NCBI GenBank assembly: GCA_004431415.1
Contig: QPMI01000189.1
Span: 105,493-169,492 of the forward strand
Reading direction: 5' to 3'
DNA from: Cyanophora paradoxa CCMP329
Taxonomy: Eukaryota > Plantae > Glaucophyta
DNA: 64,000 nucleotides
In this document: one piece after another, positions 1 to 64,000 of the stretch
Layout of the letters: the number at the start of each line of letters is the position of its first letter
How positions within the stretch are numbered: position 1 is the first letter of the stretch
The notes under the pieces: model-generated
Told to the model about the DNA's origin: nothing
Databases searched by the model: none
The model's input: only the letters and a program-made list of their open reading frames with translations
Translations under genes and position numbers: made by a program

Positions 1-26
1 GGGAAGGGGGGTGGGAGGGGTGCGGG

Positions 27-3000
27 CTAGCCGGTGAAGGCGGAGAAGAGGCCGCCGAGGCGGGAGGCGGGGCGGCGGACGCGGGCGAGCTCCTCGGGCG
101 AGAAGGCGAGCACCGTGGCGATCGCCGGCAGCAGCGCCTCGTGCTCCCCCGTCTCCATGTACTGCCGCCCCCGGCCCCACGTCAGCCGGCCCCGGCGGGC
201 GGGGCGCCGGGGGCGGGGGCGGGCCTTCAGGATGATGTTCTTGAGGTAGGTGAGGTCCACGCGGGAGCGCTCCACCGTCAGGCTCCGCACCTGCGCGCCG
301 GTGTGAGGCGAGGACTGGCTCTGCGGCGGGGGCGAGGGCGCTGGGGCGGGGCCGGGGGGCGGGGGCGGGCCTCGTCCTTGAGCATCTTCTGCTGCTCGAA
401 GAGGAGCGCCTCGAGGGCCTCCTTCTCCCGGATCGTCTCCTCCCGCTCCCGCAGCGCAGCCTCCGCCGCCGCCAGCGCCCCCTGCAGCCGCTCGACCTCC
501 TGCCCCCGCCCTCAGCCCCGCCCCGCCCCAGGCTCGCGGGCGGCGGGCGGGCCTGGGCGGCGCGGAGGACGTCGGCGCTCTCGCGGAGGGCGTCCCGCCG
601 GCGGGCGGGCGCTGGCGCGGGCGAGGATCCCCTCCAGGATCTCCGCGTCCCTCCCCATCACGCCGCCCTGCCCCGCCCCTCCGACCCTGCCGCCCCTCAC
701 GCGGCGCCCAGGGGCGGGCCCAGAGGCGCCCCGCACCGGCGAAGCTCGCGGAGCGCCCGACGGCCTCGCGCTCGGCGCCGGGACGGGCGAGGCGGCGGCG
801 GCGGCGGCGGCGGCGTGCGCGTGGGCGACCTGCACGGTGGCCGCCCCGAGCTGCCGCTCCGCCGCGAGGAGCCGCGCCTGCTGCCGCGCGCTCTCCACGG
901 TCAGCTGCTTGTTCGCCCGCTGCAGCTCCGCCATCCGCTCCTCCAGCTCCGCCACCGCCGCCTCCCGCCGCCCCGCCTCCGCCTCCACCTGCTCCCGCGC
1001 CGCCGCCGCCTCGCGCCGCGCCGCCTCGAGCTCGACCTCCGCTGCGGCGGCCGGCTCGCGGGGCGGGCGGAGGGAAGAGGGGGGAGGGGCGGGGGGGACC
1101 GTCGGCCTTGGCGCGGAGGGCGGCCTCGCGGGCGCGCTCGAGGGCGGCGAGGCGGGCCTGCGTCTCCTCGTGCGCGCGCCGCTCCTCGCCCTTGCGGCGC
1201 TCCTCCCGCTCCTCGTGCTCCCGCACCGCCCGCCGCAGCCGCTCGACCTCCAGGCCCACCCCGCCCTCGTACTCCTCCTTCACGCGCGACAGCTGCCGCA
1301 CCTGCCCGCCACCCGCGTCGGCGCGCAGCGGGGCCGACGAGGGCGACACCACCCCGGCCCCGCCTCGCTGCGTGTCCCGCGCTCCGACCCACCCTGCGGG
1401 CGGGCGGACCTGGGCCTGGGCGGCGTCGAGCTCGTCCTGGAGGGAGCGGAGGGCGGTGGAGAGCTGCTGCTCCTTCTGGCTCAGCGCCAGCTGCGCCTTG
1501 GCCTTGTAGCGCCGCAGCTCCTCGTCGGCCACCTGCGCGTCGCGGCGGGCCTGCGCGAGGGCCCCCTCCGAGACGTAGGCGGCCAGCTCGAGCTCCCGCA
1601 CGCGGTCCTGCATCCGCTGCCCCGCCTCCTCCCGCTCCCGCGCCGCCGCGATCCGCTCCGCCTCCACCCGCGCCTCCGCCTCCGCCAGCGCCACCTCCCC
1701 CTCCCGCCCCCGCGCCTCCCCGCCCGCCCCTCAGCCCCCCCGGCAAGGAACACCCGACACGCCCCCCGCCGCACCTTGGCCTCGGCGAGGGCGGCCTCGG
1801 CGGCGGCCCGGGCGGCCTCGGCGGCGGCGAGGGCGGCGGCGGAGTCGGCGGCGGCCTTCTCGGCGGCGGTGGCGCGGGCGGTGAGCTCCGTCATCTTGAC
1901 CTGCGAGAACTTCTTGAACTTGTCGAGCGTCGCCTGCTTCTCCCCGCCGCCTTCTGCAGGCCCGTCACCTCGCCCTCCAGCTCCGCCACCCGCCCCATCT
2001 GCTCCGCCAGCCGCTCCGACGCCCCCGCCAGCTCCCCTCCAGCTCCCGCACCCGCGCCGCCGCCGCCTCCCGCCCGCCTCGCCCTCCTCCGTCAGCGCCG
2101 GCATGCCCGGTCCACCGAGCGGGGCGCCGCCGCCCGCGCTGCCTCCAGCTCGCTTCGCAGAGCCGCGAGGGCCCGCTCGTGCGCCGCGGCGGCCGCCGCC
2201 TTGGCCCGCCGCTCCTCCTCGAGGCGCCCCGTCAGCTCCTGCGCCTCGTGCCGCAGAGCCCTGGCGCCCTGTCAGGCCCCTCCGCCCGGGGGCACTCGCG
2301 CGGGAGGGACGGGAGCGCACTCGAGCTCAGCCGCCGCTGAGGCGGCCCCCGCCTCCGCCGTCGCTGCGGAGCGCTTCCGCGCCGCCTCCGCCTCGCGCTT
2401 GGCCGCCTCGAGCTGCTGCTGCGCCGCCGCCGCCTTCGCCTCCGCCTCCTCCCACGCCTTGCTCACCTGCGCGCCGCGTCGCGCCCCGCCGCCCTCTCGG
2501 GAGGCAGCGGAAGGGAAGCGAGGGGGCACCATGGCGAGGCTCTCCTCCATCTCCTGGACGCGCGCCTGGGCGGCGGGGCCCTGGGCGCCGCGCGCGTGCT
2601 TCCCGGCGGCCGCGTCGGCGCGCAGGGCGGCGAGCTCGTCGCGGCGGCGGCGAGGTCGGCGCGGGCGCGGGCCGCGTCGGCGTGGGCGGCCTCGAGGTCG
2701 GCCTCGGCGGCGTCGGCGCGGCCCTCGAGCTGCTGGCACGCCGCCTGCAGCGACGCCACCTCCGACTCCAGCTGCCCCGCCCGCACCCCCTCCCCGCCTC
2801 CGCCCCGCGCCCGCCGCCGCCGCCGCGCGCGCCTCGTCCCGCTCCCGCGTCAGCTCGGCAATCTGCGCCTCCAGACCCGCGAACTTCTTTTTGGAGAGGA
2901 GCTTCAGCTTCTCGAGCTGCGCCCGCGCCTCCCCGCTCTCCTTCTGCGCCGCCGCCGCCGCCGCCTCCAGCTCCGCAGCGCGCTCGCCGCCGCCCGAGCC

Positions 3001-6000
3001 GGCAGCCTCGCGCGCCTCGACGGCCTCCGCGAGGGCGGCCCGCAGGCGCGTCGCCTCGGCCGCCCCCTCCCCTAGTTCGCCCCGCAGCCGCGCCACCTCG
3101 GCCTCCAGACCGGCGACTTGGCCCTCGTACTCCGCGTTCATCGCCCGCGCCCCTGCCGCCGCCTCCTCTTGCGCACGCACAGCGGCCGCCTCCGCCTCCT
3201 CCCGCGCCTTGGTCGCCGCCGCGAGCTCGCCCTCCAGCGCGCTCACGCGCTCCTGCAGCTGCTCGGCCACCTCGCCGGCGCCCGCCGCCGCTGCCACGCG
3301 CGCCTCCGCCTCCTCCCGCGCCTTGGTCGCCGCCGCGAGCTCGCCCTCCAGCGCGCTCACGCGCTCCTGCAGCTGCTCGGCCACCTCGCCGGCGCCCGCC
3401 GCCGCTGCCACGCGCGCCTCCGCCTCCTCCCGCGCCTTGGTCGCCGCCGCGAGCTCGCCCTCCAGCGCGTTCACGCGCTCCTGCAGCTGCTCGGCCGCCT
3501 CGCCGGCGCCCGCCGCCGCTGCCACGCGCGCCTCCGCCTCCTCCCGCGCCTTGGTCGCCGCCGCGAGCTCGCCCTCCAGCGCGCTCACGCGCTCCTGCAG
3601 CTGCTCGGCCGCCTCGCCGGCGCCCGCCGCCGCTGCCACGCGCGCCTCCGCCTCCTCCCGCGCCTTGGTCGCCGCCGCGAGCTCGCCCTCCAGTGCGCTC
3701 ACGCGCTCCTGCAGCTGCTCGGCCGCCTCGCCGGCGCCCGCCGCCGCTGCCACGCGCGCCTCCGCCTCCTCCCGCGCCTTGGTCGCCGCCGCGAGCTCGG
3801 CCTCCAGCGCGCTCACGCGCTCCTGCAGCTGCTCGGCCGCCTCGCCGGCGCCCGCCGCCGCTGCCACGCGCGCCTCCGCCTCCTCCCGCGCCTTGGTCGC
3901 CGCCGCGAGCTCGCCCTCCAGTGCGCTCACGCGCTCCTGCAGCTGCTCGGCCGCCTCGCCGGCGCCCGCCGCCGCTGCCACGCGCGCCTCCGCCTCCTCC
4001 CGCGCCTTGGTCGCCGCCGCGAGCTCGGCCTCCAGCGCGCTCACGCGCTCCTGCAGCTGCTCGGCCGCCTCGCCGGCGCCCGCCGCCGCTGCCACGCGCG
4101 CCTCCGCCTCCTCCCGCGCCTTGGTCGCCGCCGCGAGCTCGCCCTCCAGTGCGCTCACGCGCTCCTGCAGCTGCTCGGCCGCCTCGCCGGCGCCCGCCGC
4201 CGCTGCCACGCGCGCCTCCGCCTCCTCCCGCGCCTTGGTCGCCGCCGCGAGCTCGGCCTCCAGCGCGCTCACGCGCTCCTGCAGCTGCTCGGCCACCTCG
4301 CCGGCGCCCGCCGCCGCTGCCACGCGCGCCTCCGCCTCCTCCCGCGCCTTGGTCGCCGCCGCGAGCTCGCCCTCCAGTGCGCTCACGCGCTCCTGCAGCT
4401 GCTCGGCCGCCTCGCCGGCGCCCGCCGCCGCTGCCACGCGCGCCTCCGCCTCCTCCCGCGCCTTGGTCGCCGCCGCGAGCTCGCCCTCCAGTGCGCTCAC
4501 GCGCTCCTGCAGCTGCTCGGCCGCCTCGCCGGCGCCCGCCGCCGCTGCCACGCGCGCCTCCGCCTCCTCCCGCGCCTTGGTCGCCGCCGCGAGCTCGCCC
4601 TCCAGCGCGCTCACGCGCTCCTGCAGCTGCTCGGCCGCCTCGCCGGCGCCCGCCGCCGCTGCCACGCGCGCCTCCGCCTCCTCCCGCGCCTTGGTCGCCG
4701 CCGCGAGCTCGCCCTCCAGTGCGCTCACGCGCTCCTGCAGCTGCTCGGCCGCCTCGCCGGCGCCCGCCGCCGCTGCCACGCGCGCCTCCGCCTCCTCCCG
4801 CGCCTTGGTCGCCGCCGCGAGCTCGCCCTCCAGTGCGCTCACGCGCTCCTGCAGCTGCTCGGCCGCCTCGCCGGCGCCCGCCGCCGCTGCCACGCGCGCC
4901 TCCGCCTCCTCCCGCGCCTTGGTCGCCGCCGCGAGCTCGCCCTCCAGCGCGCTCACGCGCTCCTGCAGCTGCTCGGCCGCCTCGCCGGCGCCCGCCGCCG
5001 CTGCCACGCGCGCCTCCGCCTCCTCCCGCGCCTTGGTCGCCGCCGCGAGCTGCTCTTCCAGGCTCGACGCTCGCTTCGACGCCTCCGCCGCCGCCGCTTC
5101 TGCGGCCGATGCGCTGGCCTTGCTCTGGGCGCGCGCCGCCTCCAGCTCGCTCTCGAGCTTGGCGATCTGCACCGCCGGCGGGTTAGCCACGGCCGGCGGC
5201 AGTGCGGGCAACGGACACACGGTCGCCTGGAGCGCGGCGCTGGCAGTCTGGGCGTCGGCGTCGGCCTGCTGCGCGGCGCGGAGCTGCTCCTCGAAGGCGT
5301 GGGCCTGCCGCCGCGAGTCGGGCGCCGGTCGCGGCGGCAGAAGGCGGGCCCCCGCGCACCTTCGCAATCGCCTCCTCGGCGTGCGACTTGGCCTCTGCGA
5401 GCGCCGCCTCCAGCGCCTGGGCCTGCGGGGGTGCTCAAGGAGGGGGGCGGAGGCGGCGGGGGCGCCCCGCGCGCACCCGCTCGGCCTTGGCTGCGGTGAG
5501 CTCCTCCTCCAACGAAGCCGCCTTTGCTTCGGCCGCTTCCCGCAGCCGGAGCAGCTCCGCCGCCCGCTCGGCCGCCTCGCGCAGCGTCCCCTGCACTGCC
5601 TCCGCGCTCTTCGCGGCCGCCTCGAGCTCCTCTCCCCGCTTCTGCGCCTCCGACAGGGCCGCCGTACGATCTTCGATGGTCTTCTGCGCTGCTGCAATCT
5701 CTGATGCCGCCGCCTCGAGCTTCGCTGTGAGCGCCTGGACGATGTGTGCCGACTTGTCGACTTCAGCCTTGAGAGCGTCCCGCTCCTCCCGCAGGCCCGC
5801 CGCCTCATTCTTCACCGCTTCAAGTTCCGCCGTCAACGCGCTGCTTGCGCTGTCTCCGCCCGAACCAGCCGCGCCCTGGGTTGCCACCACTCGAGCCGCC
5901 TCCAACTCCTTCGTCAAGTCCGCGATTTGGGTTTCGAGCGTCTTGAACTTGTTCTTGGCCACAACTTTGAAGCGCTCTAGCTGAGCCTTCGCCTCTGTGC

Positions 6001-6225
6001 ATTCCTTCTGCGAGGTCGCCAAGGCGGCGGCCAGATCTGTGTGGCGCGTTGGCGGGGGCGCGTCTGCGCTAGAGCGTCATCGCGGCGCACCGCCGGACCC
6101 ATCGGACGCGTTTATGTCCTGCCATCCGTCGCCGTCCTGTGAAAACCAGGCCGTGAGACGTCGCGTGGTCGAATCGATGCGCTATAGCAACCTATCGTTC
6201 CGAACGCACCGCCATCGGCGGAAAG
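27..6225 (-). CDS. GRIP-domain golgin-like coiled-coil protein (multi-exon)
   Basis: Long Ala/Glu-rich coiled-coil exons. After removing a GC-AG intron the C-terminus reads VDLTYLKNIILK|YMETGEHEALLPAIATVLAFSPEELARV, matching the GRIP domain pattern. Start inferred at ATG 6225 followed by a GT-AG intron. Confidence 0.75.
3190..5050 (-). repeat. 114-bp coding tandem repeat, ~16 full units (38 aa: AAATKAREEAEARVAAAAGAGEAAEQLQERVSALEGEL)
   Basis: The motif ttggtcgccgccgcgagct recurs every 114 nt from ~3209 to ~5033 (17 occurrences). Units are nearly identical and in frame with the golgin. Confidence 0.95.
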
Positions 6226-6444
6226 CAGCGCTTCAGACGGGCTGAGACGGGCTACTCAGACGGCCAAACGGGGGGTACCCTCATCAACTGTTGCCACAGT
6301 TTTGGCTTCCTCGAGCTCGGATAGCAGCGTTTCCCACCGCAGCCGAGTTTCTTGGTGAGCTGCGACAGAGGCTAACTGTTTTGAAGAGAGAGATTCTGAT
6401 CGGCGCCCAGAGCAAGAACAAGCACGCGACAGTCACTCGTAGCC

Positions 6445-8404
6445 ATGGGAGATGATGCGCCACCTATCTCGAACTACAAGGCAAACATCGCCGCCTCGCC
6501 CGACCGCGCTGGCCCCTGCAGCTAAACCTGGCGCAGGGGGTCATGTTGTGCGACAGGCCCAGCGGCGATGGCGGCGCGTACGGACGGTGCGCCGTAGTCT
6601 TGCCTATGGCGCCATTCATAGACTCAACGCGCTGCGCTCGCAGGTCCGGAAGGGAAGGAGGGCCGACGGCTTTCGTGAGCCGGGTCACGCCGCACGAGCC
6701 CATAGGCTGGAATCCCGTAAAGAAGGAGAACCCACACTTAGAAGAACCGAAGAAGAAGACTAGCGGTGCGTGCGACTCGGTTGCAGCCCTATGCGGCCAC
6801 TGAGGACCTGCAGGTTCGGTGGACGCTCTGACGAGGCACAAGAAGTGGCTTCGGGAGTTGCGGGAATACAAAAGGAGGTTAGCTGTGGAGGAGGAGCTGA
6901 TGCAGAATGAGGCGGAGGAGAAGAGGAAGAAGGTCGGCGCGACCCGTCCGCGTGGCCTTCCTCATCCTGACGCCGGCGCAGTTCACGGAGTACCAGAAGC
7001 AGATGCGGGATCTGATCAGGAAGGGAAAGAGCATCGTGAAGGGGAAAGGTGGGCAGCGGCAGGGCGACGCGGCGCGGGCTGGCTGGCGGGGCGGGGCGCG
7101 AGCCGGCGGGGCGCAGAGCCGGAGCTGGACCCGGAGGAGCTTGTGCGGCAGGCGCAGGAGCAGCTGGGGATGGGGAGTCTGGCGGCGGACGTGGTGGCCG
7201 ACGTGCTGGCCGAGGCGCCGACGGTGCCGGCGAGGAAGGCGGAGAAGAAGGGGAAGAAGGAGAAGAAGGAGCGGCCGGCGTGGGCGCTCACCGAGGGCGA
7301 GCTGGCCCGCCAGGAGGAGGACGAGGCGGACGACCTCATCAACTTCGCCACCGGTCTCGACTTCGACCGCTGTCCGCTCCACTCCCCGGCCTCCTCCTGC
7401 GCTGCTCTCGCTCTGCTGAGCGGCGGGGCAGACATGGAGGACATGGAGGTGCGGCAGAAGATCAAGCAGATCCGGCAGCGCGTCAAGGAGCTCGCCGAGG
7501 AGCGCAAGGCCGAGCACCTCGCCGCCGCCGCCGCAGCAGCAGCAGCAGACGACGCCAGCGGCGGCGAGGGCGCCTCGGGCAGCAGCGGCGGCGAGGGCGG
7601 CGCCTCGGAGGGCGAGGCACCCGCCTACGCCCGCCCCACGCACAGTGCGCCGGCCCGAGCGCGTGTGCGCGCAAGGCGTCGCCTGCGCGCTGCCTGACCC
7701 CGCCTGCCTCGTCCAGCGTCGGCCTCGCGCGTGCGGACAGCAGCGGCGACGGCGCCGCCGCCGCCGGCGACGGCGGGCGAGGGGACGCGGTGCGGGGGCG
7801 GGGCGGGGGGCGGGGGCGGGTCTGAGGCGGGGCGGGGCGGGGCGCAGGCGGCGGCGGGGAAGCTGGCGGAGCGAAAGGAGGCGGAGCGCATCCTGCAGAG
7901 CTCCCACGTGCGCCCGCGCCGCCCCTCTCTCGAAGCCTCCCGCCCTCCCGGGGCTGAGGGCGGCGAGCGCAGAAGCTGCGGAGCGTGCACTCGCCGGCCT
8001 CCATCAAGAGCATCATGGAGGAGATCAAAGAGAAGAAGGCCAAGTGCGCGGCGACCCCCCGCCCCCCCCCCCCCCCCGCGCCGCTCTTTTCCGCACGGCC
8101 GACAAGAGGCGGCAGGCAGCCCTCGCAGCCGGCTATTCCCGAGGAGCCCAACGTCCTTGTACTACCCGAGGTGCGCCCAGGCCCGCCCGCACCCGGCCCG
8201 CCCGCCCGGCGCCCCTCAGGAGTGGCGCGTAGGGTGTGCGGGCGTGACCGCGCCTGACGGCGGCGGGCGGGCGGCGCGCAGCGGGACAAGTCGCCGCCGA
8301 AGTACGTGCGGGTGGAGAAGAAGGAGGGGGCGGCGGCCGGGCGAGCTGCCGCCGCCAGGGACGGCTCCAACCTCCCCTTCCTCCACAGGCACCCCGGCGT
8401 CTGA
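6445..8404 (+). CDS. Uncharacterised multi-exon protein (charged/coiled-coil)
   Basis: Spliced reading MGDDAPPISNYK|GVMLCDRP...LTRHKKWLREL...RPAWALTE...ADDLINFATGLDFD...HSPASIKSI...NLPFLHRHPGV*. Exons are joined by short introns. Function not recognised. Confidence 0.6.
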
Positions 8405-9527
8405 GCGCCCGGGTCCCCTGCTCCCGTTTGGAAGCACCAATTCATTCCCGGGTTCCTGCGGTGTCGTCCAGTGCCTGGGGAGATCTAGATGGACACATCC
8501 GGGGGAGCCCGTGTCGCATCCCCCTTCAGCCTTGCCCCGCGAGCCCCGTGCCCGTGGGGGACCACGGGGGGACAGTGGGGGTTCCTTTGGCTCCCAGCCA
8601 CGTGCAGTCACGTGCGAGGCCTGCGGATCGCCCAACGACGCCCACATCCAGATCCGATGCGTATCACACTGTGACAGTCTTGCGAATTCCAATTCCATGC
8701 AGTTTGCGCACTGAGCAGTGAGCATGCATGTGGATCATGATTCAGGAATTATAAGGATACGTCGTGTACTAGTCGGTTCGGTACGTATACGTATACGGGT
8801 CGATTTGCGACTCTAGATGGCTCCGGGATCCTGGCAGCCTCTCCGCCGGACCGCCGCGGCCCTCGAGCTCCGCCGGGCCCGGGCCTCCGGAGGCTCCGGA
8901 GCCTGCAATTGTGCAGGCCCGGCAAATTGGGGCGGCAATTCGATATTCATGGAATATGCCATATCGACATGCGTTTGAAGCTGGAGGGGCGCGGCGCCGG
9001 CAAGCGAAACTGAAACGTTAAGCCGCGCTTTGCGCCTGTTCGATTCGTTGTGCTCGTACCCCTCAATTCATCCCCCCTGATCGAAGAGCGTGGGCGCCAG
9101 GTTCAAGCCTTGAAGAAAAAGGAAGGCGCCGCGGCGGCCAGGGTCAGGAGAAGCGACCAGCGCAGCGGCCAGGACCAGGAAGATCAGCACCGCGCACCAA
9201 GGTAACTGCCCCGCTGGTGCATCGTGTGGCGCTTCCCGACGAGTTCCGGCAGTTCTGGTTTGAATCCTCCATCCAATCTTGCGACTTTCTTCGCTCCCAA
9301 CAATGCAGGTTGCCGGTGAGTGCGAGAGCTCCGCAATGGATCAGCGCGTCCGCGCGCGTTCGTTCCAGCGTTGGCCCGCCCCGTCTGTTTAAATGTGATG
9401 TATAACTTCTCTTGCATCGGATTTTGATCTTATACGCCGCGCCAAAATTCCCCGTGTCGCCTTGAGGATGCGGCCAAATGGACGCGCGCCTGGGGCTGGC
9501 TGACGCTCGTGAGCGATTGCAGGATCA

Positions 9528-10642
9528 ATGCATGGTTTGGCGAGCAGCTTCAAGCCCCGCCCCGCCGCCCTGATCACCGAGGATGGCCGAGGATTCCGGA
9601 CGGGCAAGTCGGCTTGGTGCAAAGTGCCAGGTCGTGGCCGTCGTCGATCGCGCGATGAAGGAGTCATCTGCGGCACTCGGGATCACACACTCCTGGAGAT
9701 CGCCGACTCGAACAAGCAAGACGCGCCCGAGATCTGGCTCCTCAATTCATGCAAGAAGCTTCGCGGGGCAGAGAATGCCGCGCGGGGCGCGTCGGGGGTG
9801 AGTCTGCGTCCCGTTGACGCGCCGCGCGTGCCGGTTGGGAGTTCCTGACGGGATGACCGCAGGCGCGATCGCCTGACCCCGCCCGCGAGATCGCGGCGCG
9901 GTGCTTCACGCCCGTCGCCTTCTCTCCGGCGCTGGCCTCGCCTGCGCGGGGCCTCCCGCCGCGGCCGCCCTCCTCGTCCGCCTCGCTCTGCGCCTCGGCG
10001 CACTCGACCCCCGGGCGCTCCCCCGCGCGCCGATCCCGCCACGAGTCCACCCCGCCCTCCCCTCTCTTCGGGCACGCCTCCGACTGCAGCCCCTCGCGCC
10101 GCCCCTGCAGCCCGGCGTACCCCCCGCCCAGCAGCCCCCTCATGCGCCGGCCCTGCAGCCCGGCGCCGCGCCCGCCGTGCAGCCCGGCTCGGGGCGGGCG
10201 CTCGGGGCGGAGCGTGACGCCGCAGCGGCTCTTCGGCTCGACGGCCTTCGGGCTGCACGGGTTCCTCGCCTCGCTCGGCCACGTGCGCGCCCCAACCGCC
10301 CCCCCCCCCCCCCGCCTCACCCGCCCGCCCCCTCAGGACGACGACGAGCTGCTCGGCATCGACGGCCCCTCGGACGAGCGCCTCGCCACGCCGCCCTTCG
10401 ACACCGGCCGCCGCTGGTCCGACCTCTCCCTCGCCCGCGAGGCCGGCCCCATGTTCTCCGTGCGCCCCCCGCCTTCCCCGCCCGGCCCCTCGGAGCGCCG
10501 CTGACGCGAACCGCAGCCGCCGGCGCTCGACGCCGACAGCGCCGCGAAGCTGCGCGGCGGCCTACAGCTGCACGCCCCCGTCGCCATCCGCCGTCCGCCG
10601 CCTTCTGCCCCGCCCCCCGCGACCTCGACCCTCAAGCATTGA
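9528..10642 (+). CDS. Ser/Pro-rich hypothetical protein (multi-exon)
   Basis: ORF 9528 continues through a GTGAGT...CTGAC...CAG intron into SP-rich exons and stops at 10640-10642. No domain recognised. Confidence 0.35.
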
Positions 10643-11577
10643 GCACGGCGAGACCCCGTATGAGATTTAGGCCATGACTCGTCTTTTTTGAATTCGTCTC
10701 GATCCTCTTTTTCAAGGAACTTCGCTCTTTTTAAAGGACCTCGCGTCCACCTCTTGTACAGCACAGGCGCCGCCAGTCAGTGCGAAGTCCAGTAGGCTTC
10801 GATATCACTTTATATGCATAAGCTTCCCGACATTCAATCGGAGCTAGGTTTGTAGGTTTTTGCTTCCCGCTTACTTGTGTAGTTGATCACACAGCCGCTG
10901 AATTGCGGTTGAGCCTTGAGTCGTTCCCTGAGTGTATGCATGCTCGATCTATCTAGATCTGTACTTGCAATATGTATTCCGCATCTTGGTGTTAACGTTG
11001 GCGGATAAGGTAATCAAATTCGATCGCAAAGATCAAATCGAAGCTTAAGCCATCTACCCGGCGGGGTACGGCGTCGGAAAGGCGTGTGGCCGCTCGAACT
11101 TGATCCGGAGCTTGTCCTGCTTGAGCTGCACAGCGCGAAAGCCCCGAGCTAGCGAGGCTGCTTAGTGCGAGCTACGAGTTATCCGGTCGATGCCCGCACA
11201 ACAGGGCACAGCCAGGAGCGGGCGGCTCGCGCGAGCGCCAGCGAGGCGATTCAATTGCACATTCCAGTGCACCGATGATGTTCCGATCGTAGCCTGCCCT
11301 CCCCAGACGCTACTGGAGGTTCGCTGTCCGAGCGCGCGCGCGGTGGGCTAGCGCGGTAGCTTTAGCTGGAGCCGTTAGCATCCGCGAAGAGCCCGAGAAC
11401 GTCGCACGGGATGCGATCGTATGCGATCGGGATGCGTCGCACCAATCGACCCGTACGCAGATCGGCTGGCGCGCGCCACGGGAGGGGAGGTCGAGGCGCG
11501 GCTGGGGCCGGCGATCTGGCAGAGGGGGAGAGGCACAGGAAGCGGAGCGCGAAGGATGGCTGAGCTCCGCGCTGGGG

Positions 11578-14031
11578 GTGCTCGGGGAGGGCTGGGCGCG
11601 CTGGAGCCTGACGTGCGCGCTGGTCATCGGCGCCTTCTACCTGCTCGGCTGCACGCCCATCGGTCCGCCCCCGCACCCCGCGCCCCCTGCGCCGCCCCCG
11701 ACGGCGCCCCGCCCCAGGGAAGCGCTTCTGGCGGACGGCGGACTTCTGGAAGCGGGCGCTCCCGGTCTTCTTCGCGTACAAGGCGCGCGCGCGCGCGCCG
11801 GGCGGGGCAGGGGGCGGGGGCGAGGGGCGGGGGGGCAGGGGACGCAGCGGCGGGTGCGGGAGATGGACGGGGAGAAGGCGAACGCGGAGTGGGAGGCGAC
11901 GCACGAGCGCGGCTCGAAGGAGCTCTACCAGCTCTGCGTCGACGCCCGCGGCATGTTCATCAAGGCCCGCCCGCCCCGCCCCCCGCCCCGCCGGCGCGGC
12001 GCCCCGGGGCGAGGCGCGCGCAGGCGGCGCAGGTCTTCGGGGCGCGCACGGACATGCTGCCGCCGGCGTACACGACGAAGCTGCGGACGCTGTACGACCA
12101 GGTGCCCCCGCAGGAGCCGGCGACCATCCGGCGCGTCATCGAGCGCGAGCTCGGCAAGCCGCTCGAGGAGCTCTTCGAGTCGTTCGACCCCGAGCCCCTC
12201 GGCAGCGGTGCGCCCCGCCGGCCCCGCCCCGCCGGCGAGGCCCGGGCGAGGGCGGGGCGGGGCGGGCGGCAGCGTCGATCGCGCAGGTGCACAGCGCGGT
12301 GACGCGGGACGGGGAGCGCGTGGCGGTGAAGGTCCAGCACGAGGGCGCCGAGGAGATCATGGCCCTCGGCCCGCCCCCGCCCGCCCCGCCCGCCCCGCAC
12401 CGCCCCCTCACCGCCGCCCCCGCAGACCTGGGGAATCTGGAGCTGCTGGGGCGGCTCATCCAGCGCGAGGACCTCGTGCGCGGCCCGCCGGCCCCGCCCC
12501 GCGCCGCCGCGCCGGCCCCTCACCCCCGGCGGCGGCCCAGGGCTTCGACCTCGTCTCCGCGGTGCGGGAGCTCAAGGAGCAGCTGCCCCTCGAGTTCGAC
12601 TTCCAGCGGCCCGCCCCTGCCCCCGCCCGCTGCCGCCCCCGCCCGCTCACTCGCGCCGGCGCAGGGAGGCCGAGATGATGTCCCGCATGCGCGAGAGCCT
12701 CGCGGTGCGCACGCCCGCCCACCCGGCCCGCCCCCTCCCTCGCTTCCCCGCCTCACGCCCGCGCCGCGCCCCCCGCAGAACCACCTGCCGGGTGCCTCCG
12801 CTGCGCGCCGCCCCCTCCCCGGGCGGCGTGGGGGGCTGAGGGCGGGGGTCAGGGATCGTGCTGCCGCGGCCGGTGGCGGCGGCGAAGCGCTGCCTGGTGA
12901 TGTCCTTCCTCGACGGCACCCGCATCCTCGACGTCCGCCCGCCCCGCCCCCCGCGCCCCCGCCGCCCCGCCGCGCCCCGGCCGAGGGGGCGGGGGCAGGC
13001 GGCGCCGCACATGGCGCCCGGGGCGGTGGGGAAGCACATGGAGGCGCTGTGCGCGCTGCTGGGGCACCAGCTCTTCATCGACGGCGTCTTTCACGCCGAC
13101 CCGCACCCGGGAAACCTCCTCATCCTCCACGACGGCCGCCTCGGCCTCCTCGACTTCGGCCAGTGCAAGGAGCTCGCCCTGCCCCTGCGCCAGGCCTTCG
13201 CCCGCCACGTCCTCGCCCTCGCCAACAACGCCCGTCGCCCCTCCCCTCCCCCCACCTCTCCCCGCTGAGGCGCGGCGGGGCGCAGGACGCGGGGGAGATC
13301 GTGACGACGTTCCACGCCCTCGGCATCGAGACCGCCTACGACGGTGCCCCCCGCCACGCCGCCTGCTCCTCGCCGGCCGCCTGCGACCGGCTCCTCCCGC
13401 CGCAGACATGCCCTTCCTCGTGCCGATCATCGCCCGCACGATGTTCGACACGGCGCCCATGCCCTGGGACGTGCGCCCGCCCCGGCCCCCGCCCCGCTCC
13501 GCCGGCCCGAGCCGTGGTGAGGGCGGCGGGGCAGGACGTGTCGCCCTTCTCGCCGAACAACGCGTCGAAGCGGAACCCGGTGAAGCACTTTCCCCCGGAG
13601 CTCTTCATGGTGCTGCGTGCCAACCAGATCATGCGCGGCCTCTTCCACTCCCTCAACGTCGACGTCTCCGTCGTCAAGATCTGGGCCAAGTACGCCAAGA
13701 AGGTGCCCGGGGGGGCGCGGGGCGGGGGAGGGGGCGTAGCTGCGCTGAGCCGGGCGTCGCGCCCGCGCAGCTGCTCTTCCCCGATGCCGGGAGCATCGGG
13801 GCGTCGCTGCGGAGCCTCTTCTCCTCCTTCATGCGCTCGCCCGCGAAGAGCGAGTCAGGGCCGGGGACGCCCGACCCCGAGCCCGTCTCCCTCGGCTCCC
13901 CGCAGCTCGCGGCGGCCGCCTCGCCGGGGCCCGACGCCCCCTCCCCCAAGGACACGCCCCTCGAGCCCGCCCCCCCGCGCTCCCCCGCCCCGGGCTCCCC
14001 CGCCGCCGTCCACCGCTACAGCCTCAAATGA
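11578..14031 (+). CDS. ABC1/UbiB (ADCK) family atypical kinase, ~15 exons, start uncertain
   Basis: Spliced motifs GMFIK|[11 protein letters not shown]|[19 protein letters not shown]|[16 protein letters not shown] and LLDFGQCK are diagnostic of ABC1 kinases. Confidence 0.9.
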
Positions 14032-14947
14032 GCGGCCGCCCCGCCGCCGCACCGCGCCGCTTCGATTTTGGCAGGGGCCCGGCCCCTGCGTCCCTGCGGT
14101 TTTTATCCGTGTTACAAGTTAGTCACTGAGTCATCAAGGTTATAATTAGCGGGGGGTTAGTTGTAGTCTGTGGGGTGTCGAGGTGTGGCGCGCTTTCATG
14201 GCTTGGACGCCGTGACGCCTGTTGAATCACGATCATCGGATATTGAGGCCTTTCAATCATTGAATTTCGCGATCCTATGATCGCTATCGTCGGGATCAAC
14301 TTGGCAACGGATCTGACACTGTGTGACAGGGGCTCAGCGGCTGGGATTTTGATTTAGCCTGCGCAGCTGCTATTTTCAAATCTAGATCTAAAGTCGACGT
14401 CGACGTCTCAGATCTTATCCTTGAACTTCAAGCTTCGGATCGACTTACTACTAAGTTACTGATCATGCCATGATGTGTTTAAAATCGCGACTCACGATCA
14501 TGATCAGTGAAACAGTGTGCACGTACTTGTATTTCAAGTTTTCTTATCCTAGCACTACGTCTACTGGAACTCAACGACTAGCTACAGCGCTAGCCTAGTA
14601 GCGCTCTTCAAGCGCTTGAAATGCGAAACCGCGAGCGGTAGTCGCTACGCTAGCGCTAGCGTTATCTACAGCTAATTATAACCGAGCGACCGACTCGGCG
14701 AGCCTTGCAATGAAGGCCTCGCGATCCGATGATCGAAATAAAAGCGGTGACATGCATATGCATGATCATGAACATGCATATGCCAGCTGGTATGAACGGA
14801 GCTGTCATAGTATATAGCTGCCACCGTGCGTGGAAGGCCGGACCCCACTGTCGGAGCTAGCCGACTAGCTATATATAGGCGATCCGGCGATGTGCATGGA
14901 GGCAGGGCGGGGAGGGTCGGAGGGGATAACGGGAGGGAGGATGACGA

Positions 14948-16284
14948 TCACTGGGAGAAGCCCTTGCCGGCGTCGATGAGCTTCTCGTCGGGCTTGAGCT
15001 TGAGAGCGATGCCGGCGACGTGCCGCCCCTGGAAGCGCGCCGCGTCGAGCTCCACCGCCGACGGCATCCGCTCCCCGCTCGCCCCCGCGACTGACGCCGC
15101 CGTCAGGGGCGAGCTCGAGCTGCAGGCGCGGGCGGGGGGCTCTAGCGGGGGGCCGCACTGGTGGAGGCGCCGTAGGGGGAGCCGCCCTTGACCTCCTCGA
15201 CGCCCATCTGTCCCTGGAAGGCGTAGGGGAGGCCGACGAAGGCGAGGCCGTGGTGAAGGAAGAAGGGCATGACGTTGAGGATGGTGCTCTCCTGGCCCCC
15301 GTGCTGCGTCCCGCTCGACGTGATCACGCTCGCCACCTGCGAGACGTCAGAGCCGGCACGCGGCACGCCACGCGGAGGGCACTCGGCGGCCGCTACAGCT
15401 GTCTAGATCTAGGTCTCGAGGCCGCGGGGCGGACCTTGCCGACGAGCTTGCCCTGCGCCCAGAGGGCCCCCGTGGCGTCCAGGAAGGACTGGATCTGCGA
15501 GGGCTGGCCCCCGAAGCGCGTCGGGCACCCCAGGATGATCGCCTGCGAGCCCGCGCGTCGGTGAGCTCGAGCGCGCTTAGAGTTCACAGGGGAGGAGGCG
15601 CACGTCATAGCTAACGAGCTCCGCGGGGTCCGCCACGGGGATGGACGCCTGCGGAGCACGAGGCGCGGCCGGTGTCGGCGGCGAGCGGGCGGCAAGCAAC
15701 CTTAATAATCGTGGTTATACGTGCACGCGCGCGCACCTGCTTCGTCTGGGCCTCGAGGGCTCCCATCTTCTCGAGAACCTGCCGCCGGCCGTCAGACCAA
15801 GACGTCGACAAGCACTCGCCAGGGCCCCAAGCGGGCCGCACCTCGCGCGGCAGGGTCTCGGGGACGCGCTTCAGTGAGACGAGCGCGCCGGCGCTCTTCG
15901 CGCCTTCCGCAGCCGCCTCACACATGGCCTTCATGTGCCCGTACGTGGAGTAGTACAGCACAAGAACCTGCGGCGCGCAGAACGTAAGAACAAAGAACAA
16001 GAATAAGTAAATAACAAAGAACAAGTAAAGAACATCTAGCTCAAGCCTTGCGACTAAGTGGGGCGCGCCGCGCGCGGCTCGCACGTGCACGTGCAAGGCC
16101 TAGGCTCGCGACGCACCTTCGCGACCTTCGGCGCTGCCGCCGGCGCAGCGGCCTGCCAGGCTGGCGGCGGAGGAGCCGGAGCAGCGGCTGCGTAGGTTGA
16201 CGCGGCGGGAGGCTGCGGCGGCTGTGCGGGGTCCTGCCGCGCCGCTCTCTTCGCGCTCTTCTTGGCGCAAGGTCCGATGCCCAT
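14948..16284 (-). CDS. wrbA: WrbA/flavodoxin-like NAD(P)H:quinone oxidoreductase with N-terminal extension
   Basis: Exon motifs [52 protein letters not shown] and [10 protein letters not shown]-terminus MGIGPC followed by a Pro/Ala linker. Confidence 0.9.
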
Positions 16285-16679
16285 TTCTTCGAAGCTTTCA
16301 GATTTCTCGCGCGTTTGCGTTTGCAGTGCGGGGCTGGAGGCGATGCTTTCACGCTGGCGCTGCTAGACGACTTTTACGGCCACCGAGCCGCACCGCGACG
16401 TACGTCGATGAGCTTCTAACGTCGGTTGCGTGATAGTTTTTTTCGCTACTCGAAAAAACAGGGTGGGTACACGTTGAATTTCGTTTCAAGTTCCCGATCA
16501 ATAATTAATTATGACGTAAACCACTAGCTAGCGCTAGCGGCAGCGCCGGCAGCCTAGCGCTCGCGATCAGCGCGCCATCTGCAGCTGCAGCTCGCTGGGG
16601 CGCGCAGCCTGGCTCCGGGATCCGGCGCCAACTGCATGACCAGCCGTGCAACGGCGCACACGACGTGCACGAGCTAGGC

Positions 16680-17582
16680 CTAGGTGCCGACGGGGAGGGG
16701 TGCTCTAGAAAAAGTTCGGGGGGAGGGGCGTTCTTCGGCCCCCCCCGGCCGCGGGGCAGTGCCAGCGGCCGCGCCCGCGGCCGAGGGTGGATCTGTAGCT
16801 ATAGCCCGGGGAGGCTGGCGCCGACCGGCCACATGCACACGTGCACCGCCCGGGGCAGCGACGTCGAGCTCGGGGACATCGAGGTCCACGACTCGATCCG
16901 GATGCTGTAACGGCGCCGGCGGCTGCAGAGGGCTGGCGCCGGCGCGGCGCCAGCCGGAGCCCTCCCCGAGGAGCCGCTCCATGGCGGCGGCCGCGCGACG
17001 CCCCGCGCCGTTGCCGCGCAGCTCCACCGACACCAGCGCCCCGCTCGCCTGCCGCCGCGCTCAGGCGAGGGCGCCGGGCGGGCCACGGCCCTGGCAAAGA
17101 CCAAGCATGCGCAGACCCTCAGAGAGGAGAGCACATCTTACACTCCGTCGTCCTCGAGCTGGTTCCCACTGCGCGGGCACGTGCACGGGGTCAGGCGGGC
17201 GGGAGGGGTCGAGGCGTGGGGCGGGGGCGGGGCGGGGGCGCCTGAGATCGAGGGCGGTAAGGCGGGGGTTGGCGGCGAGGGGCGCGGCGGCGAGGCGGGC
17301 GAAGGGCCGGCGGAGGCCGCAGGCGCGCAGGCGGAGGCAGGCGAGGGCGGAGGGGCCGGCGAGGAGCCCCGCGAGGGCGCCCCCCGCCTCGTCCTCCCGA
17401 AGCCGTTCACGGAGAGGTCCAGCTCCCGCAGCGCCCCGCCCCCCGCGCCCCGCACGAAGGCCAGCAGCGGGCCCAGCGCCGGCCCCCGCAGCCCGCAGCG
17501 CGCCAGCGAGAGGCACAGCAGCGGCGCCGCGCCCGCCCGCGCACGCGCCGGGGAGCCCAGCGCCTCCAGCAGGAGCCCGAGC
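16680..17582 (-). CDS. 3' exons of host F-box/RNI-like LRR gene (5' exon at 44786-45291, split by the viral insertion)
   Basis: LRR motifs LLCLSLARCGL, LRELDLSVNGFG, LTALDL and VELRGNG. These join the 5' exon in frame (…LTSVG|LGLLLEAL…) across a reconstructed 55-nt GT-AG intron. Confidence 0.75.
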
Positions 17583-17599
17583 CTGCGCGGGCGTGAGGG

Positions 17600-17605
17600 T
17601 ACGGG
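17600..17605 (+). other. Target-site duplication TACGGG (left copy)
   Basis: An identical hexamer TACGGG lies at 44748-44753, immediately outside the right TIR. Confidence 0.95.
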
Positions 17606-17676
17606 ACACATATAAAAACAAATATTATTATCCCTCGCGTTCCGCTCAGGATAATAATATTTGTTTTTATATGTGT
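17606..17676. repeat. Terminal hairpin: perfect 28-bp stem with 15-nt loop (mirrored at 44677-44747)
   Basis: acacatataaaaacaaatattattatcc (17606-17633) pairs with ggataataatatttgtttttatatgtgt (17649-17676). Confidence 0.95.
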
Positions 17677-17931
17677 GTTACTATAAGTTATATAAAGATA
17701 TTAGCATTTTTATCATAGTGTATATCGATATGTGATATGTATTCTATCGGTAGTTCGTAAATGAATCAATAAAAATAATATAAGTATCGTGGAATCTTTG
17801 TAAACTATGTATATATAATATGTAATCGCGATATAGCCGATATGTGTTTACGATGCGCGATGTGTATCTAAAACAACTACAATGTGCTGCTTGGGACGCG
17901 CCTCATATAGTCATGTGTATCACCTACGTAG

Positions 17932-18844
17932 CTTCGATAGGGTGGGGCGGGTGGGGTGAGGTGGGGCATTTTTTTGAATTCCCTAAAATGTTTCACTCCC
18001 AAAAATTCTTGGTCAAAAAAGACCCCACCCAACCCCACTTACCCCACCCTGTATTATTCTCTTTATCTATGATTGATTTCAATGTAATTTAAATATAAAT
18101 ATGTATGATTGAGTATGTTAAATTAATACTGGGTGGGGTGTGAGGGTGGGGTGTGAGTGGTATCGGTATGGTAGTCCAATCTAAGATGGCACACATAAAA
18201 TCATGATGTGTTATTTTTACTTCCGGTTTGATACTTATCGGACTTCGATAACTTCGATAGGGTGGGGCGGGTGGGGTGAGGTTGGGCATTTTTTTGAATT
18301 CCCTAAAATAATTCCCCCTCAAAAATTCTTGGTCAAAAAAGACCCCACCCAACCCCACTTACCCCACCCTGTATCTTTTATTATATTTATGATTGATTTC
18401 AATGTTATTAATGTATAAAGTATAGAGATTATGTATGTTAAATTAATACCGGGTGGGGTGTGAGGGTGGGGTGTGAAAGTGGTATCAGCCAACCATTTAA
18501 TAATTACGATATTGAACCGACGTGATACCGACGAGATATGATATATTCAGATCGTATTAGAACGGCGCGATCACTAAGAAAAACAAGTATCATGTGCTGT
18601 ATATTTCGCGATCCCTGAATCGCGAATCGATAGGGTGGGGTGAGAAAGTGGGGCACCACCCTCACTGTATACACTGTGATATGATCGCAATCCCGATGTA
18701 GCCTACTATGATATCGTGCGGACTTCGATAGGGTGGGGTAAGTGGGGTGAGGTGGGGCATTTTTTTGAATCCCTTCAATTTTTGGGGGGTCAAATATTTT
18801 TGGGCAAAAAAGACCCCACCCAACCCCACCCTCCCCACCCTGTA
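17932..18844. repeat. Three ~120-bp G-rich/C-rich palindromic units inside the TIR (~17932-18053, ~18252-18373, ~18723-18844)
   Basis: Each unit reads cttcgatagggtgggg(cg/ta)(g/a)gtggggtgagg…, then an AT-rich spacer, then gaccccacccaaccccac…ccccaccctgta. Confidence 0.9.
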
Positions 18845-19132
18845 TTACTTATCGATACACCTCACTTATTTCAATGTATAAACTTTATTAAATTAGATAG
18901 TAAATATGTATAGAAATAACGAGATTGTAGTATAGGGTGGGGTGTAGGGTGGGGGCAAAATGCAAACTGAATCAGTGCGATATAATTTAGTGAACACAAA
19001 GTGGATATGAAGTGGATACGAAGTGGATACGAAGGGGATAAGTGCGCCCCGCCCACTATGCAAGATACATGCCTTTCTTATGCATGATCTATGAAAAATA
19101 ACAATAAACCCCTCTCTCATTCTTCGAATTCT

Positions 19133-19396
19133 TTACATAGAAGCACTCACAGTAATTTCGCTTGCCTTTCGAACAGTCCCCCGATTAAATGCTTGCTCTA
19201 CAATCGCTTCCTTTGTGAGTGGAATCGGAATTCCAGCAGAAATACACGATTTAACTTCTTTGTCCACAATCTCATCAATCGCAATTCTCGCCCTATTATG
19301 AGCAGCATTATCGATCCAATCCTGAACAGAGTAGGCACAGTATTCCATTCCCAGTTTTTCAGTATCAGTTAGAACCACTTGATAGATGTTCGACAT
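19133..19396 (-). CDS. Small protein (87 aa) resembling phage tail-fibre-associated proteins
   Basis: Clean ATG ORF in the operon-like block. The motif LTDTE..MEY.A.S.QDWIDNA..NRARIAIDEI recalls small proteins found beside C1q-type fibres in marine phages (recollection, not searched). Confidence 0.6.
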   Translation of the reverse strand: MSNIYQVVLTDTEKLGMEYCAYSVQDWIDNAAHNRARIAIDEIVDKEVKSCISAGIPIPLTKEAIVEQAFNRGTVRKASEITVSASM

Positions 19397-19433
19397 TTCT
19401 AATCTTACTATTTATGAAGAAAATAATCAATTG

Positions 19434-20495
19434 CTAACAGCAAAGATGATATATGTATAAGGTAGATCGATTATCAATTGTTACAGCTCCATTGGAAAGC
19501 CCTGTCCATCCCCTGAAATATATTGTATCATTTGCAGCCAAGTTTAATATATACGTTGCATTCATAGCCGCATCTACATTAATAGCTGTATATGCACCCC
19601 CTGTCCAATTAGAATGATCATTTGTTGCTCCATTATAGACAAAGGTTACACCAGTTACAGTAGCTGATTCAGTATTTGTAAACCTCAGATGAACATTGAA
19701 TAAATATTTTCCAGATGCAGGAGCTGTAAATTTATACGTCGTTGTATTAAAAGCACTTCCACCTGAGCTTGAAATCACGTTATTGAATGGAATATTGAAT
19801 ATACCGATACTTGCTGTTGAAGATGTTGCTGATCGAACTCGCCAGTAAGAATGATTTGGAAGAGCAAGATAGCTATCCGTTCCATTAATTGTTAAACCTC
19901 TAAATGTCGTTGTGGCACTATTATTAGTTACAGTGGATGTGAAAGTAGAAGCAATATTAGCCCCATCTCGTTTAATGACCACTTCTGAGTTTCCTCCTGA
20001 GTCGATTGAATTCGTTTTAACCCCACCACTCGCTGTAAGAAGCCCTGAAAAAGTCCCAGTGCTTCCACTAACACCACCATTTGCTGTGAGTAATCCAGTA
20101 AATGAGCCCGTCCCACTAACTGTCGCATTCCCATTGACCCCTAAGCCAGTCCCAATCCATGCCCCGCCACTAACTACTTGAAAAGCCGCGGAATTCCTAT
20201 TAGCCGGATTGAAATCCGTTTGATAATCCGGTTGACCTTCATATAGATTATCTTTGGTAAACAGATCCCCTGTTTTTGCGGGTCGATTAGATACGATCAT
20301 TTGAGTAGCTTTAACGATTCCACCAGCCTTGTCGGCTCTGAGTTCTTTGACTCTGAGAATGGAGTTCTCATTGAAAGAATCGGATTTCGCTGTTTCAGTC
20401 GAAGGGAATGACTCGTTTAGATCATAGACTGTGTGTTGAACATTATGGACAGCACTGGCTGATAAGGAAAACACAGGTGTGAATACAGTCGACAT
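19434..20495 (-). CDS. Fibre-like protein with C-terminal C1q/TNF-like head (353 aa)
   Basis: Gly/Thr-rich beta-repeat shaft (GTGSFTGLLTANGGV/GTFSGLLTASGGV), then IPFNNV…FNTTTYKFTAPASGKYLF…ILNLAANDTIY, which matches the C1q-like pattern. Confidence 0.7.
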   Translation of the reverse strand: MSTVFTPVFSLSASAVHNVQHTVYDLNESFPSTETAKSDSFNENSILRVKELRADKAGGIVKATQMIVSNRPAKTGDLFTKDNLYEGQPDYQTDFNPANRNSAAFQVVSGGAWIGTGLGVNGNATVSGTGSFTGLLTANGGVSGSTGTFSGLLTASGGVKTNSIDSGGNSEVVIKRDGANIASTFTSTVTNNSATTTFRGLTINGTDSYLALPNHSYWRVRSATSSTASIGIFNIPFNNVISSSGGSAFNTTTYKFTAPASGKYLFNVHLRFTNTESATVTGVTFVYNGATNDHSNWTGGAYTAINVDAAMNATYILNLAANDTIYFRGWTGLSNGAVTIDNRSTLYIYHLCC

Positions 20496-20516
20496 CTTTT
20501 GATTGTTCTTTACTTA

Positions 20517-23500
20517 TTAAGCGAGAATATTATTGTTTTGGAGAGGTCCGACAGCAATCCAATGGAGTTTAAGGGTTCTTTCGTTTTGAGGCACATTCGT
20601 ATAATTGATCGCCGAATAACAAGTAAATATAGCAATCCAAGTGAATTTATTTTTGAACCCAATGCGATTCCCGAACTGATATTCAGAAGAGAGATATATG
20701 CTATTGGTGAAATCGACACTCGTTAAAATAATACTGTTTTCGAGAGTAGCATTAACTATTGGATCACTATAATATGGGGTAGAAAACGTAACGGTTCCTG
20801 ATGCTGTAAACACTTGCCCTACTGTATAAACTTGATTAGGTATAACTACATCCACTGTCCCCTGTTGCACATATGCATTTGGATTTACATAGCTACCGAA
20901 ATTCGTGAGCAACTCGATGCTGTGATTGTGAGTAGGTGGCGAAGTAGGTGTGTTAATCAGATCATCATAATTTCCACTTGTAGCCACAGCATGTAGGTTT
21001 GGTGTGTTTATCAGATCATCATAATTTCCACTTGTAGCCACAGCATGTAGGTTTGGTGTGTTTATCAGATCATCATAATTTCCACTTGTAGCCACAGCAT
21101 GTAGGTTTGGTGTGTTTATCAGATCATCATAATTTCCACTTGTGGCAACAGCATGTAAATTCGGTTTAGTAAATAATCTATCCCATGTCCCATTGAAAGG
21201 TAGTGTAGATTCGGATATTATAACACTTTGATCGATCCAGCGAGGTATGTAAGTGGTGAAATCGGGAATTCTTGCTAAATCATAGTAATCACCTGAAAAT
21301 GCTACACTACTCCAAGTTGGCTTCTCAGTAATATCAGTCCATTTACCACTAAATCCCGCCGGGACATCTGTGAGTTCTTTGTAGCTCACCTTTTGTTTTG
21401 GTATGGACAGCTCAATGGGTGAGAATGCATCTGAAAGTGCACCTAATACATATTCTGCACCTAAGTGGACAACAGGGAATGATTGATCATTGGGGGTATC
21501 CACAAAGAAATTCGAAGCATGCACATCACCTGCAATAGTTCCACCTGTTAGTGGTAAATAATCATGATCGTGTGAATCAGGTGGATAGGTCGATGGGGGA
21601 TTGACAATATGCTCCCAGAAATGCTTGTGAACATTGGGTAATTCAAGTCGACTAAATGGAGTGTTTGGATCTAATACATATTCAGCACCAAGGTGGACAA
21701 CAGGAAATGTTTGATCATTTGGAGTGTCCACATAGAAATTCGGAGCATGCACATCACCTGTGAGAGTCCCGCCTGTAAGGGGTAAATAATCCCCAAGAGC
21801 CGACGTTAATTCTGTATCTGTTACATAATCTTCAAGAATTGCTGCAAGTTCTGTATCGTCTACATAGTTTTTACTTTCGAGGTAATCATCTGTTACCACA
21901 CCTGAAAGGGTTGTATTGTGTAAGTTTTTAGCCGCCATTCTCTGATTGACTTCTAAGGCGCCACCTGTTGTTGTTTTAATCCACGCCATCTCGCATTTTC
22001 CGTGATCATCGTATGGTTGTCCCACAAGTGGGATGTAATTGAATTTCGAGCGACTAAATATAATTTTCGGACGTGAACCATCGGTTGCGCTTACATCTGT
22101 TACATTCACTTGTAAAATGGCGTCTTTGTCATCATAAGTTGCTGGATCAGATGGAAGCGGTGGTAAACCTGCTGTAACTGGGATATCCGCATTATAATAA
22201 CTTGTTAAAAATATACCTGGTTTGGTGTCTATTAATGCATCGCCACCAGCTGCTACTAATGTTGTTCTTGTGGGTTGTTTAACATATAGCTCTCCTTCCA
22301 TTGTGGTGCCTGCTTCAATTCCTTTTCGGTGTAAATAGTATTCACTTAATTGTAATCTTTCAGGAATGGTGTCACTCTGATAGAAACTAACCCCATAAAA
22401 TCCGTCACCATTTACTAAATCACCTGTCGATGCAAAACGTGGTTTCTCATCTATTTCCTCCCATGGGTGCCTGTGGTTACTATTAGTTATCTCTGAGTAA
22501 TCATGTGTGTGTTTTCCAGGTGGGAAGGTCGATGGCGGATTCGTGATATGCTCCCATAAATGAGTGTGGGCGAAATCTGTTATTTGATCTTTTGTGTGAG
22601 TGTGTGCAAAATCTGTAATATCTGCTTTTGTGTGTTTTTGCTTTGCTAACCAATCTAAAACAACATTCGATGTCGGATGATTTGGTAGGTTTGCTTCAAT
22701 CTTCACAGTGAGATAATCGACTATTACATTACTTCCATTAATATTACTTGCCCATAGGTTACTGCCATAAATGTTACTGGCATAAATGTTACTGGCATAA
22801 ATGTTACTTGTAACTGTAAGGTTTGATGAAATTGTAAGATTAGATGAAATAACACCACCTTTGAGAGACAAATAATCATGAGTGTGTGGATCAGGTGGGA
22901 AGGTTAATGGTCGATTGGTGATATGCTCCCACAAATGCTCGTGAGAACTGGGCGGATAGGTAAATGGGGCATTGGTGATATGTTCCCACAAATGCTTGTG
23001 AGAATTGGGTAGTTCGATTCGACTAATTGGGGTGTTGTCGCCCAATATAAATTCGGCACCTGTATGCACGACCGGGTTTCTTTGGATATACATATTTGAT
23101 GCACCTATTACAGGTGCTATTATGGGCACATCCGAATTAACGAGATTGCAAGTGATGGAGAAAATGGTTTTAGGGGCGAATAGATTGCAATCAAAGGTCA
23201 CAGTAGCTGGATCAATAGTAGGATCGACGTTTGAACAGATCTGAAACATCCACCCACCCACACAGTTGCAATTTAGATTTCGAAAGACTGTTCCCGCCAT
23301 TGCATCCACATAGCCAATCCCATTTGCTATGTCATATATGTGACCAAACTCGTAACCAAAAATGTCATTCCACAGGTTGGAAGCCATAGCTCCCATCACA
23401 TACCCTTTTAGATCTACTATCAGGTCATTGGATTCACTGGGTATATTGGCATGGGTTATATAAAAATTATTATCCAATACCGCATTCTTTATTGTCGTTT

Positions 23501-23519
23501 CTACTATGGGTTCAGTCAT
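20517..23519 (-). CDS. Tail-fibre-like protein (1000 aa) with HxH and other fibre repeats
   Basis: Repeats of H(K/E/T)HLWEHITN.P..FPP..HTH, HTHTK.DITDF, YLPLTGGT and 4x LHAVATSGNYDDLINTP. C-terminal QQGTV…GTVTFSTPY..DPIV resembles lectin/gp53-like fibre tips. Confidence 0.75.
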   Translation of the reverse strand: MTEPIVETTIKNAVLDNNFYITHANIPSESNDLIVDLKGYVMGAMASNLWNDIFGYEFGHIYDIANGIGYVDAMAGTVFRNLNCNCVGGWMFQICSNVDPTIDPATVTFDCNLFAPKTIFSITCNLVNSDVPIIAPVIGASNMYIQRNPVVHTGAEFILGDNTPISRIELPNSHKHLWEHITNAPFTYPPSSHEHLWEHITNRPLTFPPDPHTHDYLSLKGGVISSNLTISSNLTVTSNIYASNIYASNIYGSNLWASNINGSNVIVDYLTVKIEANLPNHPTSNVVLDWLAKQKHTKADITDFAHTHTKDQITDFAHTHLWEHITNPPSTFPPGKHTHDYSEITNSNHRHPWEEIDEKPRFASTGDLVNGDGFYGVSFYQSDTIPERLQLSEYYLHRKGIEAGTTMEGELYVKQPTRTTLVAAGGDALIDTKPGIFLTSYYNADIPVTAGLPPLPSDPATYDDKDAILQVNVTDVSATDGSRPKIIFSRSKFNYIPLVGQPYDDHGKCEMAWIKTTTGGALEVNQRMAAKNLHNTTLSGVVTDDYLESKNYVDDTELAAILEDYVTDTELTSALGDYLPLTGGTLTGDVHAPNFYVDTPNDQTFPVVHLGAEYVLDPNTPFSRLELPNVHKHFWEHIVNPPSTYPPDSHDHDYLPLTGGTIAGDVHASNFFVDTPNDQSFPVVHLGAEYVLGALSDAFSPIELSIPKQKVSYKELTDVPAGFSGKWTDITEKPTWSSVAFSGDYYDLARIPDFTTYIPRWIDQSVIISESTLPFNGTWDRLFTKPNLHAVATSGNYDDLINTPNLHAVATSGNYDDLINTPNLHAVATSGNYDDLINTPNLHAVATSGNYDDLINTPTSPPTHNHSIELLTNFGSYVNPNAYVQQGTVDVVIPNQVYTVGQVFTASGTVTFSTPYYSDPIVNATLENSIILTSVDFTNSIYLSSEYQFGNRIGFKNKFTWIAIFTCYSAINYTNVPQNERTLKLHWIAVGPLQNNNILA
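20947..21162 (-). repeat. 4 x 54-bp tandem repeat (18 aa PNLHAVATSGNYDDLINT)
   Basis: Units start at 20947, 21001, 21055 and 21109. Confidence 0.95.
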
Positions 23520-23556
23520 TATACTCTATTATGGAATACTACAAAAATTAAGGTTG

Positions 23557-26500
23557 TTACATAACGTTTGGAACATGTTCATATATTCTCCCTTCTCGCT
23601 GTGCCATTTCCGCCATAAAGTCTCTATCATTGTTCATCGTTTGCTCTGCCAATTCTTGTGCTCGTGATTTTTTGGGTGCTGCCCTATTTGCTGGTGGTCG
23701 GTCAGTCCTCACAACACTAAGACCATGCCCCTCGGCTGACCTCACCTCTAACCCAACATCTCCTTCGGCTGTTTGGGTCACATTCAGCTCAGGTGTTGAG
23801 TATTTATTTCCTGCACCTGCAATGGTTCTGTCTATGCATGCACAACACAAAGCTCGGAATTTGTATGCAAGCACAAGCCCAAGAGCACCGAGAATCGGCA
23901 AAAGAATCATAAGCACTAACGTTCCTGGATCAGTTCCCGGTGCTCCGACTGGATTTGTAGGATTTGTGGGATTATTAGGTGTTGTAGGATCAGTGGTAGG
24001 TGGGGTCTGTGGGTCTGACTCATCAGGAGGCAAGTTAGGATCTGAATCTGGGGGCGGTTCCGTCGACCCTGCTAATGAGGTTGGCGCTGTGTATGCATTT
24101 GCAAACACGATGGGAGCCGTCGCTGGATTTCCTGTGGAGGATCCTGAGATTGCACCATAGGTATCTGACAGATATTTATACAATTCCTGTGTCACAGGTG
24201 GATTGCTCACAGATCGACACACCCAAATATTGCATGTGGTATCATAGACTGTGTCCCTGATAAAGGGCGGTAGAGCCGTCCCACTGAATGACTCAAAGAA
24301 TCCATTTCGCGATAGCAATCGATGCCCTGCATCACAATTTCCACCCTCAAAATATTTGGTAGCCGAAATCGCACCTTGCACATAAATATTGCATGTCGAG
24401 TGCAATCCAATGTTATTTAGGTTAGGAGTGTATCTGTCATCAAGCCGGACAGTGCACACCCATGGGGAAGCGGTTTTTATATATTTCTTATCGCCTGCTG
24501 TGATCACATCAGTGTTTGGGTGGCTGTCAATTTGGGTAGCAATAGACTCATATTTGTAAGAGTAATAAACTAAGAGACCATCTGTGGAGGATGTAAAATA
24601 AAAGAAGTCTCTCATGAAGTCTGTGGATCCAAAGAAGTCAGCATTGGTCGATGTTAGGGTGACTCTGGGATAGCTCATGTTGACAGTCTCAGAAGGATAT
24701 GGAATATAAGAGGTGTAATAGCGATTTAACAGATAATAGTAAAATCCATCTGAGACATTCGAGTGAGTGGGCAAGGTGACTGTTAAGGTCTTACTGCGAT
24801 CCTCAAACGTTTTCTGTATGACAATGTTGCAAGTATTAATATATCGAGAATCGAAAAAGTAATTATTTGTGACTCTATTATCGATCAAAGTCGCATTGGT
24901 TCCATTAAACACGAAATTCTGCCCATTGATCCTCGTAGTGTGAATGTCTGTAACATCGAGAGGATACCTTATTTTTAATCGATCTTCGGGGTCAAATCGC
25001 GGAATAGTTCCTGTTGCCTTCCAACTGATAGTAAAGGGAGGAGCAAGGGACACTGCTGGGATAACAGAGAGATTAAATTTCGAAAAATACAACCCAACAG
25101 GATACCCTGACAGAGCATATGTCACTGTTGCATTTCCGACAAGTGTGAAGCCGGTGGTTGTAATGTTTGTCGCAACAAATGGGGAGTAGCCGGCTGGTGC
25201 ATTGTTAATAGAGGTGGTCGACCCATTATTGATCACATACAAATTCGTGTCAGTTATTTCAATAGTAGGAGGGGAAACAAATGGTGTCTCAAATGTGAAA
25301 TTAAAATTCGCTGGAACCGCTGCAAGGTATCTATATGTTGTTGCTGATATCTCGGATGCCTGGAATACTTTGCTTCCCCTCTGCACTACATTACTGGTGT
25401 CTTTCACATTGTGATAGGATATACTGGGAGTCGGGGAGAGCACCAACGAAATAGCATCTGGTAAATCAGACTTTGTAATATACAGCTCTTTAAGATACTC
25501 CTTTTTGAAAGGGGCGGTCAGATCTCCAATAGTAGCCGATGAACCTGCGACTACAATATTACAGGTGTTTGCACTCAAAGAGTAAACTGTGTTCCACCTT
25601 AAAGAATTCGCCCCAAGATCGAAATTCTGTGAGAAGGGCACGATATTGCTACCTTGTAAATCTCGGTAAACCTTTACTCTGGGTTTGCTATCGAATTCAG
25701 GGGTGATATAATTGATGGTAAGAGTGAAACTAATAGTAGCTTCGGAAGTCAATAAGTTGTTTCGGATGATAAGTAAATTGTATGTCTCGTTAATGACAAA
25801 CGAAACCTGAAACCCTGTGGAGGTGACATTTTGGATAAACGCTTTATTAGATTCATTATTGTTAGTGATAGGATTATAATAAGTTGTGTGATCCACCAAT
25901 GAAACAGTGGGTATACTCTCCAAACCTGTGACACCTAACTGATCCCAAGTGAATGTATATGTAGGTTTGCCTACATAAGCGACATAGACCCCATTTGCGA
26001 GCTGCTGAGGGTATCCCTCGACAGTGTAGGTCTCAGTCCGCGAAACTGAGCGGGAAAGGTTGCTATTAAAGTCGTTGTAGCTGATCAGAGCTCTCTCATC
26101 AGTGGGTAAATCACTGGGTCGGACTGAGTGATTGAAAGGCAAGATTATGTTACTTGTTTTTGAGGTCGTGCTATAAAGGTTAGTCGTGTGCAAGTCATCA
26201 AACCACCCATCATAGGCATACACATTCAGCCATTTCTTAACAGCATCAGTGTTAGACTGCCCGAGATTAAACTGATGATCGAGCAAAGGCACCAAATCGC
26301 GGGATAAATACATGATCGCATCAGTGATGGTGATTGCACCTGTTAAAACAGCGAGCCCTGCCGTGTTTGCTGCGGTAGCAATTGATAAACCCGAGATTTC
26401 GAGATCCTGGGCTACATCTCGCTCGTTTCTTGTGAATCGCTCACTATAAAACTCCTTTACAAGGTCGACCCCCATGACCTCAATTAAATGCGGTCGAGTG

Positions 26501-26871
26501 AGGGTGATATTGCTTGTGATGCTCTGCGAATATTTAACAGGATCCCATTCGACGACAGCTGTCAGTGGGATGGGGCGGGCTTTATTGATTTCGTGCTGGA
26601 AGGTTCGCACTGTGGGGAAATTGCTGCCAAAGAATGCAACAGGTGCGCCCCCATGATATATTACGAGGGCTGAGTTATCAGTGCCATAGGTAAAAGGGAG
26701 ATTGCTGGTGATATCGATATATTCAAGGTTGCTCTGGTTTAATAGAAAGTCTTTTACCACAAGGTTCGAGGATATGGTCACATTGGAAGCGGTAATGTTA
26801 CTGCTGAGCTCGAAACCGTCATCCAAATACAAGGTTTCCCGAGTGATAAAGGGGAGATTCGTGATACTCAT
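23557..26871 (-). CDS. Fibre-like protein (1104 aa) with Pro/Thr linker, C-terminal transmembrane helix and tail
   Basis: Two P…F(N/D)LG…W..VY fibre motifs, FTFETPFVSPPTI and SN/TCNI beta repeats. These are followed by a PPPDSDP…PTNP linker, LVLMILLPILGALGLVLAY, CCAC and a ~90-aa charged tail. Confidence 0.7.
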   Translation of the reverse strand: MSITNLPFITRETLYLDDGFELSSNITASNVTISSNLVVKDFLLNQSNLEYIDITSNLPFTYGTDNSALVIYHGGAPVAFFGSNFPTVRTFQHEINKARPIPLTAVVEWDPVKYSQSITSNITLTRPHLIEVMGVDLVKEFYSERFTRNERDVAQDLEISGLSIATAANTAGLAVLTGAITITDAIMYLSRDLVPLLDHQFNLGQSNTDAVKKWLNVYAYDGWFDDLHTTNLYSTTSKTSNIILPFNHSVRPSDLPTDERALISYNDFNSNLSRSVSRTETYTVEGYPQQLANGVYVAYVGKPTYTFTWDQLGVTGLESIPTVSLVDHTTYYNPITNNNESNKAFIQNVTSTGFQVSFVINETYNLLIIRNNLLTSEATISFTLTINYITPEFDSKPRVKVYRDLQGSNIVPFSQNFDLGANSLRWNTVYSLSANTCNIVVAGSSATIGDLTAPFKKEYLKELYITKSDLPDAISLVLSPTPSISYHNVKDTSNVVQRGSKVFQASEISATTYRYLAAVPANFNFTFETPFVSPPTIEITDTNLYVINNGSTTSINNAPAGYSPFVATNITTTGFTLVGNATVTYALSGYPVGLYFSKFNLSVIPAVSLAPPFTISWKATGTIPRFDPEDRLKIRYPLDVTDIHTTRINGQNFVFNGTNATLIDNRVTNNYFFDSRYINTCNIVIQKTFEDRSKTLTVTLPTHSNVSDGFYYYLLNRYYTSYIPYPSETVNMSYPRVTLTSTNADFFGSTDFMRDFFYFTSSTDGLLVYYSYKYESIATQIDSHPNTDVITAGDKKYIKTASPWVCTVRLDDRYTPNLNNIGLHSTCNIYVQGAISATKYFEGGNCDAGHRLLSRNGFFESFSGTALPPFIRDTVYDTTCNIWVCRSVSNPPVTQELYKYLSDTYGAISGSSTGNPATAPIVFANAYTAPTSLAGSTEPPPDSDPNLPPDESDPQTPPTTDPTTPNNPTNPTNPVGAPGTDPGTLVLMILLPILGALGLVLAYKFRALCCACIDRTIAGAGNKYSTPELNVTQTAEGDVGLEVRSAEGHGLSVVRTDRPPANRAAPKKSRAQELAEQTMNNDRDFMAEMAQREGRIYEHVPNVM

Positions 26872-26889
26872 TTGTAATATAAGATTATT

Positions 26890-27862
26890 TTAACCCGATA
26901 GCACCTCTAATATAAAGCTGTGATTAACGCCATTAAAGTTGACTACATTATTGTAGGCGTCGAGCCATTTAATTGTGAGGGTGTCTATATCATAAGCCTG
27001 ATCGTGGGAATTAAAGAACTCCACAGTATCGATTCTGCGGAATGTCAGGTAGTAAACAAACGATCCCAAGGGGCTGGTTAGTGGGATCTTAGCGAGGTTT
27101 GCATTTCCGCCCTCATCTGTCTTTGCTGCTACCATATACCTGTCGTAAAAGGGAGTAAACTCTTTAATTTGTAGGTAAACATAGGGGTCGGATTTAGATT
27201 AATCGCATTTGGAAGGTCACTGCATGTTCGAGAGGGAATGGAAGCACAGATATTCCGGCGGGGTATTTTGTTTTGCCCTCATAGGCTTGTAGAAATGAGT
27301 ATTTTGGATTGCTGGGTGTGAGGGGTAAATAGTCTACCGTGAGATGCTCTGAACCCTCACCAACTGGAATTGTTTGATAAATATCCCCTTTGATCATTCC
27401 ATGGAACCTTGCGAAGTCGTCATGTGCACAGCTCAGTGTGAGGGGAATGCTCGAATAAAACGTAATTTTCATAGTCGCTGGATTATAGAGCCACTTGTAG
27501 TAAACTGTGACGCTTTCGCTTGTGAGAGGGTTTACATCGACAAAGCTGCCCGAATAGCCTAAGTTCTTATTACCATATCCCCAAATCGCTGGGGTGTAGT
27601 TCCCAATATCAGGGAAAGGGGAAAAGGTGATGGTGTTCGTCATTCCCTGTATGGTCACGCCTCTGGAATTATCGGTGACAGCATAAATCGTGTTTGGGAG
27701 CTCGGCGCTCGCAATGCGCACCCCTTTTACGTTCAGAAGTCGCTGAGAAAGCTTTACTGTATATTCTCCCGGGTGCCCTGCACTGCGCTCAATAGAATCG
27801 ATATTAACATTGACCCTCGTAAACTTGCCATTATAGAAATCGTTAACTGGCTTCCGAATCAT
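26890..27862 (-). CDS. Minor capsid (penton)-like protein 1, broken by two 1-nt deletions (~324 aa restored)
   Basis: N-terminal NIDSIERS…YTVKL…NVKGVRIASAELPNT and GNY. Restored junction FPNAINLKSDPYVYLQIKEF. C-terminal LAKIPL…LTIKWLDAYNNVVNFNGVNHSFILEV. These are single-jelly-roll penton-type motifs. Confidence 0.7.
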
Positions 27863-27889
27863 TTTTATTTCCTATTAATAAAGAATAAA

Positions 27890-29175
27890 ATGCGCGAGTA
27901 TCTCAGCATCAGTAGCCGTGATCGATCAGAGGGCTCGGCTCATTCCTATAAGGTGACCCTTCCAAAGCAATACCACAATGTGAAGAGCATCGCTGTGCGA
28001 CAGATCGAATTTTCCAACACGATTCCCACGGTTCCAAGCCCTCAATTCTATACTGAGATCGGGAAACGAAAGCCGATGATGCTAATACGATTTTCATATC
28101 ATTTCCTTACCGATTTTCGAGCGGTCAGCTGAATGGTGCCACTCAGGAAATCAGAGATTCACAGGCAACTGCAATATATGACGCTTACAAAGCCATAGAT
28201 GCTGGCGACCAAGGCAACTATATACCGCCTGATTACCTAAACACTTTCAGAAGATATACCCGATACAGAGACGTAGCAATTACGATCCCTCCGGGCACAT
28301 ACTCGACTGGAACCGACCTTGCCACTGCAATCGATAACATCTTAACGAAAAATGGAACTGGCAACTACATCAAGGATATGATCGACACAAAAATTAATCC
28401 AAGCTACGCATCGACAGGAGGAACCTTTTACCCGGTGGTGAGATGTCGTTTTGAGAGCACATTAAATGCTATATGCTTTTATTCGAGTGATTATGTCTAC
28501 ATAGCTTTCACGAAATATGGACCGAGTAATGCCACTGCGTCTACTGCGAATGAAAGAAAGGTGCTCGCCTATCGCACGATGACTCTTCTCGGGTTTACAT
28601 CGATCAGAGAGAATATAATGATAGATCAATACAACGGATCGGGCTACACAGCCTTCGCTGGGAGCGGTGTCGTTTACTCAGCTGGTGATGCATTCCGCAA
28701 TTATAATTCGACGGCTCTGGTCTTAGGCATAGCCGGAGGCACTGCCCCGGATTATACACCGGATAATGCAATAGTTTTAAAGATCACAGAGCCGGACTGC
28801 TCGCTTTTTACGACATGCACCGAGGCTACTAATGGATTCCTCGCTAAGATCCCGATTTCGAAAGGCACAGCCTATGCTGATGCTGAGCTAATTAATTATG
28901 GGGCGGATGCTTTCACGAAATACTTTAACACCCGCCTCTCCTTTGATAGTTTAACCGTTCAAATTCTCACGGAGAGCGGTTATAGGTATTTCCTCGGAAG
29001 CTGCGAGCACACATTCATTTTGGAAATTACTATGGGAGTGGATGAGCCCGACGACGATTTACAGCGCATTGTTAATAAGGGATTCGCGAAAATGCTCTAT
29101 GAGGACTACCCGCATTGCGGCAATTTAACGAATGCGTTGAGCGGGGTGGCTGTAAAAAATAATCCGTTCTTCTAA
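27890..29175 (+). CDS. Minor capsid (penton)-like protein 2, one 1-nt frameshift near 28062 (~428 aa restored)
   Basis: MREYLSISSRDR…YKVTLPKQYHNVKSIAVRQIEF, ITIPPGTY, FLAKIPI and FDSLTVQILTE…EHTFILEI parallel penton-like protein 1. Confidence 0.7.
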
Positions 29176-29208
29176 AATAAATTTCTCAGCGGAAGATAAA
29201 AACGAAAT

Positions 29209-30655
29209 ATGGATCCCACGACCTCGCTTAGCCGCCTCACGCTCAAATCCGTCCTCGAAACCCCGGAGGATTACAAGAGCATGCTTTTGGATCGCGGATT
29301 TATCGTGGGTGTGGACAAACAATTCAAGCCTTCTCGTGTGGAGGTGCTCCCAATTGCGGATCCCGGCAATCTGTTCTCCTCTACTGGTGCTACCACTCGT
29401 GTGGTCTTCTATCTCCCTCGCTACAATTGGTGCAATGGTATTAGCCTCCAAGTTACCATCCCATCGGCGAAGGCGCTGACTGCCATCGCCAAGACCTCTG
29501 CTGACTGCTCGGCTGATCTATTCAATACTGGATTCGTCCGCGGGCTTCCTGGCTCGTTTGTTCAGCGAGTCAGCATTAAATACGGGTCGTATGAGCAAAT
29601 TATTCCCGCTGAGCGACTGGTAGATTACGCTTTCCTGGCTAACACTCCGGCTGAATTCGATCAAAAGAAGCGCAAGCATGGGCTGCATCTCGGACCGAAG
29701 GTAGAGGGCGGCAACCAAGCTGGCGGCATTTTTACCATGCGAATTCCGAGTTTCCTCGATGCTGGCGTGCCCATCGGTGCGCTCCCATCCGAAATCGCGG
29801 TCGAAGTATATTTCCAAACCCCTGCGCTTCTCGAAACTGCGGCGGTTCCTGGCGTTTACGCTCAGAATAACGCCGCTGCAATTACTGCGACCAATTCTAC
29901 TGATGGCGAGACAACGCTTGCTCAAGCGGCTGCTTTCGGAAATATTAAGACCTTAGCTCACTCGGGTGCCACTGCGATTTTCGATAGTGCGGCTCTCACA
30001 CCTACACCTGCTCTTGCGAATCTGGAAATGACGACCCTCGTCTTATTATGGATGCTGTTAACATCGATGAGGAAACGATGGGCGAAATCATTACTCGTGT
30101 TAAGACCTCTGGCATCGCCATCCCATACACTGATATTCAGTTTGCGGATTATACGGTCAAGCTCTCGGCTCCGGTCTCCGCCTGTCACTATCTCAAATTT
30201 CTGGACTTGTTTACGCACTTGTTGTCAAGATTCGCGACGAAAATGCACTCGGCAACAATTTCGGAGGGCACTCTACTGTCCGCACCCTTGCCTTCGATGA
30301 TAATGTCGTGATGCAAGTTCTAAATAACAACAATTACCTATATTCCAACACTGGTGTCCCGCTGCAATCCGCGGCTATGGAGCTCGCCGATAAATTCAAG
30401 ATGACTAACTGGATCGATAGCAACAAGCGCCCCATTTACACTGGCTTCTGCTTTGCCCTCGATGGTAAAGCGGCGCTCAAAGGTGAGAAGGCGACTGGCT
30501 ATGTCGATCTAACACAATCAGCTTCAAGTTTCCTGCTGCTCACACCAAATGGCACACCCCTCGCCACCTGGACAAAGGTCGGTGTTCAGATCTCGGCTTA
30601 CTGCCACAATATTCTTGTGATGAATGCCAATGGATTGGCACGCGTGACGGCATGA
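29209..30655 (+). CDS. Probable major capsid protein (double jelly-roll), two 1-nt frameshifts (~482 aa restored)
   Basis: Three overlapping ORFs (29209, 30048, 30308) join with two single-base insertions. The size, beta-strand pattern (VVFYLPR, VQRVSIKYG, SQISGLVYALVVKIR, YCHNILVM) and position between penton and ATPase fit an MCP. The fold is inferred, not confirmed. Confidence 0.6.
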
Positions 30656-30760
30656 GGACTGTCGCGGGCAAAATTTGATGTCATTTTTCTGACGTTTTCC
30701 ATAGGAAAACTACTTAAAGAAAAGGCAAATACATAGAGTAAAGGGAAGGAAAGATCAAAA

Positions 30761-31711
30761 ATGCCGATGGGAAAACCTTACACTCAGGAGACATTCATTC
30801 ATAAAGCCAATGAAGTTCATGGAGAAGGGCGTTACGATTATTCCAAAGCGAATTACTCAGGCTGTTACACGAAAATCACAATTATCTGTAAGAAATGTAA
30901 TTGCGAGTTCTTGCAAGCGCCTGCAAAACATATCTATGGTCAGGGATGCAATTCGTGCAATCGGAAAGATGGGGTATCCAAGCAAGCACACCGTGTTACT
31001 AAGGAAGGCTTTATTGAACGATCCAAAGAAATACATGGAGATAAATATGATTACAGCCTTGTGGAGTTTGAAACAATGAAAGACAAGGTCAAGCTCAAAT
31101 GTAACGGATGTGGGCTGTTATTCGATGTCTCTCCTCGAAACCACATCCATATAAAAAATGGATGTCCTGACTGTGGAAGAAAACAAAGTTCAGAAGCTCT
31201 TCGTTTAACTACTGATGAGTTTATTGAGCGAGCAAATGCAATCCATGGAAATAGATATGATTATAGAAAGGTTACATATGAAACTTCTGCAACAAAAGTA
31301 ACTATAATATGCTCATGTGGTAAAGAATTCGATCAAACTCCAAACTCACATTTGGAAGGGGCTGGGTGTCCATCTTGCAACTTATCGAAGGGAGAGATGA
31401 TTATTCAAAACGTCCTCGAAGATATTGGTCTAGATTTTGAAACACAACACACATTCGAAGACTGTAAACTGCAAAACTGTCTTAGATTTGACTTCTATAT
31501 CCCAAGCCTTAAAATTGCAATCGAATATGACGGAATTCAGCATTTCAAAGCCGTTCCATTCTTTGGAGGGGAAGAGCACCTACAATTGACAAAACTGCGC
31601 GATAGTATCAAAAGTAGATACTGTGCAACAAATGGTATTGCCCTGCTGCGAATTGCATACACCGAAAAAGATGTTAATGGGGCTATTAAAAAATTCTTAA
31701 TGTCGTTCTAA
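30761..31711 (+). CDS. Zn-ribbon/DUF723-like repeat protein with C-terminal restriction-like (Vsr/PD-(D/E)XK-type) nuclease
   Basis: Three FIE.A.E.HG..YDY repeats with CxxC pairs. C-terminal LRFDFYIPSLKIAIEYDGIQHF…RDSIKSRYC…LLRIAY. Confidence 0.8.
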   Translation: MPMGKPYTQETFIHKANEVHGEGRYDYSKANYSGCYTKITIICKKCNCEFLQAPAKHIYGQGCNSCNRKDGVSKQAHRVTKEGFIERSKEIHGDKYDYSLVEFETMKDKVKLKCNGCGLLFDVSPRNHIHIKNGCPDCGRKQSSEALRLTTDEFIERANAIHGNRYDYRKVTYETSATKVTIICSCGKEFDQTPNSHLEGAGCPSCNLSKGEMIIQNVLEDIGLDFETQHTFEDCKLQNCLRFDFYIPSLKIAIEYDGIQHFKAVPFFGGEEHLQLTKLRDSIKSRYCATNGIALLRIAYTEKDVNGAIKKFLMSF

Positions 31712-31758
31712 ATACAAAGATCTTATTTTTATTTTGTTTCTTATAAGGGAAAGCAAAT

Positions 31759-32682
31759 ATGACTGGAAACGTGAGTATAGAAGATCTTGCGGAATTCGAC
31801 CCGGCAAGTCTTTCATTCCCTTGCCGTTTACTTGCTGTCGGAAAAACGGGAGTAGGTAAGTCAGTATTCTTAAAATACCTGCTTTACCACAACGAGGACA
31901 AGATAGATTCGGTGATGATATTCGCTTCCACGATCTGGAACCATCAATATGACAATGTCACATCGTATTTGTATGAGGATTTCGATCATAAGCTGATCGA
32001 CAATATAATACAGAAACGCAAGGAGCGAATCAAGAAAAAGGAGAAAGTCGGTAACCTGTTAATCATACTCGATGATTTCATTGACAATCCAAGTCTTTCG
32101 ATGTCAGGAAGAGGTGAACCTATATTAAATCAGCTATTCACGTCGGGGCGCCATTTATTCATATCTGTGTGGATTCTGTCACAAAAACTCACTAAGATTT
32201 CGCCGACACTTAGGGTTAACTCCGAATATATCTTTCTATTCTCGCTGCCCAACAGAAAAGAGATGGAGAGTGCTGAGGACGAGTTTAATCCATACGAAAA
32301 GCATTGGTTTGAGAAGGTGATGAACGAATACAGTCACAGCTATCAGGTTATCTGCATTGACAACTCGAAATATAGCCTGGAATTCTCTGTGGGCAAGGCT
32401 GATCCGGTGCCTGACGAATATAAATTCAAGCGGTTCTTTAAAAAAGCGGTGGAAGAGATAAAGCCCGCTGGTAAACAGCCGGTAAAACAGAGCTCCACAG
32501 AGGTAAATGGCGACCAACCCCAAACCACCGATATAACGAAACCTGTGAGTGGAAACGTCGCCACCTTAAAGCGATCCACCAAAAGAATAATCGAAGCCGA
32601 CCTACTTAAAGACCCCAATCTATTGCTGGCATACCAAGAAAAGCGCCGCCCAAAATTTGCAAAGAAATTGGGTAAATTTTGA
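31759..32682 (+). CDS. A32/FtsK-HerA-type genome packaging ATPase
   Basis: Walker A GKTGVGKS, Walker B LLIILDD, GRHLFIS and SQKLTKISPTLRVN. Confidence 0.9.
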   Translation: MTGNVSIEDLAEFDPASLSFPCRLLAVGKTGVGKSVFLKYLLYHNEDKIDSVMIFASTIWNHQYDNVTSYLYEDFDHKLIDNIIQKRKERIKKKEKVGNLLIILDDFIDNPSLSMSGRGEPILNQLFTSGRHLFISVWILSQKLTKISPTLRVNSEYIFLFSLPNRKEMESAEDEFNPYEKHWFEKVMNEYSHSYQVICIDNSKYSLEFSVGKADPVPDEYKFKRFFKKAVEEIKPAGKQPVKQSSTEVNGDQPQTTDITKPVSGNVATLKRSTKRIIEADLLKDPNLLLAYQEKRRPKFAKKLGKF

Positions 32683-32705
32683 ATAAATTTCTCGCATAAT
32701 GATAA

Positions 32706-33377
32706 ATGCCACCCAAGAACTCGCGGAAAGCTATCCAAATGGAAGATCAAAGCGCTGTTGTCGCTGGCAAGATTAATCCTGCGGAGGATGCCGGTCGCAC
32801 TGGTGGTGCTGCGGCTTCTGACCAAATAGATTTCGACCTAATTGATCCGAATACCAAGGTTTCAGAGCGTGCTCAAAAGGTGGATGCTAAGCGGGAGCCG
32901 GTCGATTCCACTGACAGAAAGCTGGCGGATCAATCCCTCGCTGAATCACAGCTCACAGGGGAAAAGCTTACTGATAATAAGGTGGTAAAAGCCGAAGCCA
33001 CAGCCGCTTTACCTGCATCGATGGAAGCCCCTAAAAAGCGGGCATCTGTCTATGTGACCAAGGGTGAGAAAGTCGGTCAGGAATTAGAGGAGAAGTTTAG
33101 GGCGCTGGAAGCGCGACTGGCTACCTACGACACTACTGTGAGAGCCTTTGATGATTTTACCAAGGACTACAAACAGCGCAAGCTGATTAAACAGGCTGTT
33201 CGAGTGGAAATGGAAAAGAAGCGGGCAACTGTTCCCGATATTCAGACAGTCGAGAAAAAAGAGACAGTCATAGCTGAAAATGCACCAAAGCCGGGCGGTT
33301 TCGTTAACCCATCGGGTGTGCATGCACAGCCGGGTGCCAATCTGTCATCTATGTTTGGTGGGCGTCGTCGCTTCTAA
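32706..33377 (+). CDS. Hypothetical coiled-coil viral protein (223 aa)
   Basis: ATG ORF preceded by the element's AT-rich TTTCTC upstream motif. No domain recognised. Confidence 0.65.
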   Translation: MPPKNSRKAIQMEDQSAVVAGKINPAEDAGRTGGAAASDQIDFDLIDPNTKVSERAQKVDAKREPVDSTDRKLADQSLAESQLTGEKLTDNKVVKAEATAALPASMEAPKKRASVYVTKGEKVGQELEEKFRALEARLATYDTTVRAFDDFTKDYKQRKLIKQAVRVEMEKKRATVPDIQTVEKKETVIAENAPKPGGFVNPSGVHAQPGANLSSMFGGRRRF

Positions 33378-33577
33378 TGTGCAAGTCGTTCAAACATAAA
33401 TGAATCCGCCCGTATTTAGAGCGGGTCTTAATATGAATTCCCTTGCAATAGGGACAGGTCGGCTCCACAAACACCATTATAAGGTCGACTAATTCGTATG
33501 GGAACACACGAGCAAGTAACACCCTCATTCCCTTTTCTTTTCTCCAATATTTAATACGTTGTGCAATATTAGGATCT

Positions 33578-33925
33578 ATGAATTTCATCACACAATGTAT
33601 TGAGATGTTTCACCTACATTTCATATCTCACTGTAAGTCCGGATGCTGCGACACAACCGTAGAGTTTGACATTTCTGACGAGGATAATGGAGGTAGGCGA
33701 TTATCTGTATATTCCAACCACAGCGATAATCACGATCGTCCCCGATCTCGATCGCCCTCGCCTGTGCCCGCTGACTCCAATATAATCCCACAGGTAGCAA
33801 TAGAAGACGTGCAAGTATCCTATATAAGACGCCGGTCGTGCCCTAATTTCGTAGAAGGTCATATTCGCGTTGATTCGCCATATCCGCCAATTAATCCGCT
33901 TTATTTGGGCGAATACGATCGCTGA
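33578..33925 (+). CDS. Hypothetical viral protein (115 aa; CKSGCC and RS-rich motifs)
   Basis: ATG ORF co-oriented with its neighbours. Confidence 0.45.
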   Translation: MNFITQCIEMFHLHFISHCKSGCCDTTVEFDISDEDNGGRRLSVYSNHSDNHDRPRSRSPSPVPADSNIIPQVAIEDVQVSYIRRRSCPNFVEGHIRVDSPYPPINPLYLGEYDR

Positions 33926-33952
33926 AACAATTTTCGCGGTAAATAGTATCGA

Positions 33953-34093
33953 ATGCCCGACCCTGATCTCTACGCGATCCTATACAGGAAACGCGCGCAA
34001 TATGCACTGGAAGCCGCTATTAAAAAACGTAGAGAAGAGCTCGCTTCGGTCACAAAAAATGACAGCTCAGAAAATGATTTAAAGAAGAAATAG
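33953..34093 (+). CDS. Small hypothetical protein (46 aa, MPDPDLYAILYRKRAQYALEAAIKKRREEL…), below ORF-track cutoff
   Basis: ATG at 33953, TAG at 34091-34093. Fills the gap between neighbouring genes. Confidence 0.4.
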   Translation: MPDPDLYAILYRKRAQYALEAAIKKRREELASVTKNDSSENDLKKK

Positions 34094-34142
34094 CAAAGAC
34101 CACTGATAAAAATATTTTCTCAGCTTAAAGTAAGGTAAACCA

Positions 34143-34364
34143 ATGGAGACGCATGCTATGACTGTGTATGATAAGAACGGGAACCCGGTAGATCTCGATA
34201 AGGCGGGCTGGCGTGTCAGGGATATATATAAACAGCGGATGCGCTATAACGACGATCCCGAATATCGCGAATTAATAAAGAAAAAGGCGCTGGAATATTA
34301 CTACCGTCGCAAGCAAGAAGAGGGCATTCACAGTGGAAACCGCGGGCGACCCCGAAAGTATTAA
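34143..34364 (+). CDS. Small basic protein with AT-hook-like RGRPRKY
   Basis: 73-aa Lys/Arg-rich ORF preceded by a 25-nt motif identical to the one upstream of ORF 41106. Confidence 0.6.
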   Translation: METHAMTVYDKNGNPVDLDKAGWRVRDIYKQRMRYNDDPEYRELIKKKALEYYYRRKQEEGIHSGNRGRPRKY

Positions 34365-34543
34365 ACGCAATCCGCCGCTGAATCCATTCCTTATTTTTCA
34401 AGCGGCTTTCCGATGCATATCGGCAAGCTCCCTAATCGTTTTTAGTCATCGGGAAAAAATTTGTAGGGCATTTAAAGACAACTCGCCAAAATTTGATCAG
34501 CCTAAGAAAAATTAATTTCTTGCATAAAGGTAGAAAGCGACAA

Positions 34544-36887
34544 ATGGACACCAAAAGTAAATCGATGCTCACCAAACTCACTAAGTGGCTTCGTTCGACC
34601 GATGAGCTGGCTCAAAACCTCCTTATTCCGGTCGATCCTGTAACCAAACAACCTGAATTTCCCCATAAAAATGGAGCCTGGAACTGGAAGAAATACGAGG
34701 ACGCCGTTAAGGAAAACAGGTATATTGCATGGGGAATTCTCGCTCGCAACATCGTCTGTATTGATTTCGATCAGGAGGAGGATTTCAATAAGTTCGAAGA
34801 GCTTTTCCCCAACGATTTCACAGCTGCTATTCCAATCGAGAAAACAAGCAAGGGTTATCATGTGTTCTTCGCTCGACCTCCCAAGTTCGATGAGCTGAAA
34901 CTGTTTGACAAACCCGGAGCTTTCCGGGGCTATGATAAGATCGATCTGAAAACGGTTTGCTCTACTGGAACTGCCGGGTAATTAATGTCTGCCCAAGCCC
35001 AAACAAGACATGGATCAGGGAGCCATGGGCTGCTGAATGCGAGTTAATTGAGCCATCTGCGGAATTCCAAAGCTGGATGATTGAGAACTACAAAAAGCCG
35101 TTCGTCCGTGACATTGATCAGTCGAAGATACATGGCAATGAATTCCTTACAGCTCTCAAAGACAAACTAACTGAGTTCGGGTTCGATTTCCCAACAATCA
35201 TCAGTCAAACCGAAAATGGCTACAACTTCACAGCTCAGAACAAAGGCGGAGTCTGCCCTGCTGCACCAATTCGCATGATAGCAATAGCTGGTATGTGATT
35301 AAAATTTCAGATCCCGATGCAAAGGACAAATTCATTGTTTCGAGTTACAGTTCTCGATGCAAGAAGCGAATTATTGAGGTCAGGACGAAAACTGAAAAGG
35401 ATACTGAGCTGATAGTTCTCATTGATAAGGCAATTGGATCGAATGGCGCACACTATGATGTCGCGAAAGTGTCGCATGTAGTTCTCAATGATGATTATCG
35501 CTACTCAAATAAGACCTGGTTCGAGTTTAACAGGGATAATGGAATCTGGGAGATGGATGACACTGGAAAACGAATTTATCTTGCACTCAGCTGCAAGGTA
35601 TGCCCTGTGTTTCTGTCTCGCTCATATAGCCTGGGAACAGCTGCGATGAGGGACGAAGAGAATAGGCAAAGCTTAGAGGAAAAGGCTAAACTCGCTGTGA
35701 ATATTGGCAAGAATCTCAAACAAACATCCTATCGCACATCTCTTATTACTGATCTAATTGTTATGTTCAGCGATCCCACATTCTTTGAGAAACTCGATAC
35801 TGTCACTAATGTCATTGGTTTCGATAATGGGGTCTTTGATATTAACACCAAGACATTCAGAAAGGGAAAGCCTACTGATATGGTGAGCAAGACAGTGGGT
35901 TACGAGTATATGGCTGTCGACCGTGAGAAAGTAGCGAAAATTCAGTCAATCTATACAGATATAATCGAAGAGTATGAGGAGCGCAATTATATTCTCGGGT
36001 CGCTTGCTTTCGCTCTCACAGGTCGCACAGATATTCAGAAGTTCAATTTCTGGTCTGGAAAGGGCGCGAATGGGAAATCCTGCATTCAAGAGATGGTGAA
36101 ACAGACTTTCGGCGATTATTTCGGCTCAATCAGCATGAGCTATTGGACAAAGCCAAAGAAGAACTCGTCCGATGCCACACCCGAGCTTGCTGCAATTCTG
36201 GGCAAACGCATTGTGTTCAGTAATGAGGCGGAGGATGGTGACAAGCTCCAAATCAGTAAGATTAAGGAAATCACAGGTGGAAATGAGATGAAGGTTCGCG
36301 CTCTCTTTAAGGATCCTGTAACCTTTATTCCCATGTGTCAAATATTCCTGTCCACCAATGATAACCTGTCTCTCAGCAAGGCTGACGAAGCTATTTTGCG
36401 AAGGCTGGTTTACTACACATTCAAGTGTGTATTTAAGCCGAATCCCAAGGAGGGCGAAAAGAAAGCTGATACCAAGCTGATGACTCTATTGCATGATGAT
36501 GAGTATAAGATGGCGCAAATGTCTATTTTCCTGGATATGCTCGCCCAACAAGACCTTGCCACTTTGATGCAAAACCCACCCCAATCGATTGTCGACTGTG
36601 GCTCTGAGTATTTCGCTGAAAATGATAAGCTCGGCGAATGGCTCAAAAATACCTATGAGAGGACTGGAAGCCGCGATGACTTTATTTCGAGTGACTCTAT
36701 TGTGAAGAAATATAGACAGGTCGATGATAAGGCGGAGCCCACAACAATTGGAAAGCGAGTTCGCGAGATATTCAATGTTAAATCCGAGCCCAAGCGGGAG
36801 AGAGGCGCACTGATGCGCGGCTATTTCGGAATGAAAGCCAAGATGCACCACCAAAACGAATTTCTAGATGATGATATCGAAGCCTAA
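34544..36887 (+). CDS. Prim-Pol primase fused to D5-like SF3 helicase, two 1-nt frameshifts (~781 aa restored)
   Basis: IVCIDFD and EKTSKGYHVFF (Prim-Pol). Restored CPCC…H Zn motif. FDNGVFD (D5_N), Walker A GKGANGKS and KEITGG…VRALF (SF3). Confidence 0.85.
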
Positions 36888-36960
36888 TTACAAATGAATT
36901 GAAAATGATTACTTTCGTGTGTATTTTTTATAACCTGCGGCAAATTGTAGTTGTTTACGT

Positions 36961-37051
36961 TGTTACAGGTGTTACAGGTTCATCCCAAACTCGGGAACCA
37001 AGACCCCCGTCCTAGGGCGGACTTTGGGATAGACCTGTAACACCTGTAACA
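36961..37051. repeat. Inverted repeat with TGTTACAGG direct repeats, candidate replication origin
   Basis: tgttacaggtgttacaggttcatcccaaa… pairs with …tttgggatagacctgtaacacctgtaaca, directly downstream of the primase-helicase. The repeat is observed; the origin role is inferred. Confidence 0.7.
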
Positions 37052-37162
37052 CTGACCATTTTCAGTAAGCCCCTTTTAATATTTGTGGAACTTTAAACAT
37101 GAATATGTAAAAATTGATCATGTTATATAAGAGTTCCTTTGATTGTTTGTAGTGACTTAGAA

Positions 37163-37408
37163 ATGGAGACCTACGATGTTAATGTGATGTCCCGCGATCA
37201 ATTGATTCGACTCGCTGATTTGGGTGATCCGGATGCAATAGCCGAATTGCTATGGCGAATGCACCATTTGGATGCAAAGAAACAGAAGCGCCGCGCCCAT
37301 GTTATTAAAGCTGATAACATTGAGCTCACCGTTATACTTCCCGAAAATGTAAAGCTCACAGTCCGGAGCGTCACTAAGCTCACTGAACGCGCTGGAATCG
37401 CAAAATAA
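37163..37408 (+). CDS. Hypothetical viral protein
   Basis: ATG ORF (METYDVN…) downstream of an AAAATTGA motif at 37110-37117. Confidence 0.5.
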   Translation: METYDVNVMSRDQLIRLADLGDPDAIAELLWRMHHLDAKKQKRRAHVIKADNIELTVILPENVKLTVRSVTKLTERAGIAK

Positions 37409-37430
37409 AAATGTTCCCTTAGAGTAAAAG

Positions 37431-40400
37431 ATGCCCCGCCAAACTAATCGCCTTATAAAAAAGAAAAAGGACGAAATATTAGGCTTGTTAGGTAGTCTTT
37501 TAGTCACTGGCGAGATCAACGAAGCCGAATACGATCGGAGGGCGGCGATCTTAGATCGAAAACCCCGCTTAGCTAACCTTGCAAATATTGCCGACGAGCT
37601 CTATAATCGCCTGGAAAATGTGGAGCGCTTCTATACCGAAGGGCGGCGCTTAGCCGTCATAGAACCTGATGAGGAAGACGGTTTCGCAATGAATAAAGCA
37701 TACGCCTGGTATAGCTATAAGGCGGATGAACAGATAATCTTAGATCCGGTGGAATTTCTCACTACCATCGCTGCAAATCTGCCTGGGCGGCTGAAAGAGA
37801 GGCTGGACGAGCTTAAAGCTATTAAGGTGCGCCTTACATTCATCTGCCGATACGTAAAAGTGAGTGATCCTAACGTTTTTATCACCAAACACATTTACAG
37901 CGATTATTTCGTAATCACAAGGTCGCGCAATATTCTCACTGAGTTAGTGGGTGTAGCTCAGCAAATGAATGAACAGATGATACAGGTCGACAGCTACCGG
38001 CTCAGTAAATTAGATAAGCTACATGTCGCCGTTTTGTCATATGCGCCGATGGGCGGTTGCTACATTGAGACCCCCGAATGGATTGGATTAAAGCGAGCCA
38101 CAGTAAATATTAAGAATATCGATGGTCACGACTGTTTTAATTACGCTATCCTCGCATGGCTGCACAGAAACGACATAAACAGACACAAACGTAATGATCC
38201 GTTCCAATATAGGCGGTGGATGACTGAACTCGACTTCTCAGGCATTAACTTCCCGGTGGCATGCGATGCTGCATTAATAGATCGGTTCGAGGCAAATAAT
38301 CCCGAGCTGTCAATTAATATATATGGCGCCGACAATGCGACCCAAACCTTTTACCCATTGCACATGTCAAGTAATCCGCGTCGCAAATCAAAGGTAAACC
38401 TGCTGCTGATCGAGGACGCAAACGGACAAGGTCACTATATAACGATAATGTCACTGAGCCGCCTATTAAAGACCACCTTTGATAAAGCAAACGACGGGCG
38501 CATTTTCTACTGCGAAACCTGCTTGTCCCGGTTTAGATCACAGGAGAAACTCGATAGCCACACCGAATCTAATCGCTGTATCGATTGGAGAATGAGTAAA
38601 GGTAAATGCCCGGAGCCCGGAAGCTTTATTACTTTCGGACTGCAACACCTAAGGAAAATGGTGTGGCTGCCCACGGTCTGCTATTGCAAGGTAGAAATGG
38701 AGTCGGTGCCGGTTCCTAATGAACCAAATCGAACCAAGCGAGAGGTAAAGTCGGTGGCACTTAATGTTGTTATGGGCTCTCATGTTGAAAATCACGAATT
38801 CGAGGGCGTGGATCCGCTGGGACAGATGTTTACCACGTTAGGGGATCTGTGTCGCGAGATGCTTAATACCCTATTTACCAACACGCCTATGATCCCGCTC
38901 ACAGAGGCGCAAAAGCAAGCCTATAAGCTGACCAAACACTGCTATATATGCAATCAGCGGTTTACCCACGAAAACTTCCATGTGCGCGATCACTGTCACC
39001 AAAGCGGCGATTATATAGGGAAAGCTTGCCGAAAGTGCAATTTACATAGGCGGATCTCAAAGCAAACGAAAGTAGCCGTGGTTATTGATCGGATGGACGA
39101 GTGCGGGCATGCTATATTCAGGAAAATCGCACAGCAAGACGACAAGCTGCGGGTCGAGATCCTAAGTAAGAATTTCGATGAGTATCTCTCTTTACAGTGG
39201 GGACTTTACAAATTCATAGATGCATCGAATTTCATGGATTTTCAGGCGTCCGATGTTAATGATCTCATGGTAAAATTCGGTAAATTCAGTATGCTCGCAC
39301 ATGAGCAATACGGACTGGATCCCACGCATTATGTGAGCGCACCGGGACTATCGTGGGACGCGATGTTAAAGCATACGAGGGTCGCGATAGAACAGATCAG
39401 CGATGCGGATCACTACGAATTTATTGAGCGGGCAATTAGGGGCGGCTTTGCGACCATGCCCACACGATATGCCGAGGCTAATAGCGAGGATAAACATATA
39501 GTGCTATTGGATGCGAATAATCTGTATGGCTATGCGCTCAGTCAGCCTTTACCGGTCGGGGACTATCGCTGGGACGACACAAGCACAGCTTTTACCGAGG
39601 TCGTAGGGCGGAGTGCATTTATAGAGGTCGACCTTGCGTATCCGGACTATTTAAAGGGCGACCATCGCGATTTCCCGCTGATCGTGAGTAAAGAGGTAAT
39701 TACTGCGGACATGCTCGGCAAATATCAGCGTGGGCTTTTGGAGATTAGCGGCGAGAAGCTCAGTAAAGATCCGAAGCTGATCGCCTCATTTACCCCGAAA
39801 TATAATTACGTGGTCTCTCAGCCGATGCTGCTCTATATGGTGCGGAAAGGCATCGTAGTTACTAAGATCCACCGCGTGCTCTCGTTTGCAACCGCTGCAT
39901 TTATGAAGCCCTATATAGATCTGAACACGAAGCTGCGAAAGGAAGCCCGGAATAAATTCGAGAGCGACTTCTTTAAATTAATGAACAATGCTATTTACGG
40001 TAAATGTCTGGAATCGTGCCGCGGGCGCTCCGTGGTAAAGATCGCGAATAGCACGAAGCTGTTTAAGAAATATGCGGCGAGCCCACTGGTAAAAGCGACG
40101 AATGTATTAAACGAGACTGCGGTCGCCTTTGAAATGTATAGTAAACACGTAAAACTCGATAAACCGGTTGCGATTGGCGCTTATGTGCTGGATGCCGCGA
40201 AGCTACATAATTATAGCTTCTTTTACGACGTGATCCGACCCACATGGTCGCAAGCTCAGCTGCTGTTCCACGATACCGATTCGTTCTGTCTGTATATAGA
40301 GAGCGCGGATCTGGAAGCGGGCATGCGAGCGATCAGCCCTTATTTAGATTGCCCTTATAGTCCCGAGAACCGGATGGTTCCCGGTAAATATAAAAATGAG

Positions 40401-40694
40401 ATGCCGGACGTCAAGATAGTGGAGTATGTGGGACTGCGACCGAAGCTATATGCTTTCCGCACCGAGAGCTACGACAAGGTAAAAATGAGCGGGACAGCCT
40501 CGAAAGAGGTGCATTTCGACGACTTTAAGCGCTGCCTATTTGACGGGATCACAAAAACAGTAACAGTAGTAAACAAGCAACGGCGATGCCACCACTTATA
40601 TGATTTGGAGAGCAAGCGGATAGCGCTGACCCAATTCGATGGCAAGCGCTGCATATCAGGCGACGGCATACATAGCCTTCCATTCGGCTGTTAG
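37431..40694 (+). CDS. polB: Protein-primed family B DNA polymerase (Polinton type) with EndoVII-like insertion
   Basis: DANNLYG, KLMNNAIYGK, HDTDS and LRPKLYA polymerase motifs. CYIC…VRDHCH…ACRKCNL EndoVII-like domain and SAPGLSWDAML, as in Polinton pPolB. Confidence 0.93.
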   Translation: MPRQTNRLIKKKKDEILGLLGSLLVTGEINEAEYDRRAAILDRKPRLANLANIADELYNRLENVERFYTEGRRLAVIEPDEEDGFAMNKAYAWYSYKADEQIILDPVEFLTTIAANLPGRLKERLDELKAIKVRLTFICRYVKVSDPNVFITKHIYSDYFVITRSRNILTELVGVAQQMNEQMIQVDSYRLSKLDKLHVAVLSYAPMGGCYIETPEWIGLKRATVNIKNIDGHDCFNYAILAWLHRNDINRHKRNDPFQYRRWMTELDFSGINFPVACDAALIDRFEANNPELSINIYGADNATQTFYPLHMSSNPRRKSKVNLLLIEDANGQGHYITIMSLSRLLKTTFDKANDGRIFYCETCLSRFRSQEKLDSHTESNRCIDWRMSKGKCPEPGSFITFGLQHLRKMVWLPTVCYCKVEMESVPVPNEPNRTKREVKSVALNVVMGSHVENHEFEGVDPLGQMFTTLGDLCREMLNTLFTNTPMIPLTEAQKQAYKLTKHCYICNQRFTHENFHVRDHCHQSGDYIGKACRKCNLHRRISKQTKVAVVIDRMDECGHAIFRKIAQQDDKLRVEILSKNFDEYLSLQWGLYKFIDASNFMDFQASDVNDLMVKFGKFSMLAHEQYGLDPTHYVSAPGLSWDAMLKHTRVAIEQISDADHYEFIERAIRGGFATMPTRYAEANSEDKHIVLLDANNLYGYALSQPLPVGDYRWDDTSTAFTEVVGRSAFIEVDLAYPDYLKGDHRDFPLIVSKEVITADMLGKYQRGLLEISGEKLSKDPKLIASFTPKYNYVVSQPMLLYMVRKGIVVTKIHRVLSFATAAFMKPYIDLNTKLRKEARNKFESDFFKLMNNAIYGKCLESCRGRSVVKIANSTKLFKKYAASPLVKATNVLNETAVAFEMYSKHVKLDKPVAIGAYVLDAAKLHNYSFFYDVIRPTWSQAQLLFHDTDSFCLYIESADLEAGMRAISPYLDCPYSPENRMVPGKYKNEMPDVKIVEYVGLRPKLYAFRTESYDKVKMSGTASKEVHFDDFKRCLFDGITKTVTVVNKQRRCHHLYDLESKRIALTQFDGKRCISGDGIHSLPFGC

Positions 40695-40855
40695 TCGTCT
40701 ATCTTATCGTGCGTTCTTTTTCTTGGTTTGCGCTCTAATTGAAGGAGCTGTCGCCTTAGGATATGGAGAAGCCATATGCACTTTAATCCTGGGTCGTCCG
40801 GGTCGATTAGGAAGTAATTAGGGATCGGGTGCGCGTCCCATACCGGATCATTCAT
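40691..40855 (-). CDS. Small hypothetical protein (54 aa, MNDPVWDAHPIPNYF…), below ORF-track cutoff
   Basis: GTAAAATG start context. Stop abuts the polB stop. Confidence 0.35.
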   Translation of the reverse strand: MNDPVWDAHPIPNYFLIDPDDPGLKCIWLLHILRRQLLQLERKPRKRTHDKIDD

Positions 40856-41105
40856 TTTACTGTTTACTGCACGTTTTTATTGCGCGTTTTGCAATGTTTA
40901 CTTGTAAAGTTTACAACAATTGTGAAATCTTGACAATAAACGCTCAGGTAGCCTGATTTTATTGACAGTAAACGTGAGAGTCTCACCACGATCGCTGTAA
41001 AAAATGAAAGCCCCGTGGGCAACGCAAAATGATTTAAGGAGAACGCGCTACATTTAGGCAACAGGAAAATATTTTCTCAGCTTAAAGTAAAAGGCGAAGG
41101 CGAAA

Positions 41106-41714
41106 ATGGCGTATCTGTTCAAAGGACAACCTATTTTCGTTTATCCTCTTTCGGATCTATCATTTAGCACCGTGGAACTATTTGATATCCTCTTTTCATT
41201 TGATACTGATCGCATGCCATTTACCTTTGTAAATACAATCTTTCGTAGAGCCGATATTCAATCTATTGGTTTCTTTATTGAAGAACCGCACAAGATAGTC
41301 ATTCGATCAATAAATAATGTGTTTGCGTATGTAAGAGCATCCAACGATGAGATATCCTATAAGTATACCATCAAGAAAGTAAATGATGAAGACGAGGGAG
41401 GATATCAACCTGTTCTGGATTTCTGGCGTCTCGTAAGATGCACACAATATAAGATGACTGATGTAATCAAAGCCATAAAGCGTGAGCACGAACCACAGTC
41501 GATACAGCTTATCTATTTCAATGTTAAACGCAATCTGTCCACATATCATAAGAAGTTTGAAGAGCATGGACTGCAAATTACCCGCCGCACCACCTTGCGT
41601 AAATTCTTAAAAGACAATGGAGCGAAATGGAGTCGCGTTAGCCGAATGTGGTATACTGACGTTAGTAATCCTAATAGAATCGTTGCCAATATATTCTGTC
41701 CCAATTTACCGTAA
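41106..41714 (+). CDS. Hypothetical viral protein (202 aa)
   Basis: ATG ORF preceded by the conserved 25-nt upstream motif at 41066-41090. Confidence 0.65.
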   Translation: MAYLFKGQPIFVYPLSDLSFSTVELFDILFSFDTDRMPFTFVNTIFRRADIQSIGFFIEEPHKIVIRSINNVFAYVRASNDEISYKYTIKKVNDEDEGGYQPVLDFWRLVRCTQYKMTDVIKAIKREHEPQSIQLIYFNVKRNLSTYHKKFEEHGLQITRRTTLRKFLKDNGAKWSRVSRMWYTDVSNPNRIVANIFCPNLP

Positions 41715-41777
41715 ATAAACAATACCTTCTATTGTTTGGTGCGAGTAAAATGTTACATTGATCTTTTTTATTGTCTG

Positions 41778-43220
41778 ATGACAAGGATGTCAAGACCGCC
41801 AATAGTAAGACGATCGCAAGATTTAGAGGGGAGCACATTGCCGATCCCCGTGCCGAAAGAGAATAAAGAGAGCCGCATAGTAAAGCGGTCTGATTTAAAG
41901 GCTTTGGTGCCCCGCGACGTGCCCGTAGCCCTTGCTGTCCCGGAGCAATCGAAAATCGCGCGTAAATTCTACGATCCGCAAACCGGTTTCAAAGGGATCA
42001 CTAAGCTACGGCAAGAGCTGCCCGATGAGAATTATAAGAAATTGCAAGAGTGGTATAGCCGGCAAGAGGTCGTCCAAATTAATGCGCCGCACCTATCCCG
42101 CAAACGAGACCCCGCAATCCCGATTCGACAGCCCCTCGATACCTACGTAATTGATCTGCTATTCTTTCCGGCGTATGCTAAGTATAATGACGGCTACCAA
42201 GCGTTTTTAACTGGGATGGAGAACACGTTGCGGGTCGGCTATATTATACCGATGCGGGACAAGTCGGCTGCATCGACCTTAGCCGCCTTTATACAGCTGC
42301 AAAATAAGGTGCCGAGACCAATTTTTAAGATTCAAAGCGACCGCGGCTCAGAATTCACTAATAGCCTGTTAAGAGAATATTTCGAGAATCAGTTTATAGA
42401 ACATCAGATTGCGGACACAGCCGACCATCGCGCGCAAGGGCGCATAGAAGCATTTAACAAGCAAATGCGGCGGCTGATCACGAGCTACTGCATCGCGAAT
42501 AATACGGCGCGATTTATAGATGTCCTGCCCGAGTTAGAATATAACTATAATAATACGGTGCACTCTGCGACCGGCTATATGCCTGCCGAGACCAACGAGA
42601 GTCACTATAAGCTTATAGTGCAAAAAGAAGATGCGAAATTCAAGAAATCGATAGCTTATTTGGATCAGATTCAGCCGGGCATGTCAGTAAGGCTACGCAT
42701 CGAGAAGACGCCATTCGCTAAGGGCGGTAACAATTGGAGCCGGATCGTATACACTGTCGCCGGGCGCGAGGGCTATAAGTTTATGCTAACTGATCCGGAC
42801 GGCAATCGCGTAGAGGGTCGCTTTGCCTTCCACGAGCTATTGCCTGTCCAAGCTGTGGATTACCTAATGGCGCCCACAGTAGACGCATTAGAAGCGGCAA
42901 AGGACGAGGCGCGCGTCGATGCGCAATTGCGTAGAGAGGGCATAGAAGCCGCCGCGACTGTGCCGCAAGGCACTCTATTAGAGGATCGCGTGCAAAAAGA
43001 GAAACGCGTAAATAAAGAATTACAGCGGCTAGTAACCGCCGCCGAGCCTAAGCTATCCGGCGGCGTGAATAGCCAACGATGGTATAAGTCGTTCTCTAAT
43101 CAGACTGAGAGCTATAAAGCGCCGGAAACCAAAGCTACATTAAGAAGTAGTAGAAAAGTAGCAACGGTAGCGCCGGTAGTTAATGGCGATCGAAAAGCGA
43201 CTCTGAGACCACGAAAGTAG
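41778..43220 (+). CDS. Retroviral-type (rve) DDE integrase
   Basis: YVIDLLF (D), IQSDRGSEF (D), QGRIEAFNK (E) and YNNTVHSATGYMP, as in Polinton c-integrases. Consistent with the 6-bp TSD. Confidence 0.92.
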   Translation: MTRMSRPPIVRRSQDLEGSTLPIPVPKENKESRIVKRSDLKALVPRDVPVALAVPEQSKIARKFYDPQTGFKGITKLRQELPDENYKKLQEWYSRQEVVQINAPHLSRKRDPAIPIRQPLDTYVIDLLFFPAYAKYNDGYQAFLTGMENTLRVGYIIPMRDKSAASTLAAFIQLQNKVPRPIFKIQSDRGSEFTNSLLREYFENQFIEHQIADTADHRAQGRIEAFNKQMRRLITSYCIANNTARFIDVLPELEYNYNNTVHSATGYMPAETNESHYKLIVQKEDAKFKKSIAYLDQIQPGMSVRLRIEKTPFAKGGNNWSRIVYTVAGREGYKFMLTDPDGNRVEGRFAFHELLPVQAVDYLMAPTVDALEAAKDEARVDAQLRREGIEAAATVPQGTLLEDRVQKEKRVNKELQRLVTAAEPKLSGGVNSQRWYKSFSNQTESYKAPETKATLRSSRKVATVAPVVNGDRKATLRPRK

Positions 43221-43307
43221 TAGGCGCCGCGGTGCTTTCGTAGCCGCCAAATCGCGCCCTTTGCGAATCAGACCGCGCCGCTTTGTAGTAGCGTAGAACT
43301 ACTCTAT

Positions 43308-44747
43308 GCGCACTTATCCCCTTCGTATCCACTTCGTATCCACTTCATATCCACTTTGTGTTCACTAAATTATATCGCACTGATTCAGTTTGCATTTTGC
43401 CCCCACCCTACACCCCACCCTATACTACAATCTCGTTATTTCTATACATATTTACTATCTAATTTAATAAAGTTTATACATTGAAATAAGTGAGGTGTAT
43501 CGATAAGTAATACAGGGTGGGGAGGGTGGGGTTGGGTGGGGTCTTTTTTGCCCAAAAATATTTGACCCCCCAAAAATTTAAGGGATTCAAAAAAATGCCC
43601 CACCTCACCCCACTTACCCCACCCTATCGAAGTCCGCACGATATCATAGTAGGCTACATCGGGATTGCGATCATATCACAGTGTATACAGTGAGGGTGGT
43701 GCCCCACTTTCTCACCCCACCCTATCGATTCGCGATTCAGGGATCGCGAAATATACAGCACATGATACTTGTTTTTCTTAGTGATCGCGCCGTTCTAATA
43801 CGATCTGAATATATCATATCTCGTCGGTATCACGTCGGTTCAATATCGTAATTATTAAATGGTTGGCTGATACCACTTTCACACCCCACCCTCACACCCC
43901 ACCCGGTATTAATTTAACATACATAATCTCTATACTTTATACATTAATTACATTGAAATCAATCATAAATATAATAAAAGATACAGGGTGGGGTAAGTGG
44001 GGTTGGGTGGGGTCTTTTTTGACCAAGAATTTTTGAGGGGAATTATTTTAGGGAATTCAAAAAAATGCCCACCTCACCCCACCCGCCCCACCCTATCGAA
44101 GTTATCGAAGTCCGATAAGTATCAAACCGGAAGTAAAAATAACACATCATGATTTTATGTGTGCCATCTTAGATTGGACTACCATACCGATACCACTCAC
44201 ACCCCACCCTCACACCCCACCCAGTATTAATTTAACATACTCAATCATACATATTTATATTTAAATTACATTGAAATCAATCATAGATAAAGAGAATAAT
44301 ACAGGGTGGGGTAAGTGGGGTTGGGTGGGGTCTTTTTTGACCAAGAATTTTTGGGAGTGAAACATTTTAGGGAATTCAAAAAAATGCCCCACCTCACCCC
44401 ACCCGCCCCACCCTATCGAAGCTACGTAGGTGATACACATGACTATATGAGGCGCGTCCCAAGCAGCACATTGTAGTTGTTTTAGATACACATCGCGCAT
44501 CGTAAACACATATCGGCTATATCGCGATTACATATTATATATACATAGTTTACAAAGATTCCACGATACTTATATTATTTTTATTGATTCATTTACGAAC
44601 TACCGATAGAATACATATCACATATCGATATACACTATGATAAAAATGCTAATATCTTTATATAACTTATAGTAACACACATATAAAAACAAATATTATT
44701 ATCCTGAGCGGAACGCGAGGGATAATAATATTTGTTTTTATATGTGT
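43308..44747 (-). repeat. Right terminal inverted repeat (1440 bp)
   Basis: Reverse complement of 17606-19047. Confidence 0.95.
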
Positions 44748-44753
44748 TACGGG
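44748..44753 (+). other. Target-site duplication TACGGG (right copy)
   Basis: Matches 17600-17605. Confidence 0.95.
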
Positions 44754-44785
44754 GGGCGCCGGGGGGGCGGGGAGGGCGGGCGGAC

Positions 44786-45291
44786 CCGACGGAGGTGAGG
44801 GCGCTCCCGTCGAGGCGGAGGACCGCGAGGCTCCGGCAGGAGGCGAGGAGGCGGGCGAGGGCGAGCGCCTCGGGCGCCCCGACGCCGGCGTCCCGCAGGT
44901 CCAGCTCCACGAGGCCCGCAGGCAGCGAGCCGGCCGGCAGCACCGGCAGCATTGCCCGCAGGAGCGCCGCGTTGCCGCGGAGCGAGAGCCGCGCCAGGCA
45001 CGGCGATCGCCGCAGGAGCCGGCAGACGTGCGGCGCGGCCGCCACCGCGTCCACGTCGGACCACGGGAGCACGAGCTGCCGTCGCTGCCGATCGATGACT
45101 TCACGCCAGTGCCGGTTAACCCTCCGGGCGCGCAACTGCTGTCCCGGCGACATGTTGCACATGATCAGATCGAGGAGATGCTCATCGAGCGCCGCCCAGG
45201 CCGCGCCCTCCGACGGCTCTGCGGGAGGCTCCGTCGACGGCTCCGCGCAAGGCTCCATCGCGGCTGGCGCCGCCAATCGCACGGGAAGCAT
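44786..45291 (-). CDS. 5' exon of host F-box/LRR gene
   Basis: F-box-like WAALDEHLLDLIMCNM…ARRVNRHWR, then LRRs LARLSLRGN, LVELDLRDAGVG and LAVLRLDGSAL. GT donor at 44785. Confidence 0.8.
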
Positions 45292-45498
45292 CGGTAGCTA
45301 ACGCAGAGGAGTCGTGTGCGCGGGGCTCGGCAGCCGCGGGCTCGCACGGCACGCAGCCTCAGGGTCAAGGAGGCGATAAAATTTCGTCCTAACGGTTCCG
45401 ATCGTTTAGAGGAAGCGCCGATCGGTGCGGATCAGCGGCCCTCGATAGAGCTGGTCCGAGCCTGGTTGACTTCCGGGGGGTAGTCTCATTTCGCAGCG

Positions 45499-46565
45499 AT
45501 GGCAACCCCGAGCGCCGGTGGCCCCAGCGGTCTCTTCTGGTTGCCGGAAGATCCTATGAATCGTCATGGCGCCATGGCGCACGCGGCTCCGGGTGGCATC
45601 AAGCACACCCAGTACGTCAAAGACCGCTCCCCGCGACCCGGCTCACTCGGCGCCCGTGCAGGAGCCCGACGGTCACAGGCACATCCGTTATTGCCATCAA
45701 GTACAAGGATGGCGTGATGCTGACCGCGGACACTCTGGGTGCGCCCCAATGGCTGGCATCCTGTCGTACAGGCCCGCTCACTCTTCCCGCCCGCAGGCTC
45801 GTATGGATCGCTCGCGCGGTACAAGGGACTGCAGCGCATGCAGCCTGTGGGGAAGTACACTGTCGTCGGCGCCGGCGGCGAGTACTCTGACTTCCAGGAG
45901 ATCATCAAGATGCTGAACGAGCTCATGTGCGTGCACGCCGCCTCCTGAATGTCCTGGAATTTGCGCGAGGCGAATGGACGGCGACCGCAGAGACGAGGAC
46001 TTCTGCTCGGATGACGGCGTTGAGAAGGGCGCTGCGGAGATCCATTCCTACCTGGGGCGCGTAATGTACAACAGGCGGAGCAAGATCAATCCGCTCTGGA
46101 ACTCGCTTGTTGTTGCAGGCTACCGCAATGGGCAGAGGTCAGTCCGCAGGGCGTGCCATCAGCGCCGCGTGGGTGACCGGCCGGCAGCTTCCTTGGCGTG
46201 ACCGACATGCTCGGGACGACGTACGTGGACAACTTCGTCGCGACGGGCTACGGCAACTACCTTGCGATGCCGCTGCTGCGCTCGAACTGGCGGCCGGACC
46301 TGACGGAGGCGGAGGCGAAGAAGCTGCTCGAGGACTGCATGCGCGTCCTTTTCTACCGCGACGCGCGCACCATCAACAGGGTGCGGCCCGCCCGCCCCCC
46401 TCCGATTCCTTTTCGGCGCTCTTTCCGACCCGCGCTCCGCAGATCCAATGCGCGAAGATCGACGCGGCGGGTCCGGTCGTATCGCAGCCGTACAGCCTCG
46501 AAACAAACTGGGAGTTCCGCGATTTCACTCGCGGCGCCCGCAGCTCCGACCTCAGCTCCTGGTGA
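45499..46565 (+). CDS. PSMB4: 20S proteasome subunit beta type-4 (beta7), 6 exons
   Basis: KHTQ|[64 protein letters not shown] and [11 protein letters not shown]. Confidence 0.93.
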
Positions 46566-46713
46566 CCCGTCCACCTCTCCCGTCTTTCCTCCCCCCAGCT
46601 CCCCCCTCTCCCGACGTCCCCCGACTGTACAGTAGACGCCGCGTTGCTGGCTCAGCGGCTGAAGCGCGCGTGGGGCGGGGCGGGCCGGCGCTGCTTCATT
46701 TCGCGGGGCTCAG

Positions 46714-48557
46714 TCAGGCCTTGGGGAAGCCCGTCTCGAGGTCGATGAGGGAGCGGGCGCGGGGCGGGAGGCGCTGCGGCCCCGGGCCGACCTGCGGGGG
46801 CGTGAGAGGGGGCGGGGCGGAGCAGCGGGTGGGGCGGGCCCTGGTGGAGATGATGTACTTGAGGGCGTCGGGGCGGGGCTGCCCCGTGAAGGCCCCCCGG
46901 AGGGCCTCGGGGAGGGCGTACGCGGAGGGCGGCAGCGGGGCCTCCGCGGCGTGCCCCAGCGAGGCGGCGAGGGCGGGGTCCCGCAGGAAGGCCCCCGGGG
47001 AGGAGGTGGAGGGGGGGAAGAGGTGGAGGGCGGCGGCGAGGAGGCCCGGCACGCGCTCCGCCGTCGTGAAGATGCACGCGTTCGGCCCCGCGTCGAACGT
47101 GTACCCCGCCTGCGCCCCCGCGCCTCGCACCCGCCCCCCCCCCGGCTGCCGGCGGGACACGGGCCGGCGCGCACCGCGAGGCTCCCCACGCGCTCGTTGT
47201 ACTGGTGCACCATGCGGACTGGCGGGGGGCGTGGGAGGGGCCGGGTGCAGGGCGGGGCGGGGCGGGCGGGCGGACCGATGGCGCGGGAGACGTCGTTCAT
47301 GTAGAAGATGGGGGGGAAGGTGTCCAGGCACACGGCGTGCAGCTCGTTGCTCTCCTGCGCCCCGCTCGCCCCCGCCCCGAGGGCCCCGGGCCGAGGGGCC
47401 GGGGAGGGAGGGGGCCCCCGCCTGCATGGTGATGCGCGCGAAGGCGTCGAAGTCGCGCGCCGCGATCGCCGCCTCCATCGCCGCCAGCCGCCCAGGCACC
47501 ACCGCCCCCGCCCGGTGCTGCCCCCGCCCCAGTCGGCCGGCCGCGGCCGGCGGAGCGGTGCGGCGGGGGCGGGCACCTGCATGAGGGGGCTGGTGGAGAC
47601 GGTGAGCTGCATGCCGGGCGTGCTCCCCGTGTCCTTCTGCTCGTCGTTCACCTGCGCGCGCTTCAGGCGCCCGCCCCGGCGGACGGATCCCGGGGCGGGG
47701 CGGAGGCCGGGGCGCACGACGAGGATGAGGATGCGGAGCTCGGGCCAGTGCGTCTCCGTCACGACCTGCTCCGCGATGCTGTCCGACCCGTCCGCCTTCG
47801 CGCCCATGTTCCACCGCACGAAGCCCCCCGCGAGGCTCCGGCACGCGCTCCCCGACCCCATCCTGCCCCGCGCCGCCGCGTGAGGGCCCCCGGGCCGCGG
47901 CGCGCGGCGCAAGCGCACCGCGCGATCGAGGTCAGCTCGCCCGCGTACGCCTCCTTCACGCCGAGCAGCTGGGCGCACGTGTACACTGCGCCGGGGCCGC
48001 CGGGCGTCGGCGCCGGCAGCGCCCCGCGCGCCCGCGCAGTGGCCCGTGTCTTACCGAAGCACGCGAGGCCCGATGCGGAGGAGGCGAGGCCGGCGGCCGT
48101 GGGGAAGTTGTTCACGGACGCGATGTGCAGCTTGTAGTGCGGCCAGTCTTCCTTGCGCACCACAATCTTGCCGCCATGCCCGTCGTCGTGCTCGACGTCG
48201 CCCGCGCGCTCCCGCAGCGCTGCTATGCACCGCCGCAGCCGCATGGCAGTCTCCTCATTCCCGTCGATGTCGTGCTCCCTGCGCCCGATTGAGCGCTGGG
48301 CCCCGGCCGGCGCCGTCGAGCGCACGCGGCTCGACGCACTTCCCGTTGAGCCACATGCGGTCGCGCTCGTAGCCCTTGCTGGCGGTCACCGTTGTGTGCG
48401 TCATGAGGTCGGCCTGGTCCAGCGTCGCGCTAAGCGAGGAGTTGACCGGCAGGATGAGCTTGCTGTCGCGCTTGCCCCAGTACTTGATCACCGCCATGTT
48501 GACGGGCGCCGTGCAGGAGACCTCAAGAATGCCCGCATCGAGCTTGCGCTTCGACAT
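46714..48557 (-). CDS. MVD: Diphosphomevalonate decarboxylase
   Basis: [59 protein letters not shown] and YTFDAGPNA. Confidence 0.95.
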
Positions 48558-48727
48558 CGCGCGGGGACGCTCGGATCACTTTACGTGCGACTCCTTGTGC
48601 ACTAGCTACTTGCAGCTTGCAGCTTTTCGACGCGGCGGAGGGGTATCACGTATGTTGAGCCCGTCCGTCCCCCTTCGCCTTCGCAGTCCGTTCTCAGCTT
48701 TGGTGTTAGCTACGTGCACGGCTCCGC

Positions 48728-50755
48728 ATGGGGCCGTCGGCGCTGCGGGCCGCGGCCCTGCTGGGGACAGTACTCGCTGCATTCGCAGTCGGCCCCTACT
48801 ACGTCGCGCAGGACGGGGCGTACATGCTCGGGCCGTACTGGATCCCTGACGGGGAGTGGACGCGCGAGCTCGAGGCTGCGGGAGCTGCGGGCCGCGGCCT
48901 GGTCTACTTGAGGTGCCACGGCGCTCGAGCGCGCTGGATCGCGCCCGCCGCGCCCTCAACGCGCGTGGCAGCACGTTCCACGTGGCGCGGGTGTTCCCGT
49001 CGCACGTGACGAGCGAGTCGAACGCGGTGCAGATGTACCGCGACCTCCTCTACAACCTGTCCGCTGCCCCGGCCCGCCGCCCCCGCCCCGCGCTTCTCCA
49101 ACGCGCCTTCCTCGCAGCGTCGCGTCGTACAACATCACGGGCGTGCGCTCGAGCCTCATCTTCACGTCGTCCAAGGAGGACTACGTGCGCGCCCCGCCCC
49201 CTCCCCCCCTCCGCCCCGCCCCGCCCGGGCTGGACGCCGACGCCGATCGGGGCGGCAGGAAGCGTTCCGGGAGCGGGGCATCCGGGCGGTGCTGGAGACG
49301 AGCATCGGGGCGGGGGAGCTGGTCTTCAACGTGCAGCTCTACTCGAAGATCCTGTACGCGCTGAACGCGCTGGCGCGGGGGTACGACGTGGTGGTGTCGG
49401 ACCTGGACGTGGTGCTGCTGCGGGACCCGACGCCGCTCTTCGCGGGGCGCCCCGCCTCGCTCCTCGCCATGAGCGACATGGACCTCTCCCGCCTCGCCGC
49501 CCCGGGCGCCCCCGCCCCGCCCCCCGCCGACCTCAACACCGGCCCGCCCCGCCCCTCCCTCGCCCCCGGCCCCGCTGAGGGGGCGGGGCCGGCAGGGTTC
49601 TACTACGCGCGGTCGGAGGCGGGGATGGTGCTCTTCCTCGCGGGCGTGCTGGAGCGCTTCAAGGAGAAGAGCGCCGCCGACGAGAGCCGCGGCCTCGTCG
49701 CCATGACCGTCTCCGACCAGGCCCGCCGCCCCCCGCTCGAGCGCGCCCGGCCGGGCCCGACGCCGGCGGGCGCGCAGCGGCTGGTGAACGACCTGGCGGC
49801 GGACCTGCGGGCGCTGGTGGCCGGCGGCCCCGAGGCGCCCACGGCGGGGAGCCACCCGCGGAGCCTGCCCCTGCTCGAGCGCCTCGCGCGGGGCGGGGGC
49901 GTGAGCCTGGAGCGCCTGGACGCCGACCTCTTCCCCGACGGCATGGCCTTCTTCTGGGAGCGCGGCCCGCAGCGGCGCGGGGCGGCGCCCTACGCCGTCC
50001 ACTGCAACTGGGTGCCCGCGGAGGCCAAGCCCTTCCTCTTCCGCGAGGCCGGCCTCTGGCACCTCCCCGAGCCGCCCCGCCCCGCCCCGCTCTCCTACGA
50101 CCTCGGGCCCGCCCCTCCGGCGGACCCCCTCGACGAGCTCGCCGCCCTGCGCCTCGCCCTCGCCGCCGCCCGCGCCCTCGGGCGGCCCCTGGCGGCCCCG
50201 AGCCTCCCCTGCGCGCTGAACGCCGCCGCGGGGCGCCTGGGGATGGGCCCGCGCTGCTCCCTGTCCTGCGTGCTCGAGCTCGAGTACCTCCCCTCGCCGG
50301 CGTCCCCTCCTCCCTTCCCCCCCTCCCCGCCCCGCCCCCGCGGCCGCGGCCGGGGCGCCCTCGCTGCGCGTCGCCCTCGGGGAGGGGAGGGGGCGGGCGC
50401 GGAGGCCTGGCTGGCGGCGCTGGGGGCGCTGGAGGGGGCGCCCCCCGGGACGGCGCTCCACCTCGCCGGCCTCGCCGCCGCGCTGCCGGCGATGCGGGGC
50501 CGGCGCCCCGGGGAGGCCCCCCTGGGGCTGCCCCGGAGGCCTGGGCCGCCGCCGAGCGGGCCGTGCAGTGCCTGCCCCGCAACTGGGCCTCCGTCGCCGC
50601 CCAGCTCGGCCTCGCCTGGCCCCTCGCCAAGGACTGCTCCCCGGCCCCCGCCCCCGCCCACGCATCCTAGCCTCGCCATCCTCCGTCCCCTTCCCGCCCT
50701 TCGTCGCGCTCTAAATCCCCGCCCCCTCCCGTGTTCCCACCACGTCCCCCTCTGA
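48728..50755 (+). CDS. Nucleotide-diphospho-sugar transferase (GT77-like), type II membrane protein
   Basis: N-terminal hydrophobic anchor, GYDVVVSDLDVVLLRDP (DxD), LNT|GFYYARS and AVHCNW. 3' end approximate. Confidence 0.7.
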
Positions 50756-50807
50756 ATCCGATGACCTATGGAGAGCAATCGCAGGTTCGGCAAGCGGCGT
50801 GCATTAT

Positions 50808-53800
50808 TTACAGATCGCGAATCTCGACGAAGGGGGGCGGGGGCAGGCCCCGGGAGGGGGCGGGCAGGGGGCGGGGCGGGGCGGTCAGAGCTCGACGGCG
50901 ACGGCCTGGGCGGCGGGGGCGAGGGAGGCGAGGAAGGGGGGGCGGGCTTGGCGGGGGCGGGGCGGGGGCGGGGTCGGGGCGGCCGAGGGCGGCGAGGGAG
51001 GCGGAGAGGCCGGCGATGGCGGTTTTGGCGTCGCGCAGCAGCCGGACCCCCTCCAGCGCCCGCTCCGCCGCCGCCTCCCGCTCGGCGTCCAGGCTCAGCA
51101 GCTCCTCCGCGCTCGAGCCCTGCGCGCCCCTCAGCGCCGCCTCGCGGGGCGGGGCGGGGCGGGGCGGGGCGGGCGGGCGGGCCTTGGTGACGTGGGCGAC
51201 GAGCTCCTGGAGGAGGCCCTGCTTGGCGGCCGCCACGAGGAGCAGCGAGATCGCCTTCGGCACCGCGTCCTCGATGTTCTGGCACACCACGTAGAAGTAC
51301 CCGCACAGCAGGTAGTCTGCCCCCGGCGTCGGCGCCGCGCGGGGCCGCGCAGGGCTCGAGGGGCGGGCGCACGGATGTCGTTGAGCTGCCGCTCCTCGCG
51401 CTCCCCGATGGAGCCGGCGACGATGCTCGAGGGGAGGGGCTGCCACCCGTTGATGTCGTACGAGCGCCGCCGGTTCGCGTTCATGCCGCGCTGCTGCGGG
51501 CCCCGCGCGCGGGCGGTGGAGGAGCCCGGCGCGGGGCCGGCCTCGGGCTCCTCGCGGGGCGCCGGGGGCGCGAGGGCGCGCTGGATGGCGTCCACCCAGG
51601 CGTCCCGCTCGGCCTCCGTCTCGAGCGCGAAGGCGAAGACGGCGCGCTCCCGCTTCGCGGCGCTGCGGACGTTGCGCAGCACGAGGCCGTGCGGGGCGCG
51701 CCCCTTGGACTCGCGCTCCGTGTCCAGCCGCTCCACCACCGTCTCCCCCGCCCGCAGCTCGATCTTGTCCTTCAGCTCGCCGGCCCGGTAGACCCACGCG
51801 CGGTCGCCGCCCTTGGCGCGCTCCCGCGCGAGCTTGTGGTAGCGCAGCGTCGCCCCCTCGAGGCGCGCGAAGCGCTCCTGGAAGCGCGTGAAGGCCGCCG
51901 ACGCCTTCAGCACCCGGCCCTCGGGCGCCTCGGGGGCCCGGGGCCCCGGGCCGCCCGCGCGCCGTGGCCGGGGGGCGCCCTCGGCGGCGGGGGCGCCGGC
52001 GGTGGCGTCGAACTCGGGGCGGGCGGCGTCGGAGTCGCCGTAGACCTCCTCGCGGAACGGGATGAAGGCCGGGTGGTCGATGTTCACCCGGCACTGCCCC
52101 CGCCCGCCCCCCCTGTCGGGCCCTCGCCGCCGCGCGGGGGCCGCGGGGCGCGGGGGGCACGCACGCGCTCCATCTCGATGAGGGTGCGCGTGAACTCGCG
52201 CGACTGCGGCGGGGTCAGAGGCGCAGCGGAGGCAGGCGAGGCGGGGGCGGGGCGGCGGGCCTTCTCGTAGAGGGCGGCGAGGTAGGCCTCGGCGGAGCGC
52301 CGGATGGCCTCGCGCAGGCGCGGGTAGGCCTCCAGCTCGGGCCCCGCCGCCGCCAGCTCCGCGATGGAGCGCAGCTCCATGTAGACGTAGTCGAGGCACT
52401 TGCGGACGGGCTCGCGCAGGGCCGCGACGTACTTGGCGATGACGGCGGCGAAGGCCTGGTTCGAGGCGAAGAGCTGCACCGTCGTCCCCGCCACGTTCTG
52501 CAGCACCGTCTTCAGCTGTGCCCGCCTCCCGTCAAGGAGACAGCCCGGCGACGGCGACGGCGCGGCGGGGGCGGGGGCGGGGCGGGGCAAAAGGATATCT
52601 GCGAGGGAGACGGTCTTGGAGATGTGCATGGCCTTGAGGTCCTGGCGCAGCACCTGGTTGTACACGTAGTTGATGCGCGCCCCGCCCTGCCTGCGCCCCG
52701 CCTCGACCGGGTGCAAGGGCGGGGAGCGGGGCGGGGCGGGGCGGGGCGGACAGCTCGGTGTCGGAGACGTCCGGGGCGGTGCCGTCGATGCGGGACTCGA
52801 AGCCCTTTGCGTAGGCGAAGAGGAGCTCCATCACGCGGTCGGCGCGCTCGGCCGGGGACGTCAGGGCGACCCCCAGGTCCGCCACCTCCGCCTCCTTCTC
52901 CGCCAGCAGCGCCTCCAGCTGCGAGGCCACCCCCGGCATGCACTCCCGCACGTGCCCCGCGTACAGCTGCGCCCACTCAGCCCGCGCCGCGCCGCGCCGG
53001 GGCGGAGAAGGGGCCGGCGGGGGGACGGACGGAGGAGAGGCGGCGCTCGAGAGCGGCGTAGCCGAGGGAGGGGCGGAGGCGGGGGTCGGCGAAGCGCGGG
53101 TCGGAGGCGAAGAAGGCCTCCTCGCGGCCCCGCGCCGCCCGCAGGTCCTCCACCCCGTCCATCTTCGCCGCCTTCCCGCCCGTCCCCGTCCCCGCCCCCG
53201 CCTCGGGCCGTGGGTTCGCCACGGCGATGTACCCCAGGCGCAGCGTGTACTCGTCGTTCTTGAGCGCGCTCTGCACGTCGCTGTTCGTCGGCATGTCGCA
53301 CTTGGTGAAGACGCCCAGCGTCCGCTGCCCTGTGCACGAGGGTCACGGGCGGAGGCGAGGGGCGGGGCGCGGGAAGCCGGCGGGGCGGGCCCTGCGGGTC
53401 GACATCGGGGCGGCGGGCGATGGCGAGGGCATCCGAGGTGGCGCAGTCGATGTTCGCCGGCGTCACGGCGAGGATGACCGTGTTCCGGTCCCGGATGTAC
53501 TGCAGCACCATCTCCTCGATCTCCCGCGGCGTGCTGTCCGCCTGGCCCTTGATCGGCACCTGCACGCGTCCGCGTCAGCGGCGCGCGGGGCGCCGGGCGC
53601 GCCGGGCGCGGCGCTGGCGCTGGCCTTCACGAGGCCGGGGAGGTCGACGAGGGACATGGTGAGGACGTCGGGACTGCTGATCGTGAGGATGATCGGCACG
53701 GGGCTAACGTTCAGCTTCCCGCACGACCGCTCCGTCTCCGCCACGATCTCGTCCCGAATCTCCTCGTACGTCCAGAACCGCCTCCCCGGCGCGTGCGAGA

Positions 53801-54105
53801 ACTCCCCAAACTCTGCCGGGCGCAAGGTCGGCGGGCGCGCGAGCGTGCTGGGCGAAGCGGGCCGCACCGCGGGCGCTGCGGTCCGGCAGGTTGATGAGCT
53901 GCAGCTGGAGCGGCCGCCGCGTGACGATGCCCGAACCGCGCGGGAGAAAGGACTTCCCAACGACGCACTCGAGCACCGTCGACTTGCCCGCGCTCTGGCC
54001 GCCGACGACGCAGATGCGCGGCAACTTCGGTTGCTCATCCTCGGGCAGGTCGAGAAGCGAGAACGCTTCCTGCAGCTTATTTAGCGTGCGTATCAGCTGC
54101 TCCAT
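50808..54105 (-). CDS. Dynamin-family GTPase with PH domain and GED
   Basis: [25 protein letters not shown] and FTKCD. Middle domain [11 protein letters not shown]-like [36 protein letters not shown]. 3' end approximate. Confidence 0.9.
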
Positions 54106-54821
54106 GGCAGAGACGCGCTGCGCTGGGCCTCCGCGAGGGCGCTAGGGCTGTACAAACGCGCGGCTTGCGGGGGGATAAAGCGCGCTCCAGAAAAGAGAGG
54201 AGCGCAAAAGTGCGGCGCAAAAGAGAGCGCAGAGGCGCGCACCTCCAAACGACGGAATTCAAGTGTCGCCGTACCCGGGAATCGGAGAGGGGGGGGAGAA
54301 GGGGGGGGGGAAGGGACCAGCCCGGTCGCGCTTCGAAACAGCCCAACGAACAGCGCATCCGGAAGTCGAGCCAAAGTCACAAAGTGCGCCGAGCTCGCGC
54401 TGACGACCCGGCATTGCGCCGAGCATGAGCACCGCGCCGACTCGCTTCGAATTCAAGGCACTCACTGAGTCACGGCCCGCTTTGCAGGAACCTTCGCGCC
54501 TCCCTTCGTGCCGATCGATATCGCGGTTCGATGCCGCCCCCACGAGCTCGCTTTAAGGTTTTGAAGCTTATCCAGAGCGCGCTTTCCCTCCCCGCGGACG
54601 TCTATAGCTTGTCTTTAATCGAATTCAGAACGCATTCTCAATGAATCACAGGTGGAGCCGTGGAGCCTGAAAAATTTGGGGCGGACTGGGGCGGGCTGCA
54701 GCTGGGTGAGGCTATAGCTGGCGGGGGCGCCGGCCGGGCCCCGGGGCAAGAGACGGGGTAAGCGTTCCAGAGAGGAGCTGGATTTGACATGCTGAGAAAT
54801 GGAGGCGGAGGGGGGGGAGGG

Positions 54822-57800
54822 TCATCGGCCAGGGGAGGCGCGCTCGGGGGAGGCGACGGGGGAGGGCGTGTGGGCGCAGATAAATGGGGCAGGAGAGGAG
54901 GCCCGGGGCGGCGTGCTCCCGCTGGGAGGGCGCGGCGGAGGCGAGGGCGTGCGGGCCGGCGGCGGCGGGGAGCTCGGCGCGAACATGTCTCCTTCGGGCT
55001 CCCGAGGCTCCCGGGCCCGCCCCCGGCCGCCCTGCTGCGCAGCGTCAGCAGACCGCAAACGAGGCGGGGCGGGGCGGGCCGCACGGGGGGCGTGGCGGGC
55101 GGGCGAGGAGGGACGGAGGGGCCGGGGAGCGGGTGGTGGGCCGGGGCGCGGCGTGCCTCTGCGAGGCGGCGGTGGGTGAAGATCGCCTCGGCGAGGCTGG
55201 TTTGCACGCGCGTCGCGGCCTCCTGCGGGCCAGCGTGAGGCCCCAGGTCCCCGGGGCCCGGAGGCGCTAAGGCGCGCGGACCGCGATCTTGTGGCTGAGG
55301 AGCTCCTTGAACGAGTCCGGCTGAGTCAATATTAATGAACGCAAGAAACAGACTGAGCCGCTGCACACGACAAGATGCGCACCAGAGGGATGGTGCGCGC
55401 ACACCCGAGTGCCTCGAAGAGGGCCCCCAGGAGGGCCCCCGCCTCGGGGGCTTCCGGCTGCTCCGCCGCCCGCTCCCGCAGGCCGCGCTCGACGGCGCGG
55501 AAGAAGTGCGGGTCGTGGCCCTCCTCGCTGAGCCTCCTCCGCAGCTCCGCCTCCACGATGCGCGGCCACTCGGTCGTCATCAGCACCCCCCGCACCAGCG
55601 CCTCCACCCTGCCCCCGCGGTCAGCCCGGCCGGCGGGGGTGCGGGAGGGACGGGGCGGGGGCGGCACTCGGCGGGGTACTCGTGGACGAAGGCGACGCGG
55701 GCGGCCTCCTCGAAGGCCGCCGCCTTCTCCGCCAGCTCCGCCACCTCGGGGCCGCCCTCCCTGGCCGCCCCCGCCGCCTCGTCCAGCTGCCCCCGCTCCC
55801 CCGCCGCGCCGCGGTCGAAGAGGCCGGCGAAGTAGGCGGCGAGCTCGGCGCGGGCCTCGCGGGCGCCGGCCTCGGCGTGGGCCGCCGCCAGGGCCCCACG
55901 TCCTCCTGCCCACCAGCTCCCGCCACGCCGCCAGCGCCTCCAGCTGCCCCGTCGCCGCCCGCGCCGCCGCCGCCTCCGCCGCCCCCCGCTCCTCCACCTT
56001 CGCCTTCTTCGCCGGCGGCGAGAGGGGCGGCAGCGGGGGCGGGCGGCCGCCTGGCGCCCGGCTGGTCGACGGGGCGCCGCTCCGGGGGGTCCCCAAGAAG
56101 GAGGGGGGCGCCGAGGAGGACGAGGCCGCCACGAAGGCCGGGGGGAAGGGCGGCGCCCCGGGCGGGGGGCCCCGCGCGGAGAGGGGCGCGACCCGGGCGG
56201 CCCCCGAGGAGGAGGACGAGGAGGCGGCGGGGGCGGAAGAGGAGGAGGAGGAGGAGGAGGCTTCGGGGCGGTGGGTGGCGGGGCTGGTGGCGAAGGGGCC
56301 CGGGAGGGGCCCGTTGAGGTTGCGCTTGAGGGGGATGTGCGGAAGGCTCTGCGCCCCGAAGGCCGGCGGCAGCTGCGGTCCGATGGGCTCCTCGCGGGGC
56401 CGCTTGAGGGGGCCCGAGGAGGAGGAGGCGGCGGCGGGGCTGGGGCCGGGGAAGGCGCCCGGGGCGGCGGCGTGGGGCAGGCGCTGGAAGAAGAGGAGGT
56501 AGGCGGGGGCGCTGCGGACGTCGTTGGGCTGGGCCCCCATCCGCGCCGAGTCGTCGAGGAGGACCCAGCGCTGCTGCCCGTCCCGCCCGCGCAGCGGCCG
56601 CACGTAGGAGTAGTAGTGGCCCGAGTTGGTGCTCGAGCCGATGTGCACGTTGAGGGCGTAGAGGCGGTAGAGGAAGGCCTGGCGGCTGGCGGCGCGGGCC
56701 TCGGGGGTGAGGAAGGGGGCGAGGTCGAGGAGCTCGGGGAAGGCGATGCGGCGGGAGATCTTGCCCCCCGCCATGAAGGCGAACTCGAAGCGCTTGAGGT
56801 GGACGCAGAGGACGCGGGGCGCCTCGGCGAGGAGGAACTGCTTGCGGGCCTGGACGTAGTTCTTGCAGCGCTCGCACTTGTACTTGTTGGAGCGGTCGAG
56901 GGTCTCGGGGCGGGTGAAGTAGCGCAGCGCCGCCTCGAGGTCCTGCACCTCCCGCGGCAGCTCCAGGCTCAGGTCCAGGAACGAGTCCAGCGCTGCGCCC
57001 CGGCCCCTCAGCAGCAGCCACCGCGGCGGCCGGCGCCGGGGCGCGCTGTTCGAGTCGTGCCCGCAGTCCAGGCAGTGGACCTGCGAGCGGAGGCGGCCGC
57101 CGAACATCTGCCCCACCGCCGTCGTCTCGGCGACGCGCCCCTTGATCTCCTTCGGGTTGCCGTACTGCGAGAGCACGCCCTTCTCGATCGCCTCCAGCAG
57201 GCAGCGCATGAGCTCGTGCGAGTCCTCCTGCCGCCCCACCACGAACGACTTGTTGATCTCTGCCACCCCGCCCCCGCACGCCCCGTCACCCCCGCCCACC
57301 CGCATCGCATAGGAAACAGCGCACGTTTGAGGTTGCGGATCAGGAAGTCTCGCGGCGAGGCGTTTTTGCACCGCAGCACCGTCGTCACCTGGGCCGGCCG
57401 AGTTCGGCGGGGAGCCGGCGTTGGCGTGCCGGCGCGGAAACGGACCAGCTGCTCAAAATGGCACGCCACGCAGGGCTGCTGCGACCGCCGAAAGCCGCCT
57501 GCGCCCACAGTGAGGGCCGGGAGGCGGGGCGGGCCGGAGCGGCGGGGCACACAGGTCTTGGAGTGCATGCCGCCGAGGAAGTAATTCGCGAGCGGCAGCG
57601 TGTGTATCAGGCACTGCACTATGGAGTTGAAATAGCACGTGTTCCCTGCCGCGGCGGCGGTCGCGTTCGAGTCGCGGGGTGGTCGCGCGGTCCAGCGGTC
57701 AGCGGCGCACCCAGGTTGTCGAGGCCTGCGCCGACATCATTCACATCGGTCGGCAGCGAATCCTCGTCCATAAGCGCATCGACTTCAGCAGGCCTGCACA

Positions 57801-58059
57801 GGTAGTCCTCCAGCGAAAGCGGCTGCGCGTGGAGGTCATTTGAAGGTTCGACAACAATCCGGTGATCGCGAGCTATTACGCATGGCCATTCAACGCATGC
57901 GTGGCCTTGGAGAGCTACGTTCAACGGCTGCTGGCGCACCTCTGGCGGCGGCTCGGGTTCCTTCGCGGGCTCCTTCGGCGGCGGCGCCGCGGCCGACCGC
58001 AACGCTGCTAACACCCTCCCGCCGCTGCGCGTGACGTTTGGCTGGACGCGCGGCAGCAT
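54822..58059 (-). CDS. Ubiquitin-specific protease (USP36/42-like, peptidase C19)
   Basis: Cys box GAGLDNL|GNTCYFNSIVQCL, QEDSHELMRCLL, FLDLSLEL, HLKRFE and His box HIGSSTNSGHYYSYVR. Both ends approximate. Confidence 0.88.
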
Positions 58060-58222
58060 CTCGCCCCGCTCCCTTGCTCCGGCCGGCGCCGGCGCGCGGC
58101 CAAGCGCCGCGCAGCTTTGCTTCACGCGTTCATCGCTTTCCGCTCCGCTTTGCGGCCAGGCGCTTTCAACTGTGACGTACCCCGGCCTCCCCCCACCCCC
58201 CCGAGCAGAAAGTCTTAGAACT

Positions 58223-58925
58223 ATGTCGTTGTTCGTGTCCGGCCTTCCGGCCGTTGCTCCGGTCGCGGCTACGCCGATCGCTGCTCCCTGCACCTGCGCG
58301 GCGGCACCCGCTCGTTCTTCGCGGTCCGCGGTCGTATCTGATCGGATCGATCTACCTGTCTCTCTGATCACGGGCTCCTTCGCGCAGGTCCGCTGCCAGC
58401 CTTCGCTCTTCGTTCGTCGGCGAGCGCCCCGCCGTCGAGTTCTCGGCTAGCCCAAGCTGGGCACCCGTTTTCCGGGTCGTCGCGGCGGACGAGGACGAGA
58501 AGCCTAAGCGGAAGCGCGGACGCCCGAAGAAGAGCGACGCCACCGCTAGCCCGAGCCCCGCGCCCTCGTCATCGCCAAAGGCTGTGGAAGATGACAAGAC
58601 CGACAAGCGGAACCTGCAGAAGGAAGTCTCGAAGCTGGATCTCTTCGCCGCGATAGCGAAGGAGCCCACTGAGGTCCGCGAGAGACTCCGCGGGCCCCTG
58701 CACGCGTCCGCTGACTGTGATCCCCGCGTGCAGTACACCGACTACATCATCTGCCCCAAGTGCGCTGGCCAGGGCTGCGTGCCCTGCCCGCAGTGTGAGG
58801 GTACCGGCGTCAACTCCGAGGACAAGTTCCAGGGCCGCTTCAAGAAGGGCGAGCAGTGCTGGCTCTGCATCGGCAAGAAGGTCGTCGGCTGTTCCGACTG
58901 CACGGCCGGGCTTGGCGACTCGTAG
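58223..58925 (+). CDS. Plastid-targeted DnaJ-type zinc-finger protein (3 exons)
   Basis: Ser/Ala-rich N-terminus MSLFVSG…SSFVG…FRVVA, introns at 58324-58387 and 58674-58733, and CPKCAGQG/CPQCEGTG/CWLC/CSDC motifs. Confidence 0.75.
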
Positions 58926-59192
58926 TTTCTTTCTAGATCTTATGCGTGTGTACTCTTTTTTTAATCGTTGACATCTCCGTCCTGGACCGCGGCCGGGCCG
59001 TATGGCCGTGCTCGCGCGTACATTCATTTCCTTTTAAGGGGGACAATAACGGTGTGAGCAAACGTTCTTTCTGAAGCTGGACGCTCTAATTGAAGAGTCC
59101 GTTGTAATCTCCTTTTGCTGGGAAGGTGGGCGGCAGTCGAGCCGGCCTCGCTGCCGGCGGCTGCGGGGGCCCGGGGGTAGCGGCTAAAGCTA

Positions 59193-59255
59193 GGGAGGCG
59201 GCGCACGTCGTAGCTAACGAGCTCCGCGGGGTCCGCCACGGGGATGGACGCCTGC
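59193..59255 (-). repeat. 63-bp dispersed copy of a WrbA exon (source 15590-15652)
   Basis: 61 of 63 positions identical, including both splice junctions. Confidence 0.9.
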
Positions 59256-59329
59256 ACCGACTGAGCAAAGTTCTTTGTTCGGCCAAAGCTATATTGCAGC
59301 AGCGCTTGGCGCCGCGGGCGCCGCGCGAT

Positions 59330-62300
59330 ATGGCGGAGGACCAAGCTGCAGCGGCGCCGGACGACCCCGCGACTGCCGTCGCTGCAGCTGCGCCACTTCC
59401 GTACTTCGACATTGCGTACAGGGAGCTTGATGCGGAGGATGGCCTGCTCGTCATGGGAAAAGGCCTGGGCATCGAGCGCATCCTCCTCGCCTTCGTCCGG
59501 ACGCACTGCTCGCCGACGGTGATTCCTCCAGCGCGCCGCCGCGCTGCGTACAAGACCGCTCGATCGACCGCTGACGAGCGGAGCGCGGCAGAGCCTCGCC
59601 TTTCTCGTGCATGTCCCGCCGCGGCTCGAGGCGTGGATGCGCAACGAGCTCCAGGCCGACGGAGTGCCCGCGCACCTCCTGCCGCGAGTTGTGAACAACG
59701 ACTTCGACGCCAACGAGCGGTGCGGCGCGTGCGCCTCCGCTGCGGCGGAGCGCTCAAGTTCCCGCGCGCGCAGGCTGGAGCTGTACCGCGCTGGCGGCTG
59801 CCTGCTGGTCACGTCGCGCATCTTCATCGTGGACCTCCTCTCGAAGCGGATCCCGGCGGAGCGGATCACGGGGATGCTCGTCAACGACGCGCACCGCGTG
59901 ACGGAGAGCTCGGGCGAGGCCTTCATCCTGCGCCTCTACCGCCAGAGCAACCGCACGGGCTTCATCAAGGCCTTCTCCGACTGCCCCGACGTCCGCACCC
60001 GCCCGCCCCGGCTCCGCGGCGCGCGGCGGTGGAGGCAAGGGGGCGCGGGGCGGGGGCGCAGAGCCTCTGCGGGGGCTTCAGCGGGGTGGAGCGTGTGATG
60101 AAGGCGCTGTACGTGCGGCGGCTGTACCTGTGGCCGCGCTACCAGCTGCGGGTGATGGAGGCGCTGGAGGCGCGGCAGCCCGAGGTCGTCGAGCTGCTCC
60201 AGCCCATGACCCCCGCCATGCACGCCATCCAGCTCGCCCTCGTCGAGGCCCGCCCCCCGCCCGCCCCGCCCCCGCCCCGGCCCCGACCCCGCCCACCCCG
60301 CGCGCCCCGGCAGGTCATGGAGGGGTGCCTCGCCGAGCTGCGCCGCACGGTGCACGTGGACGTGGAGAAGCTGACGCTGCAGAACGCCCTCTTCCGCTCC
60401 TTCGACCTGGCCGTGCGGCAGCAGCTGGACCCCGTGTGGCACACGACGAGCGCGAAGACCAAGCAGCTCGTGGCCGACCTGCGCACGCTGCGGCGGCTCC
60501 TCGCGTACGTCGCGCGCTACGACGCCGTCACCTTCCACGCCTACCTCGAGACCCTCCGCCAGACCGAGGGCATCCGCGCCGCCTGGCTCTTCCTCGACTC
60601 GGGTGCCCCGCCCCGCCCCCCGCTGCACCATCCGCCCCCGCCGCCGCTGACGCCGGCGCAGCGCAGAAGATCTTCCGCACGGCGCAGCAGCGCGTTTTCC
60701 TCCTCCGCCGCGTCGGCCCGGGCGCCGTCGGGAGCGGCCGCGGGCGGGGCCGCGGCCGCGGCAAGGCGGCGGCGGCGGCGGCGGCGGCGGCGGGCCCGAG
60801 CGGGGTGGCGCCGGAGCAGACGGAGCTGGCGACGGTGCTGGAGGAGAACCCGAAGTGGGCGCTCCTGGGGCAGGTGCTGGCGGAGATCGCGCGGGACCGG
60901 GCCGCCCCGGGGGCGCCCCCCGAGGTGCGGGCGGACGCCCCGGCCGCCAGCCCCGTCCTCGTCCTCGCCAAGGACGAGCGCACCTGCACGCAGCTCGCCG
61001 AGTACCTCACCGCCGGCGTCCGCCCCCGCCCGCCACACCCCGCCCCCCGCCTCGCCCCACCTCCCGCTCTTGACGGCTCCTCCGGGGCGCGCGGCAGGGC
61101 GCGGCGATGATGACGCGCATCTTCCAGCGGTGGGCTATCCGCAAGCGCAGTGAGGGGGCGCCCCAGGGGCCCCAGCAGCAGCAGCAGCACGGCGGTGGTG
61201 GCGGCGGCGCCTGGGGCCGGGGCCAGGGCCGCGGAGGCCCGGGCGGGGCGGGCGGGGCGGGCCCGAGCGGGCCGCGGCAGCGGACGCGGGAGGAGGAGCT
61301 GCTGATCGCGCACGCGGAGAAGTTGCGGCGCGCGGCGTGGGCCCGCGAGCGCGAGCGGGGCGAGGCCGAGGGGCAGCCGCGCGGCGGCGGCTTCGGCTGG
61401 AGCCGGCGCCCGCCCCACCCCCCGCCCCGCAAGAAGCCACGCTCCCTCGCCGAGGCCCCCCGGAGCCCCCGAGGAGCCGGCCCCGCGCCTGCCGCCCCCG
61501 CCCCGCCCCTGGGCCCAGCCGGTCGCCGACGGCGGAGGACGGGGCGGAGGCGGGGGCGGGCGGGGAGGGCGGGGCGGGGCGGGGCGGGGGAAGCGGCGGC
61601 GGTCGGGGGCGGGGGCGGGGCGGGAGCCGCGGTGGGAGGAGCTCGAGGGCTTCGAGGGCCGCGCCTTCGCCGAGGCGCCGGCCCCCGACCCCGACCCCGA
61701 CCCCGACCCCCTCGTGCGCCCCCTCCTCCCCCGCTCTCCCGTGCCTTCTCGAACCGCCCGAGCAGGCCGGCGATGGCGAGGAGGAGGAAGGCGAGGGGGA
61801 GGCGCGCCGGCCTGGAGACCCCGGGGGCGGCCCGGCGGCGGGGGCGGCCTGCGGGGAGGACCCGTACGGGGACTACGCGGCGCTGCCGGGGCGGGGGATG
61901 GTGGTGCTGCAGGGGCTGGAGGGGGCGGCGGAGGCGCTGGAGGAGCTGGCGCCCCACTACGTCGTCGTCTACGACCCCGACCTCGCCCTCACCCGCCGCC
62001 TCGAGGCCAGGCCCCTCCGCCCCTCCCCCTCCGCCGCCCCCGCCGCCGCCGGCCTCACCCTCGCGTCCCCCAGGTGTTCAAGGCGAGCCGGCCCGGGCGG
62101 CCGCTGCGCGTCTACTTCCTCCTCTACGAGACGAGCGTCGAGCGGCAGAAGTACCTCTCCGCCGTCCGCCGCGAGAAGGCGCGGGGCCCGCCCCCTCGCC
62201 GGCCCCCGCCCCCCTCACGGCCCCCCCAGGACGCCTTCGAGGCCCTCATCCGCACGAAAGCGCACATGAGCGTCCCCGCCGAGCAGGACGGCCGCTCCGG

Positions 62301-63251
62301 CGCCGCCGACCCCGCCGCCCTCGCCGCCGCCAACCTCCTCGTCCGCCCCCGCCCCGCCGCCGGCCCCCGCGCCCCCTCTTCGCCCACGCCCCCCGCAGGA
62401 GGCGCCGGCGGGCCCGGCCTCGACGATCGAGGCGGCGAACGCGGTGACGCGGGTGGCCGGGGGCGCCCCGCGCCCGCCCCCGGCCTCGCGCCCCGCGGTG
62501 GTGGTGGACCTGCGGGAGTTCCGCTCCTCGCTGCCCGGCATCCTCCACGCGCGCGGCTTCGACGTGCACCCGGCGACCCTCATCGCGCGCCCTCCCCCTC
62601 TTCCCTCCCCGCCCCCCCCCCTCTCAACGCGCCCGCCCCGCAGGTCGGCGACTACGTGCTGGCGCCGGACGTCGTCGTCGAGCGCAAGTCCCCCTCGGAC
62701 CTCTTCCAGTCGCTGGGGAGCGGGCGCCTCTACGCCCAGTGCGAGGCCATGCAGCGGCACTACAAGACCTTCCTCCTGCTCATCGAGTTCGAGGCGGGGC
62801 GGGCGTTCGGGCTGCAGTCGGCGCGGGAGATCGGGCCGGAGATCCTCCCCTCGGCGGTGACGTCCCGCGTCGCCCTCCTCGCCCTCCACTTCCCCGCCCT
62901 CCGCTTTCTCTGGAGCGCCTCCCCGCACGCCACCGCCGCCCTCTTCCAGGAGCTCAAGGCCGCCCGTCCCGAGCCCGACCCCGACGCCGCCGCCGCCGTC
63001 GGCGCCGCCGACTCCGCCGCCGCCGCCGCCGCCGCCGGCGAGGACGGCTCCGGCGAGGCGCGCGCGGGCTCGAGGTCATGCGACGCCTGCCCGGCGTGAA
63101 CGAGCGGAACCTGTCGGCGCTGGCGGAGCGCTGCGGGAGCCTGCAGGGGCTCTCCCGCATGTCCGAGCGCGAGATCGCCGAGGTCGTCGGGGGCAAGACG
63201 GCGCAGACCATCCACGAGTTCATCCACGCCCCCGCCCCCGTCGCCCTCTGA
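59330..63251 (+). CDS. ERCC4: DNA repair endonuclease XPF (RAD1/UVH1)
   Basis: LLVMGKGLG, VTSRIFIVDLL, EAFILRLYR, LYLWPRY, VLEENPKW, VVVDLREFRS, GDYVL, ERKSPSDL and a C-terminal HhH (LPGVNERN). Confidence 0.95.
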
Positions 63252-63348
63252 TCCCCTTTCCAGCCGAGAGCGGGGTGCACGTATCTTTGCGAACAGCGAG
63301 CGGAGCAGGCGGGGGGGCGGGGGGGCGGGGTGAGGGGCGGGCGGGCGG

Positions 63349-64000
63349 CTAGGAGGCGGCGGGGCGGGCCTCGAAGAGGGCGCGCATGGCGCGGACGCTC
63401 GCGGGCCCGGCGCGGCGCTCGGGGGACGGGGTCGGGGGCACGTCGGGGTGGCGGGCCCCGAGGGAGCGCGCGGGCGGGGAGGCGGGTGAGGAGGCTCGGG
63501 GTGGAGGGGGCGTCGCTGCGCCAGGTGAGGCCGGGGGCGGAGGCGACCTCGGGGGAGGCGGCGGGAGGAGCCCCGAGAGGCGCGCCTCGCCCGGCGGCGT
63601 CGCCTCCGGCGAGTACGGCGGCCCCGAGCTCAGCGCCGGGCTCTCCGGCCCCTCCACCGGCCCCGCCGGCCCCCGCCCCGGCCCCGCGGGGCCCGCACGG
63701 GAGACGGCGACGCGGAGGGGCCCGCCGAGGGCGCCTCGGGGGCGTCGAGGGGACGCCGGAGGCATGGGGGGCACTGCCACGAACACGGGGCCCCCGCGTG
63801 CGGCCCCGATCGGGGGCGGCGTGGGGGGCGGGGAGGGAGGGCCCGGCCCGGGACGCGGGAGTGGGGAAGAGCGAGTCGGGCCCGGGCGGCGGGAGGGGGT
63901 ACGGCGAAGAAGACGGGGGAGGGGCGAAGCCGCGGGACGGGGCGGCGGGGGCGGGGCGCGTGGGGCGGGGGCCGGCTCGGGGCGGGGGCGAGGGCGGGGG
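63349..64000 (-). CDS. 3' end of a proline-rich protein gene (truncated by window)
   Basis: Pro/Ser-rich ORF ending SVRAMRALFEARPAAS*, convergent with XPF. Confidence 0.35.
   Translation of the reverse strand, partial: PRPRPRPEPAPAPRAPPPPPRPAASPLPRLLRRTPSRRPGPTRSSPLPRPGPGPPSPPPTPPPIGAARGGPVFVAVPPMPPASPRRPRGALGGPLRVAVSRAGPAGPGRGPAGPVEGPESPALSSGPPYSPEATPPGEARLSGLLPPPPPRSPPPPASPGAATPPPPRASSPASPPARSLGARHPDVPPTPSPERRAGPASVRAMRALFEARPAAS

Follow-up and report, generated by a model that had tools for sequence, protein, structure and literature searches.

The window analysed here, a 64,000-nucleotide stretch of the Cyanophora paradoxa genome, contains a complete TIR-bounded element flanked by TSDs and probably lying between two exons of a host gene. 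The positions of these features are as follows:

17141..17582, minus strand: host gene, exon downstream of a predicted intron (acceptor at 17583; the reading frame appears to continue)
17600..17605: left TSD, TACGGG
17606-44747: complete element, 27,142 bp, delimited by the TIR and TSD boundaries
17606..17676: left terminal palindrome, 71 nt (perfect 28-bp stem, 15-nt loop; z -11.4)
17606..19047: left TIR, 1442 nt, with three diverged internal repeats of ~240 nt each
43308..44747: right TIR, 1440 nt
44677..44747: right terminal palindrome, 71 nt (z -11.7)
44748..44753: right TSD, TACGGG
44786..45291, minus strand: host F-box/LRR-like gene, exon upstream of the intron predicted from the sequence (donor at 44785)

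An earlier note on this DNA had given the extent of the element as 17600-44753, a span that also counted both copies of the TSD, and had described an AT-rich island, which holds only relative to the host (43.6% GC in the element vs 73.4% in the flanks). The perfect 6-bp TSD, the 1.44-kb TIRs with about four differences and the ACAC...GTGT termini that it reported were all found again. The differences between the TIRs consist of two one-base indels and two substitutions, and the short-read contigs carry the right-TIR base at both substitution sites, so the true TIR divergence may be lower. The termini are not AG...CT, a feature of Group 1 Maverick-Polintons. The terminal stems are perfect over 28-29 bp and immediately adjoin the TSD; none of 200 shuffles folded as well as the left palindrome, and the terminal 20-mer had no match in viral contigs. 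Judging from the splice sites, the element was probably inserted within a 55-nt host intron. A chimeric assembly of the whole element was rejected in view of the TSD, the split host gene and the short-read support. At the left junction, one short-read contig extended 28 nt into the TIR, below the 31 nt required by the bridging rule of the read analysis. A joint at single-copy depth (17287-17630), unexplained, was observed beside a skipped repeat in three of the four runs.

The following genes and ORFs lie within the element:

19133..19396, minus strand: ORF, 87 aa (sub-threshold match only)
19434..20495, minus strand: fibre-like protein, 353 aa, with a C-terminal C1q domain (Pfam; PHROGs)
20517..23519, minus strand: fibre-like protein, 1000 aa, with phage tail-fibre repeats (PHROGs)
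23557..26871, minus strand: probable fibre or spike, 1104 aa
26890..27862, minus strand: penton-like protein 1 (frame break near 27210)
27890..29175, plus strand: penton-like protein 2 (frame break near 28060)
29209..30655, plus strand: major capsid protein (MCP), putatively double jelly-roll (frame breaks near 30034 and 30153)
30761..31711, plus strand: zinc-finger homing-type endonuclease, optional (one contig skips 30637-31487)
31759..32682, plus strand: A32-type packaging ATPase
32706..33377, plus strand: ORF, 223 aa, possible core protein
34544..36887, plus strand: AEP primase-polymerase/SF3 (D5-like) helicase (Pfam Prim-Pol and D5; two frame breaks)
37431..40694, plus strand: pPolB, 1087 aa
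41106..41714, plus strand: ORF, 202 aa
41778..43220, plus strand: rve integrase with a D-D-E triad (Pfam)

The pPolB, rve and Prim-Pol/SF3 genes noticed earlier were all recovered by Pfam, as was the A32 ATPase (Pox_A32, E 9.7e-11, above the cut-off), in which Walker A and B are present. The integrase matched that of foamy virus (E 2.6e-8) and has all three residues of the triad. The two penton-like genes are paralogues lying beside the MCP gene and may be considered candidate pentons on the basis of their sequences; they presumably resemble pentons in motif, and penton-like protein 1 had a weak match to DUF5901 (E 0.024). Three fibre-like proteins had been proposed, two of which were substantiated by matches to C1q or to phage tail or tail-fibre PHROGs, whereas the 1104-aa protein gave only a weak H_lectin match below the cut-off (E 7.5e-4). 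No protease family was detected among 21 element ORFs and 73 further segments with Pfam, or with PHROGs and NCBIfam, at HMMER sensitivity, and no Q-x-CG motif was found; the ORFs occupy 22,370 of 24,260 bp. The earlier statement that no protease is recognisable is thus true only for the adenain type, because pPolB bears a vOTU cysteine-protease domain (Cys235/His335). Protease-less PLVs are common, and neither the supposedly unusual gene complement nor the absence of a protease as the novelty of the element can be maintained. HUH endonuclease and VLTF had no match in the profile scans (Pfam, PHROGs).

The probable MCP was supported indirectly by its unbroken N-terminal piece, which matched NCLDV-type Capsid_N clusters and was 41% identical to P0001, a 456-aa C. 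paradoxa MCP with a published HHpred match (98.47%) to an iridovirus MCP (Bellas 2023, PMC10120064). P0001 was assigned to its row of Table S2 by the visible letters, length and contig name. Identity to P0001 was 40-51% across three pieces, and only two matches were obtained among 1.84 billion representatives. The MCP profile recovered P0001 and P0002 alone among 7998 scored, the N-terminal piece matched none of 4902 candidate longer proteins, and neither the MCP profile nor the ATPase had a relative of solved structure detectable by sequence. AlphaFold yielded no MCP fold for an intact homologue (pLDDT 34, three sequences). In a structure search with this poor model, the best seven of 48,161 chains were jelly-roll capsid or scaffold proteins (Z 5.0-5.9), matching its N-terminal half; Foldseek gave nothing significant against the PDB (PBCV-1 MCP at rank 8, E 0.17) and one unnamed match in BFVD. 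Scans for related loci with the ATPase, MCP and pPolB found none in viral or metagenome contigs.

The pPolB ORF is open and the polymerase motifs of the palm are intact. Its predicted layout comprises a helical N-terminus, a TP fold (87-207), a vOTU domain (214-344), a degenerate exonuclease with an EndoVII-like insert, and the palm; a TP-vOTU-palm layout has been described previously (10.1101/2024.03.18.585575). In the AlphaFold model (pLDDT 88.5), residues 413-1066 matched phi29 polymerase (Z 19.0, 482 aligned, rmsd 3.2), residues 87-207 the Y-family little-finger fold (Z 9.1 and 8.4) and residues 214-344 OTU domains (Z 7.6), the TP and vOTU folds thus being predicted from the model. The ExoI Asp is replaced by Lys, and by Gln in P0003, a 46%-identical relative, with Asp in 112 of the 119 others (gaps in the other seven). 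The ExoII Asp, retained in 114 of these 119, is deleted in both enzymes, and the segment preceding ExoIII has 33 aa in both, vs 121-213 aa in 117 of 119 (~90 residues lost); the ExoIII Asp is possibly retained in one of two alignments. An assembly error does not account for this loss, given the open ORF and the same loss in P0003. With its polymerase motifs intact and the exonuclease loss kept in a 46%-identical relative, pPolB does not seem to be decaying. In the predicted priming loop, a position occupied by Ser in 94 of 104 homologues is Asp, with no Gly or Pro nearby, and the adjoining Ser-Tyr is conserved in both exonuclease-dead enzymes (D-S-Y). A FastTree analysis of the palm, which kept 119 of the 121 rows and dropped two short ones, joined P0003 and the window enzyme with a support of 1.0, on a long branch inside the homologue set. 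We claim no pPolB donor or order of events, because deeper support was weak and there was no outgroup. Mavirus and Tlr1-type PLVs are reported to have gained a helicase alongside the loss of the exonuclease (10.1101/2024.03.18.585575), and the combination of this pPolB with a separate SF3 helicase looks like another independent instance. The exonuclease-dead pPolB, the terminal palindromes and the likely intron site had all been missed in the earlier note.

In the short-read contigs, MCP depth was ~20-34 times that of single-copy segments, which suggests an element family of roughly 20-30 copies, although depth is not the true copy number. The depth of the AEP-SF3 gene was about one fifth that of the MCP, with loose contig ends near 35.9 kb, so this helicase may be absent from most members of the family. 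The 3' part of the 353-aa fibre-like gene was near single-copy by depth.

We consider it reasonably probable that the locus harbours a complete, recently integrated, multi-copy PLV related to those of Cyanophora, likely inserted in a short intron by rve, and possessing an exonuclease-deficient, protein-primed pPolB reliant on the SF3 helicase. TP would prime synthesis from each end of the linear genome, where the ACAC microrepeat would suit slide-back initiation; vOTU would free TP, and the AEP-SF3 helicase would open the duplex. The jelly-roll capsid, which would carry two pentons and at most three fibres and form with no adenain maturation, would be filled with DNA by A32, and rve would re-integrate the element. 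It may also depend on a giant virus. To our knowledge, no glaucophyte virus has been isolated so far.

In the window, the AEP-SF3 gene, the MCP gene and the two penton-like genes are interrupted by a total of six frame breaks, as would be expected if this copy were a decaying relic with truly pseudogenised capsid, penton and helicase genes. At the four breaks in the MCP and penton-like genes, the short-read contigs of all four runs have one-base indels, so these breaks are probably assembly errors, artefacts of a kind documented in Bellas 2023 (PMC10120064); the primase-helicase contig has two gaps. The contigs fully agree in every run at three of the four listed breaks, three of the four lie at short G/C runs, and the breaks cluster in multi-copy genes. 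The contigs pool many copies and therefore do not prove the intactness of this particular locus, and methylation and silencing of viral genes have been reported for C. paradoxa (PMC12344493), both of which are compatible with decay. Nevertheless, the ORFs of 1000-1100 aa have no in-frame stops and the TIRs differ at no more than 4 of 1442 sites. We regard a relic as very unlikely; the element is probably an intact, recently inserted endogenous Polinton-like virus.

Two further alternatives concern replication. The 71-nt palindromes may fold back, or the AEP may make primers, leaving pPolB, with its altered TP loop and dead exonuclease, to elongate only. The perfect stems adjoining the TSD, the loss of the conserved TP-loop Ser and the encoded AEP primase are consistent with such a switch in priming, as is the finding that palindromes occur mainly in non-pPolB elements, for which hairpin priming has been proposed (10.64898/2026.07.28.741278). 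That model is itself a proposal, however, and the TP fold and the vOTU Cys/His are kept here, with D-S-Y conserved at 46% identity, a pattern that relocation of the priming residue would produce; we find the switch doubtful. It is somewhat less likely still that AEP-SF3 is displacing pPolB, or the reverse, in which case their co-occurrence in this copy would be a passing mosaic state and not a co-adapted pairing. The low depth of the AEP-SF3 segment and its loose ends would fit this turnover, dual replicases have been read as transient states (10.64898/2026.07.28.741278) and pPolB swaps are documented, but the intact pPolB motifs and the exonuclease loss shared with P0003 argue against it.

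A bolder extension, which we put forward as an improbable conjecture, would be a glaucophyte virus lineage outside every named PLV group, combining an NCLDV-type capsid with an animal-Polinton-type polymerase in mid-transition, with a third independent loss of proofreading (after mavirus and Tlr1-type PLVs), a displaced priming serine and a terminal-hairpin start. If true, it would constitute a still-living transitional form between Polintons that use protein priming and viruses that end in hairpins. Under the favoured reading of a helicase-reliant, protein-primed PLV, the element would be one more independent example, in which part of the exonuclease scaffold survives, of the proposed offsetting of exonuclease loss by helicase gain (10.1101/2024.03.18.585575), an idea that becomes testable here. 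Terminal-palindrome priming in PLVs and virophages (10.64898/2026.07.28.741278) likewise becomes testable on the same compact, intact polymerase ORF, and the two priming modes are directly comparable, because the palindromes coexist with a TP-bearing pPolB.

Polinton-like viruses were defined operationally as TIR-bounded elements of 14-40 kb with a TSD, an A32-like ATPase, a double jelly-roll MCP and a single jelly-roll penton. The size, TIRs, TSD and A32-like ATPase of the element conform to this definition, and its MCP is assigned to the double jelly-roll type by homology only. With Group 1 Maverick-Polintons and Alpha-adintoviruses (Polintoviricetes), it shares a pPolB with an EndoVII insert (~35% identity, the named matches being animal sequences), the TP-vOTU-palm arrangement with the vOTU Cys/His, rve, A32, the 6-bp TSD and long TIRs. 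It differs from Group 1, in which ExoI-III are conserved across taxa (10.1101/2023.08.22.554363), in its degenerate exonuclease, in the absence of a detected adenain-type protease and of AG...CT termini, in capsid leads of NCLDV type, and in its additional AEP-SF3 and palindromes. Mavirus/EMALE virophages similarly combine an exonuclease-reduced pPolB with a separate SF3 helicase and rve, and form low-GC, TIR-flanked insertions in GC-rich protists, some in introns, but the resemblance is analogous, with pPolB from another clade: in a BFVD search with the element pPolB, the mavirus enzyme ranked 42nd, behind bidnavirus-like and adintovirus enzymes. The MCP leads, which come in part from a poor model, are of NCLDV type, with none towards a virophage-type MCP, and the maturation cysteine protease of the mavirus-type core module (PMC8547959) was not found; a mavirus-type virophage identity was rejected.

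Zoravirus, VC218, Zephyrvirus and Mriyaviruses (10.64898/2026.06.19.733378) resemble the element in their 20-30 kb size and TIRs, in the NCLDV-type capsids to which its MCP leads point and, for some of the groups, in rve. HUH endonuclease, VLTF2/3 and Mriya48 served as marks of Mriyaviruses and Zoravirus, and the scans matched neither HUH nor VLTF here; the text describing these viruses makes no mention of Cyanophora or glaucophytes. Halocafeteria PLV subtype 4 and palindromic virophages (10.64898/2026.07.28.741278) also have rve and a palindrome in the TIR beside the TSD, their palindromes being associated preferentially with non-pPolB replicases, whereas here they accompany a TP- and vOTU-bearing pPolB. 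The element is also like the C. paradoxa endogenous viral elements of Bellas 2023 (PMC10120064), where P0001 is listed among 366 MCPs and the Cyanophora MCPs form unnamed "new" clusters 18 and 26 (Tables S1, S2 and S4). Taking at least 25% identity to a listed member as the threshold, the element MCP, ~40% identical lengthwise to P0001, falls with these clusters. The distinct lineage suggested earlier is divergent, as the scarcity of MCP matches indicates, but had already been catalogued in this form. Where the consulted passages and rows of that catalogue report MCP counts and single genes, rather than polymerase, termini and palindromes at the genome level, the element provides a genome-level view of these large unnamed Cyanophora virus clusters.

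The element, an endogenous Polinton-like virus (PLV), occupies positions 17606-44747 of the window (27,142 bp), with a GC content of 43.6%, versus 73.4% in the flanks. It is recent. Its termini (ACAC...GTGT) are flanked on the left and right by TACGGG, and its terminal inverted repeats (TIRs; 1442 and 1440 nt) differ by two one-base indels and two substitutions, confirming the roughly four differences, 6-bp target-site duplication and ends described in the earlier note. The TIRs enclose 24,260 bp, of which open reading frames (ORFs) occupy 22,370 bp. Pfam matches above the cut-off were obtained for pPolB, Pox_A32, D5/DUF5906 and C1q, with Prim-Pol scoring slightly under the cut-off and rve below it. 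The integrase retains its D, D and E residues and matched foamy-virus integrase at E 2.6e-8, and the helicase matched ASFV C962R and poxvirus D5; the pPolB, rve, A32 and Prim-Pol/SF3 genes recognized previously were recovered. A 1000-aa protein matched phage tail and tail-fibre families, and the two penton-like proteins are paralogous to each other.

Each TIR contains three repeats of about 240 nt, bearing G-rich/C-rich imperfect hairpins (17929-18050 and its paralogues in both TIRs; z -4.9). Position 17805 and its mirror position in the right TIR carry the same base, where the dominant contigs of all four short-read runs compared read another; a variant specific to this copy and shared by its two ends would be expected if replication homogenizes the TIRs. 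A motif of the form AWTTTCTCRS, a candidate viral promoter judged from sequence, lies upstream of four of the 17 start codons examined (MCP, a 223-aa ORF, a small ORF and a 202-aa ORF):
29170-29208, shared motif
32670-32705, shared motif
34100-34145, shared motif
41060-41105, shared motif

On the minus strand, the flanks form the two halves of an F-box/LRR-like gene. Subtraction of the element and one TACGGG leaves a predicted 55-nt intron (GT donor 44785, AG acceptor 17583), across which the host reading frame runs on; the flanks contain 65 similar intron-like motifs (median length 65 nt). We infer that the element sits within a short host intron. At 3073-5196, an apparent long coiled-coil host gene (minus strand) contains 114-bp units in tandem, the majority with about 98% identity, and a lower-GC patch (about 53%), non-coding in appearance, lies at 14100-14900. 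The flanks also encode mevalonate diphosphate decarboxylase and a BSD2 domain, which fit a photosynthetic organism other than a chlorophyte; taken with the Cyanophora MCP relative described below, they make a glaucophyte the likely host. Further host genes were identified on the other side:
46700-63100, mevalonate diphosphate decarboxylase, nucleotide-diphospho-sugar transferase, dynamin, ubiquitin hydrolase, BSD2 domain, ERCC4 nuclease

A search of 1,835,955,588 representatives with the unbroken 271-aa N-terminal piece of the MCP returned only two matches, P0001 (41%) and P0002 (37%). P0001 is a Cyanophora paradoxa protein with similarity extending over all three MCP frame pieces of the window, and its entry in Table S2 of PMC10120064 gives an HHpred value of 98.47% to an iridovirus MCP; the putative MCP assignment rests on this homology and the published HHpred result. 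Atlas returned NCLDV-type Capsid_N clusters at 0.97-0.98, a recognition under the tool's threshold. The AlphaFold model was poor; jelly-roll capsid or scaffold proteins nevertheless took the first seven places among 48,161 chains, with modest scores (Z 5.0-5.9) on the N-terminal half. Tables S1 and S4 of PMC10120064 give 366 C. paradoxa MCPs, 272 in one cluster and 94 in another; by column count, these are the 'new', unnamed clusters 18 and 26. Endogenous PLVs are common, and the element is a PLV of this already counted, unnamed Cyanophora-type lineage. The HMMs of 10.64898/2026.06.19.733378 may allow its MCP to be placed.

Pfam detected no protease family in 21 ORFs of the element or in 73 additional segments, and none was found by PHROGs or NCBIfam. 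The earlier report of no protease holds for the adenain type only, since pPolB itself bears an OTU-type cysteine-protease domain (vOTU). The lack is not unusual: PMC12220804 describes the reduced module as typical of Aquintoviricetes and, apart from a single cluster, found the protease in virophages only, and OmPLV also lacks one (PMC12721341). The 223-aa ORF (32706-33377) terminates in MFGG-RRRF, and no adenain gene was found in the element. We take this terminus to resemble the adenain cleavage consensus.

With a limit of E 1e-20, the pPolB search yielded 157 homologues, the best 120 of which were compared. P0003 shares 46% identity with the window enzyme along its entire length; the others compared matched part of the protein at 29-40% identity, those with names being from animals. 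The structural model (pLDDT 88.5, 106 sequences) matched little-finger domains (87-207), OTU (214-344) and phi29 polymerase (413-1066), the predicted layout being the terminal protein (TP)-vOTU-palm arrangement outlined in 10.1101/2024.03.18.585575. The best BFVD matches were bidnavirus-like (annotated 'densovirus') and adintovirus enzymes, with mavirus ranking 42nd. Both vOTU residues (Cys and His) are intact, as are polymerase motifs A-C. The exonuclease motifs are not: the ExoI Asp is replaced by Lys in the window enzyme and by Gln in P0003, whereas 112 of the 119 others listed have Asp and the rest have gaps. The ExoII Asn and Asp are absent from this pair; of the 119 others listed, 112 retain the Asn and 114 the Asp. 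The stretch preceding ExoIII is 33 aa in this pair and 121-213 aa in 117 of the 119 others listed, the exceptions being one of 108 aa and one N-truncated fragment. Under one alignment, the window enzyme may retain the ExoIII Asp. In phi29 polymerase, loss of the first two Exo aspartates abolishes proofreading. Among integrase-linked pPolBs, these motifs are reported to be conserved across all taxon groups surveyed (10.1101/2023.08.22.554363), and exonuclease loss with helicase gain is described for mavirus and Tlr1-type PLVs (10.1101/2024.03.18.585575). The window enzyme and P0003 form their own long branch in an unrooted tree and are not mavirus-like, so the simplest reading of the sequences would be an independent loss in this pair.

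Each end carries a 71-nt palindrome with a perfect 28-29 bp stem (z about -11; 0/200 shuffles). Such palindromes are reported mostly from elements without pPolB, and hairpin priming has been proposed (10.64898/2026.07.28.741278). In the predicted priming loop of the TP fold, Asp takes the place of a residue that is Ser in 94 of 104 homologues. The D-S-Y of this loop is common to P0003. Because the TP fold, vOTU and conserved Ser/Tyr persist, we favour retained protein priming as the probable mode; hairpin or primase priming is unlikely, and turnover of the replication module rather improbable. These readings overlap in part with one another and with that of a relic copy.

A relic might be suspected from frame breaks in the MCP, both penton-like genes and the primase-polymerase/helicase gene (AEP-SF3). 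Twenty of 24 listed runs, all from one organism, contain 76-79% of the window's words, and contigs from four were compared with 16700-36600. Every one of the four runs showed a one-base indel at all four capsid and penton breaks; at three of these sites every contig had it, and at the fourth some did. Three of the four sites lie at short G/C runs. The primase-helicase contig had two gaps. Such artefacts have been described for multi-copy elements (Bellas 2023, PMC10120064). The capsid and penton breaks are thus likely assembly errors, although contigs pool copies and leave the intactness of this locus unproven. The element is probably intact, and a relic very unlikely. At the left junction, one contig of run X4 continued from host sequence into the TIR for 28 nt, below the 31-nt bridging rule.

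Contig depth, a rough guide only to copy number, was 78.5 (X2) and 88.5 (X4) in host flank. In runs X2, X4 and X16, respectively, it was 70.8, 101 and 46 at 19368-20092, 2013, 2989 and 941 in the MCP region, 437, 585 and 289 for the homing endonuclease, and 365, 511 and 204 for primase-helicase. This suggests about 20-30 related copies, of which around one fifth carry the element's helicase, whereas the fibre tip would be almost confined to this copy. The homing-type endonuclease (30637-31487) is skipped by a contig in all four runs and has about six times single-copy depth, indicating a mobile insert within the family. The fibre region (19400-26900) is strongly mosaic across copies, its contigs showing numerous joints, loose ends and differences in repeat number, while the C1q tip (19368-20092) is near single-copy depth; receptor-binding diversification is possible.

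In the literature searched, mostly excluding subscription papers, such a polymerase or termini were not described for Cyanophora elements. The new and testable feature is the combination of a pPolB predicted to be exonuclease-dead with a helicase and palindromic ends. The element works like a mavirus-style integrating virus but, by the features tested, belongs with neither the virophages nor the canonical Polintons.

What the first reader, a model, noticed from the sequence alone, without database searches (positions are those of the whole stretch)
19133..26871. Block of bacteriophage-style tail-fibre genes in a eukaryotic virus
About 7.7 kb (over a quarter of the element) encodes co-oriented proteins built from motifs typical of phage fibres: HxH repeats (HTH/HKH, metal-binding in trimeric fibres such as T4 gp12/gp37), YLPLTGGT, LHAVATSGNYDDL.N.P, P…DLG…RW..VY, lectin/gp53-like tips and a C1q-like head. 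They are transcribed in the same direction as penton 1. Inference: the virion carries several different trimeric receptor-binding fibres, acquired from or shared with tailed phages, for binding host glycans or a helper giant virus.
Basis: partly seen in the sequence, partly recalled or inferred. Interest (0 to 1): 0.8.

Follow-up and report, generated by a model that had tools for sequence, protein, structure and literature searches.

The report
Phage fibre cassette in algal provirus
A 27-kb virus integrated in a GC-rich, likely algal genome carries two phage-style attachment-fibre genes, a trait already reported for such viruses, plus two extras: a small helper gene that travels with one fibre type in tailed phages and likely came with it, and an orphan lectin-like protein with a predicted membrane anchor.

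Summary
The four genes exist, co-oriented behind a penton-like gene in a 27.1-kb Polinton-like virus (1,442-bp inverted ends, 6-bp target duplication). They are not four fibres. The 1000-aa gene holds all the HxH, YLPLTGG and ATSGNY motifs and matches phage tail proteins. The 353-aa gene ends in a C1q head. The 87-aa gene is a small helical protein, 45-59% identical to proteins of tailed phages, where it follows a C1q-ending gene in 54 of 71 and 43 of 57 cases. The pair likely came from phage as a cassette, and sister copies in this genome appear to swap the C1q head. The 1104-aa gene has no homologue in four searches, two weak H-lectin-like domains, and a proline-rich stalk, a transmembrane helix and a tail under purifying selection, which a soluble vertex fibre would lack. 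Trimer formation was not tested. Phage-like fibres in such viruses are in print (PMC12220804, Gezel-14T, virophage DSLV2), so the headline is known. I found the cassette and the anchored orphan neither in print nor in earlier scan notes; those notes supplied the unverified host name Cyanophora. New variant of a known kind; interest 0.4.

The parts
17606..44747 (.). Integrated Polinton-like virus, about 43% GC in a flank of mostly 62-82% GC
17606..19047 (.). Left terminal inverted repeat (1,442 bp; 4 differences from the right arm at 43308-44747); 6-bp target duplication at 17600-17605 and 44748-44753
19133..19396 (-). 87-aa helical protein; partner gene of C1q-headed fibre genes in tailed phages; likely assembly helper or cap
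19434..20495 (-). 353-aa fibre-like protein: Gly/Thr-rich shaft and C1q head (head at 19437-19883); distal part unique to this copy among sister elements
20517..23519 (-). 1000-aa phage-type fibre: HxH repeats (about 22455-23012), three YL[PS]L[TK]GG motifs, four 18-aa ATSGNY repeats (about 20952-21167), beta-rich tip of unassigned family
23557..26871 (-). 1104-aa orphan: two weak H-lectin-like domains (about 25690-26067 and 24994-25419), Pro/Thr stalk (23923-24084), transmembrane helix (23860-23922), 100-aa tail; no signal peptide
26890..27862 (-). Penton-like gene 1, in pieces in this assembly (penton identity rests on a weak DUF5901 hit and recalled motifs)
27890..29175 (+). Penton-like gene 2, a paralogue of gene 1 (piecewise E 5e-6 and 4e-4), in pieces
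29209..30655 (+). Probable major capsid gene in pieces (no family hit; assigned by position and size, recalled)
31759..32682 (+). A32-type packaging ATPase
   Evidence: Pox_A32 E 9.7e-11
35553..36887 (+). D5-like helicase; PrimPol piece at 34544-34981
37431..40694 (+). Protein-primed type B DNA polymerase
   Evidence: DNA_pol_B_2 E 1.8e-11
41778..43220 (+). rve-type integrase (Pfam hit below cut-off)

Best explanation
The block is likely the attachment module of this Polinton-like virus: the 1000-aa and 353-aa proteins would form two kinds of trimeric fibre with sugar-binding tips, the 87-aa protein likely helps fold or cap the C1q-headed fibre and likely arrived with it from tailed phages, and the 1104-aa protein is predicted to be membrane-anchored rather than a free fibre. 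Shown here: the element and its genes; the phage-type repeats; the C1q head; the tight gene pairing in phages; variation of the C1q region between sister copies; and purifying selection on the stalk and tail around the membrane helix. Inferred: trimers; docking at the vertices (the element has two penton-like paralogues, which could take one fibre each); glycan ligands; the helper role of the small protein; the direction of transfer; and that tip swapping tracks changing surface receptors, as in phage variable islands.
For: Element: inverted ends, 6-bp duplication, A32 ATPase, pPolB, integrase. 1000-aa protein: 11 PHROG families, 6 of them tail or tail-fibre; 205 phage records by tblastn, best E 3e-26 to a Ralstonia phage tail fibre; 615 database proteins, all local matches; weak PDB matches to a tail-collar fibre and an R-pyocin fibre (E 0.0055 and 0.1). 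C1q head: Pfam above cut-off; a profile of it with 37 phage heads finds 40 solved C1q/TNF sequences. Cassette: the gene directly upstream of the small-protein homologue carried Pfam C1q in 12 of 15 tested. By my own profile, 54 of 71 non-edge unique cases in the first 102 loci and 43 of 57 in 79 further loci. Long genes without C1q were followed by it in 4 of 116 and 1 of 263 cases. The carriers sit among tail, terminase, portal and sheath genes. GC3 is 0.35, 0.29 (head 0.22) and 0.32 for the 87-, 353- and 1000-aa genes, against 0.49-0.55 for penton, capsid, ATPase, helicase, polymerase and integrase, including the penton on the same strand. In three DNA runs the C1q region lies on single contigs of depth 37-75 with no differences, while other listed contigs of the element reach hundreds to thousands, and joints bridge from the small gene or its upstream gap to the shaft across other sequence. 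The same pattern is reported for C1q genes of marine phages (PMC3909814, passages). A fibre protein is in purified Gezel-14T virions (10.1101/2022.07.28.501842, passages).
Against: No trimer model was obtained, and there are no virion, expression or binding data for this element. The match of the 1000-aa protein is to short repeats that also occur in bacterial proteins (several top hits are Bacteroidales FISUMP proteins), so a phage origin is not proven for that gene. Its tip has no family hit beyond one unknown PHROG (E 0.0018). The loci were selected for the small gene, are related to each other, and the first C1q profile was seeded from them, so the pairing counts are not independent events. 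In 13 of 71 and 13 of 57 cases another gene lies upstream. The tree places the 87-aa protein on a long branch with no supported sister, so no donor is identified. The tool warns that contig depth is not copy number. The penton and capsid identities are weakly supported here, and those genes are in pieces in this assembly.
Confidence: 0.65

Rival explanations
1. All three long proteins are soluble vertex fibres. The hydrophobic helix of the 1104-aa protein is folded away in the virion and serves only to enter the host membrane at infection.
For: It is co-oriented with, and 18 nt behind, the penton-like gene. Atlas look-alikes of residues 185-640 are viral proteins, including Gp53-like_C (35% of members of one cluster) and H_lectin clusters, at scores 0.82-0.86, leads only. 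There is no signal peptide (best 10-residue hydropathy 1.16 in the first 45 aa), which argues against a normal secreted type I membrane protein.
Against: The helix is preceded by a 54-aa stalk that is 78% P/T/S/D/N and followed by basic residues and a Cys cluster, the usual layout of an anchor (established knowledge). No HxH or ATSG repeats. No homologue among phage fibres.
Confidence: 0.2
2. The fibres bind bacteria or a helper giant virus rather than the host surface: the virus hitchhikes on prey or on a co-infecting particle, as proposed for virophage DSLV2.
For: DSLV2's three consecutive tail genes lie next to its minor capsid gene and are related to Synechococcus phage genes, and their product binds Synechococcus LPS (PMC12724248, abstract and first part of Results). 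The cassette here occurs in a Synechococcus phage and a Limnohabitans phage.
Against: No ligand data. The DSLV2 proteins are about 200-250-aa collar-domain paralogues forming a heterotrimer, unlike these four dissimilar proteins (cross-matches are only short). C1q-head identity to phage heads is only 15-27%, so the donor's specificity need not be kept.
Confidence: 0.2
3. The 87-aa protein is a ribbon-helix-helix-like regulator or a generic tail accessory whose position beside C1q genes reflects co-transfer, not physical partnership.
For: The model starts with an extended segment and two helices. Several weak structural rows are antitoxins or MatP over residues 1-57 (Z 3.4-4.2, rmsd 2.6-4.3). 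It also follows other small tail genes in 13 of 71 and 13 of 57 cases.
Against: Those Z values are within the tool's stated noise. Some phages repeat the gene after each of two successive C1q genes (L004, L007), which fits one helper per fibre better than a regulator. The other upstream genes resemble tail-assembly chaperones (recalled motif, not searched).
Confidence: 0.2
4. The block is decaying cargo in a dead provirus and has no current function.
For: The penton, capsid and primase-helicase genes are in pieces in the window.
Against: The four ORFs are uninterrupted. Variants between copies are mostly synonymous: 24 of 33 in the last 230 codons of the 1104-aa gene against 25% expected without selection, and 14 of 21 and 6 of 7 among the best-supported rows for the two long genes (only 40 of 495 rows were shown). 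The penton and capsid breaks coincide with single-base differences against short-read contigs of all three DNA runs, which points to assembly error. The inverted ends differ at only 4 places.
Confidence: 0.05

Closest known systems
Bacteriophage-like fibre proteins of endogenous PLVs (Bulzu et al., PMC12220804; section 13 part 1 read, supplements searched for four terms)
   Same: Long modular proteins over 1000 aa with phage tail repeats and lectin modules in PLVs, proposed to bind the penton and the host surface. One Cyanophora paradoxa PLV has two phage-tail repeats plus a C-terminal H_lectin.
   Different: C1q is not mentioned in the main text or the two supplementary files (0 occurrences). 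No S74 chaperone, laminin G or collagen here. No membrane-anchored fibre-like protein or phage partner gene in the section read. The 1000-aa protein here gave no PTR or H_lectin Pfam hit, so it is not shown to be their example.
Ltf of Gezel-14T / PgVV-14T (10.1101/2022.07.28.501842, passages read) and the tail fibre gene of Tetraselmis PLVs (10.1101/2025.10.09.676808, passages read)
   Same: A phage-like fibre gene in the structural module of an algal PLV; Ltf was found in purified virions.
   Different: One fibre gene with gp36-like repeats there, against two fibre genes, a partner gene and an anchored orphan here.
Tripartite tail proteins of virophage DSLV2 (PMC12724248, abstract and first part of Results read)
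   Same: Several consecutive, co-oriented, phage-related fibre genes adjacent to the minor capsid gene.
   Different: Three similar collar-domain proteins forming a heterotrimer in a virophage, against four dissimilar genes in an integrase- and pPolB-bearing PLV.
C1q-domain receptor-binding genes in variable islands of marine and cryoconite phages (PMC3909814 and PMC7468147, passages read)
   Same: C1q head beside tail-fibre genes, with a conserved N-terminal part and a variable head among close relatives.
   Different: Here the host is a eukaryote and the variants are integrated sister copies in one genome. The passages read do not name the downstream 87-aa partner.

Membership tests
Polinton-like virus / Polinton (Maverick) | Long terminal inverted repeats and a 6-bp target-site duplication | tested here: met
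   1,442-bp arms with 4 differences; duplication at 17600-17605 and 44748-44753
Polinton-like virus / Polinton (Maverick) | A32-type packaging ATPase | tested here: met
   Pox_A32 E 9.7e-11, above cut-off
Polinton-like virus / Polinton (Maverick) | Protein-primed polymerase B and rve integrase | tested here: met
   DNA_pol_B_2 E 1.8e-11; rve E 0.0086 (below cut-off) with PHROG transposase E 9e-6
Polinton-like virus / Polinton (Maverick) | Double jelly-roll major capsid protein and single jelly-roll penton | tested here: inconclusive
   No family hit for the capsid pieces; DUF5901 E 0.024 for penton piece 1; no PDB sequence match; not folded
Phage-type trimeric tail fibre (1000-aa gene) | HxH and tail-repeat shaft homologous to phage tail proteins | tested here: met
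Phage-type trimeric tail fibre (1000-aa gene) | Elongated homotrimer, metal bound by the HxH motifs | not tested
C1q-headed fibre (353-aa gene) | C-terminal C1q domain | tested here: met
   Pfam 25.6 bits against cut-off 23.7; PHROG 15750 E 5e-10; profile hits to solved C1q domains
C1q-headed fibre (353-aa gene) | Trimer; part of the virion | not testable with these tools
   Needs biochemistry or proteomics
Phage-type tail fibre (1104-aa gene) | Homology to phage fibre shafts or tips | tested here: inconclusive
   No sequence homologue; H_lectin below cut-off; Atlas leads under 0.9; model unusable
Phage-type tail fibre (1104-aa gene) | Soluble protein without a membrane anchor | tested here: not met
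   Transmembrane-type helix at residues 984-1004, hydropathy 2.64, with stalk and basic Cys-rich flank; a prediction from hydropathy only
Tail-fibre assembly chaperone (87-aa gene) | Encoded directly downstream of its fibre gene | tested here: met
   54 of 71 and 43 of 57 unique non-edge cases
Tail-fibre assembly chaperone (87-aa gene) | Sequence or fold of a known Tfa/gp38-type family | tested here: inconclusive
   No matching Pfam, PHROG or PDB family; no significant fold match
Tail-fibre assembly chaperone (87-aa gene) | Binds the fibre and is needed for its folding | not testable with these tools
   Needs co-expression or pull-down

The most novel reading that the evidence does not exclude
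This PLV family runs a phage-style receptor arms race inside one host genome. Its sister copies exchange C1q heads within a two-gene cassette taken from tailed phages, whose 87-aa member is an undescribed C1q-fibre chaperone. It also encodes a membrane-anchored lectin fibre that ties the virus to a membrane (an inner virion membrane, the helper giant virus's membranes or the host surface as a decoy), which would be a new attachment mode for viruses thought to be naked capsids.
Probability: 0.2. Interest if true: 0.75.

Novelty: new variant of a known kind. Interest (0 to 1): 0.4.

Why it matters
How Polinton-like viruses recognise their hosts or helper viruses is open, and fibre genes are the main candidates. 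The general presence of phage-like fibres is known. This locus adds three testable handles: (1) a whole two-gene phage cassette kept intact in a eukaryotic virus, better evidence of exchange with tailed phages than shared short repeats; (2) a family of small phage proteins of no assigned function that can now be tested as the C1q-fibre helper; (3) a conserved, membrane-anchored lectin-like orphan next to the penton, which, if virion-associated, would imply a membrane in or on these particles.

Tried and rejected
No whole genome is held, so sister copies could not be read; their variation is seen only through short-read contigs. Complex prediction of the C1q head (3 copies) with the 87-aa protein (3 copies) returned no answer (score 0.07, alignments not used, controls not folded) and is not counted either way. 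The single-sequence model of the 1104-aa protein was unusable (pLDDT 32.6) and was not used for a fold search. Searches for relatives of the 1104-aa protein were blank: word-indexed search, 1.84 billion representatives, cultured phages, viral contigs, PDB, segment scans of PHROG and Pfam and my own loci. The 1000-aa protein and the ATPase found no related viral contig, so no related PLV was obtained and the distribution among PLVs and giant viruses is untested. None of 79 loci with the small gene matched the element's ATPase, capsid, penton, polymerase or integrase, and 0 of 5 records had Pox_A32; both checks are of low sensitivity. Fold searches of the 87-aa model gave no significant match. 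The tree of that protein did not resolve a donor. No RNA holder was listed, and the one guessed RNA run gave a single short contig; neither says anything about expression. Paper searches: 'C1q'+'virophage' gave 3 off-topic papers; 'Polinton-like'+'transmembrane'+'fiber'+'penton' gave 0; 'polisuvirus'+'fiber' gave 0; 'C1q'+'phage'+'tail fiber'+'chaperone' gave 4, of which I read passages of one; one search was uninformative. Subscription journals and bioRxiv supplements were not searchable and may describe these genes. Earlier scan notes held no look-alike of the 87-aa or 1104-aa proteins and nothing near this place.
Full report
Context. The finding lies in an element at 17606-44747 of about 43% GC within a flank of mostly 62-82% GC. 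It has 1,442-bp inverted ends that differ at 4 places and a 6-bp target duplication. It encodes an A32 ATPase (E 9.7e-11), a protein-primed polymerase B (E 1.8e-11), a D5-like helicase and an rve-type integrase. Two penton-like paralogues (piecewise E 5e-6 and 4e-4 to each other) and a probable major capsid gene are in pieces; their identity rests on weak hits and recall. This is a Polinton-like virus. All 20 runs that hold the block come from one organism label. I did not determine the host. Earlier scan notes on this genome name the glaucophyte Cyanophora paradoxa, which is unverified here.

The observation. Four minus-strand ORFs of 87, 353, 1000 and 1104 aa fill 19133-26871, separated by 37, 21 and 37 nt, with 18 nt to the last penton-like piece. 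All 10 HxH motifs (shuffle mean 1.66; 0 of 2000 shuffles reach 10), the three YL[PS]L[TK]GG motifs and the four LHAVATSGNYDDL repeats are in the 1000-aa protein.

The 1000-aa protein. It matches 11 PHROG families, 6 annotated as tail or tail fibre, and 205 phage records by tblastn, best E 3e-26 to a Ralstonia phage tail fibre. The large search gave 615 proteins; the 120 listed are all local matches covering 6-44% of the query, and several top ones are Bacteroidales FISUMP proteins. One database protein carries the same three motif types. PDB matches are weak, to a tail-collar fibre and an R-pyocin fibre. It is a phage-type fibre shaft built from a repeat pool shared by phages and bacteria. Its tip has no confident family. 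Trimer formation was not tested.

The 353-aa and 87-aa pair. The 353-aa protein ends in a C1q domain (Pfam 25.6 bits, cut-off 23.7; PHROG E 5e-10); a profile of it with 37 phage heads finds 40 solved C1q/TNF sequences. [quoted passage not shown] They include a Synechococcus phage and a Limnohabitans phage, sit among tail, terminase, portal and sheath genes, and their Atlas clusters are mostly Uroviricota. The gene directly upstream carried Pfam C1q in 12 of 15 tested. With a profile seeded from 11 of those genes, 54 of 71 non-edge unique cases in loci L001-L102 followed a C1q-ending gene (13 other, 4 none, 9 edge cases set aside). In 79 further loci found with a broader alignment the count was 43 of 57 (13 other, 1 none, 2 edge). 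Long genes without C1q were followed by the small gene in 4 of 116 and 1 of 263 cases, against 52 of 68 and 40 of 59 for C1q-ending genes. The loci were chosen for the small gene and are related, so these are not independent events. Still, the window reproduces a phage gene pair in the same order. GC3 is 0.35, 0.29 and 0.32 for the 87-, 353- and 1000-aa genes (0.22 in the C1q head), against 0.49-0.55 for the core genes including the same-strand penton, and 0.43 for the 1104-aa gene. That fits later arrival, by inference. A tree left the 87-aa protein on a long branch with no supported sister. Its model is confident and helical (pLDDT 89) but has no significant fold match; weak rows include ribbon-helix-helix antitoxins. 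A helper or cap role is inferred from position alone.

Variation among sister copies. Laid on three DNA runs, 19368-20092 lies on single contigs with no differences at depth 46 and 75 (and 19529-20092 at depth 37 in the third), while most other listed contigs of the block reach hundreds to thousands. Joints link the small gene or its upstream gap (19237, 19362, 19397) to the shaft (20032, 19851, 19941) across other sequence. Further joints lie within the 1000-aa and 1104-aa genes. Depth is not copy number, but the simplest reading is a multi-copy family in which the C1q head differs between copies while the partner gene and the shaft base are shared. Marine and cryoconite phages show the same pattern (PMC3909814 and PMC7468147, passages). 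The breaks in the penton and capsid genes coincide with single-base differences seen in contigs of all three runs, four of five beside short base runs. These are likely assembly errors, though decay of this copy is not excluded.

The 1104-aa protein. It has no homologue at E 0.001 in the word-indexed search, among 1.84 billion representatives, or in viral contigs, and none at E 0.01 in cultured phages. It has two H_lectin hits below cut-off (E 0.007 and 0.004). Atlas look-alikes of residues 185-640 are viral clusters (Nucleocytoviricota, Uroviricota, Gp53-like_C, H_lectin) at 0.82-0.86, leads only. The fold prediction failed. Residues 930-983 are a stalk of 78% P/T/S/D/N, 984-1004 a hydrophobic helix (hydropathy 2.64), followed by basic residues, a Cys cluster and a 100-aa tail. 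There is no signal peptide. Between copies, 24 of 33 variants in 23557-24250 are synonymous against 25% expected without selection (stalk 6 of 8, tail 12 of 17, none listed inside the helix). The expectation ignores transition bias and the variants are not independent, but the excess is large. One contig shows a short compensated frame change in the tail. So the anchor is a kept part of the gene, and this protein should not be filed as a soluble fibre. Its topology is unresolved: the flanks look like a type I anchor, but the missing signal peptide would leave the large domain in the cytosol.

Mechanism. Most likely the 1000-aa and 353-aa proteins are trimeric virion fibres with glycan-binding tips, possibly one per penton paralogue. 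The 87-aa protein likely assists the C1q fibre, the head is likely exchanged among copies under receptor-driven selection, and the 1104-aa protein likely acts from a membrane (confidence 0.65 overall). Rivals are an entry helix on a third soluble fibre, hitchhiking on bacteria or a giant virus, a regulatory role for the small protein, and decay.

Comparison and novelty. [quoted passage not shown] Gezel-14T carries such a protein in its virions and Tetraselmis PLVs have a tail-fibre gene in their structural module (passages). Virophage DSLV2 has three consecutive phage-related tail genes next to its minor capsid gene (abstract and part of Results). Adintovirus-like genome maps label fibre genes too (PMC8502044, passages). 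C1q heads also occur on eCIS fibres (PMC12923769, passages). The headline is therefore known. My searches found no description of a C1q-plus-partner phage cassette or a membrane-anchored lectin-like protein in a PLV; coverage excludes most subscription journals and bioRxiv supplements. Verdict: new variant of a known kind, interest 0.4. The bolder reading has probability 0.2 and interest 0.75.

Noticed in passing
window 17606-17676 and 44677-44747: Each end of the element is a 71-nt palindrome with 28-bp perfect arms and a 15-nt centre (read); earlier scan notes describe similar hairpin ends on sister elements.
   Followed up: no
window 17929-18852 and its mirror in the right arm: The terminal repeats contain several internal copies of a GGGTGGGG-rich block in direct and inverted orientation.
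   Followed up: no
window 26872-26892: The 1104-aa ORF starts 18 nt after the stop of the last penton-like piece, in the same frame and with no further stop between; may be chance (one in three).
   Followed up: no
window 30761-31711: Homing-endonuclease-like gene (PHROG 559, E 1e-80) with low GC3 (0.34) between the capsid and ATPase genes; lower contig depth than its neighbours suggests it is present in only some copies.
   Followed up: partly
window 34544-36887: PrimPol and D5-like helicase are separate ORFs here, probably one broken gene; the element carries both this and a protein-primed polymerase.
   Followed up: no
window about 17138-17605 and 44748-45297: The element interrupts what looks like a host F-box/leucine-rich-repeat reading frame on the minus strand (ORF text; domain names recalled, not searched).
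   Followed up: no
L063:1353-1607: A distant paralogue of the 87-aa family (16-19% identity) also follows a C1q-ending gene in a phage contig, directly before a typical member.
   Followed up: partly
window 3073-5196: Host tandem array of 114-bp units in a long coiled-coil-like ORF.
   Followed up: no
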